From positions 1 through 64,000 of IMG/VR virus record IMGVR_UViG_3300025102_000018: a DNA stretch of 64,000 bases; one strand, given 5' to 3'. The position numbers were made by a program, and so were the translations under genes. Under the pieces are notes generated by a model. The model saw nothing but the letters and a program-made list of their open reading frames with translations. It was not told the origin of the DNA and ran no database searches. Shown here one piece after another: positions 1 through 64,000 of the stretch. How positions within the stretch are numbered: the first letter of the stretch is position 1; each line of letters begins with the position of its first letter. The DNA is from a virus.

Positions 1-2088
1 CCTTTCCAAGAAAGTGCGCAAATTTTATTTCCAGAGAACCCGCAAGCAGCAGGGTCTAATGGATGGGGACCACCTATTGGTACAACTTCCTGGGTTCCAT
101 TTGAAGGAGGTGGGGTTGATTTAGGGTCTATGTGGTTACCGGGACAACAATATACTCTATGTGCATCTAATTATGTTGGAAACGGAGGGGACCCCAGTGT
201 AGTAGGATGGGCAGCGTGTTCACAAGCTTTGTGGCAAAGTTTAGGTGAACCAGAACCGGGAGACGTGGTAGGTTGGTTAGCGACTAATCTAAGTCTAAAT
301 GCAGTAATTGGTGGAGTTGGTGAGGTAAATCCAAACTATGCGGACTTGTATGGGGCTTCGATTTATGGTGGAGTTGAAAGTGCATATCCATATGCTTCCT
401 GTTTAAGATTTGTGGGTAAATTTGCCGAATATGAACTTATAGGAATTGAAGGGTTAGATTTAAACCCACCAAATCTACCGGCATATATAGAGGATGAACC
501 CCAACCTAATCTTCAAATGTATTTGGATGGTGGTTTTGTGGGTGACTATGGAATACTTTCACAAACCGGAGAGTTTGGTACAGGTTTAGAAACAGAACTT
601 GGTGCACCTGGATATCCAGGAACTTGTTTTGCACCTATGGTTACTAATTGTGAAAATTGTTCTACCTCACAAAGTACATTTTTGCAAAACAATTTAAATA
701 GTGAACAAGGTTGGAGTCCAACCAATAGTGCGTATTTTTATTGGTTTGGGTGTATGCATCCAGGAGCACTAAATTATAACCCAGAAGCGATATGTCCTTT
801 ACCTTTAAATTATTGTAATTTCGATGACGATTATAATCCAGATGTTAATAGAAATGAACAATATCATTTATGGGAACCCTGTGGAAACTCGGATAGTGTA
901 GGTTATGAATGGGAAGGAGCACCTAACTACTTTACCCAAGCCCCATCTCAAAACAGTAACACTTTTTATCAAATAATGGGAAGTCCAGAGATTGGACAAA
1001 TAATATCTTATGGTAACCCATCTGGTGCCAATTCCTGGTGGTGTTTAAAATATATGGGTTATAGTAATACTTTTGGGGTACAACCTACTACAAATACCCT
1101 ACCTCTTAACCCACCAGTAACTTTACTTGAAACTTATCCAGATTGTGTTACTTGTCAGTCCCCTGACCCGGACCTTCCTCCATGTGATTGTCCTGATACT
1201 ATTACCTATAATATAGATACAATAAACTCTGTAACTATTAATACTAATTTTACAGGATTTTATGACCCTACAGTACAATATAATGCAGGAGATGCGTTTG
1301 TTTTAGATTGGTATAATGATGGTTTAGGTCTTCTCACTTCTCACCCAAACCCAGAGTTTGTGGGCCTAATCAATGCACAAGGATTAACTAACCCTGTAAC
1401 ACAATTTGAATTACCACAATATATCGGAGGAGTGTGGGTTGCGGGAGGAGCTCCAAATACTGTATCTACACATCCGACATGTCCTATATCACCGGGACCT
1501 AGTTGTTATATATATTTAGGGACCAACACAACATCTACTATGTTAACTGCCTTACATGACCCTACACCAACAGGAGGAGGATATCAAGTTAGTGTTATAT
1601 TACCTTTAACACCAGGTCCATCACTTGCTAATGGGGGTGTTCCTTATTGGGCAGGCCCTTACGTCCCACTTTTTGGGTTTGAGTTAGATAGTGAGAGTCA
1701 AATATTACAACAACAAGGTTTATTACCCCTTAATAGGAATTTTGTATGTTGTACTTATTTAGTACCAGATTGTGCAGACCCAACAGCATTAAACTACAAC
1801 CCTAACGCGTTGTTAGGTTGTCCCGATAATAATGGTGATGGGTTACCAGATTGTTGTCTTTACTACACACCACCAACAATCATGCAAGAAAAAAAATGTT
1901 TACCTGCATTAACAAAAGAAGAGTTTTTGATGAATGTGTGTCAGAAACCAGAAACTCGTTCTGATGTATTTATTGAAAGAGGTAAAGTTTCAGTTTTTGA
2001 AAGATGTCAAAGACTGTCAGTTAACCCCACTATTGGTGAATTAGAACTTCACGGATATGGGTATTATAAATTTGAAAACCAAAGTTAA
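1..2088 (+). CDS. Virion structural protein, 5'-truncated; Cys/Pro-rich with C-x-(D/H)-P-x-A-L-N-Y-N-P repeats
   Basis: Frame is open from base 1 through the ATG at 130; motifs GCMHPGALNYNPEA and DCADPTALNYNPNA; first gene of the structural block. Confidence 0.6.
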   Translation, partial: PFQESAQILFPENPQAAGSNGWGPPIGTTSWVPFEGGGVDLGSMWLPGQQYTLCASNYVGNGGDPSVVGWAACSQALWQSLGEPEPGDVVGWLATNLSLNAVIGGVGEVNPNYADLYGASIYGGVESAYPYASCLRFVGKFAEYELIGIEGLDLNPPNLPAYIEDEPQPNLQMYLDGGFVGDYGILSQTGEFGTGLETELGAPGYPGTCFAPMVTNCENCSTSQSTFLQNNLNSEQGWSPTNSAYFYWFGCMHPGALNYNPEAICPLPLNYCNFDDDYNPDVNRNEQYHLWEPCGNSDSVGYEWEGAPNYFTQAPSQNSNTFYQIMGSPEIGQIISYGNPSGANSWWCLKYMGYSNTFGVQPTTNTLPLNPPVTLLETYPDCVTCQSPDPDLPPCDCPDTITYNIDTINSVTINTNFTGFYDPTVQYNAGDAFVLDWYNDGLGLLTSHPNPEFVGLINAQGLTNPVTQFELPQYIGGVWVAGGAPNTVSTHPTCPISPGPSCYIYLGTNTTSTMLTALHDPTPTGGGYQVSVILPLTPGPSLANGGVPYWAGPYVPLFGFELDSESQILQQQGLLPLNRNFVCCTYLVPDCADPTALNYNPNALLGCPDNNGDGLPDCCLYYTPPTIMQEKKCLPALTKEEFLMNVCQKPETRSDVFIERGKVSVFERCQRLSVNPTIGELELHGYGYYKFENQS

Positions 2089-2093
2089 GAATT

Positions 2094-3011
2094 ATGGCAT
2101 TAGGAGCATATGGAATAAAAAGACCAGCAGACGTATCCCCAGAGGACGTAGAAATAATTGTACACAGTACCCCTAATAGGGATTTTACTACTAATTTTAC
2201 ATTACAAAAATTAAATTCATCCGCGGTATTATCACCCTATGTACATAATGCTGATACCGGTGGTATGGCAGGTGTAGAAATATTAGGTGGTTTATATAAT
2301 TTAAAATTACCTACTAGTATATTTTCTACTAAAGGAATATATACGGTATACTTGAGACCTGCAGAAATTAGAACAAGTATTGTTGATTGTGGAATATTAG
2401 CAGCATTACCAAACGTAAAAGGATTGGTATTTGATATCAATGCTGTACCTGCAGAGTATAGAAATAAATTTACACCTATGAATTTAGTGGGTTTTAGAAT
2501 AGAATACTTAAAAAAATCTGGACAAAAAATACCTAATTTTTACAGAATCGTAACTTCTAATTTTTATTGTGAACCAGTACCAGCAAATCTATCTAATCCA
2601 CAACAAGTCTCCCCTAGGTATGTGTATAGTGATTCACCAACAAATTTAATGTTTTGTACGTTAACACCTACAAGTGCACCTACAACCCAACCAAATGCTA
2701 TACCATTTATTGGACAGCCAAACCAAGACGTTATTATTACAAATACTTATTTTAATCCGATTACTTTAGATATTGAAATGGTAGACCATAATTTTGAGAC
2801 ACTGGCTATTGCTCTATACGGGAATCAAACTAAATCTATTGAAGACGGGATATATACAATGTATGATTTATCAGGGGTTAACAACATATATAAACAATAT
2901 AATTTATTTGAAATTAGAGATGAGTTTGATGAAAAATTATATGAAGTTAGACAAGATAGAGGAAGTAATATAGATTTTACTAAACAATTTAACACAATAA
3001 TAGCACAGTAA
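2094..3011 (+). CDS. Conserved phage structural (baseplate-region) protein
   Basis: 305 aa ORF tightly coupled to neighbours in the tail module; no enzyme motifs. Confidence 0.5.
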   Translation: MALGAYGIKRPADVSPEDVEIIVHSTPNRDFTTNFTLQKLNSSAVLSPYVHNADTGGMAGVEILGGLYNLKLPTSIFSTKGIYTVYLRPAEIRTSIVDCGILAALPNVKGLVFDINAVPAEYRNKFTPMNLVGFRIEYLKKSGQKIPNFYRIVTSNFYCEPVPANLSNPQQVSPRYVYSDSPTNLMFCTLTPTSAPTTQPNAIPFIGQPNQDVIITNTYFNPITLDIEMVDHNFETLAIALYGNQTKSIEDGIYTMYDLSGVNNIYKQYNLFEIRDEFDEKLYEVRQDRGSNIDFTKQFNTIIAQ

Positions 3012-6000
3012 TGACAAAGTATTATTACCCACCCGCTCCTGGAAATGGTGCTGGCACTTTTAGTGATAACTTAGTTGGTCTCCAATTTACCAATGGGAGT
3101 TCACAGATGACTACTGCTAATTTTTCATCTTTTGGTGATTCGGGTGGTGAAAAGACAAATAGAAATTTTGAGTTGGGTGGGTTTTCAGCTCCTATAACCT
3201 TAGATAGTTTATCTACGAATCAACCACACCTGAATCAACACCTACTTAATTCTTCATTACAAATTACTTTTAATTATGATGATAGTATAATAACCGACCA
3301 AGTACTCTATGGTTCGATGAAAGAAAGATTTAGAGTTGCGACTAACGGTATAGTAGGATTTTTCCCGGGAGCTTTATATATGAGTGCGGTTGATATTACA
3401 GCATCAACATCAGGTAATTCTGTAGAAAGTATTTCCTATGACACTATATTAGATAGAACTACTATAGAGGTTTCTAAATTTACAATATCTAACCCATTTA
3501 ATATAGAATATACGGTTAATGGGTTAAAAGAAGTTATTTCTAATAATGACATAGAATTAGATTCACCTGTTTTTAATGGGATATCTAATACAGCGATAAG
3601 TGCACAACTAGGAAAAGTTTCACCTCTTAGGAATTTTAGTAAAGAATATACTAAATATTCTTTATCCTTTAGTGGTCAAGCTAATGAAAAAGAATATGCT
3701 TTATTAGATTATAGTCCTATTACAGAAGATGAAACAAAATTAAGAATAATAATTAAAGGAGCTCCTTTTGGTACTACAGCTACCACTACCACAAAAAGAT
3801 TCTACATCAAACCTAATTCTGAAGAGTTTGAAAACGCCTTTGAAAACTTTGACTCTATACAAAAATTTTTATTAAACAGAAACACTACTCCACAATACAC
3901 CGCAGAAATCCAAATTACACCTACATTATCTTCAGGTGAAAAAGTAAAAACAAAATTAAAAGTTAGTTGGCCTAAAATTGATTTGGTTAATTTAGATATT
4001 AATACTAGTAGTTACGACAGTTATTTAGCTTCTTTAGTACAAATAGCTGATGAGTTTGACGAAGTAAAAACAAATTTAGTTTCTAGATTTCTAACTTCAG
4101 AGTCTTTAACCGAGTTTGATACTATTGATAGAAAAGTTGAAAAAACACTCCAAATTTACGGTAGAAGTTTTGATAATGTTAAAAGATTTATAGATGGTAT
4201 TGCGTACATGACTAATGTTACATATGACGGTAAAAACAATATACCTAATAATCTCTTAAAAAACTTTGCAAGAATGTTAGGGTGGAGAACACCATCTAGT
4301 ATTAGTAAAGTTGCTTTTTTAGATACCATATTACAACCAGGTGAAGCACAATTTTCTGGGGAAACGGTAGGTATGACACCAGCAGAGTTAGACATTGAAA
4401 TGTATCGAAGAATTTTAATGAATACAGCTTATCTATTTAAATCTAAAGGTACGAGAAAAGCAGTAGAGTTTTTATTACGATTTATCGGAGCTCCTCCCGC
4501 TTTAGTCGAATTTAATGAATATGTTGTCTTAGCTGATAACAAAATAAATCTAAATCAGTTTAATAGTTTATTTGCAACAATATCTGGTGGTTCAGTAACG
4601 TATTCAGGGGTAACTATAGAAACAGGAATGACACCAACAAATAATATGGTTGTCACGACCTCAACAACCCAAACTCACGGATTTTCACGAAGTGACTACC
4701 CAATCGACAATGAAGGGTACCCAACTAAACCAGAAGAAACGAGTAGTTACTTCTTCCAAAGAGGTGCAGGTTGGTACGAACAAACACCAGAACACCATGG
4801 AGAAACTGTTGTAGATTTACAAAATTCTATATTTTCTGGATGTTCACCTGACATTGTAACAATGTTAAACCCATTTACTTGGGGTGGATTTTTTGGCGAC
4901 GGTAGTAAGTCCAACGACCCATCTGCACCATATTTAGAAAGATTTAGAAGATTTCCATTGATGAATTATGGTTATGGGTTAACTAAAGAAATTGATGATA
5001 AAAAATCTTGGTTAAAAATTGACGAAGATAATGAAATTAGGGAGTATAACTTTAACAATGAAAGATTCGCTTTCTACCAAACCTTCGATGAAAGACTAGT
5101 ATTAAATGTTAAAAATGTTGATTTATTCTTAAATATTGGTCAAGGATTAGCTTATGATGTGTGGCAACAATCTGTATTAAGTGGTTGTCCGTTTAGTGGT
5201 GGTGTTTTAGACCCATCAGTATATTCATCACGTGGTGGTAATGATAGTACACATCCTGAGATAGATGCTGCTGACTTTAGTTTTAAAAAGTTTGTAGAAG
5301 GTTTTTGGAAAGTATATATTAATGTAAAAAATAGAATGACCATCGATGATGGTAAAACAGGTGGGTACCCTAATCTACAACAAATTTATATAAATTATTT
5401 AGCACAACATTGTGGTAGTAATAATCAGTATACCTATCAAAAAATGATAGACTATTCCTTAGCTCTAGGAGATTACTGGATAAAACTAATAGAACAATTA
5501 TTACCAGCTACTACATTATGGCAAGGAGGTATAAAATATAAAAATTCAGTATTCCATAGAGATAAGTTTGTTTATAAAAATGACCCCGCAAGTGCGTCAA
5601 CCATAAACCAACCAATATCTTCTCAAACTGAAACAAATTATTGTATACCTTGTCCATTTAGTGGTGCGGTCATCGATAATACAATTCCTACTCAGGTTAG
5701 ATTTTCAGCTAATACATGTGGTGATGATTCTAGTTGTTGTGAATTATGTTCTAACAACCTTCTAGGTACGTTCCCAAATGGTAACCCAGTTCCTGAGGGA
5801 TTTGGATGTAAATCTACATGGTTCCAACAATGGACAAGTACATATGTGACCACCCCTTCTAATTGTAGTAGTATTAATAATAATATAAGAATTTTAGCTC
5901 AAAACTTTTTAAGTAATAGTATGAGTATTAGTAGTGCTTACAACTTTACTCTACCCCAATCCAATAATAATGTTATGGTGGGGGAAAAGTTTATAGAATA

Positions 6001-6046
6001 TACAAATCCTCTACCACCATGGGGGTATAACTATATTGTTAAGTAA
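3011..6046 (+). CDS. Baseplate wedge/tail protein (P2 gpI-like segment)
   Basis: IPNNLLKNFARMLGW...YRRILMNTAYLFKSKGTRKAVEFLLRFIG resembles the 'KGT' motif region of baseplate wedge/tail proteins. Confidence 0.6.
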   Translation: MTKYYYPPAPGNGAGTFSDNLVGLQFTNGSSQMTTANFSSFGDSGGEKTNRNFELGGFSAPITLDSLSTNQPHLNQHLLNSSLQITFNYDDSIITDQVLYGSMKERFRVATNGIVGFFPGALYMSAVDITASTSGNSVESISYDTILDRTTIEVSKFTISNPFNIEYTVNGLKEVISNNDIELDSPVFNGISNTAISAQLGKVSPLRNFSKEYTKYSLSFSGQANEKEYALLDYSPITEDETKLRIIIKGAPFGTTATTTTKRFYIKPNSEEFENAFENFDSIQKFLLNRNTTPQYTAEIQITPTLSSGEKVKTKLKVSWPKIDLVNLDINTSSYDSYLASLVQIADEFDEVKTNLVSRFLTSESLTEFDTIDRKVEKTLQIYGRSFDNVKRFIDGIAYMTNVTYDGKNNIPNNLLKNFARMLGWRTPSSISKVAFLDTILQPGEAQFSGETVGMTPAELDIEMYRRILMNTAYLFKSKGTRKAVEFLLRFIGAPPALVEFNEYVVLADNKINLNQFNSLFATISGGSVTYSGVTIETGMTPTNNMVVTTSTTQTHGFSRSDYPIDNEGYPTKPEETSSYFFQRGAGWYEQTPEHHGETVVDLQNSIFSGCSPDIVTMLNPFTWGGFFGDGSKSNDPSAPYLERFRRFPLMNYGYGLTKEIDDKKSWLKIDEDNEIREYNFNNERFAFYQTFDERLVLNVKNVDLFLNIGQGLAYDVWQQSVLSGCPFSGGVLDPSVYSSRGGNDSTHPEIDAADFSFKKFVEGFWKVYINVKNRMTIDDGKTGGYPNLQQIYINYLAQHCGSNNQYTYQKMIDYSLALGDYWIKLIEQLLPATTLWQGGIKYKNSVFHRDKFVYKNDPASASTINQPISSQTETNYCIPCPFSGAVIDNTIPTQVRFSANTCGDDSSCCELCSNNLLGTFPNGNPVPEGFGCKSTWFQQWTSTYVTTPSNCSSINNNIRILAQNFLSNSMSISSAYNFTLPQSNNNVMVGEKFIEYTNPLPPWGYNYIVK

Positions 6047-6051
6047 ATGTT

Positions 6052-9000
6052 ATGAAAAAATGTTTTTGTGAATGTAATAGTGGGAAAGTTTTTTATGTAG
6101 AAACTAATCAGTCTTGCAAAAAAGAATGTGAAAAATATGCTAGTAGATGTGGTGATAGAAACCCTACTGGATTACGTTCCTACGGTGATACGTCATCTAG
6201 TACTTCTAACAACTCAAAAGAAGAAGTTAAAACAACTACTTATAATTTAGAAAGTGTAATAGGTAAGTTAAATATTAAAGATTTCTTATCTTCACTCAAA
6301 ATTAATGTTTATGCGACAGGTACTTTTCTTAAAAGATACCCATCTAAAGCGCCATTTATTAGTTTTGTCTATAATGACACACAACCTATACAATTATTTA
6401 TTAATCATGTAAATGGTGAAATAAAAGAAGGGTTTCTATACTTCCCTAAAGGGTCTCTAACTGCGGTTGGTAACAAACCTATGCCACCTATGTTGACAAG
6501 GGGTGAAACATTATACAATACTTCTGCAGTTATACAACTACAAAACACCCAAGGATACTTTGAATTTAGGCCTTTAAAGTTTGGTAAATTTACAACAGCC
6601 CCAACTCAACCACAACTTTACAAAAACAATGAACCTGCTTTTAGAAGATTAAACACCCCTATTGGGGGAAAAACACACGCAATTCAGATGGTTTTTCCAG
6701 AGTGGAAGCCAATTGATTTTAATAGAAGTACCCTAGGTTTTGATATTGATTTTATTTTTAAAACTGGTAAAAAAATTCATAATAAATTTTTAATTAAACC
6801 AGACTTAACTAATGTTATTGAAAATATAGGAAATGAAATTCCTATAACCATGGTAGCACAAAAAGGAGACGGTTCATTACCAAAAATATCAACTGTATAC
6901 CAATCCCTTACAAATAATGATATAGAAAGAGGTGTGGTAAAATATGATTATAATAGTGTTTTTGGGGGTTCATTTAATGCGTATCAACTTCTTAAATCAG
7001 AAGTTTATATTGTAGAAAACACACAAAAATATGATTTATCTATAGGTGGTTATTTGGATAATAACACTAGACACTTACCTTATAATGTATCAAGAAGTGT
7101 AAAGAATAATGAAATACATCCTAGTGACCCATATAGAGTTAACGGACAAATTCGTTATCCTCTGAATTGGCCTTTAGATTTACGAAACAACAAAGTTTTT
7201 ACGGAAGGAAATAAATGTTTAGTTTTAAAATTTACATCAAAAGAACAATCTAACGCTTTTACCCAAATCCTTAAACAGAATCAAATCGCAAATTTAGAAA
7301 CTGATATGTACTATGATACTAATGGTATCATCCAAAAAAAACCTAGATTTTATAGTAATATTAACGAATGGTTAGAAAGAAGTAATTCAGATATTTTTTC
7401 CGACTTAGTAGTGGGGTATGATAGTTCCTCTAATCTTGAGAGTATAGAAATTTGTCCATCAAAAGAAACCGTACTAGGTGAGTATGAGAATATGATACCT
7501 AAAAAGGGGGCCAAATGTCAATGTAAATTTTCTGATGTGGGTGACGCGATAATTACTACTTACGATGTAAATTGTCCGGGTGATGATTGTACGAGTTGTT
7601 GCCAACAAGAAAAGGAAAGAAAAGGTTGGGATAACTGCTGGACTTGTAGTACAGATGTATATGCCCCAATCTCTGACATATACACAGATTTTTTTACTAC
7701 CACTTATTCTCCAGTAAAAGAAGAATACAATAACCAACCAATCTATACGGCTTATACTAGCGGTTCACCTACTGGTGATACTACTTTTGATATATTCTAT
7801 TCAGGCGTTGTAACTAACCAAAGTCACTCTTTTTCTGCGACTAACATTACAGTCCCAATATTACTAGAAAAGACTAAAAGAAAAAACGATTTTGGTTTTG
7901 TAGGGGTTAACTCGTCTAAAAACTATATACCCTACACACCTTCCCAAGTAAAACACACAAACAATGGGCCTTTACAAATTAGAACTACTAGTCCAGAAGA
8001 TTTTATGTCATATAATGTATTAAGTGGTGGGACTTATAGATTTATGTACTCCGCGTATTTAGATTTTAAATATAAAGATAATAAATGGTGTGAGTATGTA
8101 GTAGATAACTACTTGTCAGGAAAAACATCAGCGTATGACTACCCTACAACTCAATACGACGTTAAAAGACTAATCAACACCTCAATCATTCAACTAGGTG
8201 ATGGGGAAGATGGTGCTGTAAATACAGGTACCAATGGTGGTGTATCAGTTCCATCTGGTGGTCTCGCTTCAGGAAGCGGACTGACAGATTTTGATTTTTC
8301 TGTATATCTAGAAAAAACTAGTACTGGTGGTACAAAAACAAAGTTAGCAAGTTTTAGTGTCGGTAGGTCTGATATTTTTGGAAGAGCAAACGAGTACTTA
8401 ACTTTAGATTTAAATAGGGGTGAAAGTATGAGTGGATTTTCTAATTGTACTAAAAGTGAGTCTACGGGTAACACTATATTTAGAAAACAAATTCCTATAA
8501 CAGTTGATTCTGGTTTAGTAGAATTAATGAGTGGGGAAACTGTAAATTTAAAATATGATGCAATTGTAAGTGGTACTTCTAAAGTTGTTGGTGGAACTAT
8601 TACCGTAGAATTAAATGTAGGTCATAAGTTAAATGTGAGTGGTTCATCTATTGAATCTCCTTTTTACAGGGTCATACGTAGTGCAACTGGAACCACAGAA
8701 AAAAATATATTCTTTAATCAGAATGAAATAAGTGAAGAACAATATATAGCTCCTGATAAAACCCTTAAAACAGCAAGAAGTCAAGGTAAACTATACGTTG
8801 TTAATCAAAATTATTCACCTATAACACCACCTACTATTAACGATAGTAATTTTAATTCTAATTTAACTTTTGTGGACAATCAAACTGATAGTACTACACT
8901 AAGTTTACCTACCAGAAACAATAAACCTTCTAATAACTGGGCAGTACAGTTAGAAAATGGAAGAATAGAGGACTATTATATTAACAACACCCAAAGAAAA

Positions 9001-9804
9001 TTAGTGACTATGAGTAATGGGGTGATAACATTCAACATACCAAAGTATAACCAAGACTATTCAGTAAGATGTAACTATAGTTTTCCAAGTATTAACCATA
9101 GTTATGTTTTAAAAAATAGAATATCTAACGGTATAACCTCTTTTGACCATTTTATAGTTATCACACCATCATCTAATATGTATATACCGTGTTTTACCCC
9201 ACCTTTAGATGAAAAATTTGACCTATTACAGAATACAAATCTAAATGATAGATTAATAACCTACACTAATAATGTGATTAATATAGATGGGCAAGAAATT
9301 ATTATAAGACCTTCTAGAAGTAACCCTAATACTAATAGTTTAAATGATTTAAATACAAAATGTCAATACTATTGTGTATGTGAAAACACAAGAACACCAA
9401 ACGTAGACCCATTTTTTGGGACAACTAATATTATAACCAAAACTAATATTGGTAATTGTGAGGACTGTGAAAAAGAAGCGGCTATTTATTGTGAAAACAA
9501 TTATCCGGGATGTAAACCTAAAATATTATTAGGTGTATGCAACACCAATAAAGATAATTTATACACTAAAGGTGGAGAATATTTACTTCCAGGTGGAAAA
9601 AATTATATTGGCTTTTATCATTATCACGCACAAACTGGAAAATATATGGTGGGTCCTCGTCACGTAACAACATCACACGAAACTTTAACCCCTATAAATC
9701 CTATAACAACAACAAGGACTAGTGGTAGGGTAATGGTAAGTAATAACACAACATATAACACATCATCGGGAGGTGGAGGTACTTCTTCTGGTGGTGGATA
9801 CTAA
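6052..9804 (+). CDS. Large virion protein with three Cys-rich modules and a Gly-rich GGGY C-terminus
   Basis: 1250 aa, S/T/G/N-rich, in the structural block. Confidence 0.5.
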   Translation: MKKCFCECNSGKVFYVETNQSCKKECEKYASRCGDRNPTGLRSYGDTSSSTSNNSKEEVKTTTYNLESVIGKLNIKDFLSSLKINVYATGTFLKRYPSKAPFISFVYNDTQPIQLFINHVNGEIKEGFLYFPKGSLTAVGNKPMPPMLTRGETLYNTSAVIQLQNTQGYFEFRPLKFGKFTTAPTQPQLYKNNEPAFRRLNTPIGGKTHAIQMVFPEWKPIDFNRSTLGFDIDFIFKTGKKIHNKFLIKPDLTNVIENIGNEIPITMVAQKGDGSLPKISTVYQSLTNNDIERGVVKYDYNSVFGGSFNAYQLLKSEVYIVENTQKYDLSIGGYLDNNTRHLPYNVSRSVKNNEIHPSDPYRVNGQIRYPLNWPLDLRNNKVFTEGNKCLVLKFTSKEQSNAFTQILKQNQIANLETDMYYDTNGIIQKKPRFYSNINEWLERSNSDIFSDLVVGYDSSSNLESIEICPSKETVLGEYENMIPKKGAKCQCKFSDVGDAIITTYDVNCPGDDCTSCCQQEKERKGWDNCWTCSTDVYAPISDIYTDFFTTTYSPVKEEYNNQPIYTAYTSGSPTGDTTFDIFYSGVVTNQSHSFSATNITVPILLEKTKRKNDFGFVGVNSSKNYIPYTPSQVKHTNNGPLQIRTTSPEDFMSYNVLSGGTYRFMYSAYLDFKYKDNKWCEYVVDNYLSGKTSAYDYPTTQYDVKRLINTSIIQLGDGEDGAVNTGTNGGVSVPSGGLASGSGLTDFDFSVYLEKTSTGGTKTKLASFSVGRSDIFGRANEYLTLDLNRGESMSGFSNCTKSESTGNTIFRKQIPITVDSGLVELMSGETVNLKYDAIVSGTSKVVGGTITVELNVGHKLNVSGSSIESPFYRVIRSATGTTEKNIFFNQNEISEEQYIAPDKTLKTARSQGKLYVVNQNYSPITPPTINDSNFNSNLTFVDNQTDSTTLSLPTRNNKPSNNWAVQLENGRIEDYYINNTQRKLVTMSNGVITFNIPKYNQDYSVRCNYSFPSINHSYVLKNRISNGITSFDHFIVITPSSNMYIPCFTPPLDEKFDLLQNTNLNDRLITYTNNVINIDGQEIIIRPSRSNPNTNSLNDLNTKCQYYCVCENTRTPNVDPFFGTTNIITKTNIGNCEDCEKEAAIYCENNYPGCKPKILLGVCNTNKDNLYTKGGEYLLPGGKNYIGFYHYHAQTGKYMVGPRHVTTSHETLTPINPITTTRTSGRVMVSNNTTYNTSSGGGGTSSGGGY

Positions 9805-9814
9805 AAAATAAGTT

Positions 9815-12800
9815 ATGGGAGACGGAGCAAGATATCTACAAAAATACCAAGTTATACCTACACCCAGTGGTAAATCAGAAGGTGCCATAATAATTGATTC
9901 AGTTAGTGGTGGAACACCACCCTATGAAATAAGTGTCAGTAAACAAGGTGAATCTTCATTCCAATCAAAAAGCTTTAATCTTTATAATTTATCTGAAGGT
10001 GTTTACGAATTAAGAATACTAGACGCGTTAGGTATGCGAAATACAAATGATATTGAAATTGGGTTATCAGCTTACACACTACCCACTTATTCTGCAGCTG
10101 TAACTAATACTGCATGTACCACAGACTCTAACAAATATTGTGATATAACAATTTATTCTGCGGCTACTAACTGGGAATCTCATGAAGCTATTCTTAAATC
10201 AGCTTATTATTATAATTTATATAAAAATGGTAAAGTAGTTAGAAGTATGAGGGTAAATAGTGGGGATACTACTCAGACTTTTAGTGGTCTCACAAATGGT
10301 GAATATTATTTACAGGTAGTAGACGCGGTTCCTAACACAGAGTATTATGATAGTGGTCAAAATTTTGCTGACGCATGTTGTTCTGGGGTTAACGCAACTT
10401 ATTCAGCAAATACTTTTTTCTCTGCGATAACTTCAGCCTATACAATTAACGCTTATTTTTATCCTGGTAGATTTTGGCCTGGATGGACTTGGTCCCCATT
10501 CCCACCAACAACATATTATACAGGGTTATATAAAGATGGTATAACCAACACTAGAGAAGACATGTGGTTTTTTACAGGTAATTCTACCACGGGAATACTT
10601 GACCAAGTGGAATACACCAATTCCAACCCGAATAGTGCAAGAACTAACACAGACCGATTATGGTATTTAGGTGTTACTGGACAAACTATGTTACCAGGTG
10701 AAGATAAAGGACCAACCGGTCATACAGACCAAGGTCAAGGAGGTGAAGATTTAAGTGGAGGAACTATTACAGGACAAGATTATATAGGTACATTTTTTTA
10801 TAACCCTTATGTTGAAAAATTTATAATGTGGGGTTACAATTCAGGAGCTACTGGATTTGGTTGGATGACTGTAAACCCTACCCATAAAAATTATGACATA
10901 ATACCTTTAGTAGGTTCTAAAAACGCAGCAGGGGTAAGTTTGCCTAACCCAGTGTCAGCCGATAACGTCACTTCAATCGCTACCGTAAGAGATGCGAGAG
11001 TAGGTAGAGGTATGTTTCAGTATTCTGGTGTGGGGAGCCAAGATTTTTATAGTGTAAAAAATTGGGACACTTATGATGTAGCGGGTTGGAGTGATATTTC
11101 AAATGACCTTAACTCACAACATGATACAGGTAATCCAGCGTTACTTTTAGTTAAAAATGATTACAAACAATTTGCTTCTGGAACATCACAATCTATGTTA
11201 TCCCCATGTGAGTATTTAGATTATACTTGGGAAATAACTTATGGAAGTAGTGGTACAACACATAATACTGGTGGAATTATTTTAGCAGCTAAAACAGATG
11301 ATGAAGGTCTTTATGGCGAAAAAGGGGTTACACATCAGTTAAGTTTAGAGTTTTATAGAACTAGTGGTATGACAGTGTATTATAATAGAGCACAAAATGG
11401 TTACGCTTTCCAAAGACCCTTATACGGTCTTAGTGATGATGGGTGTGACGATTCTTTAACTCACGACTACATAACAAAAGACCCTACAAAACCAACCACA
11501 TCTTTAGATGTTGTAAGTGACTTAAATACAGAGTATGTTGGTTTAATAAGGCCCAGACCTACGGTAGTGGGTAAGAAAATAGACGAAGTTAGTTACACAA
11601 CTAATGACACAACAACAGACTCGTGCACTGATAGTGCATATAGAGAATTTGAAGACAAAGTATTAGGTGTAGATGGACCTTATAACGTGGGGAACACCAT
11701 GTCAAGCCAAGGATATATTAGAATAAAAGTTACTAGAAGTGGAAGGTTAGGTGAAGATTTTAAAATAGAAGTAACTAGAACAATGGGTAATAAAGGTGGA
11801 GCACAAGCTAACGCTAGTAAAGGTCCTGGTGACCCTAACCCCTACTATTTAACCATGGAATTTTCACTAATCGACAGTTCAACCTGGACTGGTGCAAAAT
11901 ACAGTGCTCCAAGTTGGGTAACTGGAAATGAATTATTAAAATTTTTAGGGGGTGTTAAAATAGGTTATACATGTGATACCTATCAGTCTACATGGTTTCA
12001 TCCAGAATTTACTGGAAGTTGTAGTACTATAAGTTTACCTTCAGATGAAGACCCTGGAAGTGGTACAAATCTAGGTTCCCAATCAGGGGTAACACTAACT
12101 AATGCGAGTACAAATCATGTTGTAACAACTAAAGATACGTGTAATTTTGACCCTAAATGCACACCTAAAACACCACAAATAAAACCAAGAATGCAAGGAT
12201 ACTTCCAAACATTCAGGAAACCAAATACATTTGTTTCTGGAAGTTCTAAAGATTTAAACTCACTCAAAGATTTAAAAATTTATAATTTATCTGGCGATAC
12301 ATCCGCTAAGTTTAACTTTGTTTTTACAGGTGAAACTTCTGATATAACACTAAAAAGACTTTATCCACAATTAAATATACATAGGTATGAACCACAACAA
12401 AAAAGATTTGCTTTAGTGCCTGACTACAAATATCTTATTGATAATTTAGATACTATTAGTGGTGTTACCTATGATGATTTTTATGGTATAATAACCTATG
12501 GTGCAACGTCAATAGATTATTCTGCAAGTACTTATATTCCTTTTTCCGCTTTATCTACAGGAACTTGTTATGAGTATATTGTTAAACCTAATTTTATTAG
12601 TAAGGATAAAACAACTACAGACCCTGTATGGGTAGAAATTGACCAAAATTTAGACGAAGTTAAATTTACTAGTGAAGACTCTTACTTTGTTTTAACCACA
12701 CCACCACCTAAACCACAATTAAAGATTGATGGGTTAGATTATGGTACTAATGATTCTTGTAGACTGGTACAACAAGGTTATACTGTTAGAGGAATTCCAG

Positions 12801-13681
12801 GTTTTGAATCTAATTCTGCTTTCACTTATTCAGCTATAACTTTAAATTTTGAACCTACGTCACGAATATTAGTAACAGCAAATGGTGTTCTTTTAAAACA
12901 GAGTGACAACAATTTATTCGCACAACTAAGTGGTGATACACAAAGTGGGGATTATATTATACTAAATAATAGAATTTATTTTGCTCCTAAAAGTGTACAA
13001 AATAATGATATAGTTTCTGTGGTTTATCCAGCAACTAAAGGTAAAAGTTACCATAACCAAAACTTTACAGTTGGAGCTGTGGGGACTAGTTCTGGAGCCA
13101 CCCTATATCGAAATAGTCTCTATTATTTTATTAATTTAGAATATGAAGCCGTAGGTGAAGTTGCTATAGCGATTAATGGTACAATACTAACTCAAGGTAT
13201 AGATTATACCAGAGTAGGAGAAAAACTTATACAGTTGATTAAACCTTTATATACGGATACTAATAATCTAAATAGTACTGATGTGATTAATTTATATTAT
13301 TTAACACCTTATATGGTAGTGTCTAACGCGTCAGTAAAAACACCACAATTGGTAGTCCAATACGATAAAACACTTAACTATCAAGAAGAAGTAGAATTAA
13401 ATGTTAGAGATATGTCGGGTAATACCGTACAAACTTTAACCAAAAAAATGAAATTACAGGATTATGGCACAAAAGCTTTTACATTTACTATAGAAGTTCC
13501 TCACCCAGGAACTTATACTTATAATGTGATAAGTAAACGTGAATATCCTTTATTAATAGGAAAAACATTTACACAAAATAATAGTACAAGAAACATTAAA
13601 TTTGTGATGGATAGTACAGTATTCTATTCACCATATAATTTACCAAGAAGTGCGACGGGAAGTAGTGTCACCTATTATTGA
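9815..13681 (+). CDS. Large tail fibre/baseplate-associated protein (N-terminal SprB-like beta repeats)
   Basis: VSGGTPPYEIS...NLSEGVYELRILDA and FSGLTNGEYYLQVVD resemble SprB/PKD-like repeats; C-terminal V.ING..L..G.DY repeats typical of baseplate proteins. Confidence 0.55.
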   Translation: MGDGARYLQKYQVIPTPSGKSEGAIIIDSVSGGTPPYEISVSKQGESSFQSKSFNLYNLSEGVYELRILDALGMRNTNDIEIGLSAYTLPTYSAAVTNTACTTDSNKYCDITIYSAATNWESHEAILKSAYYYNLYKNGKVVRSMRVNSGDTTQTFSGLTNGEYYLQVVDAVPNTEYYDSGQNFADACCSGVNATYSANTFFSAITSAYTINAYFYPGRFWPGWTWSPFPPTTYYTGLYKDGITNTREDMWFFTGNSTTGILDQVEYTNSNPNSARTNTDRLWYLGVTGQTMLPGEDKGPTGHTDQGQGGEDLSGGTITGQDYIGTFFYNPYVEKFIMWGYNSGATGFGWMTVNPTHKNYDIIPLVGSKNAAGVSLPNPVSADNVTSIATVRDARVGRGMFQYSGVGSQDFYSVKNWDTYDVAGWSDISNDLNSQHDTGNPALLLVKNDYKQFASGTSQSMLSPCEYLDYTWEITYGSSGTTHNTGGIILAAKTDDEGLYGEKGVTHQLSLEFYRTSGMTVYYNRAQNGYAFQRPLYGLSDDGCDDSLTHDYITKDPTKPTTSLDVVSDLNTEYVGLIRPRPTVVGKKIDEVSYTTNDTTTDSCTDSAYREFEDKVLGVDGPYNVGNTMSSQGYIRIKVTRSGRLGEDFKIEVTRTMGNKGGAQANASKGPGDPNPYYLTMEFSLIDSSTWTGAKYSAPSWVTGNELLKFLGGVKIGYTCDTYQSTWFHPEFTGSCSTISLPSDEDPGSGTNLGSQSGVTLTNASTNHVVTTKDTCNFDPKCTPKTPQIKPRMQGYFQTFRKPNTFVSGSSKDLNSLKDLKIYNLSGDTSAKFNFVFTGETSDITLKRLYPQLNIHRYEPQQKRFALVPDYKYLIDNLDTISGVTYDDFYGIITYGATSIDYSASTYIPFSALSTGTCYEYIVKPNFISKDKTTTDPVWVEIDQNLDEVKFTSEDSYFVLTTPPPKPQLKIDGLDYGTNDSCRLVQQGYTVRGIPGFESNSAFTYSAITLNFEPTSRILVTANGVLLKQSDNNLFAQLSGDTQSGDYIILNNRIYFAPKSVQNNDIVSVVYPATKGKSYHNQNFTVGAVGTSSGATLYRNSLYYFINLEYEAVGEVAIAINGTILTQGIDYTRVGEKLIQLIKPLYTDTNNLNSTDVINLYYLTPYMVVSNASVKTPQLVVQYDKTLNYQEEVELNVRDMSGNTVQTLTKKMKLQDYGTKAFTFTIEVPHPGTYTYNVISKREYPLLIGKTFTQNNSTRNIKFVMDSTVFYSPYNLPRSATGSSVTYY

Positions 13682-13700
13682 TAATAAAACGACAAAAATA

Positions 13701-13708
13701 ATATTTAT
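13701..13708 (+). promoter_or_regulatory. Putative late promoter ATATTTAT
   Basis: Same 8-mer (or GTATTTAT) lies 4-18 nt upstream of 11 start codons in the window. Confidence 0.65.
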
Positions 13709-13726
13709 ATAGTAAAATAGAGGATT

Positions 13727-16345
13727 ATGAGTTATATTTTAAAAGACAGTTCCCAAGGACAAATAGCGGTTAAACTAACGGATGCCGGTAGAAAAAAATT
13801 ATCTGAAGGAAGACTAAACATAGAGTTATTTCAACTAGGAGACAGTGAATACTGTTATAATTGTTACGATACTTTACCTAATTTATATGCGGGTATTAAC
13901 ATTTTGCAAGCTGAACACAATGCACAAAATTTAAACCCTGTACCAGAATTAAATAAAGGGCATGTTAAATACCCTATACCTATAAATGCTGACAGTAATT
14001 CACAAACTTTTGGTGTAGCACAAGCAAATCATAATGTTGAAGAGGTTTTTAATACCGCAACACAGAGAGGGTTTTTTACTGGAGCAACTACAGCTTGTAC
14101 CTGTGATGTAGATACCACCCTTCCATATGAAATTACTAATTGGTCAGCTAACACTACCTCTGCTTATACCTTAAACGCGAACTGGTGTTTTCCAGCATCT
14201 GCGATGAGTGGTACACAACTAGTTACTTTATTATCCTCAAGTACCTATACTGATACCGGCGCGTTTAGAGAAGCGGGTGGATATACACCAGTACAAGGAG
14301 ACATTCTAGGTATTAGATTTAATTTCTCCAGTGGAGGAACAGGTACCTGTGCTAGTGTTGTGTGTTCTGCAGCTGGACCTACACTATTTTACCAAATAAC
14401 AGATACCGTTGTAACCAATACTGCACAAACCGGAATATGGATAACCGCGACAGTAGATAGAAACGTACCTAATCTGATGCAAGCCGGGGTTTCCTATGGA
14501 GCGACACCTGGCACCTCACAAACAAATTGGAATAATATAGTATCAGGGATTACCGCAGATACGATATCCAATAATGAGGGATTCCCACGTTACTGTGCAT
14601 GTGTACAAGTATACCCCGCAGTATCTGGTGGTACCTATAGTGCTAATTCTGAAAATCCATTTTTAACCTGGTATAGTTCAGATACCCCCATACCTTATTG
14701 GTCCCCTGGGTCATTACAGTTTGAAAATAATTGTGATGTTTCGGTTGCGGATGTAAAAGTATGGAATATGAATGTACCTTGGACGGAACAGGTAGCTGGT
14801 GTAGACAGCACCAACCAAGGGTATGAATCTTATAACTACTACGGTTCTACAGGTTTTTGTGGTACAAAAGAATATCTAGGATATAAAAGTGATACAGGAC
14901 AAATAGATAGTGGTGATGTAGCTGACTTTTATAACTCAAATCAAATTAGTTCTTCATGGTATTATGATTCTTATAAACATGTAAGGACGGTTATGCCTTC
15001 ACAACAAAAAACAATTGCTATTTTTAATTATACAAATCAAACCATATCTAATTTTTATGGTGAAAAATTTGCACTTAAGAAAAATGGAACTACTACAACG
15101 GGGATAGGAGAAGCTACTAATTTTAAAATATCTTTCCCATGGTTAATGTGGCATAAAAAGAGAGTAACTGGAACAGGTTCTGGTGATGAAGGTACATTTG
15201 GGCAATGTTTTTATGTTGACCCACAAATTAACAGTGTATTCCCAGACGCTCCTAATGTAATGCAATCTAGTGTTAATGACAATATGAACGAATTTCCAGG
15301 TTTAAGGTATTATTATTTATGGGACGACAATCAAGGACCTATGATGTCATCTACCGGACAAACTACGGTAGGACCAAATCCCGTAGGAAAGGTTTGGCCT
15401 GATTTAAAAATAATAACTATTCATGATGAAGAATTAGTTGCAGCTTTATCCTATAAATCTAATAGAAGTTGGACACTTCCAGCCCCAACAGTTAAAAAAA
15501 TAAATGCTGGTACTAACTGTGTGGGTTCAGCATCTACTATAGGTGCTTTCACCAATCCAAATTCGACAATGTACCTAACGTATTTGATGGAGAGTAATAG
15601 TGGACTTACAACAGGGTTACACTGTAATTATTATATTCCAGTAGAAGGTCCAGGTCCTGGATTAACACAAGACTTAGAAATAAGGTTTGGTCAAGAATTC
15701 CCTTATTTACGACCATGGCAAGCTCAACCTACAAATGCTGATATTGGTCAAATAGATAATGATAGTCAGGCAGCGGGGATTAATTGGGGAGCATCCTCAG
15801 GGGGTACCGGATGGCAAGCTAATAAAGTGTGGTTACTATTCCAAGAAGTAATAGGTAGTGACCAACCTTCACCAAATCTATGGAAAAAAACAGAAGTTAC
15901 CCAATTAATTCCAAGTGCATACAACACTTATGGAAATCAAATTCATGGGTCAGCTATGACACAAGCGGATACAGTGTTTTACTTAACAGCAGCAAATATA
16001 GCTACCGCTACCACATATACTTTAAACGATTATATTAAAGTACCATCTGCAACAACAGAAAGTACAGAACTTCAATTTGGTGACGAGTACTTTATGTACG
16101 GTGCATTAGATACTGATATTATGGCCACAATATACGAAATGAGATATAATGTTAATATAGGTAATAACCAATTTGTAACATCTGTGAACCCTACTTGGCC
16201 TGGGGCTTCAGAAGATATAAAAATAACGGAAATTGGGTTATTTGATAATGAAAATGGCATACCTGATTTAATGGCGATAGCCAAATTCCAGTCACCAGTT
16301 ATCAGAAATTCAGCCCAACAATTTGTATTAAGTTTGGATTTCTAA
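13727..16345 (+). CDS. Tail-collar/fibre-like structural protein
   Basis: N-terminal KLTDAGRKKL...FQLGDSE and C-terminal ITEIGLFD...LMAIAK resemble the phage tail-collar fibre (DUF3751/P2 gpH N-terminal) motifs. Confidence 0.55.
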   Translation: MSYILKDSSQGQIAVKLTDAGRKKLSEGRLNIELFQLGDSEYCYNCYDTLPNLYAGINILQAEHNAQNLNPVPELNKGHVKYPIPINADSNSQTFGVAQANHNVEEVFNTATQRGFFTGATTACTCDVDTTLPYEITNWSANTTSAYTLNANWCFPASAMSGTQLVTLLSSSTYTDTGAFREAGGYTPVQGDILGIRFNFSSGGTGTCASVVCSAAGPTLFYQITDTVVTNTAQTGIWITATVDRNVPNLMQAGVSYGATPGTSQTNWNNIVSGITADTISNNEGFPRYCACVQVYPAVSGGTYSANSENPFLTWYSSDTPIPYWSPGSLQFENNCDVSVADVKVWNMNVPWTEQVAGVDSTNQGYESYNYYGSTGFCGTKEYLGYKSDTGQIDSGDVADFYNSNQISSSWYYDSYKHVRTVMPSQQKTIAIFNYTNQTISNFYGEKFALKKNGTTTTGIGEATNFKISFPWLMWHKKRVTGTGSGDEGTFGQCFYVDPQINSVFPDAPNVMQSSVNDNMNEFPGLRYYYLWDDNQGPMMSSTGQTTVGPNPVGKVWPDLKIITIHDEELVAALSYKSNRSWTLPAPTVKKINAGTNCVGSASTIGAFTNPNSTMYLTYLMESNSGLTTGLHCNYYIPVEGPGPGLTQDLEIRFGQEFPYLRPWQAQPTNADIGQIDNDSQAAGINWGASSGGTGWQANKVWLLFQEVIGSDQPSPNLWKKTEVTQLIPSAYNTYGNQIHGSAMTQADTVFYLTAANIATATTYTLNDYIKVPSATTESTELQFGDEYFMYGALDTDIMATIYEMRYNVNIGNNQFVTSVNPTWPGASEDIKITEIGLFDNENGIPDLMAIAKFQSPVIRNSAQQFVLSLDF

Positions 16346-17358
16346 TGGGATTTATAAGTACTGCGACAACGCAAACAATATATTTAAAATTTACCGACTA
16401 CGGTAAGTACCTACTAGCTACTAAAGGTTTTAGTCAAATTTTAAAATCTTTTGGGTTATCTGATAATGATGTAGATTATAGAAGGTTTAATACTGGACAT
16501 TCCTTCATTCAAACAGATGATACTAGTTTTATTGATTGTGGTGGTCCGACCCATGCTTATCCTTGTTCTGGACAAACAATACAAACTGCACCAGGAGGTC
16601 ACGGTGTAGAAAGACTTTCAGGTTGTTGTTTCCATAATTATCCATTAGAAAGAGGTGCAACATATACTATAGGTACAAACTTAAATGCAGGCGTTACAGC
16701 TATTGCTGCTGATACAGTCATAAAAGAAACGGTTTGTAATTTAGGGGTTATGAAGGGATGTAGTGTAGATGTCACAAATACTCTTATATCTGAACATTCT
16801 AAATCATGTCCCGATGAAAATTTTTCTACGTTACATTGGAATTACTCAACCCCAACACCTTCTGTATGTTTTGACCCTGGATATAATGCAACTACTTTTG
16901 GAATTGTTGCGGGCTGTGAATGTTTTGATTATAATAATGATGGTACTTGGGATACCGATATAGATATGACTACTTCCTGGATGTCCTTCAATATGTGGTC
17001 ACAAGGAATTAACGGAATGCCTATGGCAACTGGTGGTGTTTTTGGTGATATTAATGGTGATGGACAAATGAATTGTGATGACCTGGCGTATGCGTTGTGT
17101 TGTCATTGTTATAAAAACGGTACACTCCAAAACGGAACTTACCCTAGTAACAATATAAATAATTTCGTAGCGGGGTATTATAATCAGGGATGTCCTTCAC
17201 TAAGTTGTACATCACTTGGATTCCCAAATAACTGTCCACATAATGTACCGATATCAGGGCCTGGTCCTGGACCCACAATACCACCTGTAGTTAATACACC
17301 AACTGGTGGAAGTGGTGCTGGAGGTATGTCTTCTGGTGGTAGAGGAGGTGGATATTAA
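16345..17358 (+). CDS. Structural protein with dockerin/EF-hand-like Ca-binding loops
   Basis: N-terminus paralogous to 13727 and 17430; DYNNDGTWD and GDINGDGQMNCDDL; ends GGRGGGY. Confidence 0.5.
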   Translation: MGFISTATTQTIYLKFTDYGKYLLATKGFSQILKSFGLSDNDVDYRRFNTGHSFIQTDDTSFIDCGGPTHAYPCSGQTIQTAPGGHGVERLSGCCFHNYPLERGATYTIGTNLNAGVTAIAADTVIKETVCNLGVMKGCSVDVTNTLISEHSKSCPDENFSTLHWNYSTPTPSVCFDPGYNATTFGIVAGCECFDYNNDGTWDTDIDMTTSWMSFNMWSQGINGMPMATGGVFGDINGDGQMNCDDLAYALCCHCYKNGTLQNGTYPSNNINNFVAGYYNQGCPSLSCTSLGFPNNCPHNVPISGPGPGPTIPPVVNTPTGGSGAGGMSSGGRGGGY

Positions 17359-17429
17359 TAAGATGAAGACTAATAATATGTTTACAATAAAAAAGAACTT
17401 CGTAATAATTATATAAAAAGAATAATAAT

Positions 17430-19601
17430 ATGGGATTTGTACAATCAGCGTCAACGCAATACATACAAACTGTTTTAACTAACTATGGTAGAGGATTACT
17501 AGTCAGTGGTACAACAACAGGTCTTGGTGGTCTAACTAACTTTGTTAAAAAATTCGGTTTATCAGATATAGACATAGATTACAGACAAACAAGTTTGACA
17601 GGGCATACAGCTCAATTAGGTTTTATACCAGACGTTACAGGTGATTTATGTGATTGTTGTAATGGATTAAATGATGGGTATTTACAATCTTCTTATTTAT
17701 GCTGGCAAGGATGTAGTACTGTAACACCACAAGCTAAACAAATGTTAGTGGGTATAAAGAAAAATGCTACTACACCTATTAACTATTATGATATAGCTGA
17801 AGTAGATGTTTATTTACATGATTATTTTGCTTTATTAAAATTGGTTTCTAATTTATACGCTTATGACCAAGAATTATTCTGGAAAGGTAATTCTTTACCT
17901 AGTGCAACAGCATCAGATTTTGAAACTGAAGCTGCACAAAAACTAGGGTTAGGAGCGAGTCCTAATTCTACAACTATAGGGGGAGCATTAAAATATTTAG
18001 GTAAATCGGTAAATGAAGGTGGTTATGGTAGGGGAGTTTTCTTAGATTTTTGGGACGACACCCTAGTTTATGACCCTACTTCAGGAGCACAAACTAAAGA
18101 AAATGTAGAAATAAGTTTTGGTAGTCAGATAGATAACAATAATCACCAAATATTAGCTGGAGGAAGTTACTTATTCTCACAGGGTCCTGCGTCTACATGG
18201 AGTACACCAGGAGCACAAAACAATATGTCCCCTGACTTAGATTTTGCAAATGGAGCATATATGGATATAAGTCAATTAACCCCTAATGTTTATGGTAATA
18301 CAACCATTCAAAAAGGTGGTGTATCACCATGGACAATATCTTTTAATCATGCTACTACTTCTGGTCCTGGTCCTGGGGCAGTTTATAAAGGAGCGGGTCC
18401 TGCAGGAATAGGATTCCCAATTACAGACATTGGGTATATGGCATTACCAACATACGAAACCTACGGTCAACCAGGACCTACTGTACCCGGTTCAGCCGGT
18501 CAAGCTCAAACATGGGATAATTCTTCGGGTGTTCAATACCCTTACCCATACTGGCCAACTAGTAACCAAGACATTATAGACGCGGGAGGATTTTGGTCCA
18601 ATGAAATATATTTTATAGGTTATTCTAACCCCTACCAAATGGAAAATATGTTTGGAATCACACAACCTAATGCAACTGGAAATTGGGTTACCCCAAATGG
18701 TACATCATTACAATTTGAAATTATGGGTGACAGTAATGCCCCTCTATATCGGGCGGTTAATTATTACGTACCAACACTAAGACAACATATAATACCAAAT
18801 TCAAATGATGATACAGCAAACGGTTATTATATACCAAGACCTGAAAGTATAGCAACTCAACTGCATTCAAATAGTACTTATGATATGCCTACAGTGAGTC
18901 AAGGGCCACAAATGATTTACACACCAGCTGTAGGACACTCCCCTATGAGTACATTAGGTTATTTTGGTACCACATTAGAATACTTTCACTTGGAGACAGC
19001 GACTCACACTGGAGTAGGCACAGCAGCTCTAGGTGGAACAGTAACAGTACCTAGTACTAGTCATGTTAATTATGGGGGTAATGATGCAGCGAGTGTTTAT
19101 GGTGGTGGAGTTTATTATACTTGGTTTACTAGAAAAATGATAATGAATGATTGGTTGTTGGATGCTGTTGGAAAAAACGGTTCTATGGCATTCCCTACTT
19201 TCGCATCTGTCTTTTCCGCGAAAAGTAGTAGTAATCTGGTTAATATAGGATTTAACGCAGGGGATGTTGATGAATTTAATATTAGTATTCCAGTTACTTA
19301 TAATATCCATTCTGCTGATGACCCTACGGTTTTACCAGCACTAGTTAAAGTTAATTTTATATATAATAAAGTTGCAGCTTTACAAAGTTTAGGTTATTCA
19401 GGTGTTACAGCATCATACGGGAGTAGTCTTGTACCGTATTACCGTTTATTTGATAAAACAGAAGTTAAATTTTATGGTGAAGATGGTGATTCTTCTAATA
19501 TATCTTCTATTACTCCAGCAACTGACGCCTTCCAAGAAGATAACGGTTCAGGTAATAAGATATTTAGAAAAATACACTCTACTTCTAACCAAGTTATATA
19601 A
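17430..19601 (+). CDS. Structural (fibre/baseplate) protein
   Basis: N-terminal VLTNYGRGLL...KKFGLSDIDIDY paralogous to upstream genes; G/S/T-rich. Confidence 0.5.
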   Translation: MGFVQSASTQYIQTVLTNYGRGLLVSGTTTGLGGLTNFVKKFGLSDIDIDYRQTSLTGHTAQLGFIPDVTGDLCDCCNGLNDGYLQSSYLCWQGCSTVTPQAKQMLVGIKKNATTPINYYDIAEVDVYLHDYFALLKLVSNLYAYDQELFWKGNSLPSATASDFETEAAQKLGLGASPNSTTIGGALKYLGKSVNEGGYGRGVFLDFWDDTLVYDPTSGAQTKENVEISFGSQIDNNNHQILAGGSYLFSQGPASTWSTPGAQNNMSPDLDFANGAYMDISQLTPNVYGNTTIQKGGVSPWTISFNHATTSGPGPGAVYKGAGPAGIGFPITDIGYMALPTYETYGQPGPTVPGSAGQAQTWDNSSGVQYPYPYWPTSNQDIIDAGGFWSNEIYFIGYSNPYQMENMFGITQPNATGNWVTPNGTSLQFEIMGDSNAPLYRAVNYYVPTLRQHIIPNSNDDTANGYYIPRPESIATQLHSNSTYDMPTVSQGPQMIYTPAVGHSPMSTLGYFGTTLEYFHLETATHTGVGTAALGGTVTVPSTSHVNYGGNDAASVYGGGVYYTWFTRKMIMNDWLLDAVGKNGSMAFPTFASVFSAKSSSNLVNIGFNAGDVDEFNISIPVTYNIHSADDPTVLPALVKVNFIYNKVAALQSLGYSGVTASYGSSLVPYYRLFDKTEVKFYGEDGDSSNISSITPATDAFQEDNGSGNKIFRKIHSTSNQVI

Positions 19602-19625
19602 AAATAAAAATTAAAAAAAGAAAAT

Positions 19626-20012
19626 ATGCCAACTAACGATTATTGGGACAATATGTTTAGACCAGAAATGTCACGAACCACTACACAAGGTAACCAGTTT
19701 GGTAGTTCACCAAGTGCTACAAAAATAAGTTACGTAGAAAAATGGGCCTACCCAGACGAACAATATCCTAAATTTAAAGATACTTCAGCTCAATCGACTT
19801 ATCAATTTGGTCGTTACCTTAACGAATATTATAATGCATATATTCCAGCTAGTTATATGTCATCGGTATCAGCCGGAGACGACCAACCTAGTAGAGTATT
19901 TTTCTTTCAGTTCGTAGATGATACTACATCCATACCTTCTAACTCAGTAGGGTTTCATTTTCCAGGTAGGACCAGTCTAAGCTATGACATAACTAATCAC
20001 AAATACATTTAA
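19626..20012 (+). CDS. Hypothetical structural protein
   Basis: 128 aa ORF with A-rich leader in the structural block. Confidence 0.45.
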   Translation: MPTNDYWDNMFRPEMSRTTTQGNQFGSSPSATKISYVEKWAYPDEQYPKFKDTSAQSTYQFGRYLNEYYNAYIPASYMSSVSAGDDQPSRVFFFQFVDDTTSIPSNSVGFHFPGRTSLSYDITNHKYI

Positions 20013-20023
20013 AATAAAAAATT

Positions 20024-21337
20024 ATGCCTAATTTAAAACCATTAAACCCGAGTGATATACAAGTAGTGAATAATATGGTAGCTTTTAGTGCCAACACCAC
20101 TTCAAATACAGCTTACTTTAATTCTGACTACTCTGATTTTCAAGCTGTTTCAGGGTATAACATGATAAGTGGGGATACCATGAAATTTTATTCAGCACAA
20201 AGGGTACCTAATAATGGTAGACCTTTTTCTAATCTATTTCATTCCTTTAAATTTCCACTAACTTCTGCAGATACCACTAGTGGGTGGGTAAACGCAGGTT
20301 ATAACGGTTCATATATGAGTGCTATAACAAGTACCCAAGGTACTGGAGAAGAATTTATTGTGATGGAAATACCTAGATGTAATTATGGTGAATTAATAGA
20401 TGGTAGAACCATTAAAATAGTAATACCTACAGGTAATACGGGTACACCAGCACTTACAGCTCCACATCCTATTACAGCGTATACTAGTTATTATACAGCA
20501 CAAGAATGGTCATCAGACAACAGTAGTCAAGCAGCGTTTTTTGGACACCAAGTAAATAATGTTAACACAGCTAATCCTGAATACCCATCTACTAATGTAG
20601 CATTTTTATTCAGTGATGCAGTAAGACCACCACAAGTAGCTTATGCGTCATCATGGGCAGAAGGGTTCCCAACCACAATCGGAGCATCAACTAACGGTGG
20701 TACAGCTTTCCCACCAATAAGTGCATTACCACCATCTGGTTATCCTAATGGTGACCAAGATTTATATAGTTTTACCAGTTCTGCAAATAAAAAACCTTAT
20801 GCAACAGCTGATGATATTCCAGTAGGTGTATGTTATTTAGATAAAGGATTTTGTGTTTTAACACATACAGCTATTACTAGTAACTTTATGTCTATGTATG
20901 GTAACATTAGTGCAGCAGAATGGTTCTCAGGAGGACCAACAGTGATGGGTAGTGGACAAACAGGTGTCTTCTTCACTGGAAGTACTGGAGGTGGGCCTAA
21001 TGCAAGTTCGGCTTATTGTCAGTACTATACCTTTGAAAAAGAGTGGGTTGTAAATATAGACTGTCATGCAGATGTAGGTGAATTTGTAGTTACAGAAAAT
21101 CAAACAGCCTCACCAACAGCAGCCCCTACCTATGGAGCATCTTCAGTAGCAAATTCAGTAGGTGCAGGTGGTTATCCTGACCTCTATAGTTTAGACATGG
21201 CAAATATGTCAGCATGGGTAACAGAGGTAGGGTTATATGATGATGCAGACAATTTAGTAGCTATAGGTAAACCAGATAGACCTATAGAAAAACAACCAAA
21301 CGGTTCTGTAACTTTTAGAATGATATTTAAATTTTAA
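20024..21337 (+). CDS. Tail-collar-like structural protein
   Basis: C-terminal VTEVGLYDDADNLVAIGKPDRPIEK is paralogous to the C-terminus of 13727..16345. Confidence 0.5.
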   Translation: MPNLKPLNPSDIQVVNNMVAFSANTTSNTAYFNSDYSDFQAVSGYNMISGDTMKFYSAQRVPNNGRPFSNLFHSFKFPLTSADTTSGWVNAGYNGSYMSAITSTQGTGEEFIVMEIPRCNYGELIDGRTIKIVIPTGNTGTPALTAPHPITAYTSYYTAQEWSSDNSSQAAFFGHQVNNVNTANPEYPSTNVAFLFSDAVRPPQVAYASSWAEGFPTTIGASTNGGTAFPPISALPPSGYPNGDQDLYSFTSSANKKPYATADDIPVGVCYLDKGFCVLTHTAITSNFMSMYGNISAAEWFSGGPTVMGSGQTGVFFTGSTGGGPNASSAYCQYYTFEKEWVVNIDCHADVGEFVVTENQTASPTAAPTYGASSVANSVGAGGYPDLYSLDMANMSAWVTEVGLYDDADNLVAIGKPDRPIEKQPNGSVTFRMIFKF

Positions 21338-21378
21338 ATGTGTGTTTACTTTAGTGTAATTAAAGTGATATTTTAGTA

Positions 21379-21975
21379 ATGACAAAATTAAAAAACACAC
21401 CGAAAGTCTTAGGACTAGATATATCCACTAAAACAATTGGATGGGCATTATTTGATTTGATGTCCCAAGAACTTCTAGAACTAACTCATGTTTCACCAAA
21501 AATTAAAGCTTTACCAGATAACAAAATAGAAGAATTGTTATTAAAATCAGAAGTGTTTTCAGATAAAGTAAGTGAATATAAAAATATGGGTATAGGAAAG
21601 GTCATTATAGAAGAGCCTCTTATTAACTCCAACAATGTCTATACAGTATCCACCCTAATGAGGTATAATGCATTTATCATTAAAATAATCCACACCAAAC
21701 TAGGTGTAATACCTGAAGTAATATCTACATATAACGCAAGAAAATTTGCTTTCCCAAATTTATTCACTCAAAATAAAAATGGAAAAAAAGTTTTGTTTGG
21801 TGGATTTGAAAAAGGTTGTGATAAAAAACATATTATTTGGAAAAATGTGTCCGATAAAGAACCTCATTTAGATTGGACTTATACACGAAACAATACCCTT
21901 AAAAAAGAAAATTATGATATGTCCGATGCTTATACATGTGTGTTAGGTCATATGAAAAAAGAATCTCTCTGGTAA
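21379..21975 (+). CDS. RuvC-like Holliday junction resolvase
   Basis: VLGLDISTKTIGWA, VIIEEP, and C-terminal YDMSDAY acidic motifs. Confidence 0.8.
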   Translation: MTKLKNTPKVLGLDISTKTIGWALFDLMSQELLELTHVSPKIKALPDNKIEELLLKSEVFSDKVSEYKNMGIGKVIIEEPLINSNNVYTVSTLMRYNAFIIKIIHTKLGVIPEVISTYNARKFAFPNLFTQNKNGKKVLFGGFEKGCDKKHIIWKNVSDKEPHLDWTYTRNNTLKKENYDMSDAYTCVLGHMKKESLW

Positions 21976-22009
21976 TTGAATATAGGTCTATTTTTCCTAT
22001 ATTTAAATT

Positions 22010-22924
22010 ATGAATGATAATAGTCTACTTATTAATTTACTTTCCGAAGTATTAGGACCACACAACCAACACTACGAAAATAAAGGTCAAATTTCTTTTG
22101 ATTGTCCTGTTTGTTCTTATGATATAAAAGGACTTAATAAAGGTGATGGAAAAGGTAATTTTGAAATTAATTACTTTAAAGGTGTGTATAAATGTTGGGC
22201 ATGTTCAGAAACTCACGAAACTCACGGTTCTATTAATAAATTATTTTGGAAGTGGGGTAATAAGAAACATAGACAAAATTGGAAATTAATAGCTCCAGAA
22301 AAATTTATACCTGAGAATAAAGTCTATAAAAGGATAGAATTACCTGATGATTTTATTTCTTTTGAAAAGGGTAATAAATTAACAATATCTTATAAAGAAG
22401 CAAGAAATTATTTACTTAACAGGAATATATCTGAAGATAAAATGATTAAATATTCTATGGGGTATACTAACCAAGGACCTTATAGAGGACGTATTATTAT
22501 ACCATCGTTTGATAAAGATGGGGAAATAAATTATTTTGTTGCACGTTCATACACTAATCATCGAATGAAATATAAAAACCCTGAATTCCCTAAAGAAGAA
22601 ATTATATTTAATGAATCTAGAATAAAATGGGGTGAAGACATTTATCTCGTAGAAGGTGTGTTCGACATGTTATTTTTAGATAACGCCATACCAATACTAG
22701 GAAAAACAGTTTCTGATAATTTATGGGGTAAATTATATGAAAAGAGTGGAAAAAACATTATAGTATGTTTAGATGGTGATGCTTGGGAGGACGCAGAACA
22801 ACTTTATCGTAAATTAGATGGTGGTAGATTAAATAATAGAATTAGAGTTATTAAAATGCCTAAGGATAAAGATGTGGCAGAATTAGGTGGGGTTAAAAAT
22901 TTAGAGACGTTAACACTACTTTAG
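22010..22924 (+). CDS. DNA primase (Zn finger plus TOPRIM)
   Basis: CPVC...CWAC zinc ribbon; GRIIIPSFD, KYKNP, LVEGVFD, CLDGDA, KDVAE. Confidence 0.88.
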   Translation: MNDNSLLINLLSEVLGPHNQHYENKGQISFDCPVCSYDIKGLNKGDGKGNFEINYFKGVYKCWACSETHETHGSINKLFWKWGNKKHRQNWKLIAPEKFIPENKVYKRIELPDDFISFEKGNKLTISYKEARNYLLNRNISEDKMIKYSMGYTNQGPYRGRIIIPSFDKDGEINYFVARSYTNHRMKYKNPEFPKEEIIFNESRIKWGEDIYLVEGVFDMLFLDNAIPILGKTVSDNLWGKLYEKSGKNIIVCLDGDAWEDAEQLYRKLDGGRLNNRIRVIKMPKDKDVAELGGVKNLETLTLL

Positions 22925-23680
22925 TATATTAACAACCTCTTCTTGAAAGTCATGACATTTAAATACTTTATAGTTATCATTTTTTTCATTTAACCAGACA
23001 ATGTAAGACTCACCTAACTTAAGGTTAGTATTTTTCTCAATAATATATTTGTAAGTAGAAAGTTGTAATGAATATGTGTTTAGTTCACAAACATCCAAGT
23101 GACTTATAGGGTCCTTAAACTGTTGCCACTTATTTCTTTCTTTAATTTCTTTATTTGTTTTCCAGTCCCATATTTCTAACATCCCACTTTTCTCGTTCCA
23201 GAATAACTGGTCAACCATCCCACACAAACCTAACTCCTCATCACCAACAACTAGTTCTGCTCTTACAGGTACTAATTTTTCAAAAGAGTCCTCATAGAAT
23301 TTTTTAAATAATTTTATAATATGATTAAGAGCTTCCCTACATTCTAACATATTTTCTACACTTCCTAAAACAGAAGTCATCTCCTCCTCAGGAAATGGAA
23401 ATACTTTATTAAAAAGATAGTTTTCAGCAAAAGCGTGAAATGCAGAACCTTTTTGAGTAGCAAAATCTGCTTTATATTTCCATTCTTTAAGGATGTCTTC
23501 TTTTAGTATACCTCTTTCTTTAGCTTTTTTTTCAGACCAGTAATCGGTGTCAAAAGATTGTTTAAATTTACCTATTAATTGTGTTACTGATGACATTTTT
23601 TTACCATTAAGATAATACTTATGTTCTTTATCGTGAAATTTAATATGGTTAAATTTTGCTAGTTCTCGTGTAATTTCCAT
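22916..23680 (-). CDS. PD-(D/E)XK exonuclease (Cas4/RecB-like)
   Basis: SVTQLI, KGSAFHAFAE, GMVDQLF, IWDWKT, YSLQLSTY. Confidence 0.85.
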   Translation of the reverse strand: MEITRELAKFNHIKFHDKEHKYYLNGKKMSSVTQLIGKFKQSFDTDYWSEKKAKERGILKEDILKEWKYKADFATQKGSAFHAFAENYLFNKVFPFPEEEMTSVLGSVENMLECREALNHIIKLFKKFYEDSFEKLVPVRAELVVGDEELGLCGMVDQLFWNEKSGMLEIWDWKTNKEIKERNKWQQFKDPISHLDVCELNTYSLQLSTYKYIIEKNTNLKLGESYIVWLNEKNDNYKVFKCHDFQEEVVNILK

Positions 23681-23718
23681 TTTAAAAATATAGGTAAAAA
23701 TTTAGGGAAGGAAAGAGG

Positions 23719-25512
23719 TTAAATAATTCCCATCGCTTTTTTAACATAGTAAGCAGCTAAAGGTTTGTGTCCACCAATACTCCAATAATCAATATCTTCG
23801 GTAGCTACATCATATTGTTTATAATCGTATATGGTAGCTGTAGTACCATCAGGAAACTCTATAACCCATTCCATTTGTACTTTTCCATCTGGACTAGGTT
23901 CATCATAGACGGGTGGCCCAAATACTTTTTCTATATCGTCTCTATGGTAACCATCTAATTCACCCTGTCTACTAGTACCACCACTATTTCTGTAATTTCC
24001 TGTTTTAAATGGGAAAGGTGAAGGTATAATTAATTCAGTAAAAGTATGGCTTGGGTCATTAGCCATATTTTGTATAAATAAAGCATATACGAAGTCTTTT
24101 TCATCATCCTCAAACCCATACAGTCTAAATACTGGTTCTATAATTTCTTCCATCACTTCTCTATTCCATTGGTATTTTGTTTTATCATGATGAAGTAACA
24201 TCGCAGTACTAGATTGAGTAGGTTCAAAGAACTCCAGTTCATAACCTTCATCTACTAACCAAGGAGCTCTTCCTACCATATCTTTTAACATTGTTCTTAT
24301 TCTTCTTTCTTCCGCTGTATTTTTAGATAATTCTTCCGCTTGTTGTTCTGTAATTTTAATTTTTAATGTAGATTCTTTCATATTTGATTTTAATTGTGTG
24401 GGAGAAGTAATCGGTGGATTATTAAAACCTATTTTACCATAATAGATACCTCTCATATGTTTTTGTCCTTCATTTTTAAAAACAATAAATTTAGGGTTAC
24501 TTGAATTAGGACTACTTACAAATAAATAATTAACATCTATAGGATATCCTTCTTTAGGTAAAGCCGCAGACTCTACTTCATAAGGAAATCTTTCTGTTTT
24601 ATATACTCCTTTTTTTAAAGGTTTAACTTGATAATAATCCATCGAACCATCCTCTCTATAAATTCTCATATCTTGACCACAAGTTCTATCTAGAGTATCA
24701 CCAGGACACCCAGATTCAATTTTAACATTACCTAAACCATTATCTTTATACCAAGACCTTAACCATTCTTCACCCATCCGTTCTCTTCTTTCTCCTATAC
24801 ATTGGGTTTCCCTATTCTCATTTGCAAGAACTTTAACTATATCACCAGGACCAAATAACCTTATTTTATTATCGATAATCCATGGTAAAAAATCATCTCT
24901 ATTCCACTCTTCACTTACCTCGTCTTTATAAATCTTTAAAAGTTCTCTTAAAACACGTGTATTACCCTCAAAATAGTTTAATATAGACCAGTCATCAGTT
25001 CCACATGCAAGTTCAAAATTAATAACTCCTGGGTTTCTACTACTTCCCTCTGGTACATTGCCCATTCCCCAGTTGTCTGTGTTACTCCACACATCTTTAA
25101 TAGCTTGCTTAACTGTTTGACGAAAAGGGCTCCTCGACTCTACTTGAGTATAGAGAAAATTATTATTGTACAATAATTTATTATTTATTATAACATTAGA
25201 TGACGGTCTATCATCCGAAGGTTCACTAATTTTTTCTTTTTTAGAAATACTTAAATTAGGCCAAAAGTTAAAAGATAATAAACTAGTATTAACAGGAATA
25301 TCGTCTTCACCATCAGCTCTTAAAATAATTTCTTTATAATTTTTTATTTCTTCTGGGGTTACTCCAGAAACATCATTAAAGAAATACCTCCAATTACCCG
25401 AAGCTCTATTTTTATAATTGACAACTAAGGGTTCAGTTGATATCATTTCTTCATTATCCGGAGTTTGTTCCTTTAAAGTTTTTAACTGATGTTTTGTAAC
25501 AATAATCTTCAT
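23719..25512 (-). CDS. Multidomain protein with head-protein-like leader and a possible PD-(D/E)XK-like domain
   Basis: Leader MKIIVTKHQLKTLKEQ; internal LKIKITEQQAEEL; D..G.D...YQVKP; ATATTTAT on minus strand at 25517-25524. Confidence 0.5.
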   Translation of the reverse strand: MKIIVTKHQLKTLKEQTPDNEEMISTEPLVVNYKNRASGNWRYFFNDVSGVTPEEIKNYKEIILRADGEDDIPVNTSLLSFNFWPNLSISKKEKISEPSDDRPSSNVIINNKLLYNNNFLYTQVESRSPFRQTVKQAIKDVWSNTDNWGMGNVPEGSSRNPGVINFELACGTDDWSILNYFEGNTRVLRELLKIYKDEVSEEWNRDDFLPWIIDNKIRLFGPGDIVKVLANENRETQCIGERRERMGEEWLRSWYKDNGLGNVKIESGCPGDTLDRTCGQDMRIYREDGSMDYYQVKPLKKGVYKTERFPYEVESAALPKEGYPIDVNYLFVSSPNSSNPKFIVFKNEGQKHMRGIYYGKIGFNNPPITSPTQLKSNMKESTLKIKITEQQAEELSKNTAEERRIRTMLKDMVGRAPWLVDEGYELEFFEPTQSSTAMLLHHDKTKYQWNREVMEEIIEPVFRLYGFEDDEKDFVYALFIQNMANDPSHTFTELIIPSPFPFKTGNYRNSGGTSRQGELDGYHRDDIEKVFGPPVYDEPSPDGKVQMEWVIEFPDGTTATIYDYKQYDVATEDIDYWSIGGHKPLAAYYVKKAMGII

Positions 25513-25558
25513 ACTAATAAATATTTGAAAGATGAGGCAATTTTATTATAATTATAAC

Positions 25559-26338
25559 ATGATAAAAACAATTGTACATTATTCAGACCTACATCTTAAA
25601 CTTTACAAGCACCACCAAAGAGATAAATCAATATTAGAAAGTGCTTTAGAAGAGTGGAAAAAAATTAAACCAGATAGGATTGTGTTTACTGGTGATTTGG
25701 TACATTCTAAAAATCAGATGACACCAGAGTTGGTTAGATTAGTAAGTTGGTGGATGACAGAAACTGCAAAAATATGTCCCACTATTTACTTAATCGGTAA
25801 TCATGATTTTTTAGAAAACAACCAAGACCGCTTAGATGCTATAACACCTATAGTGGAAAATTTAAATAATCCTAACATAACTTATTATAAACATAAGGGT
25901 GTTTATGAAGATAAAAATATACTTTGGTGTGTATATTCACTAGTGGAAGAAAATGAAAGACCAGATATCCCAGATACAGATAAAACCAAAATAGGTTTAT
26001 TTCACGGTCCTATTATAGGGTTAAAAACAGACATAGGTTTCCAATTCGAAGAAGGGTATGACGCGGAAAGATTTGAAGGGTGTGATGTAGTATTAGCAGG
26101 TGATATACATAAAAGACAAATATTTGATATACCTAATAATAATAAAGCGTATATGGTTGGTTCTACGATATGTCAAAATTATGGAGAAAATGTAAAAAAT
26201 CATGGTTATGGTATTTTTAATCTGGAAGATTTTTCCTATATTTTTAAAGACTTAGAAAATCCACAACCTTTTTTAAGTTTTAAAATAAACGATATTTTAG
26301 ATATTGAAGAACAAAAAGAAATTTTAACAAATGGTTAA
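25559..26338 (+). CDS. SbcD/Mre11 (gp47-like) metallophosphoesterase nuclease
   Basis: SDLH, TGDLVH, IGNHD, LFHG, AGDIHKRQ; ATG at 25559 preferred over 25532. Confidence 0.88.
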   Translation: MIKTIVHYSDLHLKLYKHHQRDKSILESALEEWKKIKPDRIVFTGDLVHSKNQMTPELVRLVSWWMTETAKICPTIYLIGNHDFLENNQDRLDAITPIVENLNNPNITYYKHKGVYEDKNILWCVYSLVEENERPDIPDTDKTKIGLFHGPIIGLKTDIGFQFEEGYDAERFEGCDVVLAGDIHKRQIFDIPNNNKAYMVGSTICQNYGENVKNHGYGIFNLEDFSYIFKDLENPQPFLSFKINDILDIEEQKEILTNG

Positions 26339-26777
26339 TTTACCTAAAAATTTAAATAAAAATATTGAAGACTACTGTAAACTCAATGAAATAGAAGATA
26401 CGGTAGATTTTATAATTAAATGTACTAAGGATGGACTTACTTTGGACAAATATGGTGTAGCACCATTTTTACCTAAATCCCAGATACAAGAAGTTCCCGT
26501 AGAAAAAGAAATAGTAAAAGAAGTTATAAAAGAAATACCAGTAGAAAAAGAGGTTATAGTAGAAAAAATTGTAACCAAAGAAGTTAAAGATACTCAGTTA
26601 ATTGAAGAACTAGAAAAACTCAAAAAAGAATTACAAAATAAGGATAATTTAATAAAAGAACAACAAGAAAGAATGGAACAAATGGAAGATGTGCTTGAAC
26701 ACTTCAAAAAAGTAACAGTCAATAGGAGAGCAAAATACCTTAAGACCTCAAACATAAACGATACATATATAGAATAA
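26331..26777 (+). CDS. Coiled-coil protein with (V/I)PVEKE(I/V) repeats
   Basis: EVPVEKEIVKEVIKEIPVEKEVIVEKIVTKEV. Confidence 0.55.
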   Translation: MVNLPKNLNKNIEDYCKLNEIEDTVDFIIKCTKDGLTLDKYGVAPFLPKSQIQEVPVEKEIVKEVIKEIPVEKEVIVEKIVTKEVKDTQLIEELEKLKKELQNKDNLIKEQQERMEQMEDVLEHFKKVTVNRRAKYLKTSNINDTYIE

Positions 26778-26778
26778 C

Positions 26779-27084
26779 ATGGAAATATTAATTTGGATTT
26801 TAGCAGCTTACGGAATGTCTCAAATACTTGTATTTGGAGGAATATTCGATACACCAAGAGATTGGATAAAAAAACACTCTACATTTTTTGGAGACCTAAT
26901 CTCATGTATGATGTGTACGTCTACCTGGGTCGGATTCTTTTTCTCCTTAGCTTTTTATTCCCCAACACTACCTATGGTAATTATACCTTATACTAACATA
27001 TTTTTTGACGGTATGTTAGCTAGTGGTTCAGTGTGGGCTCTTAATGCGATGGTAGAATGGTTTGAGGAAAATAGACCTAAATAA
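26779..27084 (+). CDS. Small membrane protein (DUF1360-like)
   Basis: Hydrophobic helices and LISCMMCTSTWVGF (C-x-x-C-x-x-x-W). Confidence 0.55.
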   Translation: MEILIWILAAYGMSQILVFGGIFDTPRDWIKKHSTFFGDLISCMMCTSTWVGFFFSLAFYSPTLPMVIIPYTNIFFDGMLASGSVWALNAMVEWFEENRPK

Positions 27085-27097
27085 CAATGAAAACGGT

Positions 27098-29428
27098 ATG
27101 GAACTAAAAAGAGTAAAAAAGTTAAAAAACCCTTTTGTTAGGGTAGTGTGGGAAGACATACCAGAAAATTTTACCAAAGAAAGAATAAGAAGAGTTAAAT
27201 CTTATTTTAGTAAAAAATATAATTCAAAAAACGTCACTGTCATAAGTAAAGCACAATCAGTTAAAGGTAAAAAACTAGAATTATCTTTAGGTGAAGATGT
27301 GATGGACAAAAACTATCAAAAAAATCTTTTAAAAGAATTTCTTAAACAAGAAAACATTAACGTAGAATGGGGTGACATATCTCGACTTGATGATAAGGTA
27401 AACGCCAGTCTAGACAAAACAGGTATACTACAAAAAAGATATAGAAAGTTAGTAGTAAATAAAATTAAATTTTCTAATTTTCTTTCTTTTGGTGATAATA
27501 ACGTATTAGACTTTAAACGATTAGACGGTATAACAGTAATAGACTCAAACCCACCAAATTTTGGAGGGAAAACAGTTTTAGCTGTAGACTTACTCCTATT
27601 TTTATTTTTTAACAACACCACTAAAACTAATAAAGCTGAAGAAATATTTAATAAGTTTCGTAATAAAAATGAGGTAATTGTAGAAGGTGATGTAGAAATT
27701 GATGGTGAAGATTATATTATTTTAAGAAAAGTAGTAAGAAAAAAAACAGCTAAAGGAGAGTGGTCTGTTAGAACACATTTAGAGTTCTTTAAAAAAATGA
27801 AAGATGGGAGTTTACAAAATTTTACTGGAGAACAAAGAAGGGAAACAGAAAAATTTATTAAAGAAGCTATAGGAAATGTAGATGACTTTTTACTGACGAT
27901 TTTAACCACCGGGTCCAACCTAGACTCACTTATTGACGCAAAACCCACAGAAAGAGGTAATATTTTTTATAGATTTATTGGGTTAGAATTATTGAGAGAA
28001 AAAGAAAAATTTTGTAAAGAAATGTACTCTACCTGGTCTAAAAAACTTATCTCTAATGTATACGATATAAACACCTTAAAAACTGAAATAGAAGAATCAG
28101 TGGAACTGATAAAAGAAAAAGAAGAATCAATCAAAGTTTCAGATAAAGAAATTAAAGAATATGAAAAAGATATAAAAGATTTTAGAAATGAAAAAGATAA
28201 TTTACTAGAGTCTAAATATAATGATATAGATGAAGGTATTAGTAAAATAGATATAAAATCATTAAAAAGTAATTTAGAAGATTATACAAAAAAATTAGAA
28301 GAAAAAACTAAGGAGATTGAGGAAATAGAGGTCGTCGAACCTGAAACATACTTTAATCCCACAGAATACCAACTAAAAGAAAATGAAAAAAATGTGATAA
28401 GTAAAGAAGTCACTATTCTAGAGACAGAAGTTAAAAATTTTACAAAAACTATTAAACAATTAGAAACCTCACAATTTTGTCCAACATGTGGAAAAAGCTT
28501 AGATGATGTAGACCATACGGAGGATATTAAAAATAAAAAGAAAGAGTTGGTAGAAACAAAAGATGGGTTATCTAAAAAAATTGTTAAGGAAACTAATATT
28601 GTAAATGAGTTAGAAAAACTTAATAAATTAAAGTTACAATTAGAAATTTATGATAGAAATAAACTAATCAAAGAAAAGAAAACTCTAGAATCAGATTCTA
28701 TAAAAGTAATGTTAGAAAAAAATAAAAATTCTATAGACTCTTATGAATTAAATAAAAAGAAAATTGAATACAACCAAGAAGTAGAGTCAAAGAGTTTAAA
28801 ATTACAAAGTAGTATAGATAACTTTACAATTCTTAAAGATAAAACAATTGATACTAAAAATAATCATCAGATAATATTGGAACACAATAAAAGAGTCGTA
28901 ACCGAAAATGAAGATAAAATAAGTAAAATCCAACAAGAAGAAAAAATTGAAAAAATATTTAAAACTTATTTAATGGCTTTTGGTAAAAATGGAATACCTA
29001 AAGTTATACTTAGAAGTTTTGTGCCCGCTTTAAATTTGGAAGTTAATAATTTATTATCGGTAGAAAATCATTTTTACATTGATATAAGAATTAATGAAAA
29101 ACATGAAGTAGAATTTTGGATGGTAGACAAAGATAGTGAATTAGCTAGACCACTTTCTTCTGCTTCAGGATACGAAAAAACTATTTCATCATTAGCTTTA
29201 AGAGCGGTATTAGGGAAGATATCTTCTCTACCCAAACCAAACGTTACTGTTTTTGATGAGGTATTTGGTAAAGTAAGTAATGATAATTTAGAAATGGTTG
29301 GGGAGTTTTTTATGAAGTTAAGAGAATACTTTGATAACATTTTACTCATAACACATAATCCTTTAGTTAGAGAGTGGGGTGAAAATGTTATCACAGTTAA
29401 AAAAGTTGACAACATATCTATAATTTAA
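27098..29428 (+). CDS. SbcC/Rad50 (gp46-like) SMC ATPase
   Basis: IKFSNFLSFG, NFGGKT Walker A, CPTC zinc hook, SASGYEK signature, VFDEVFG Walker B, LITH; ATG at 27098. Confidence 0.9.
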   Translation: MELKRVKKLKNPFVRVVWEDIPENFTKERIRRVKSYFSKKYNSKNVTVISKAQSVKGKKLELSLGEDVMDKNYQKNLLKEFLKQENINVEWGDISRLDDKVNASLDKTGILQKRYRKLVVNKIKFSNFLSFGDNNVLDFKRLDGITVIDSNPPNFGGKTVLAVDLLLFLFFNNTTKTNKAEEIFNKFRNKNEVIVEGDVEIDGEDYIILRKVVRKKTAKGEWSVRTHLEFFKKMKDGSLQNFTGEQRRETEKFIKEAIGNVDDFLLTILTTGSNLDSLIDAKPTERGNIFYRFIGLELLREKEKFCKEMYSTWSKKLISNVYDINTLKTEIEESVELIKEKEESIKVSDKEIKEYEKDIKDFRNEKDNLLESKYNDIDEGISKIDIKSLKSNLEDYTKKLEEKTKEIEEIEVVEPETYFNPTEYQLKENEKNVISKEVTILETEVKNFTKTIKQLETSQFCPTCGKSLDDVDHTEDIKNKKKELVETKDGLSKKIVKETNIVNELEKLNKLKLQLEIYDRNKLIKEKKTLESDSIKVMLEKNKNSIDSYELNKKKIEYNQEVESKSLKLQSSIDNFTILKDKTIDTKNNHQIILEHNKRVVTENEDKISKIQQEEKIEKIFKTYLMAFGKNGIPKVILRSFVPALNLEVNNLLSVENHFYIDIRINEKHEVEFWMVDKDSELARPLSSASGYEKTISSLALRAVLGKISSLPKPNVTVFDEVFGKVSNDNLEMVGEFFMKLREYFDNILLITHNPLVREWGENVITVKKVDNISII

Positions 29429-29448
29429 TATTTATTAAAAAAGAAACT

Positions 29449-30063
29449 ATGAGAACAAGACAGTACCTTTTATTTATGTTTGGGAATTGGAAAATTCTAG
29501 AAAAAGAACGTGAGTTATATACACATATTAGTGATATGTTACATACTATTATTAATACTCCAGAAATTAGTTTTATTACCGGAGAACATATGATGATAGC
29601 TTGCTTATCATCCACGTCAACTTTTGAAGAAATCTCTAGTTTATTAGAAGAATTCTTATCACCAGAAATAAACACTTATTTTTTAATGCCTAAACCTAGA
29701 AAGTTATCATATAGAATGAACCCAATACTGGAGGAACACTTATTTAATAAATTAATTTCACCTAAAAAAAATAAAATTAAATTAGATGATAAGGAACTAA
29801 AAGAATTACAAAAATTATTTAAAGAAGATAAAGATAGAGAAAACATTCTTAGAGACATGGCAAAAATGATGATGCCAATAATAATGCATGGAAAATTTCC
29901 TATAAATTTAGATAAGGATAAACCTTCTTATGAAGAATGGTTGAAAACACAAAAAATTAACTTAGATTTAGATAGTATACTAGATAAAATATCCTCACAA
30001 GGTATTGATAGTTTAAATGAAATAGAAAAAGAATTTTTAGATAACCACAAAAAAGATAATTAA
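29449..30063 (+). CDS. Hypothetical protein, C-terminal DUF6576-like motif
   Basis: LDSILDKISSQGIDSLNEIEKEFL; preceded by ATATTTAT at 29428. Confidence 0.5.
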   Translation: MRTRQYLLFMFGNWKILEKERELYTHISDMLHTIINTPEISFITGEHMMIACLSSTSTFEEISSLLEEFLSPEINTYFLMPKPRKLSYRMNPILEEHLFNKLISPKKNKIKLDDKELKELQKLFKEDKDRENILRDMAKMMMPIIMHGKFPINLDKDKPSYEEWLKTQKINLDLDSILDKISSQGIDSLNEIEKEFLDNHKKDN

Positions 30064-39034: not shown

Positions 39035-40411
39035 ATGTCAGATATATTAAGTAAAAACCCTCAATTAGAAGATGTTTTAAGAAAAGCTGTTGAGAGAGTG
39101 GGCACTCAAAACCATGCAAAAACACAAGATAACCAAGGTGCAGTCATTAGTAACGAAGGTAAAATAATGAACTATGCAGACTCCAAAGGTCAACATCCAC
39201 ACAGAATTGCCCAAAAAAGTGAAAAAGCTGGATTTAAAAGTGGGTGGCATAAAGTTCTTGGTGAACAAGAAAACAAAAATGATAAAACAGCTATAGATTT
39301 AGAAGTTGAAAGACAAAAAGAGATAAAAAAAATAAAAACAGAAGTTAACGGTCACCCTAAGTCAGCGGTTAAAAGAATGATAGATGCCGTTAACAAGAAA
39401 TATAAAAAACTAATAGACGCTGCAAAACAAAAAGAAAATTCTGACAATAAAGAAGAAGAAGTAGAGGAAGCTACAGGAAGTGGGAGTTCTGGTGCGTTTG
39501 TTGCACCAATGCAATGGAATGAAAGTGAAGTTGAATCCATAATGAAAAAAGTGGTTAAAGAAGAGGTAGCTAAAAACGTAATAAAGAACAAAGTAGAAAA
39601 AATAGTAGATGAAGAACTTGGAGAAACCGACTTATCGTACTCCAAACGACATATAGAAGGGGAAAAAGACCCATATAATTTTAGTTCTCAAGGACCTTTC
39701 CCTAATGTAGGTGAAGGAAGTGGATATAACTACGAATCAGGAGGGCCCTTACAATTTAACGAAAATGTTAAAGAAAAACTAAAAAATAGATTAGTAAACA
39801 AACTTAAAGAACAATATACAGAAAAACCCCTAAAGACACAGACAGGGTTTAAGGATGTTTCTGGATTTAAAAGTAATACAGCAGTTAAAACTTTTGATAC
39901 TGCTCATAAAGAGGCTGGGAAAGAAGGTGCCGACTTTGTAAAATCGGTAAATAAAAAAATGAAAGACTATTTAGATATTGAAAATAATAGTCATCCGGAG
40001 TTCCCACACCAAAATAATTCTAAAACAGATTATAAATCACCAATGTATAGAAACACACCTGAAGAAGAAGACTTTATTGATGACTTTAGGGGTATGGGAC
40101 TACAAGATGCTAATGGTGTTGAAAGTCTAGATAGGATTAGTGACTACTTAGGTGGAGCTATGGAAACTGGTAACGCTCAAGTAGATAAAGATGGTAAAGC
40201 CTTGGGTAATGTGGTACCAAATAAGTTAGGAGACCGATTACAAAAAACTATGAAACGTAAAAAAGCTGCAATTGCAAAACAAAAATCCAGTATGACTAAT
40301 CTTAGAGGGTATACCCCGGATGTACAAAAAGTCACCCAGGTTAAAGAAGATGTGAAAAAAGATGTGGACAATATGAAAAAACTATGGTCCTATACTGAAA
40401 AAACACAATGA
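39035..40411 (+). CDS. Probable internal head/scaffold-like protein
   Basis: Highly charged; EEATGSGSSGAFVAPM; repeated (L/V)KE motifs; ATATTTAT at 39011. Confidence 0.45.
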   Translation: MSDILSKNPQLEDVLRKAVERVGTQNHAKTQDNQGAVISNEGKIMNYADSKGQHPHRIAQKSEKAGFKSGWHKVLGEQENKNDKTAIDLEVERQKEIKKIKTEVNGHPKSAVKRMIDAVNKKYKKLIDAAKQKENSDNKEEEVEEATGSGSSGAFVAPMQWNESEVESIMKKVVKEEVAKNVIKNKVEKIVDEELGETDLSYSKRHIEGEKDPYNFSSQGPFPNVGEGSGYNYESGGPLQFNENVKEKLKNRLVNKLKEQYTEKPLKTQTGFKDVSGFKSNTAVKTFDTAHKEAGKEGADFVKSVNKKMKDYLDIENNSHPEFPHQNNSKTDYKSPMYRNTPEEEDFIDDFRGMGLQDANGVESLDRISDYLGGAMETGNAQVDKDGKALGNVVPNKLGDRLQKTMKRKKAAIAKQKSSMTNLRGYTPDVQKVTQVKEDVKKDVDNMKKLWSYTEKTQ

Positions 40412-40461
40412 TAAACTTGTAATTTCCTTTACGAATTCTTCTCCATTAATATATTTTTAAT

Positions 40462-40941
40462 ATGGGAAGGAAAAAATTTACACCAAATCAATTTTTAAAA
40501 TATGTTACTGAACAAGTAACAATGGAAGAAATGGACCTATGGTTAAGAGCACATAATATTAGTGCAGAAAAATCTGGTTTATTTTTTGATTTTATATGTT
40601 CCCTTTATTTACTTATACAAGACACTTTTTTAGGTGAAGATACTATTATTACCTTAGAAGATAAAAAAGGTCATTTTACATGGTGTTGGGAAAAAAATAT
40701 TGATAATTTTTATCAGGAAAATATCCATTTTAAAATGAAAGGTGAACACTATGAATATTTTTGGAATTTTTTTAGTGAGTCTTTTTATAAAGATAGTGAT
40801 AAAGAAAGTATAGAAAAAATGGATGTGTACCTAAATAGGTTATTTAAGTTGTTTATAAAAAAAACAAAAAATGAATTAGACGTATTAGCAGACATATATA
40901 AAATATTAGATAAATCACTTATAGTTGACTCTCAACCATAG
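40462..40941 (+). CDS. Hypothetical protein
   Basis: 159 aa ORF in the co-oriented block. Confidence 0.5.
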   Translation: MGRKKFTPNQFLKYVTEQVTMEEMDLWLRAHNISAEKSGLFFDFICSLYLLIQDTFLGEDTIITLEDKKGHFTWCWEKNIDNFYQENIHFKMKGEHYEYFWNFFSESFYKDSDKESIEKMDVYLNRLFKLFIKKTKNELDVLADIYKILDKSLIVDSQP

Positions 40942-40973
40942 TTTATCTATAATTAATAAAAACTAGTAAAGGT

Positions 40974-41198
40974 ATGATTAATAGATACATTGAAATATTC
41001 AAAAATAATGCGATTCTCACTAAACAAAAATTAGAATCAGAATTAGAAATGTTATTGAATGATAACACTATGGATATAGAAAAGAAAATAAAAAAAACAG
41101 AAAAAATAATTATAAAAATAAACGATATATCAAATGTATACACCACATTTGAATCGTACATAAACACAACTAAATTAGAAAAAAATGGAAATACTTGA
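40974..41198 (+). CDS. Hypothetical coiled-coil protein
   Basis: 74 aa ORF overlapping the next start. Confidence 0.45.
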   Translation: MINRYIEIFKNNAILTKQKLESELEMLLNDNTMDIEKKIKKTEKIIIKINDISNVYTTFESYINTTKLEKNGNT

Positions 41199-41358
41199 AA
41201 AAATTTCAGAAGCTGTAGACTCTTTAAAAATGGATACAAATAAATTCTACACTAACAAAAATAAAAGTGCAGGAGTAAGAGCTAGAAAAACAGCACAGGC
41301 TTTAAAATCTTTAATGCAAGATTTAAGAAAAGATATATTAGAAAAATCTAAAGACTAA
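41185..41358 (+). CDS. Histone H1-like protein, Hc1 family (absent from the ORF track)
   Basis: 57 aa MEILEKISEAVDSLKMDTNKFYTNKNKSAGVRARKTAQALKSLMQDLRKDILEKSKD; NKSAGxRARK signature. Confidence 0.75.
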   Translation: MEILEKISEAVDSLKMDTNKFYTNKNKSAGVRARKTAQALKSLMQDLRKDILEKSKD

Positions 41359-41362
41359 TAAA

Positions 41363-41542
41363 ATGGAAGGATGGGTATATAATTTAATTTTTATATTTTG
41401 TTCACTAACTATGGTACACTACACTTATAAAGTGTCGGTTGCTATTTTTGCGGCTAACATTAGACCATTCACCCTAAATAATTATGAAAAATTATTACTG
41501 GGTGTAAGTATGTCGTATTGGTTAACATTTTTAATATCATAA
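41363..41542 (+). CDS. Small two-TM membrane protein (absent from the ORF track)
   Basis: 59 aa MEGWVYNLIFIFCSLT...LLGVSMSYWLTFLIS filling the gap between genes. Confidence 0.55.
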   Translation: MEGWVYNLIFIFCSLTMVHYTYKVSVAIFAANIRPFTLNNYEKLLLGVSMSYWLTFLIS

Positions 41543-41545
41543 AAT

Positions 41546-41974
41546 ATGGGGTTATCACAAGAAATATCTAAATATGGTGAGTTTTTTCATAGTATTAGGA
41601 CTCATGAAGGTACTTTTATGTTAGACTTAAAACTACCCTCTCACTGGGAGGTAGTAAAACTCATACAGTCTCTAGGTAGTGAAGTACAAACTAAAGTAAA
41701 TGATAGTAATGAACAATTCCAGTTGATTACCTTTTATGGTGAAAAAAATGAAAATGGGATTATGATGGTAGAAAAAACAGTACAAGCTATGGTTAAATGG
41801 AATAAAGAAAATGAAGAAAAAAGAGATTTATTAGATACTAAAATGTTAGAGCTACAAAAAATATTTGAAGAAAACGAAGTATCTTCATTACGTTCATTAG
41901 CTTTTGATTTTTCCGATACAGATAAAGAACCGATTGAATCAACCGATAAAACTAATTTAAAGTTAGATGAGTAA
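41546..41974 (+). CDS. Hypothetical protein
   Basis: 142 aa ORF. Confidence 0.5.
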   Translation: MGLSQEISKYGEFFHSIRTHEGTFMLDLKLPSHWEVVKLIQSLGSEVQTKVNDSNEQFQLITFYGEKNENGIMMVEKTVQAMVKWNKENEEKRDLLDTKMLELQKIFEENEVSSLRSLAFDFSDTDKEPIESTDKTNLKLDE

Positions 41975-42170
41975 AAAAGGTGACTTAGAGAGGTGGTTTG
42001 AACGAGAGATAGGGAAAGATAAAAGAGAACTAGTCTCTCACAAAAAACAATTTATAAAAGAAATTCAAAAATTTTCACGAGAAGAATTATTGGACCAAAT
42101 TAAAACACCTAAAAAAATAAGTAAATGGCAGAAGATAAAAGACAAAATGAAGAGTTTCTTTCACAACTAG
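41967..42170 (+). CDS. Hypothetical protein
   Basis: 67 aa, overlaps neighbours. Confidence 0.45.
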   Translation: MSKKGDLERWFEREIGKDKRELVSHKKQFIKEIQKFSREELLDQIKTPKKISKWQKIKDKMKSFFHN

Positions 42171-42364
42171 CATCTATATCTCAATCCTTTAATTTTATAT
42201 CTAATAATATAAAAAATATAAGTATAGAGTTAGAGTTAGGTGAAGGGGTTTATTATAATTCTGTTAAAGAGGTCACTAACATCACAAAGGTAATCTCTTC
42301 TGACTTAGATTCTAGATATATAGTTTATATAGATAATATTAAATTTACCATTATTAAGAGTTAA
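42125..42364 (+). CDS. Hypothetical protein
   Basis: 79 aa. Confidence 0.4.
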   Translation: MAEDKRQNEEFLSQLASISQSFNFISNNIKNISIELELGEGVYYNSVKEVTNITKVISSDLDSRYIVYIDNIKFTIIKS

Positions 42365-42987
42365 TAGGTAAAATGTTTATATAACATTTTTTTATCGAAC
42401 CCCTTACCCACCAATACTTTATAGAGTTCTTTACGTTGAACGGTGCTTGTGTCAGGAACTAATAAACAATCACTTCTTCCATATTGATATAAATGTTTTT
42501 TAATACAATCTAAAAATCTATGACTATCATCAGTAGTTTTAAGAGAAAATAAAAAATATTTATCGTTTTCTTGTACTACTAATTTATTGTTAAGTGTGAA
42601 AATATGTTTTATGTTTTTACTTTTAGTGTAAGTGGCAATAAAAGATTTAAAAAAAATACGTTTTTTAGTTTGATGGTCATAAATTTTTTCTTCCATCCAA
42701 TAGTCACTGAATTCGTGCAAAAAATAAGGAGAATAGTTTAAAACAACCTCAACATTTCTACCTAATTCATCTTTTTTATAAATTTTTGATTTACTCTCTA
42801 CGGTACTTATCACACCTAACTCGAAAGAGGTCTTTTTTCTTTTTGTGTAATTAACAGGGAATATAGGCTTTTTTTCTTTGAGAAATTTATTAAACTTAGA
42901 ATAAATGTTTCTTTTTACGTTAGACGTAGCCAGAACTTTTTTAACATTATTATGCTGAATTAAAACTATTTTATATTTTTTTACCAT
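42361..42987 (-). CDS. Basic hypothetical protein
   Basis: 208 aa Lys-rich ORF; the only long ORF in this interval. Confidence 0.55.
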   Translation of the reverse strand: MVKKYKIVLIQHNNVKKVLATSNVKRNIYSKFNKFLKEKKPIFPVNYTKRKKTSFELGVISTVESKSKIYKKDELGRNVEVVLNYSPYFLHEFSDYWMEEKIYDHQTKKRIFFKSFIATYTKSKNIKHIFTLNNKLVVQENDKYFLFSLKTTDDSHRFLDCIKKHLYQYGRSDCLLVPDTSTVQRKELYKVLVGKGFDKKMLYKHFTY

Positions 42988-44007
42988 ATGAAAGATTATT
43001 ACAAAATATTAGGTATTAACACTACCGCAAGTCAAGAAGAAATAAAAAAAACTTATCGTAAACTTTCTAAAACCCATCACCCTGATATGGGTGGGAATGA
43101 AAATAAGTTCAAAGAAATATCTGAAGCTTATGATACTCTGGGAAACGAATCAAAACGTAGAGAATATGATGATAAAAAAACTAATCCTTTTAATCAATTT
43201 GGTGGGGGTGGCCCAGGTATGGATGATATCTTTAATAGTTTTTTTAATCAAACACAACAACAACAAAGACCTACTCCTAGACACGGTAAAGATTTAAATC
43301 TAAAAATACATGTAACCTTAGAAGACATATATTTCTCCAAAGAAAAAAAGATAAAATACAGTAGAAAAAAAAGATGTTTTAGTTGTAATGGTACTGGAGG
43401 AGAATGGAATTTGTGTGGTAAATGTAATGGACAAGGTAGGATACAAATGATGACAGGGAATAATTTTTTTAGAAATATACAATCCGTAACCTGTCCTTCT
43501 TGTAATGGTAAAGGTAAAACTCCTAAAAATTTATGTGGGACTTGTGTAGGTCATGGACTTAGAGCGGAGGAACAAATTTTTAAATTTAAACTACCACCAG
43601 ATATTAAACCAGGACAAAGAATGAGTTATCCTGGATATGGGGACGAATCACCCCAAGGTAATCAAGGAAACCTTTTTGTAGAGATAAGGTTAAGTCACAA
43701 CCAAACGTTTGAATTAGAGGGTAAAGATATAATTTATACAGCTAATATTAGTCCACTAGACATGTTATTAGGTACTGAAATTATTATACCCCATTTTGAT
43801 GGGTCAGTAAAAATAGATATTCCCTCATTAGGAGATTCAGATAAGGTTTATCAGTTAAGAGGTAAAGGAATGAAAGAAATGGGTGAGTGGCCTGGTAACC
43901 TATTAGTTAAGTTAAAAATTGTAAACCCTAAAAATATAACCGAGGAACAGATTGAAGTTTTACATAAATTACAACAAGAGGGTAATTTTAAAAAAGTGAA
44001 AGAATAA
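42988..44007 (+). CDS. dnaJ: Chaperone DnaJ
   Basis: J-domain KDYYKILG...HPD; four CxxCxGxG repeats; C-terminal domain. Confidence 0.93.
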   Translation: MKDYYKILGINTTASQEEIKKTYRKLSKTHHPDMGGNENKFKEISEAYDTLGNESKRREYDDKKTNPFNQFGGGGPGMDDIFNSFFNQTQQQQRPTPRHGKDLNLKIHVTLEDIYFSKEKKIKYSRKKRCFSCNGTGGEWNLCGKCNGQGRIQMMTGNNFFRNIQSVTCPSCNGKGKTPKNLCGTCVGHGLRAEEQIFKFKLPPDIKPGQRMSYPGYGDESPQGNQGNLFVEIRLSHNQTFELEGKDIIYTANISPLDMLLGTEIIIPHFDGSVKIDIPSLGDSDKVYQLRGKGMKEMGEWPGNLLVKLKIVNPKNITEEQIEVLHKLQQEGNFKKVKE

Positions 44008-44155
44008 AATCCTTCACCATATAAAATAATTTTTCTAGTCCCATAACCCATGGGATTAGAATAAAAATCACCCCCAGAGTAACAAAAATTATTTTACTAT
44101 TATCACTAGTATTATTCATAACACTTTTTTTGTTTTTACAATTTTTACATCCCAT
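43988..44155 (-). CDS. Small membrane protein with N-terminal CxxC (absent from the ORF track)
   Basis: 55 aa MGCKNCKNKK...IIFVTLGVIFILIPWVMGL. Confidence 0.45.
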   Translation of the reverse strand: MGCKNCKNKKSVMNNTSDNSKIIFVTLGVIFILIPWVMGLEKLFYMVKDFILSLF

Positions 44156-44242
44156 GTTAAAAATATAGTAAAAAAAAATACAATATAAACTGGCTATTTA
44201 ATTTTTTTTTCGTATAATTGTAGTGTAATTAAAAAAAATAAA

Positions 44243-44455
44243 ATGGGATATAATATTATAAAAAAAATGAAAGATAAGACTGGGAAAACCGTTCATATCT
44301 TAATGACAGATGGATTAAGTCAGATACTAGAACTTAAAAGTGAAAAAAAGGCAAAAAAAATGATAAAAGTCTTTAATGAAAACTCTGATAGTGGTTGGGT
44401 GTATGAATTAAGACACTCACCTTGTCCTAACGAAACTGATTATCCTTTAGAATAA
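44243..44455 (+). CDS. Hypothetical protein
   Basis: 70 aa with A-rich leader. Confidence 0.5.
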   Translation: MGYNIIKKMKDKTGKTVHILMTDGLSQILELKSEKKAKKMIKVFNENSDSGWVYELRHSPCPNETDYPLE

Positions 44456-44465
44456 AATAAATAAT

Positions 44466-44996
44466 ATGGAAAAATTACAATATAAAATAAAAAATGGCCC
44501 TAGAGTAGAATCTAGTAACCAATTCATCATGAGAGACGGGACAATAGTAGCTATTTTCCAGGGGTTTAGAGGTGAAAACCCTGACCTGGATTTTATAGTA
44601 AAATATAAAGAACCTGATAAGAGATTAAGAACTCCTTCACATACTCATTGGATTGTAGACCTAATTGTTAAAGGTGAAGTACACCCCTTAGAAACACTGG
44701 ATTTAGTTAAAGACCTAATTCAAATCTACGATAACGTTAATCCATTTGAAACCAAAAAAGAGAGAGATACTTATGAATTAACGTATTCTCTAGATTTAAT
44801 AGAAAAATATTCTGGTTTAAATAATACCGGCTCTCTATCTATAGAACTTATAGGTACTCTGGTAGAATTGTTTTCTAAGTGTGAAAAACAAACTAGTGGG
44901 GCATTTATGTTTAAAAGTATGTTGACTCTAACACAAGACTATTTTGAAGGTAAAAAAGACTACTACCAAGTAATAGGGACATCAAAAAGAGTATAA
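44466..44996 (+). CDS. Hypothetical protein
   Basis: 176 aa; RLRTPSHTHWIVDL motif. Confidence 0.55.
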   Translation: MEKLQYKIKNGPRVESSNQFIMRDGTIVAIFQGFRGENPDLDFIVKYKEPDKRLRTPSHTHWIVDLIVKGEVHPLETLDLVKDLIQIYDNVNPFETKKERDTYELTYSLDLIEKYSGLNNTGSLSIELIGTLVELFSKCEKQTSGAFMFKSMLTLTQDYFEGKKDYYQVIGTSKRV

Positions 44997-44997
44997 A

Positions 44998-45114
44998 ATG
45001 GCAGAATTAGTAGGACAAATATTAGGTATTATGTGGGTGGTGATGTGTGTTTCTAGTGCGTTGTATTTCTTTATAAAATATCTTATATTAAAATATAAAG
45101 ACCCTAAAATATGA
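44998..45114 (+). CDS. Small single-TM protein (absent from the ORF track)
   Basis: 38 aa MAELVGQILGIMWVVMCVSSALYFFIKYLILKYKDPKI; stop overlaps the next start (ATGA). Confidence 0.4.
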   Translation: MAELVGQILGIMWVVMCVSSALYFFIKYLILKYKDPKI

Positions 45115-46277
45115 ATGAACAATTAAACTTATTTAACACGGAAGAAGAATTTAACTTTGAGGAGATGAAACAAAAACTCATCGATAATCTTGATATGCTT
45201 AAAGAGATGACAGTCCAAGAACAAACTCTTTATAAAAAATGGCAAGAAATGAATAAAGGTGGGAAAATGAGTAAAATAAAAAAGAAACTCCTATCCTACC
45301 AAAAAAATCTATGGAAACCCACGGATATTTATAATGTAGAAGAAACTATACAGGAAATAGAAGACCTAGAACCCTATGTGGAAATAGCTACACAGGGTAA
45401 AGGAGTTACGGAGTGGGTAAACTATCGTAAACTTATTCATACAATGGAATGGGTTGCAAATCCGGGTAGAAATATGAAATTCTGGGTTAGGGATAGAAAA
45501 ACCCAAAAAGTTCTTGGTTTAATCTGTTTGGGTTCTGATGTAACAAGTATTAAAGCCAGAGACGCTTATATAGGTTGGGATAAAACCAATAAATTCGACC
45601 AACACAAATTAAATAATACAGCGATAGCTACTACTATCTGTTCCACACAACCAGGTGGTTATAATATGTTAATGGGTAAGTTAGTAGCGGCATTAACTAC
45701 TTGTAAAACAATTAGGGATGCTTGGGAAGAAAAATATGGTGATAAGTTAATCGCTGTAGGTACTACTTCATTATATGGGATAAATTCTATGTATAATGGA
45801 ATGCCACATTTTAAGACCATGGGTGAGACTACTGGACAAGTAAGATTAAAACCAGATGATAAAGTTTATTTACCTTGGAATACTTGGTTAAAAAAGAATC
45901 ACCCTGAAGAACATCATAAAGCAATAAACGCTACAGGACCTAAACAAAATATACTTAATAAAGTTTTTAAACATTGTGGTATAAAAGCTTCCACTTATGA
46001 CCATGGATTTAAAAGAGGTGTTTATTTAGCTATGATGTATGATAATGGAAATGAGTTTCTAAGAGGAGAAGTGGAAGAAAGTAACTTAAAAATGAAACAA
46101 AAATTTATAGATGACGTAGAATATACTTGTCGATGGTGGAAACCAAAAGCGATTCGTAGGTATAAAAATCTTACCACCCAACAACGAATCAAGAAAGAAC
46201 AGTTATTTTATTGGGATGTAATAGACATGTCTTGGCAGTCAACTAAAGAAAATTATATTGGGGAGGTAGGGAGATAA
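45111..46277 (+). CDS. DruA/DUF4338-like protein
   Basis: PGRNMKFWVRD, LGLICLGSDV, RDAYIGW, GYNMLMGKLVA, TTSLYG..SMYN. Confidence 0.7.
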   Translation: MNEQLNLFNTEEEFNFEEMKQKLIDNLDMLKEMTVQEQTLYKKWQEMNKGGKMSKIKKKLLSYQKNLWKPTDIYNVEETIQEIEDLEPYVEIATQGKGVTEWVNYRKLIHTMEWVANPGRNMKFWVRDRKTQKVLGLICLGSDVTSIKARDAYIGWDKTNKFDQHKLNNTAIATTICSTQPGGYNMLMGKLVAALTTCKTIRDAWEEKYGDKLIAVGTTSLYGINSMYNGMPHFKTMGETTGQVRLKPDDKVYLPWNTWLKKNHPEEHHKAINATGPKQNILNKVFKHCGIKASTYDHGFKRGVYLAMMYDNGNEFLRGEVEESNLKMKQKFIDDVEYTCRWWKPKAIRRYKNLTTQQRIKKEQLFYWDVIDMSWQSTKENYIGEVGR

Positions 46278-46289
46278 AAAATATAAAGA

Positions 46290-46499
46290 ATGAAAAAAGA
46301 TAAATTAATACACACACAACATCTAAGTAATAGTGTTGTGGAAGTGTACATGACAAGAGATAAGGAGAAAGTGTACCAAATAAAATGCTTAACCAATAAT
46401 AGATGTAGAAAATATATTTTTGATGTCAATGGGTATATTGACCACAAAAAAATTGGGTACGAAAAAGTAAAACAAGAACTAGAAAATTTGGTAAACTAA
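46290..46499 (+). CDS. Hypothetical protein
   Basis: 69 aa. Confidence 0.45.
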   Translation: MKKDKLIHTQHLSNSVVEVYMTRDKEKVYQIKCLTNNRCRKYIFDVNGYIDHKKIGYEKVKQELENLVN

Positions 46500-46510
46500 T
46501 ATAAATTTCT

Positions 46511-46518
46511 TATCTTTG
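46511..46518 (+). promoter_or_regulatory. Bacteroidota-type -7 promoter box TATCTTTG
   Basis: Matches TAnnTTTG with an upstream TTTG near 46487; 4 nt before ATG 46523. Confidence 0.6.
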
Positions 46519-46522
46519 TAGT

Positions 46523-46744
46523 ATGGAAACACAAGACAATATAGATATAAAAGAATTCAAAAGATGGATTACAAATAACATATATCTTATTTTAAACAGT
46601 AGGCAAACAATATTGTTTAAAGAAATGAAAATGTCTTTTGAAGATATTAAATTATTTGGAAAAGAGAGTAATGTGAGAGGATATTACAAACTACACCAAA
46701 ACAGGTTTCGAAAGAACCAACTTAACTGGATAACAAATTATTAA
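46523..46744 (+). CDS. Hypothetical protein
   Basis: 73 aa. Confidence 0.45.
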   Translation: METQDNIDIKEFKRWITNNIYLILNSRQTILFKEMKMSFEDIKLFGKESNVRGYYKLHQNRFRKNQLNWITNY

Positions 46745-46765
46745 TCTTAAAAAAAATAGTAAAAA

Positions 46766-47050
46766 ATGGGTGCAAGCACAACAATGGAAAAAAGAGGTCA
46801 TCATATCTGTAAAATGGTGAACTATGAAGTAAGACAAAAAATTACAAAAGAGACATCAAAAAGAATTGGCGGTAAACTAGTTAAAACCCCAGGAAACAGT
46901 GAGGTGATGATTTATAAAAGAAAAAGTAAGATTGAGGGTGGGATGACTGATATAAAATTAGCAGCTCAAAAAGTTTATAATATCCTTAAAAAAGAAGGAA
47001 AAAATCAACTAGTAGATAAAAAATTAATTAGAAGATATAGTTTGGTTTAA
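46766..47050 (+). CDS. Basic hypothetical protein
   Basis: 94 aa, followed by a terminator. Confidence 0.5.
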   Translation: MGASTTMEKRGHHICKMVNYEVRQKITKETSKRIGGKLVKTPGNSEVMIYKRKSKIEGGMTDIKLAAQKVYNILKKEGKNQLVDKKLIRRYSLV

Positions 47051-47054
47051 CTTT

Positions 47055-47080
47055 AACCCCGATTAGTCGGGGTTTTATTT
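47055..47080 (+). terminator. Intrinsic terminator
   Basis: AACCCCGA-TTAG-TCGGGGTT followed by TTATTT. Confidence 0.8.
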
Positions 47081-47109
47081 TATCTTTAGAATATTTATAA
47101 ACAAAAGAA

Positions 47110-48369
47110 ATGGCACTACAGTTTACTGACATATTAACTAACATCATTTTAGAACAATCTAGAGAAGAGGTTCTACTAAAGAAATTTACCCAACCTAAAA
47201 AGAAGGGTAAAAAACCTTTAATGTCTAAAGACGAGTTTTATATGTTAGTTAAAGCAGACCCTACTACTAGGGTTGATAGTGATGGTGAAGACGATGAGTC
47301 GGAAGTAAAAAAGGTAGGGGCATATGCACAATGGTTAATTAAACAATATATGTCACTACAACAAGAGGCAGACAAACACTATGCCTACGGTAGTCCAGAT
47401 TGGGATGGTAAGTTAGCACAACTTAAAGATACATTCCAAGAAGACTTGTATAAAGTAACCGAAGACCTACAAAAATTTCATAGATTTAAGTCTAGAGTAT
47501 CAAAGGATAAAAGAGACATTAATAAAATATCTAGTCCAGATGAATTATATGATTTAACAAAAGGTTTTTCATTAGAACAAGCGACTACTACTAAAGCCGA
47601 AAGAGTTTTAAAGGATGCGGAATTAGTTTATGATGGGACTAATTGGGAGGTTTTAATTCCTAAATCTAAAGAAGCTTCATGTCATTATGGTTCAGGTACT
47701 AGATGGTGTACAGCTGGTAGTACTTCTAATTACTATGACCATTATTCTAAACAAGGACCTTTGTATATTATGGTTAGTAAGAAAGACCCTAGTGACAAAT
47801 ACCAGTTCCATTTTGAATCTAATCAGTATATGGATAAAGAGGATAGACAAGTAAATTTACCTACATTCTTAAATGAGAGACCAGAACTTAAAGAATTCTT
47901 TAAAGAAATGTTTAAAAGATTTTTAAGTAAAGACCAAAAACAAGGTAAAAGAGTACAAGTAAGATATCCTAGTGATTCTGTGTCAAAATATATTGGGATT
48001 TACGGTTTTGATGAATTTATGGAAAGTTTACCCCAAGACCTAGAAAGGTTTGATTTTGAACATGGGGGTGGATATGGAAACCAGGAAAAATTACCATCAA
48101 GACCTTTACCAGAAAGATTCACTAAATTTCCTAATTTAAAAATATTACACATAGAAGGATTACTAAATGAGATTCCTGAAAGTATTGGTAATCTTAAGAA
48201 TCTTAAATTTTTATCTTTAGCTAAAAATCCTGAATTAAAATCACTTCCAGACTCATTAGCAGACCTGGAACAGTTAGAAGTTATTAATTTAAAAGATTCA
48301 CCTAACGTTAAGGTTGGTCCTAGATTACAAGAAAAAGATGATTCCGAAGATTTGATTATTATTAGATAA
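47110..48369 (+). CDS. Phage protein with GTRWCTA domain and C-terminal leucine-rich repeats
   Basis: ASCHYGSGTRWCTA...GPLYI...KYQFHFES; LRRs IPESIGNLKNLKFLSL, LPDSLADLEQLEVINL; ATATTTAT at 47091. Confidence 0.7.
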   Translation: MALQFTDILTNIILEQSREEVLLKKFTQPKKKGKKPLMSKDEFYMLVKADPTTRVDSDGEDDESEVKKVGAYAQWLIKQYMSLQQEADKHYAYGSPDWDGKLAQLKDTFQEDLYKVTEDLQKFHRFKSRVSKDKRDINKISSPDELYDLTKGFSLEQATTTKAERVLKDAELVYDGTNWEVLIPKSKEASCHYGSGTRWCTAGSTSNYYDHYSKQGPLYIMVSKKDPSDKYQFHFESNQYMDKEDRQVNLPTFLNERPELKEFFKEMFKRFLSKDQKQGKRVQVRYPSDSVSKYIGIYGFDEFMESLPQDLERFDFEHGGGYGNQEKLPSRPLPERFTKFPNLKILHIEGLLNEIPESIGNLKNLKFLSLAKNPELKSLPDSLADLEQLEVINLKDSPNVKVGPRLQEKDDSEDLIIIR

Positions 48370-48388
48370 TTTTTTGTATATTTGTTAT

Positions 48389-48697
48389 ATGAATGTAGAT
48401 GTATTAATATATGTGAATAATCTTAAAGAGTTTTTTAAAAACGATGAACAAGCATTTAAAGATATGTTTGGGACGCTAGATATAGATAAAGAATTATATT
48501 TTAAAAGACTCGAAGAGGTTGCAACCCAAAATTTTGAAGAAAAGGGGGAACCCACACTATCAACTACTCAGATGTTTGGTGTAGTACAAGAATTAATAAC
48601 ATCCCTTCCCCAAAACTCAGGATTTGAGTTACCCCCCGAGATAAAGGGTATTTTTGTACATGTGAAAGACGGATACCCACCAATTTGCCTAAACTAA
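48389..48697 (+). CDS. Hypothetical protein
   Basis: ATG at 48389, after TATATTTG at 48377-48384. Confidence 0.5.
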   Translation: MNVDVLIYVNNLKEFFKNDEQAFKDMFGTLDIDKELYFKRLEEVATQNFEEKGEPTLSTTQMFGVVQELITSLPQNSGFELPPEIKGIFVHVKDGYPPICLN

Positions 48698-48755
48698 TTA
48701 CGATTTAGATTGACAATCTAAAAACACCTTATTATTTTTAAAATAAAAATTTATT

Positions 48756-49094
48756 ATGGCAAAAGATAATTCAGCAACAAAATTAGCAGCAAACCAACTA
48801 CTGTTGGAAAAATACGAACCAATTTTGGTTATTAAAATAATGAGAATTCCTCCTGTAGAGGAATTACAAGCTTTTACAAAAAAAATTCAGACGGATTTTG
48901 GGTATAATACGTTAGTATTACCAGGAGAGTTAGATACCTCTGTAGAAATTTTAAGTGTTTGTGATGTTGAAGTCACAGATTTAGAAAAACTACAAAAAAT
49001 GGTTTATGATAATATTAAATTATTAGAAGAGGATGGGGCAGAAGAAGTGACGTTTAAAACAGCAAAAGAAATAAGGGATGAAAAAAAGGACTAA
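48756..49094 (+). CDS. Hypothetical protein
   Basis: 112 aa. Confidence 0.5.
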   Translation: MAKDNSATKLAANQLLLEKYEPILVIKIMRIPPVEELQAFTKKIQTDFGYNTLVLPGELDTSVEILSVCDVEVTDLEKLQKMVYDNIKLLEEDGAEEVTFKTAKEIRDEKKD

Positions 49095-49827
49095 AGGTGT
49101 TATTTTAGCTGGGGGTACGGGTAGTAGATTATATCCTTTAACAAAGGTTACTAATAAACACCTATTACCAGTCTACGATAAACCTATGATATATTACCCC
49201 TTGGAAACCCTTAAAAAAATGGGTTGTAAAGATATATTAATTGTGTCTGGAAGAGAACATTGTGGTGATATATTAAATTTATTAGGTAGTGGTAGAGAAA
49301 TGGGTCTTAAATTATCCTATGAAATACAAGACGAGGCGGGTGGAATTGCACATGCTTTAAGTCTCGCTGAAAGATTCGTAGGGGCATCTAATGTAGTGGT
49401 GTGTTTAGGTGATAATATCTTTAATGAAAACTTAACAATAGATGGTTTCGAAGGGGGTGCAAAGATATTTTTAAAATCTGTACATGACCCAGAAAGATTT
49501 GGTGTCGCTGAACTTAAAAAAGGGGAAGAGTGTAAAGTGTTATCTATAGAAGAAAAACCAAAAAAACCTAAATCTAATTTTGCGGTAACTGGTCTTTATA
49601 TGTATGATAACAGAGTTTTTAGTTATATTAAAAATCTTGCCCCTTCTGAACGAGGAGAATTAGAAATTACTGATGTTAATAATTTTTATGTTAGAGATGG
49701 GTTAATGACTTGTCAGGTGTTACAATCTTGGTGGTCTGATGCAGGAACCTTTGAAAGTTTATTAAAAGCTTCATCATTAGTAGCTAATAAAAAATTATGT
49801 GAGTGTTCCCCACACGAATTAGAATAA
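49078..49827 (+). CDS. rmlA: Glucose-1-phosphate thymidylyltransferase (RmlA/SpsI-like)
   Basis: GVILAGGTGSRLYPLT, KHLLPVYDKPMIYYP, LGDNIF, EEKP, AVTGLYMYD, RGELEITDVN, WSDAGT. Confidence 0.9.
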   Translation: MKKRTKGVILAGGTGSRLYPLTKVTNKHLLPVYDKPMIYYPLETLKKMGCKDILIVSGREHCGDILNLLGSGREMGLKLSYEIQDEAGGIAHALSLAERFVGASNVVVCLGDNIFNENLTIDGFEGGAKIFLKSVHDPERFGVAELKKGEECKVLSIEEKPKKPKSNFAVTGLYMYDNRVFSYIKNLAPSERGELEITDVNNFYVRDGLMTCQVLQSWWSDAGTFESLLKASSLVANKKLCECSPHELE

Positions 49828-49848
49828 AAATTATTAATTTGTTAAAAA

Positions 49849-50277
49849 ATGAGAAGAAAAATTTTAAGAAAGTATAAAGATTTACATAGTGATAACCCAC
49901 AAAATATAGGACCAGCACTTACACCCAAAACAAAAAGGAATAAAAATGATTGGGATTCTGATTACTGGTTAAGAGAACAATATAATAGAAATAGAGGGTA
50001 CAAAGACCAAATTCCAACCCAAGAGGATATTATAGAATATAACAGAAAAAAAAATAGAGAAAACGAAATGGTAGAACACCCTAATCATTATGGGGGTGAA
50101 GAAAATCCATATGAAGCTATTAAGGTAATTGAAGAGTGGAATCTTGGATTTAATTTAGGTAATACTATAAAATACATTTCAAGAGCAGGTAAAAAAAATA
50201 ATACCATTGAAGATTTAGAAAAAGCAGAATGGTATATAAAAAGAGAAATAAATAATTTAAAAAAGGTAAAACAATGA
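49849..50277 (+). CDS. DUF3310-domain protein
   Basis: VEHPNHYGG...GFNLGNTIKYISRAGKK...EDLEKAEWY. Confidence 0.8.
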   Translation: MRRKILRKYKDLHSDNPQNIGPALTPKTKRNKNDWDSDYWLREQYNRNRGYKDQIPTQEDIIEYNRKKNRENEMVEHPNHYGGEENPYEAIKVIEEWNLGFNLGNTIKYISRAGKKNNTIEDLEKAEWYIKREINNLKKVKQ

Positions 50278-50804
50278 GAACATTATTATTAGCAGTATTA
50301 GTCGCGCTTGGACTAAACACAATACAAGCACAACAACCGCAACAACCTTATTTTTGCTGCGATTCAATAACATATTGGATAGACCAAAGTCAAGGATTTA
50401 ATATAGGACTTGATACATCAAATATAGTACATAATCCTGACTCTATGACAGTATATTGGGGAGTATGTACTGGATTTGCAACAGCTGGCATGTGTTATGC
50501 AGGACAAGGTATGTATGAGTATTTTCCACAAATTACAACTTCAGATACAATTAAAGTAGCGTATGATGTATACATTTACGAGAACGGTTCAGTAGAAGTA
50601 TGTAGTGTAGAAGATTGGTTAGTATTTGACCAAAACTCTTTTTCATGGGTATTACTCAATATGTTACCAACAAACATAGAAGAACTTGCAATTGAAAAAA
50701 TTAATGAAAATAAAATATATGATTTAATGGGTAAAGAATTAAGAGAAGTACCAGTAGGGGTTATGTATATTAGAAATAATAAACTTTATATAAAAACAAA
50801 TTAA
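50274..50804 (+). CDS. Secreted protein with T9SS-like C-terminal domain
   Basis: Signal peptide IQA-Q; CTD KIYDLMGKEL...VMYIRNNKLYIK. Confidence 0.65.
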   Translation: MRTLLLAVLVALGLNTIQAQQPQQPYFCCDSITYWIDQSQGFNIGLDTSNIVHNPDSMTVYWGVCTGFATAGMCYAGQGMYEYFPQITTSDTIKVAYDVYIYENGSVEVCSVEDWLVFDQNSFSWVLLNMLPTNIEELAIEKINENKIYDLMGKELREVPVGVMYIRNNKLYIKTN

Positions 50805-50805
50805 C

Positions 50806-51234
50806 ATGAAAGGTAAAATTAATACAGATAAAGGGACTATGGTGGTAGAGTTTTATGAAAAAGACGCACCTAATACAGTAGATAATTTTGTTAAATTAGC
50901 AAAAGATGGTTTTTATAATGGATTAAAATTCCATAGAGTAATTCCAGGATTTGTCGCTCAAGGAGGATGTCCTAATGGTAGGGGTGATGGTGGACCTGGG
51001 TATAAAATAGATTGTGAGTTAAATGGTGGTAATCAGTATCACGACAAAGGTGTTTTATCCATGGCACACGCTGGTAGAAATACTGGAGGGTCACAATTTT
51101 TTATTTGTCACAATAGACCTGGAACACAACATCTAGACAACCAACATACATGTTTTGGAAAAATTGTAGATGGGATAAATATTATAGAACAAATCGTACA
51201 AGGAGATACATTTTCTGTGGAAATCGAAGATTAA
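50806..51234 (+). CDS. Cyclophilin-type peptidyl-prolyl isomerase
   Basis: APNTVDNF, FHRVIPGFVAQGG, LSMAHAGRNTGGSQFFI, HTCFG. Confidence 0.93.
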   Translation: MKGKINTDKGTMVVEFYEKDAPNTVDNFVKLAKDGFYNGLKFHRVIPGFVAQGGCPNGRGDGGPGYKIDCELNGGNQYHDKGVLSMAHAGRNTGGSQFFICHNRPGTQHLDNQHTCFGKIVDGINIIEQIVQGDTFSVEIED

Positions 51235-52145
51235 TGAAAACAAGATTATCTGATTACGTTGGTAATACACCTCTTATACCTATTAAAATAGGTGAATTAA
51301 CTGTTTGGGGAAAATGTGAATTTATGAATCCAGGTGGTTCAGTAAAGGATAGAATGGCTACCTTTATTTTAAACGATGCAGAAAAAAGAGGTATACTTAA
51401 AAAAGGTGATACTATTTGTGAAGCGACATCAGGTAATTCAGGAATCGCGTTTGCGATGTTAGCGGCAGAAAGAGGTTATAAAATAGAAATTTTTATGCCC
51501 AGAAACATGTCAGAAGAACGTAAACAAATGCTTCAATTCTATGGGGCAAATTTAAGAGAAGTGGATGAAGGGGACTTTGATGGAGCTATCCTAAGAAGAG
51601 ATGTCCTATGTCATACCCATGGATGGTTTAACTGTAACCAATTTAATAATCCTTTGAACATCCAAGCACATTATGAAAATACAGCTCCTGAAATTTATGA
51701 AGAATGGTCATTACCTAAAACTAGAGGTAGTTACCGACGAATAGATAGTCCTGCGGTTTTTATAGCTGGTACAGGGACGGGAGGAACTTTAATGGGTTGT
51801 GGAAAACGATTAAAAGAATATTGGAATAAACTAAAAGTAGTAGCTATTGAACCTGCAGAATCCGCTGTTATGTCAGGGGGTGATGAAGGTCTACATGGCA
51901 TCCAAGGAATAGGAGACGGAAGCAAATTTTTAGTAGATTTGGATTTTGTAGATGAAATTAAAACAGTTAAGACAGACTGTGCTAAAGAAATGGCAAAACA
52001 TTTAGCTCTTAAATACGGTCTATTTGTTGGTATTAGTGCAGGGGCAAACGTCAAAGCAGCATTCCAATGGTTAAGAGATAACAATGAAAAAGAGGCAATA
52101 ACAATTCTCTGTGATAGAGGAGAAAGATATTTTAGTTGTTTATGA
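51234..52145 (+). CDS. cysK: Cysteine synthase (PLP-dependent, CysK/CysM family)
   Basis: VGNTPL, NPGGSVKDR, EATSGNSG, GTGTGGT, HGIQGIG, GISAGAN, DRGERY; ATG at 51234. Confidence 0.88.
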   Translation: MKTRLSDYVGNTPLIPIKIGELTVWGKCEFMNPGGSVKDRMATFILNDAEKRGILKKGDTICEATSGNSGIAFAMLAAERGYKIEIFMPRNMSEERKQMLQFYGANLREVDEGDFDGAILRRDVLCHTHGWFNCNQFNNPLNIQAHYENTAPEIYEEWSLPKTRGSYRRIDSPAVFIAGTGTGGTLMGCGKRLKEYWNKLKVVAIEPAESAVMSGGDEGLHGIQGIGDGSKFLVDLDFVDEIKTVKTDCAKEMAKHLALKYGLFVGISAGANVKAAFQWLRDNNEKEAITILCDRGERYFSCL

Positions 52146-52840
52146 ATTATTTATTTGACGTAGACGGAACCCTAACCCCGAGTAGGTTACCAATCGATAA
52201 AGATTTTGAAAAATTCTTCCTTGAATGGATGGATGGAAAAAACGTCTATTTGGTTACAGGCTCCGATAAAGATAAGACAATTGAACAGGTTGGAGAAAAA
52301 ATTTGGAATAAATGTACACGTGTATACCAATCATGTGGTAATGCAGTTTATGAGAATGGAGAGTTGATAAGACAATTAGATTTTCCTTTATCCGTTGATT
52401 TGGAAAAATTATTAAATGAATTTTTAATGTGGTCTCAGTGGATGGAAAGATTTACGACCCATATTGAAAAACGTATAGGACTTATAAATTTTAGTGTTGT
52501 AGGTAGAGATTGCCCACAAGAAGTGAGAGATAGATACCATAAATGGGATTTAAAAGTAAAAGAAAGAGAAACATTCTGTCAAATCATTGAAGAAAAATTT
52601 CCTCATATAGAAGCCAGTGTGGGGGGTCAGATATCGATAGATATTCATTCTAAAGGAAAGAATAAAGCTCAAGTACTAGATGAAATTGATGGTGAAATAG
52701 TTTTTTTTGGGGATAAATGTGAACCAGGAGGTAACGACTACCCCATTGTTGAAAGATTATTTCCTTTAATTGATGAACATACTATTCATAATGTTAAGGA
52801 TTGGGGAGAGACTTATAAAATATTAAACCAATACGGTTAA
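52142..52840 (+). CDS. Phosphomannomutase, HAD-IIB (eukaryotic PMM-like)
   Basis: LFDVDGTLT, VTGSD, INFSVVGR, GGQISIDI, FFGDKCEPGGNDY. Confidence 0.85.
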   Translation: MNYLFDVDGTLTPSRLPIDKDFEKFFLEWMDGKNVYLVTGSDKDKTIEQVGEKIWNKCTRVYQSCGNAVYENGELIRQLDFPLSVDLEKLLNEFLMWSQWMERFTTHIEKRIGLINFSVVGRDCPQEVRDRYHKWDLKVKERETFCQIIEEKFPHIEASVGGQISIDIHSKGKNKAQVLDEIDGEIVFFGDKCEPGGNDYPIVERLFPLIDEHTIHNVKDWGETYKILNQYG

Positions 52841-52844
52841 TGTT

Positions 52845-52994
52845 ATGACACTTAAAGAATTTAAAAAGCATCACGAAACATACACTAAAAAGTTTATGTT
52901 ATATGGTAGAACTTTCGATTTAGATTTTAAAATGTATATGATTATACAAGGATTATCTGAAGAAGAATTTGATAAATTAATACTAGACATCTAA
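52845..52994 (+). CDS. Small hypothetical protein (absent from the ORF track)
   Basis: 49 aa MTLKEFKKHHETY...; stop overlaps the next ATG. Confidence 0.4.
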   Translation: MTLKEFKKHHETYTKKFMLYGRTFDLDFKMYMIIQGLSEEEFDKLILDI

Positions 52995-53338
52995 TGAATT
53001 ACATAGAAGAAAGACCGTGGGGTAAATTTGAAATACTAGTCGATGGTGATTATTGTAAAGTAAAAAGAATAACCGTAAAGCCGGGTGGTCGGTTAAGTTA
53101 CCAATACCACCATCAAAGAAGTGAAGTGTGGACAATTGTCCAAGGTGAAGCTTATATGTTGTTAGATGATGAGTTACAATTGTTCAATTATGGGGAAACA
53201 ATACTAATACCCCAAGGAACTAAACATAGAGTAGAGAATAAAGGACAAGAAGATTTAATCTTCATAGAAGTCCAACACGGGTCATACTTTGGTGAAGACG
53301 ATATAGTTAGAATTGAAGATGACTATAATAGAAATTAA
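52994..53338 (+). CDS. Mannose-6-phosphate isomerase type II C-terminal cupin
   Basis: ERPWG, VKRITVKPGGRLSYQYHHQRSEVW, IEVQHGSYFGEDDIVRIEDDY. Confidence 0.88.
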   Translation: MNYIEERPWGKFEILVDGDYCKVKRITVKPGGRLSYQYHHQRSEVWTIVQGEAYMLLDDELQLFNYGETILIPQGTKHRVENKGQEDLIFIEVQHGSYFGEDDIVRIEDDYNRN

Positions 53339-53340
53339 TT

Positions 53341-53673
53341 ATGAAGATAAAGTTAGATAAAAAAAATAGTAATTTAATTAAAGAAAATACCACCTATACA
53401 GTTATAGATAATACAGATTTAGAAAACTTAGTAGTGTCTAAAACTATTTTACACCCCAAAAAAGAAACTACCGGTCACGCACACGAAGGACAAGAAGAAG
53501 TTTATCACTTTATAAGTGGGAAGGGTACCATGCAAATAGGTGTTATGGAACACGAAGTTAAAAAAGGTGATATATTTTCTATTCCTGATGGTGCTTTTCA
53601 TAAAGTTTGGAATCATAGTAATAAAAAAGATTTAATATTTATATGTGTTTTTGACGGTAGAAGAAGTCATTAA
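53341..53673 (+). CDS. Cupin-domain protein
   Basis: GHAHEGQEEVYHFISGKG...IPDGAFHKVWN. Confidence 0.8.
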   Translation: MKIKLDKKNSNLIKENTTYTVIDNTDLENLVVSKTILHPKKETTGHAHEGQEEVYHFISGKGTMQIGVMEHEVKKGDIFSIPDGAFHKVWNHSNKKDLIFICVFDGRRSH

Positions 53674-53695
53674 GTATTTATAAATAAAATATCTT

Positions 53696-54283
53696 ATGCG
53701 TATAATCATTAAAGAGTCCCAATTTAAAAGATTATTAGAACAAAAATCTTTTAAATCCAAATTTGTAGATTGGAGAACTAGAAGTGCAGGACAACCTATT
53801 TTTGATTATGTTAGACAATGGGAAGATTTTGTACCCTTTACGTATGATGACTATTATTTCCCCCCAAGAGTGTTTACAGGTTCTACAAGTAACGCAAACG
53901 GAACCCTAACTATAGGTTATGGTACTACAGACCCTAAGTACGCTTATCCAGGTAATACCATCACTAAAAAAGTAGCAGAACAAATTTCCCAACCAGATAT
54001 TCAAGAAGCTGCAGATTGTATAAAAAGATGGCAAGGCAGAGCTAAACCAGGTGACAAATTTAGTTTTAATAATAGAAAAATAACATCAGGTATGTATTAT
54101 GTGATGAGTGATATAGTTTACAACATGGGATGCCAAGCTTTTATAAAAACTAAAACTATAGAAAAAATAGAACAAGGGGAGTATAAAAAAGCTAAAGACT
54201 TTATACAAAATAAATTAGAATGGGGTCACCAAAAAAGAAAAGACCAAGCAGCAATAACTTTTTGTAAAGATGGGGTATGTTAA
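53696..54283 (+). CDS. GH24-like lysozyme with N-terminal leader
   Basis: WEDFVPFTYDD, LTIGYGTT, DIVYNMG; leader MRIIIKESQFKRLLEQ. Confidence 0.7.
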   Translation: MRIIIKESQFKRLLEQKSFKSKFVDWRTRSAGQPIFDYVRQWEDFVPFTYDDYYFPPRVFTGSTSNANGTLTIGYGTTDPKYAYPGNTITKKVAEQISQPDIQEAADCIKRWQGRAKPGDKFSFNNRKITSGMYYVMSDIVYNMGCQAFIKTKTIEKIEQGEYKKAKDFIQNKLEWGHQKRKDQAAITFCKDGVC

Positions 54284-54295
54284 TATTTATATAAT

Positions 54296-55798
54296 ATGAA
54301 ATCAGTATTAATCACAAAAAAACAATTTAATAACATTTCTGAGTCTTTAATTACAGAAAGTGGTATTCAGGACATTAAAAAACTAGCGGAAAGATATCCT
54401 AAAGCTCAGATATATTTTCATTTAGATTTAGACGGGGTGGTATCAGCGATAGCGATGAGAGAATACCTTAATAAGTACGGGATAGAAACTATAGGGTTTA
54501 AAACCATCCAATACGGAGATAAAGAATTTGCATTAGTTAAACCAGATGCTAATAAAGATGTTATGCCGGTTTTAGTAGATTTCGCTCATGGTAAACCTGA
54601 ATTTAAAATACACACGGACCATCACGATACCCAAACAGGTGTAGAAGACGCTGCTACACAATTTAAACCAGCTCGTTCTAATGTTGAAACAATTTCAGGG
54701 ATAATTTCACCTACAGATATATTCCCTACTGGTGATATAGACCTTTTTAGAACAGTAGATTCTGCAGATTTTTACCGAAAGGGTATTAAACCAGAAGAAG
54801 TGATTAACTTTGTATTTAAGTTAGATAAAGAAAAAGATATTGAAAAAAATAGACAAGCTGCTGGATTTGCACTTAATAAATTGATTTTAGCTTATAAAAA
54901 TAAGCCTGGTTTCCTAGAAAAATTAGCAATGTTCTCCAATCCGAGCATTGTTAGTATGTTTATGAAAGGGAAAGAATTAGCCAATCAGATGGGTTTTCCA
55001 GGGGTAGAAACTCTCCAAACTAATTCAGAAGATTATAGAGAAAGACTAAAAAACTTTGATAAAGTACAACAAAAAGGTAAGATACTTGTACAATATGGTA
55101 TACCTTCAGCTTTTAAACCTGGTTCTTACGATAGATATTCTTCATTAGAAATGTATCCTGATGTGGAGTATTTTCTAATGATTTGGCCTATGGGATTAAT
55201 TCAAACCAGTTGTAATCCATTTAAATCAAAATTTGATGAAAATGTTAATTTAGGTGACATGGCAAGTGAGGTACTAGATGAGTTTAAATCTGAATTAGAA
55301 TCTATAGATATACCCTTATCACAGATTAAAAGAATTAGTGAAAGAAGTGTAACATCTACTCTACAAAAATTGATTAAACAAAGTGATGAAGATTTTGGAG
55401 ACGTAAAATCAGAAAAAGATTTTTTTGGGTTTAGATTTAAGGATTTAATCGCATTATATAAAGATAATATTAAAGGGATAAATCCTGATAAAAAATCTAG
55501 TTTTAATGATTTAATTACTGATATTGCCAATCGACCATATTCTGATTTATCATATAAACAAAAAAAAGTATTAGACTATGTTTCTGTAAACGCTTATGAT
55601 ATTATTAAAGCAAACAGTGGTGGTCACCCTTGTATAACAAACATTTCAGGAATTAATTATCTTGGAAAACTAGGTGGTGATTTTCTTAAAAGAATAGCCA
55701 AAAGAATTTTAGAAAAGTTAAGTGAGAAAGTTAATAAAGAGGAATCTACATCACTTAAAGAATCTATAAAAAATAAATTAAAAGAATTCAGAAGATAA
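54296..55798 (+). CDS. DHH-family phosphoesterase-like protein with N-terminal leader
   Basis: FHLDLDGVVSA, VLVDF, HTDHH, C-terminal SGGH; leader MKSVLITKKQFNNISESLITE. Confidence 0.7.
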   Translation: MKSVLITKKQFNNISESLITESGIQDIKKLAERYPKAQIYFHLDLDGVVSAIAMREYLNKYGIETIGFKTIQYGDKEFALVKPDANKDVMPVLVDFAHGKPEFKIHTDHHDTQTGVEDAATQFKPARSNVETISGIISPTDIFPTGDIDLFRTVDSADFYRKGIKPEEVINFVFKLDKEKDIEKNRQAAGFALNKLILAYKNKPGFLEKLAMFSNPSIVSMFMKGKELANQMGFPGVETLQTNSEDYRERLKNFDKVQQKGKILVQYGIPSAFKPGSYDRYSSLEMYPDVEYFLMIWPMGLIQTSCNPFKSKFDENVNLGDMASEVLDEFKSELESIDIPLSQIKRISERSVTSTLQKLIKQSDEDFGDVKSEKDFFGFRFKDLIALYKDNIKGINPDKKSSFNDLITDIANRPYSDLSYKQKKVLDYVSVNAYDIIKANSGGHPCITNISGINYLGKLGGDFLKRIAKRILEKLSEKVNKEESTSLKESIKNKLKEFRR

Positions 55799-56028
55799 TG
55801 TTTAATATTTTTAACAAATTAAAAGAATTTGTAGTACAACTCACTAATTTGGTATTTGTAATATTTTGTTTAGGTGTGATTTTACAGTTAATTATGGGAG
55901 AACCTATATTAGGTTGGGATGTGGTTGGAAATATAAGTAAAACATTAAATAGTTTGGGACAAAGTACATTTTTAGGGGTACTATCAATATTAGTTCTCTA
56001 TCACTATTTTAGTAATCACTCAAAGTAA
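55798..56028 (+). CDS. Small membrane protein
   Basis: Two hydrophobic helices. Confidence 0.55.
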   Translation: MFNIFNKLKEFVVQLTNLVFVIFCLGVILQLIMGEPILGWDVVGNISKTLNSLGQSTFLGVLSILVLYHYFSNHSK

Positions 56029-56357
56029 ACAGAATCTCCACGACTTATCTTGTTTAAGGAACAATATCCTCCGGGCAACTCCAGAACCTTATCACCAATT
56101 CCTATATAACTTTTACAATAATTTTCTTTACAGGGTGGACAATTATGTGAGATATTAGTAATCTTATTTCCAGCTATGAAAACTATATCTAAAGGAATTA
56201 AACAATTTTTCATCCAGAACGACCTTTCACCTATAGAATCAAAAGGAAATAACATCCCACCGTTTAATTCTTTACGACCCATCATCCCTATAGATTTACT
56301 ATTAGGGCTACTCTTAATTTCTAAGGGGATAAGTTGATTATTGATAAACGCTTTCAT
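56016..56357 (-). CDS. DUF192-family protein
   Basis: GMLFPF, SFWMKNCLIPLDIVFI, VLELPGG; ATATTTAT on minus strand at 56365-56372. Confidence 0.85.
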   Translation of the reverse strand: MKAFINNQLIPLEIKSSPNSKSIGMMGRKELNGGMLFPFDSIGERSFWMKNCLIPLDIVFIAGNKITNISHNCPPCKENYCKSYIGIGDKVLELPGGYCSLNKISRGDSVYFE

Positions 56358-56377
56358 ATATTTTATAAATATTAGAC

Positions 56378-56533
56378 TATGGACAACAAAGATTTAGATA
56401 AAGAAATAGAGAAATTAAAAAAAGTTATAATGGACCTTCCCGCGAAGGACATTATACCTACATCACAAATAAAAGAGTTTCAAGAAAAATTAAATAAACT
56501 AGCTAAAAAATTAAAAGATGAAAATAAAACTTG
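56378..56533 (+). CDS. Small hypothetical protein (absent from the ORF track)
   Basis: 51 aa MDNKDLDKEIEKLKK... Confidence 0.35.
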
Positions 56534-57561
56534 AGTACATTTGGTTAGATGGGTATAAACCCGAACCACACCTACGTAGTAAAACTAAAGTTATTAACTT
56601 AGAAATGCAAGACCCGAAGGAAAGAATACTTCCTCAGATAAGACCTGAAGATTGTCCCATTTGGTCATTTGATGGTAGTTCTACAAAACAAGCGGAAGGA
56701 AATAATTCAGATTGTTTATTAAAACCAGTTAAAACATTAATTGACCCACAAAGACCTAATTCTTATTTGGTGTTATGTGAAGTTTTAAATTCAGATGAAA
56801 GACCCCATTCTACTAATACTAGAAACAAATTAAAAGATGAAAATAAAGACGAGTGGTTTGGTTTCGAACAAGAGTATGTCATTATGAAGAACGGTAAACC
56901 AATTGGATTCCCTAAAGCTGGTTATCCAGACCCACAAGGTAGGTATTACTGTGGTGTAGGTACCGGTACAGTGGATGGTAGAAAAATCGCTGAGGAACAC
57001 CTTGATGTTTGTTTAATGGCGGGATTAGAAATTACAGGTATTAACGCTGAGGTTATGTTAGGACAATGGGAATACCAAGTATTTGGACAAGGAGCGAAAC
57101 AAGCTTCTGATGATTTATGGTTATCTAGATTTTTATTAAATAGAATTGGTGAATTTCATGGATATGAAATAAACTACCACCCTAAACCAGTAGATGGTGA
57201 TTGGAATGGTTCAGGAATGCATGTTAATTTTTCCACAAAAGACATGAGAGAAAATGGTGGTAAAGAACTAATAGAATCTATTTGTGATACATTTGGATTT
57301 TATCATGAAGAACATATTAATGTTTATGGTTCAGAAAACGAAAAAAGACTTACAGGTTTACATGAAACACAAAACATTCAAAAATATAGTTACGGGGTAT
57401 CAGATAGAGGAGCAAGTATTCGTATCCCTGTGTCTACGGTCAAAAACAATTGGAAGGGATATCTTGAAGACAGAAGACCGGCTTCAAATGCAGACCCTTA
57501 TAAATTAACCCGTAGAATATTAAAAACATTAGAATATTCTACACAAAATGAAACAGTATAA
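56518..57561 (+). CDS. glnII: Glutamine synthetase type II
   Basis: LEYIWLDG, WSFDGSST, WFGFEQEY, GINAEVMLGQWEYQ, DWNGSGMHVNFS, RLTGLHET, DRGASIRIP, YLEDRRPASNADPY. Confidence 0.93.
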   Translation: MKIKLEYIWLDGYKPEPHLRSKTKVINLEMQDPKERILPQIRPEDCPIWSFDGSSTKQAEGNNSDCLLKPVKTLIDPQRPNSYLVLCEVLNSDERPHSTNTRNKLKDENKDEWFGFEQEYVIMKNGKPIGFPKAGYPDPQGRYYCGVGTGTVDGRKIAEEHLDVCLMAGLEITGINAEVMLGQWEYQVFGQGAKQASDDLWLSRFLLNRIGEFHGYEINYHPKPVDGDWNGSGMHVNFSTKDMRENGGKELIESICDTFGFYHEEHINVYGSENEKRLTGLHETQNIQKYSYGVSDRGASIRIPVSTVKNNWKGYLEDRRPASNADPYKLTRRILKTLEYSTQNETV

Positions 57562-57781
57562 TATGGATATTAAATTAGAAGCATTAAAAAAAAGATATGA
57601 GGCGGATATTCTAGAATCCAAAGCAACTCTAGAGGTTTACTTAAATAACGCAGCTGGTATCGGTGAACACCCTCAAATAATTGAGGAAATGGATAAATTA
57701 TTTTGTAAACTTGCTGACGCTGAAGGTAAATTAGAATCTTTAAATGGATTTGAATTAAAAGAAAACCAGGACTATAAGTAA
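57548..57781 (+). CDS. Conserved small phage protein
   Basis: YLNNAAGIGEHPQIIEEMDK motif. Confidence 0.55.
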   Translation: MKQYNMDIKLEALKKRYEADILESKATLEVYLNNAAGIGEHPQIIEEMDKLFCKLADAEGKLESLNGFELKENQDYK

Positions 57782-57786
57782 TTTTT

Positions 57787-64000: not shown

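Follow-up and report, generated by a model that had tools for sequence, protein, structure and literature searches.

Short N-terminal leaders on unrelated proteins of an uncultivated T4-like jumbo phage as candidate capsid-targeting propeptides

Results

Four unrelated genes headed by short leaders

The window (the whole 64,000-nucleotide stretch of viral DNA analysed here, positions 1 to 64,000 of IMG/VR record IMGVR_UViG_3300025102_000018) carries four genes whose products begin with a short leader ending in [L/I]-x-E: a multi-module protein, an LRR-containing protein, a GH24 lysozyme and a DHH-like phosphoesterase candidate (Table 1). All four N-termini singled out in the original prediction are present where it placed them, and the four bodies, once the first 22 residues are removed, show no mutual BLASTP similarity (E > 0.6). 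The lysozyme matches Pfam Phage_lysozyme (PF00959; E 7e-12, 46.2 bits, cut-off 22.3). The match of the DHH-like protein to PF01368 (E 1e-4, 22.9 bits) lies under the cut-off of 28.1 and a sequence search gave no PDB relative, so we limit its label to DHH-like. The 597-aa protein, for which we found 51 homologues, is arranged as leader, variable N-domain, PD-(D/E)xK-like region, internal leader-like segment and conserved C-terminal module; its C-terminal ~100 aa also exist as stand-alone phage proteins of ~100-110 aa. The LRR protein has a ~170-aa N-domain in common with a 588-aa leader-bearing protein encoded past the window (G000 71227, G000 being the full record of this phage). Other tagged cargoes include M23+PG_binding+SLT, PG_binding_1 and OmpA-like proteins.

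Table 1. Features of the window and of the remainder of its record (G000).
Feature	Position	Strand	Evidence or remark
597-aa multi-module protein	23719..25512	-	
Internal leader-like copy MKESTLKIKITEQQAEEL, residues 378-395 of the 597-aa protein, at domain junction	24328..24381	-	
Type-A leader MKIIVTKHQLKTLKEQ, ends L-K-E, head of 597-aa protein	25465..25512	-	family comparison
ATATTTAT box, 12 nt upstream of 597-aa protein ATG	25517..25524	-	
Phage sigma-70-family factor	31315..32112	+	Sigma70_r2 5e-17, r4 1e-13; conserved in G003 and G004
ATATTTAT box, 19 nt upstream of LRR gene	47091..47098	+	
Type-B leader MALQFTDILTNIILEQ, ends I-L-E, head of LRR protein	47110..47157	+	
LRR-containing protein, 419 aa	47110..48369	+	LRR repeats
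GTATTTAT box, 22 nt upstream of lysozyme gene	53674..53681	+	
Type-A leader MRIIIKESQFKRLLEQ, ends L-L-E, head of lysozyme	53696..53743	+	
GH24 lysozyme, 195 aa, catalytic domain from about residue 30	53696..54283	+	Pfam
ATATTTAT box, 13 nt upstream of DHH-like gene	54283..54290	+	
Leader MKSVLITKKQFNNISESLITE, ends I-T-E directly before conserved SGIQDI, head of DHH-like protein	54296..54358	+	
DHH-like phosphoesterase candidate, 500 aa	54296..55798	+	weak Pfam match
Further leader-bearing genes, past the window	G000 65937, 69627, 71227		
bS21 gene, past the window	G000 67581-67772		
ClpP gene, past the window	G000 67791-68459		

Within the family of the 597-aa protein the leader, MKII..xKQ.K.L..L.EQ, is near-invariant and the following ~300 aa diverge. 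The internal copy that had been noted in this protein is real and conserved across the family, where it is preceded by an invariant [LIVM]-x-E-[S/N]; it is possibly an internal processing site or a fusion scar. By contrast, the C-terminal copy claimed for the DHH-like protein (SLKESIKNKLKE, 55751-55786) is unconserved in three orthologues and is therefore treated as chance. Since the 597-aa protein has it internally and tandem copies occur elsewhere, the motif is not strictly N-terminal.

Leader versus protein fold

That the leader might be part of the catalytic fold had been named as one of the findings that would count against a sorting role. More distant GH24 homologues have no leader and begin directly at the catalytic helix, and an AF2 model of the lysozyme, confident from residue 21 (pLDDT ≥ 82), gives pLDDT values of 45-51 over residues 1-20. 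Together with orthologues that carry different leaders, model and homologues indicate that the leader is outside the lysozyme fold and dispensable for the fold of the cargo. The leaders were also considered as Sec, Tat or lipoprotein signal peptides and rejected as such: they lack an uninterrupted hydrophobic core of ~10-20 residues after a basic N-region, because a charged or polar side chain (K, E, Q, S, D, R) interrupts them every 2-4 positions. Genuine signal peptides are encoded elsewhere in the window, e.g. at 35471, 36770 and 37726, and look different.

Enrichment at N-termini and spread of a sister tag

Among 685 crude genes of five related genomes, a regular expression for the type-A core gave 26 matches where shuffles gave 1.1, and 21 of these matches begin within the first 45 residues (expectation 13.8%). 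The pattern phi-phi-E-[QEK] likewise occurs in 4.8% of N-terminal 22-mers vs 1.8% of internal ones (p = 8e-7). A loose test for a hydrophobic stretch plus LxE found no enrichment (18.5% of N-termini vs 16.9% of internal segments); [LIV]-x-E by itself is a common motif. The profile scan proposed with the original prediction, run with 20 leaders against 1.84 billion proteins, returned 38 matches at E ≤ 1e-3, of which 30 begin at residue 1-4. We found neither a published description of the tag nor a GenBank phage that carries it.

At least 90 IMG/VR genes start with a longer form, the sister tag MKKVIRLTESDLxRIVKRVIxEQ (the tag form found in this analysis begins MKKVIRLTESDL...). The pattern K[VI]I[KR]LTESDL occurs in at least 119 IMG/VR stretches, and the 80 loci listed contain 90 matches, to which the following counts refer. 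Among these listed matches an ATG lies within 5 codons in 87/90, with a promoter-like box at 56 of the 87, and the 89 bodies fall into 63 BLAST clusters that are unrelated to each other. At positions left unconstrained by the pattern, I15, V16, I20 and E22 are kept in the listed matches (E22 in 83/90), and conservation ends after E-Q.

The segment is predicted to be helical and the hydrophobic residues of the sister tag show heptad-like spacing, which, with the internal and tandem copies, would fit an intrinsic structural or oligomerisation element (e.g. a coiled-coil former) that arose repeatedly and has no sorting role. We give this explanation very little credence, as leader type and length differ between orthologues, AF2 does not pack the segment confidently onto the lysozyme domain, and the tag heads 63 unrelated body clusters and is tied to one promoter class.

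Leader swapping and selection on the peptide

The tag is kept in homologues of the lysozyme and of the 597-aa protein as adjoining sequence diverges, and orthologues exchange it for other leader types, always retaining [L/I/V]-x-E at the junction. The lysozyme family displays 22 distinct N-terminal extensions, all of which end in [LIV]-x-E at positions 8-27. The LRR protein leader ends ...EILEQ in G003 and ...LVLEQ in G004, and the DHH-like protein (leader and body separated by a slash) reads LITE/SGIQ in the window, MKKIIKE/SGIQ in G003 and MELVNTLSQILLKE/SGIR (...LLKE/SGIR) in G004. At conserved residues synonymous codons vary freely, L7 and R18 each being written in five codons, and the tag is thus under peptide-level selection.

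These codons bear on the proposal that the similarity reflects selection on mRNA or DNA, either as A/U-rich start codons favouring Bacteroidota translation or as a mobile promoter-plus-leader cassette. The leaders do begin with AAA/AUU-rich codons and the phage carries bS21, a protein proposed to favour late phage mRNAs (PMC9723584). However, the free synonymous variation largely refutes the proposal, and conservation spans 22 codons and stops at a defined residue, leaving it hardly credible. Nor did comparison support the portable DNA cassette of the original prediction: the two best leaders of the window share 29/48 nt, with 5/8 identical residues using the same codon, and the spacing from box to ATG varies from 12 to 22 nt.

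A probable late promoter

The expectation that each of the four genes has its own box was borne out, with ATATTTAT or GTATTTAT boxes upstream of all of them. Across G000 the box precedes 7/7 leader genes vs 8/77 other genes, and type-A leader and box are associated with an odds ratio of 8.6 (p = 3.6e-6). In the related genome G004, box sites lie upstream of the protease gene, of the gene between the portal and protease genes, of the terminase and of large structural genes. Because head and tail genes are also preceded by it, the ATATTTAT-type box is probably a late promoter, and the phage sigma-70-family factor is a candidate for the protein that reads it.

Head-maturation genes in related phages

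The search for a prohead protease suggested with the original prediction succeeded in relatives of the phage, which encode one of the T4 gp21 type, and not in its own record, where a search of the available 73.9 kb (23% complete) found no Peptidase_S77 gene. The protease argument therefore rests on relatives, whose proteins are ~50% identical to those of the window phage. One of these, G004 (297.6 kb, 93% complete), has syntenic matches to 60/84 G000 proteins and encodes Peptidase_S77 (1.5e-26), Gp23 (1.3e-63), Portal_T4 (7e-78) and a T4-type terminase; an L-L-E or L-I-E motif lies close to the N-terminus of its scaffold, of its capsid protein and of its protease. The S77 protease occurs in 6/6 near-complete tag-bearing genomes, G004 included, and in 16/27 large records selected solely for the tag (5/5 of those at least 90% complete), although in an imperfect control 4/16 other large viral contigs were also positive. 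G006 encodes S77 as well.

A second protease system co-occurs with the tag equally well, because ClpP is present in 8/8 tag-bearing genomes tested (and in G000) and G004 encodes a ClpA/B-type unfoldase, along with DnaK-like and Hsp20-like genes read from N-terminal sequences. The tag could accordingly be a degron or adaptor site for a phage ClpP / ClpA-B-type AAA+ protease that times or limits the life of late enzymes. Co-occurrence by itself cannot separate the Clp and S77 readings, but a degron offers no reason for the conserved terminal (I/L)-x-E, and the destruction by the phage of its own promoter-boosted late enzymes is hard to rationalise; we regard a degron as quite improbable.

Discussion

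We favour, with some reservation, the reading that this T4-like jumbo phage, probably one of Flavobacteriia/Bacteroidota, uses its leaders as N-terminal propeptides for capsid targeting, in the manner of the T4 CTS. The leader genes would be transcribed late from the ATATTTAT-type promoter, and the 7-23-residue tag, in which a short beta-like stretch leads into an amphipathic helix, would attach its protein to the scaffolding core as the prohead assembles. The gp21-type prohead protease would then remove the tag by cutting behind the Glu that closes its (L/I/V)-x-E, and the mature enzyme (GH24 lysozyme, DHH-like phosphoesterase, LRR protein or nuclease-like multi-module protein) would remain in the head and exit with the DNA at infection. 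We infer each of these steps, i.e. core docking, cleavage, packaging and ejection, from sequence comparison.

Peptidoglycan is the target of several cargoes (GH24; M23+SLT; PG-binding; OmpA-like). These must reach the periplasm, and release into the cytoplasm together with the DNA would not take them there, an observation that speaks against capsid loading. Such enzymes or binders could be placed for access to the cell wall at entry if the tag served to dock proteins elsewhere in the virion (at the tail, baseplate, neck or portal) or acted in assembly without ever being removed, and the link to a late box fits any virion component. We nevertheless judge either role unlikely: the terminal Glu of (I/L)-x-E is the most conserved unconstrained residue and conservation then stops, as expected of a protease site and not of a permanent plug, the DHH, nuclease-like and HAD-like cargoes look cytoplasmic in action, and the complete T4 head-maturation set is found in the clade.

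Capsid targeting by a leader has a clear precedent in T4, in which three small internal proteins and Alt are loaded via a 10-residue tag and are now known as injected anti-restriction factors. This capsid-targeting sequence (CTS), present on IPI, IPII, IPIII and Alt, is removed by gp21 (Mullaney and Black, 1996; Repoila et al., 1994; PMC3012670, PMC5694885, PMC12373910), and cleavage after Glu is established, Alt being cut at ITE-6 and LTE-619 (PMC5694885, PMC3012670, PMC12373910). Akin to the CTS, the leaders described here are, on sequence evidence, short N-terminal tags that end in (L/I)-x-E and head otherwise unrelated, probably late proteins, and the very short forms MNLIIE and MLLTE resemble ITE-6 of Alt. 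The clade also shares with T4 a gp21-family (S77) protease, a T4-like portal, Gp23 and a T4-type terminase, and in both systems the cargo genes are scattered or hypervariable, each with its own late promoter in T4 and its own probable late promoter here. In contrast, the leaders have no sequence similarity to the T4 CTS (MKTYQEFIAE) beyond amphipathic character and the terminal x-E; they are longer (16-23 aa), with a sister form that is far more conserved, and come as several interchangeable types and in tandem and internal copies. Their cargoes, enzymes of 200-600 aa, are larger and far more numerous, and ATATTTAT stands as promoter box where T4 has TATAAATA.

The phiKZ-like giant phages provide a second comparison, as their ejection or inner-body proteins carry propeptides (phiKZ gp175, SPN3US gp245) that are cleaved at S/A/G-x-E or A-x-E (PMC5694885, PMC7411985, PMC10052503). 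Common to both would be many head-loaded proteins with N-terminal propeptides removed after Glu by a gp21-related protease, and in phiKZ-like phages paralogues have identical N-termini. Yet the phiKZ-like proteases are S80 family members with a preference for a small P3 residue, and the propeptides are long, with no single shared portable tag, whereas the clade of the window phage has a canonical S77 match and T4-type head genes.

More tentatively, and with doubts that slightly outweigh our confidence, we propose that an abundant clade of uncultivated T4-like jumbo phages, with genomes of about 300-410 kb, uses the tags as a general address for capsid loading; each phage would then package, trim and inject dozens of its late proteins. 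If so, the injected cargoes would include peptidoglycan hydrolases and nuclease-like and LRR proteins, the DHH-like phosphoesterase might destroy nucleotide immune signals, and tandem tags might tune the number of copies loaded. The set of injected proteins could be read from sequence alone, which would nominate proteins of uncultivated phages as candidates for counter-defence and cell entry, and the tag itself would be a natural means of loading foreign proteins into large capsids. If the tags work like those of T4, aquatic jumbo phages, an abundant group, would apply the T4 principle far more extensively and to cargoes that are real enzymes.

Short leaders on unrelated late proteins

All four leader-bearing N-termini of the original prediction are present in the window, on a 597-residue protein, a lysozyme (match to Pfam PF00959), a DHH-like protein and a protein in which LRR repeats were found (see table); the Pfam match to DHH lies under the cut-off. 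The proteins are otherwise unrelated, BLASTP revealing no kinship among the four bodies after removal of the first 22 residues, and each gene has its own promoter-like box (ATATTTAT or GTATTTAT) 12-22 nt upstream of the ATG. Three further leader-bearing late genes (MEYLIEQ, MKLINVIKNLVYEQ and MNLIIEN) lie in the rest of the virus record (G000). The internal leader copy described in the 597-residue protein (residues 378-395) is real, conserved and preceded by an invariant [LIVM]-x-E-[S/N]; the C-terminal SLKE... copy claimed for the DHH-like protein is not conserved in orthologues and was rejected. A portable cassette of promoter plus leader found no support at the DNA level, where synonymous codons vary freely. 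The same variation led us to reject an mRNA-level signal as a reading of the leaders, and a signal peptide was rejected on direct reading of the sequences.

The leaders exceed chance expectation. A regular expression for the type-A core, the form carried by the lysozyme and the 597-residue protein, matched 26 times in 685 genes of G000-G004 (the record and relatives) compared with 1.1 in shuffled proteins, these counts being approximate because genes were called crudely (longest ATG ORFs >=60 aa, overlaps removed greedily). Matches began in the first 45 residues in 21 of the 26 cases (expected, 13.8%), and the ending phi-phi-E-[QEK] occurred in 4.8% of N-terminal versus 1.8% of internal 22-mers (p = 8e-7). 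A loose 'hydrophobic + LxE' predicate, too unspecific, showed no N-terminal enrichment; the signal thus resides in the specific tags and not in LxE alone.

Source phage and relatives

The window represents bases 1-64000 of a 73,884-bp IMG/VR virus record (completeness 23% by CheckV) and has a GC content of ~31%. Three records have most of the G000 genes in a common order, with matches to 55 (G001, about 65% identity), 57 (G003, about 49%) and 60 (G004, about 51%) of its 84 proteins. The latter genome (297,623 bp, 93% complete) encodes a T4-type head module (Portal_T4, 7e-78; gp21-like Peptidase_S77, 1.4e-25; Gp23, 1.3e-63; T4-type large terminase). Judged by the capsid protein, its closest cultured relative is Flavobacterium phage vB_FspM_immuto_3-5A (36% identity), which lacks the type-A tag. 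Together with the Bacteroidota-style signal peptides in the window, the synteny, head module and capsid match indicate that the window derives from an uncultivated T4-like jumbo phage; its host probably belongs to the Flavobacteriia/Bacteroidota. Searches of 50,697 GenBank phages by tblastn (lysozyme and 597-residue protein) and megablast (a 10-kb window stretch) gave no match, and Pfam and PHROGs returned nothing for most structural and leader proteins.

Conservation and exchange of leaders

In the family of the 597-residue protein, an identical copy of which is also found on a 180-kb contig, the leader MKIILNEKQIKSLSLLEEQ hardly varies, whereas the next ~300 residues are swapped for unrelated sequence. 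Within the lysozyme family the N-terminal extension takes 22 distinct forms, which fall into several types: MxIIITESQFKxLLEQ, MKLINQLTLLIEQ and MIKLKDILLEA, besides longer ones with ...INEQ, ...IGEQ or ...LSEQ at the end. All 22 have an [LIV]-x-E end at positions 8-27. More distant GH24 homologues start directly at the catalytic helix, which places the leader outside the catalytic fold. DHH orthologues carry leaders of 7, 14 and 21 residues and of differing types, each abutting the conserved SGIQDI (junctions LITE|SGIQ, IIKE|SGIQ and LLKE|SGIR). In the lysozyme's AF2 model, high confidence begins at residue 21; residues 1-20 reach a pLDDT of only 45-51, with a helix predicted at 7-17. Together, the three families and the model thus indicate that the leader is an exchangeable appendage outside the fold.

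At the position in G004 equivalent to that of the 597-residue gene lies a different leader-bearing gene (MKRQVILKESQYNTIKRRLIE..., 459 aa), whose neighbours run on the other strand; this suggests replacement of cargo at a fixed site. The LRR protein and a 588-residue leader protein have a common domain of ~170 residues right after their leaders (BLASTP E 1e-15; phrog_17056 and phrog_28193). The C-terminal ~100 residues of the 597-residue protein form a module (FGPP.WD...ATIYDYKQY...WSIGG), and many large phage contigs unrelated to one another encode this module by itself, in proteins of about 100-110 aa.

Coordinates of leader genes and other features (L054, a stretch of G000)
Feature	Position	Strand	Remark
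597-aa leader protein	window 23719-25512	-	
FGPP.WD module	window 23719-24020	-	
LRR protein	window 47110-48369		
Lysozyme	window 53696-54283		
DHH-like protein	window 54296-55798		
Large structural-block proteins	window 13727, 16345, 17430	+	
Sigma-70-family factor	window 31315-32112	+	regions 1.2, 2, 4; G003 and G004 counterparts about 65% identical
Gp23-like match	window 38348-40411	+	E 3.5e-6, under cut-off
bS21-like gene	L054:5581-5772 = G000 67581-67772	-	
ClpP homologue	L054:5791-6459 = G000 67791-68459	-	E 1.5e-58
Leaderless endolysin-like protein	L054:6977-7591 = G000 68977-69591	-	phrog_33083, E 1.5e-16
588-aa leader protein	L054:9227-10993		
Different leader-bearing gene	G004 94536-95915	+	
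Stretch with ClpA/B-type AAA+ unfoldase	G004 252120-256729		Pfam

A wider family and a sister tag

A search of 1.84 billion representative proteins with a profile of 20 leaders yielded 38 matches at E <= 1e-3. All are metagenomic, and the match begins within residues 1-4 in 30 of them. The form MKKVIRLTESDLVRIVKRVIKEQ accounts for most, and two or three tandem copies are present in some (metagenomic proteins P0077, P0094, P0095, P0100 and P0109, e.g. MKVVINESQYNKLFNKTKTKLVIDESQYNRLFNKTKTKLVITESQFNSL); Pfam was uninformative on 20 database proteins matching the profile. In IMG/VR, a DNA pattern written strictly for the tag of the window gave two chance matches only; a degenerate DNA pattern for a longer sister tag, K[VI]I[KR]LTESDL, occurred there in at least 119 stretches. 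Among the matches listed (80 loci with 90 matches), an ATG lies within five codons upstream in 87 of 90, the box is present in 56 of these 87, and BLAST groups the protein bodies into 63 clusters. Where the pattern sets no constraint, R14, I15, V16, V19, I20 and E22 are conserved in these listed matches (E in 83/90), and conservation stops after E-Q. Synonymous codons of the tag vary freely; selection therefore acts on the peptide. The 24-residue sister tag had no match in GenBank phages, and a literature word search for the tag motif found no relevant paper.

Association with a probable late promoter

Of the 84 G000 genes, 15 have the box at 11-26 nt upstream, including all 7 leader genes, a large gene of the structural block at the left end of the window and two genes at a weak Gp23-like match; in G004 it stands before the protease and terminase genes, a gene adjoining the portal and several structural genes of very large size. 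It accompanies 14 of 21 type-A leaders compared with 125 of 664 other genes (odds ratio 8.6, p = 3.6e-6). Our guess is that the phage's own sigma-70-family factor reads the ATATTTAT box.

A stretch that weakly matches Gp23 in its N-terminal part bridges two ORFs, covering the end of ORF 38348, which comes after the box-bearing gene 38109, and the start of ORF 39035, which has its own late box; both lack a Pfam or PHROG family. Three large structural-block proteins have related N-termini (MSYILKDSSQGQIAVKLTDAGRKKL, MGFISTATTQTIYLKFTDYGKYLL and MGFVQSASTQYIQTVLTNYGRGLL); this second module common to several N-termini may be a domain by which fibre-like proteins dock.

Association with a prohead protease

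The prohead protease expected from the original prediction was found in G004 and in a further tag-bearing genome (G006), but none was seen in the window's own record, which is 23% complete, nor in a metagenome scan that yielded short contigs only. Peptidase_S77 scored above cut-off in 16 of 27 large records chosen solely for the sister tag and in 5 of 5 of those at least 90% complete, the fraction being lower in less complete records, as genome fragments would lead one to expect; it was found in 4 of 16 other large viral contigs, an imperfect control that is non-random and itself includes T4-like phages. Glutamate marks the cleavage point (C-terminal side) of T4 gp21 and its relatives, T4 Alt being cut at ITE-6 and LTE-619 (PMC5694885), and L-L-E or L-I-E occurs near the N-termini of the scaffold-like protein, capsid protein and protease of G004, where the scaffold-like gene spans 238620-240101 and the protease gene 240204-240929. 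Candidate cleavage points in the window lie after E15 of the lysozyme (...RLLE15) and after E15 of the 597-residue protein (...TLKE15), in the latter possibly also after E380.

ClpP is encoded by 8 of 8 tag-bearing or related genomes tested and G004 has a ClpA/B-type unfoldase, so a second protease system co-occurs equally well. The unfoldase neighbours DnaK-like and Hsp20-like genes (recognized from N-terminal sequences only), and together with ClpP these look like a phage proteostasis module. Adjoining ClpP in G000 is a gene read from its sequence as ribosomal protein bS21-like, on the strand opposite to the gene upstream; Bacteroidetes jumbo phages encoding bS21 offer a comparison (PMC9723584).

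Leaders as candidate capsid targeting sequences

Several cargoes act on peptidoglycan, and the tagged proteins might accordingly be located in the tail or entry apparatus rather than in the head interior. The leaderless endolysin-like protein is a second cell-wall enzyme in G000 besides the tagged GH24, a slight hint that the tagged lysozyme need not be the lysis enzyme. The simplest account of the leaders, which we consider fairly likely, is that they are tags akin to the T4 capsid targeting sequence (CTS), which would load proteins into the head core and then be cleaved off. All T4 internal head proteins are guided by a CTS to the scaffolding core, after which gp21 removes it (PMC5694885, PMC3012670), and the leader is the sole common feature of T-even internal proteins (PMC12373910). 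Because the tags described here differ from the T4 CTS in sequence, are longer and come in several types, and because their cargoes are enzymes rather than small inhibitors, they would represent a variant of the T4 CTS principle.
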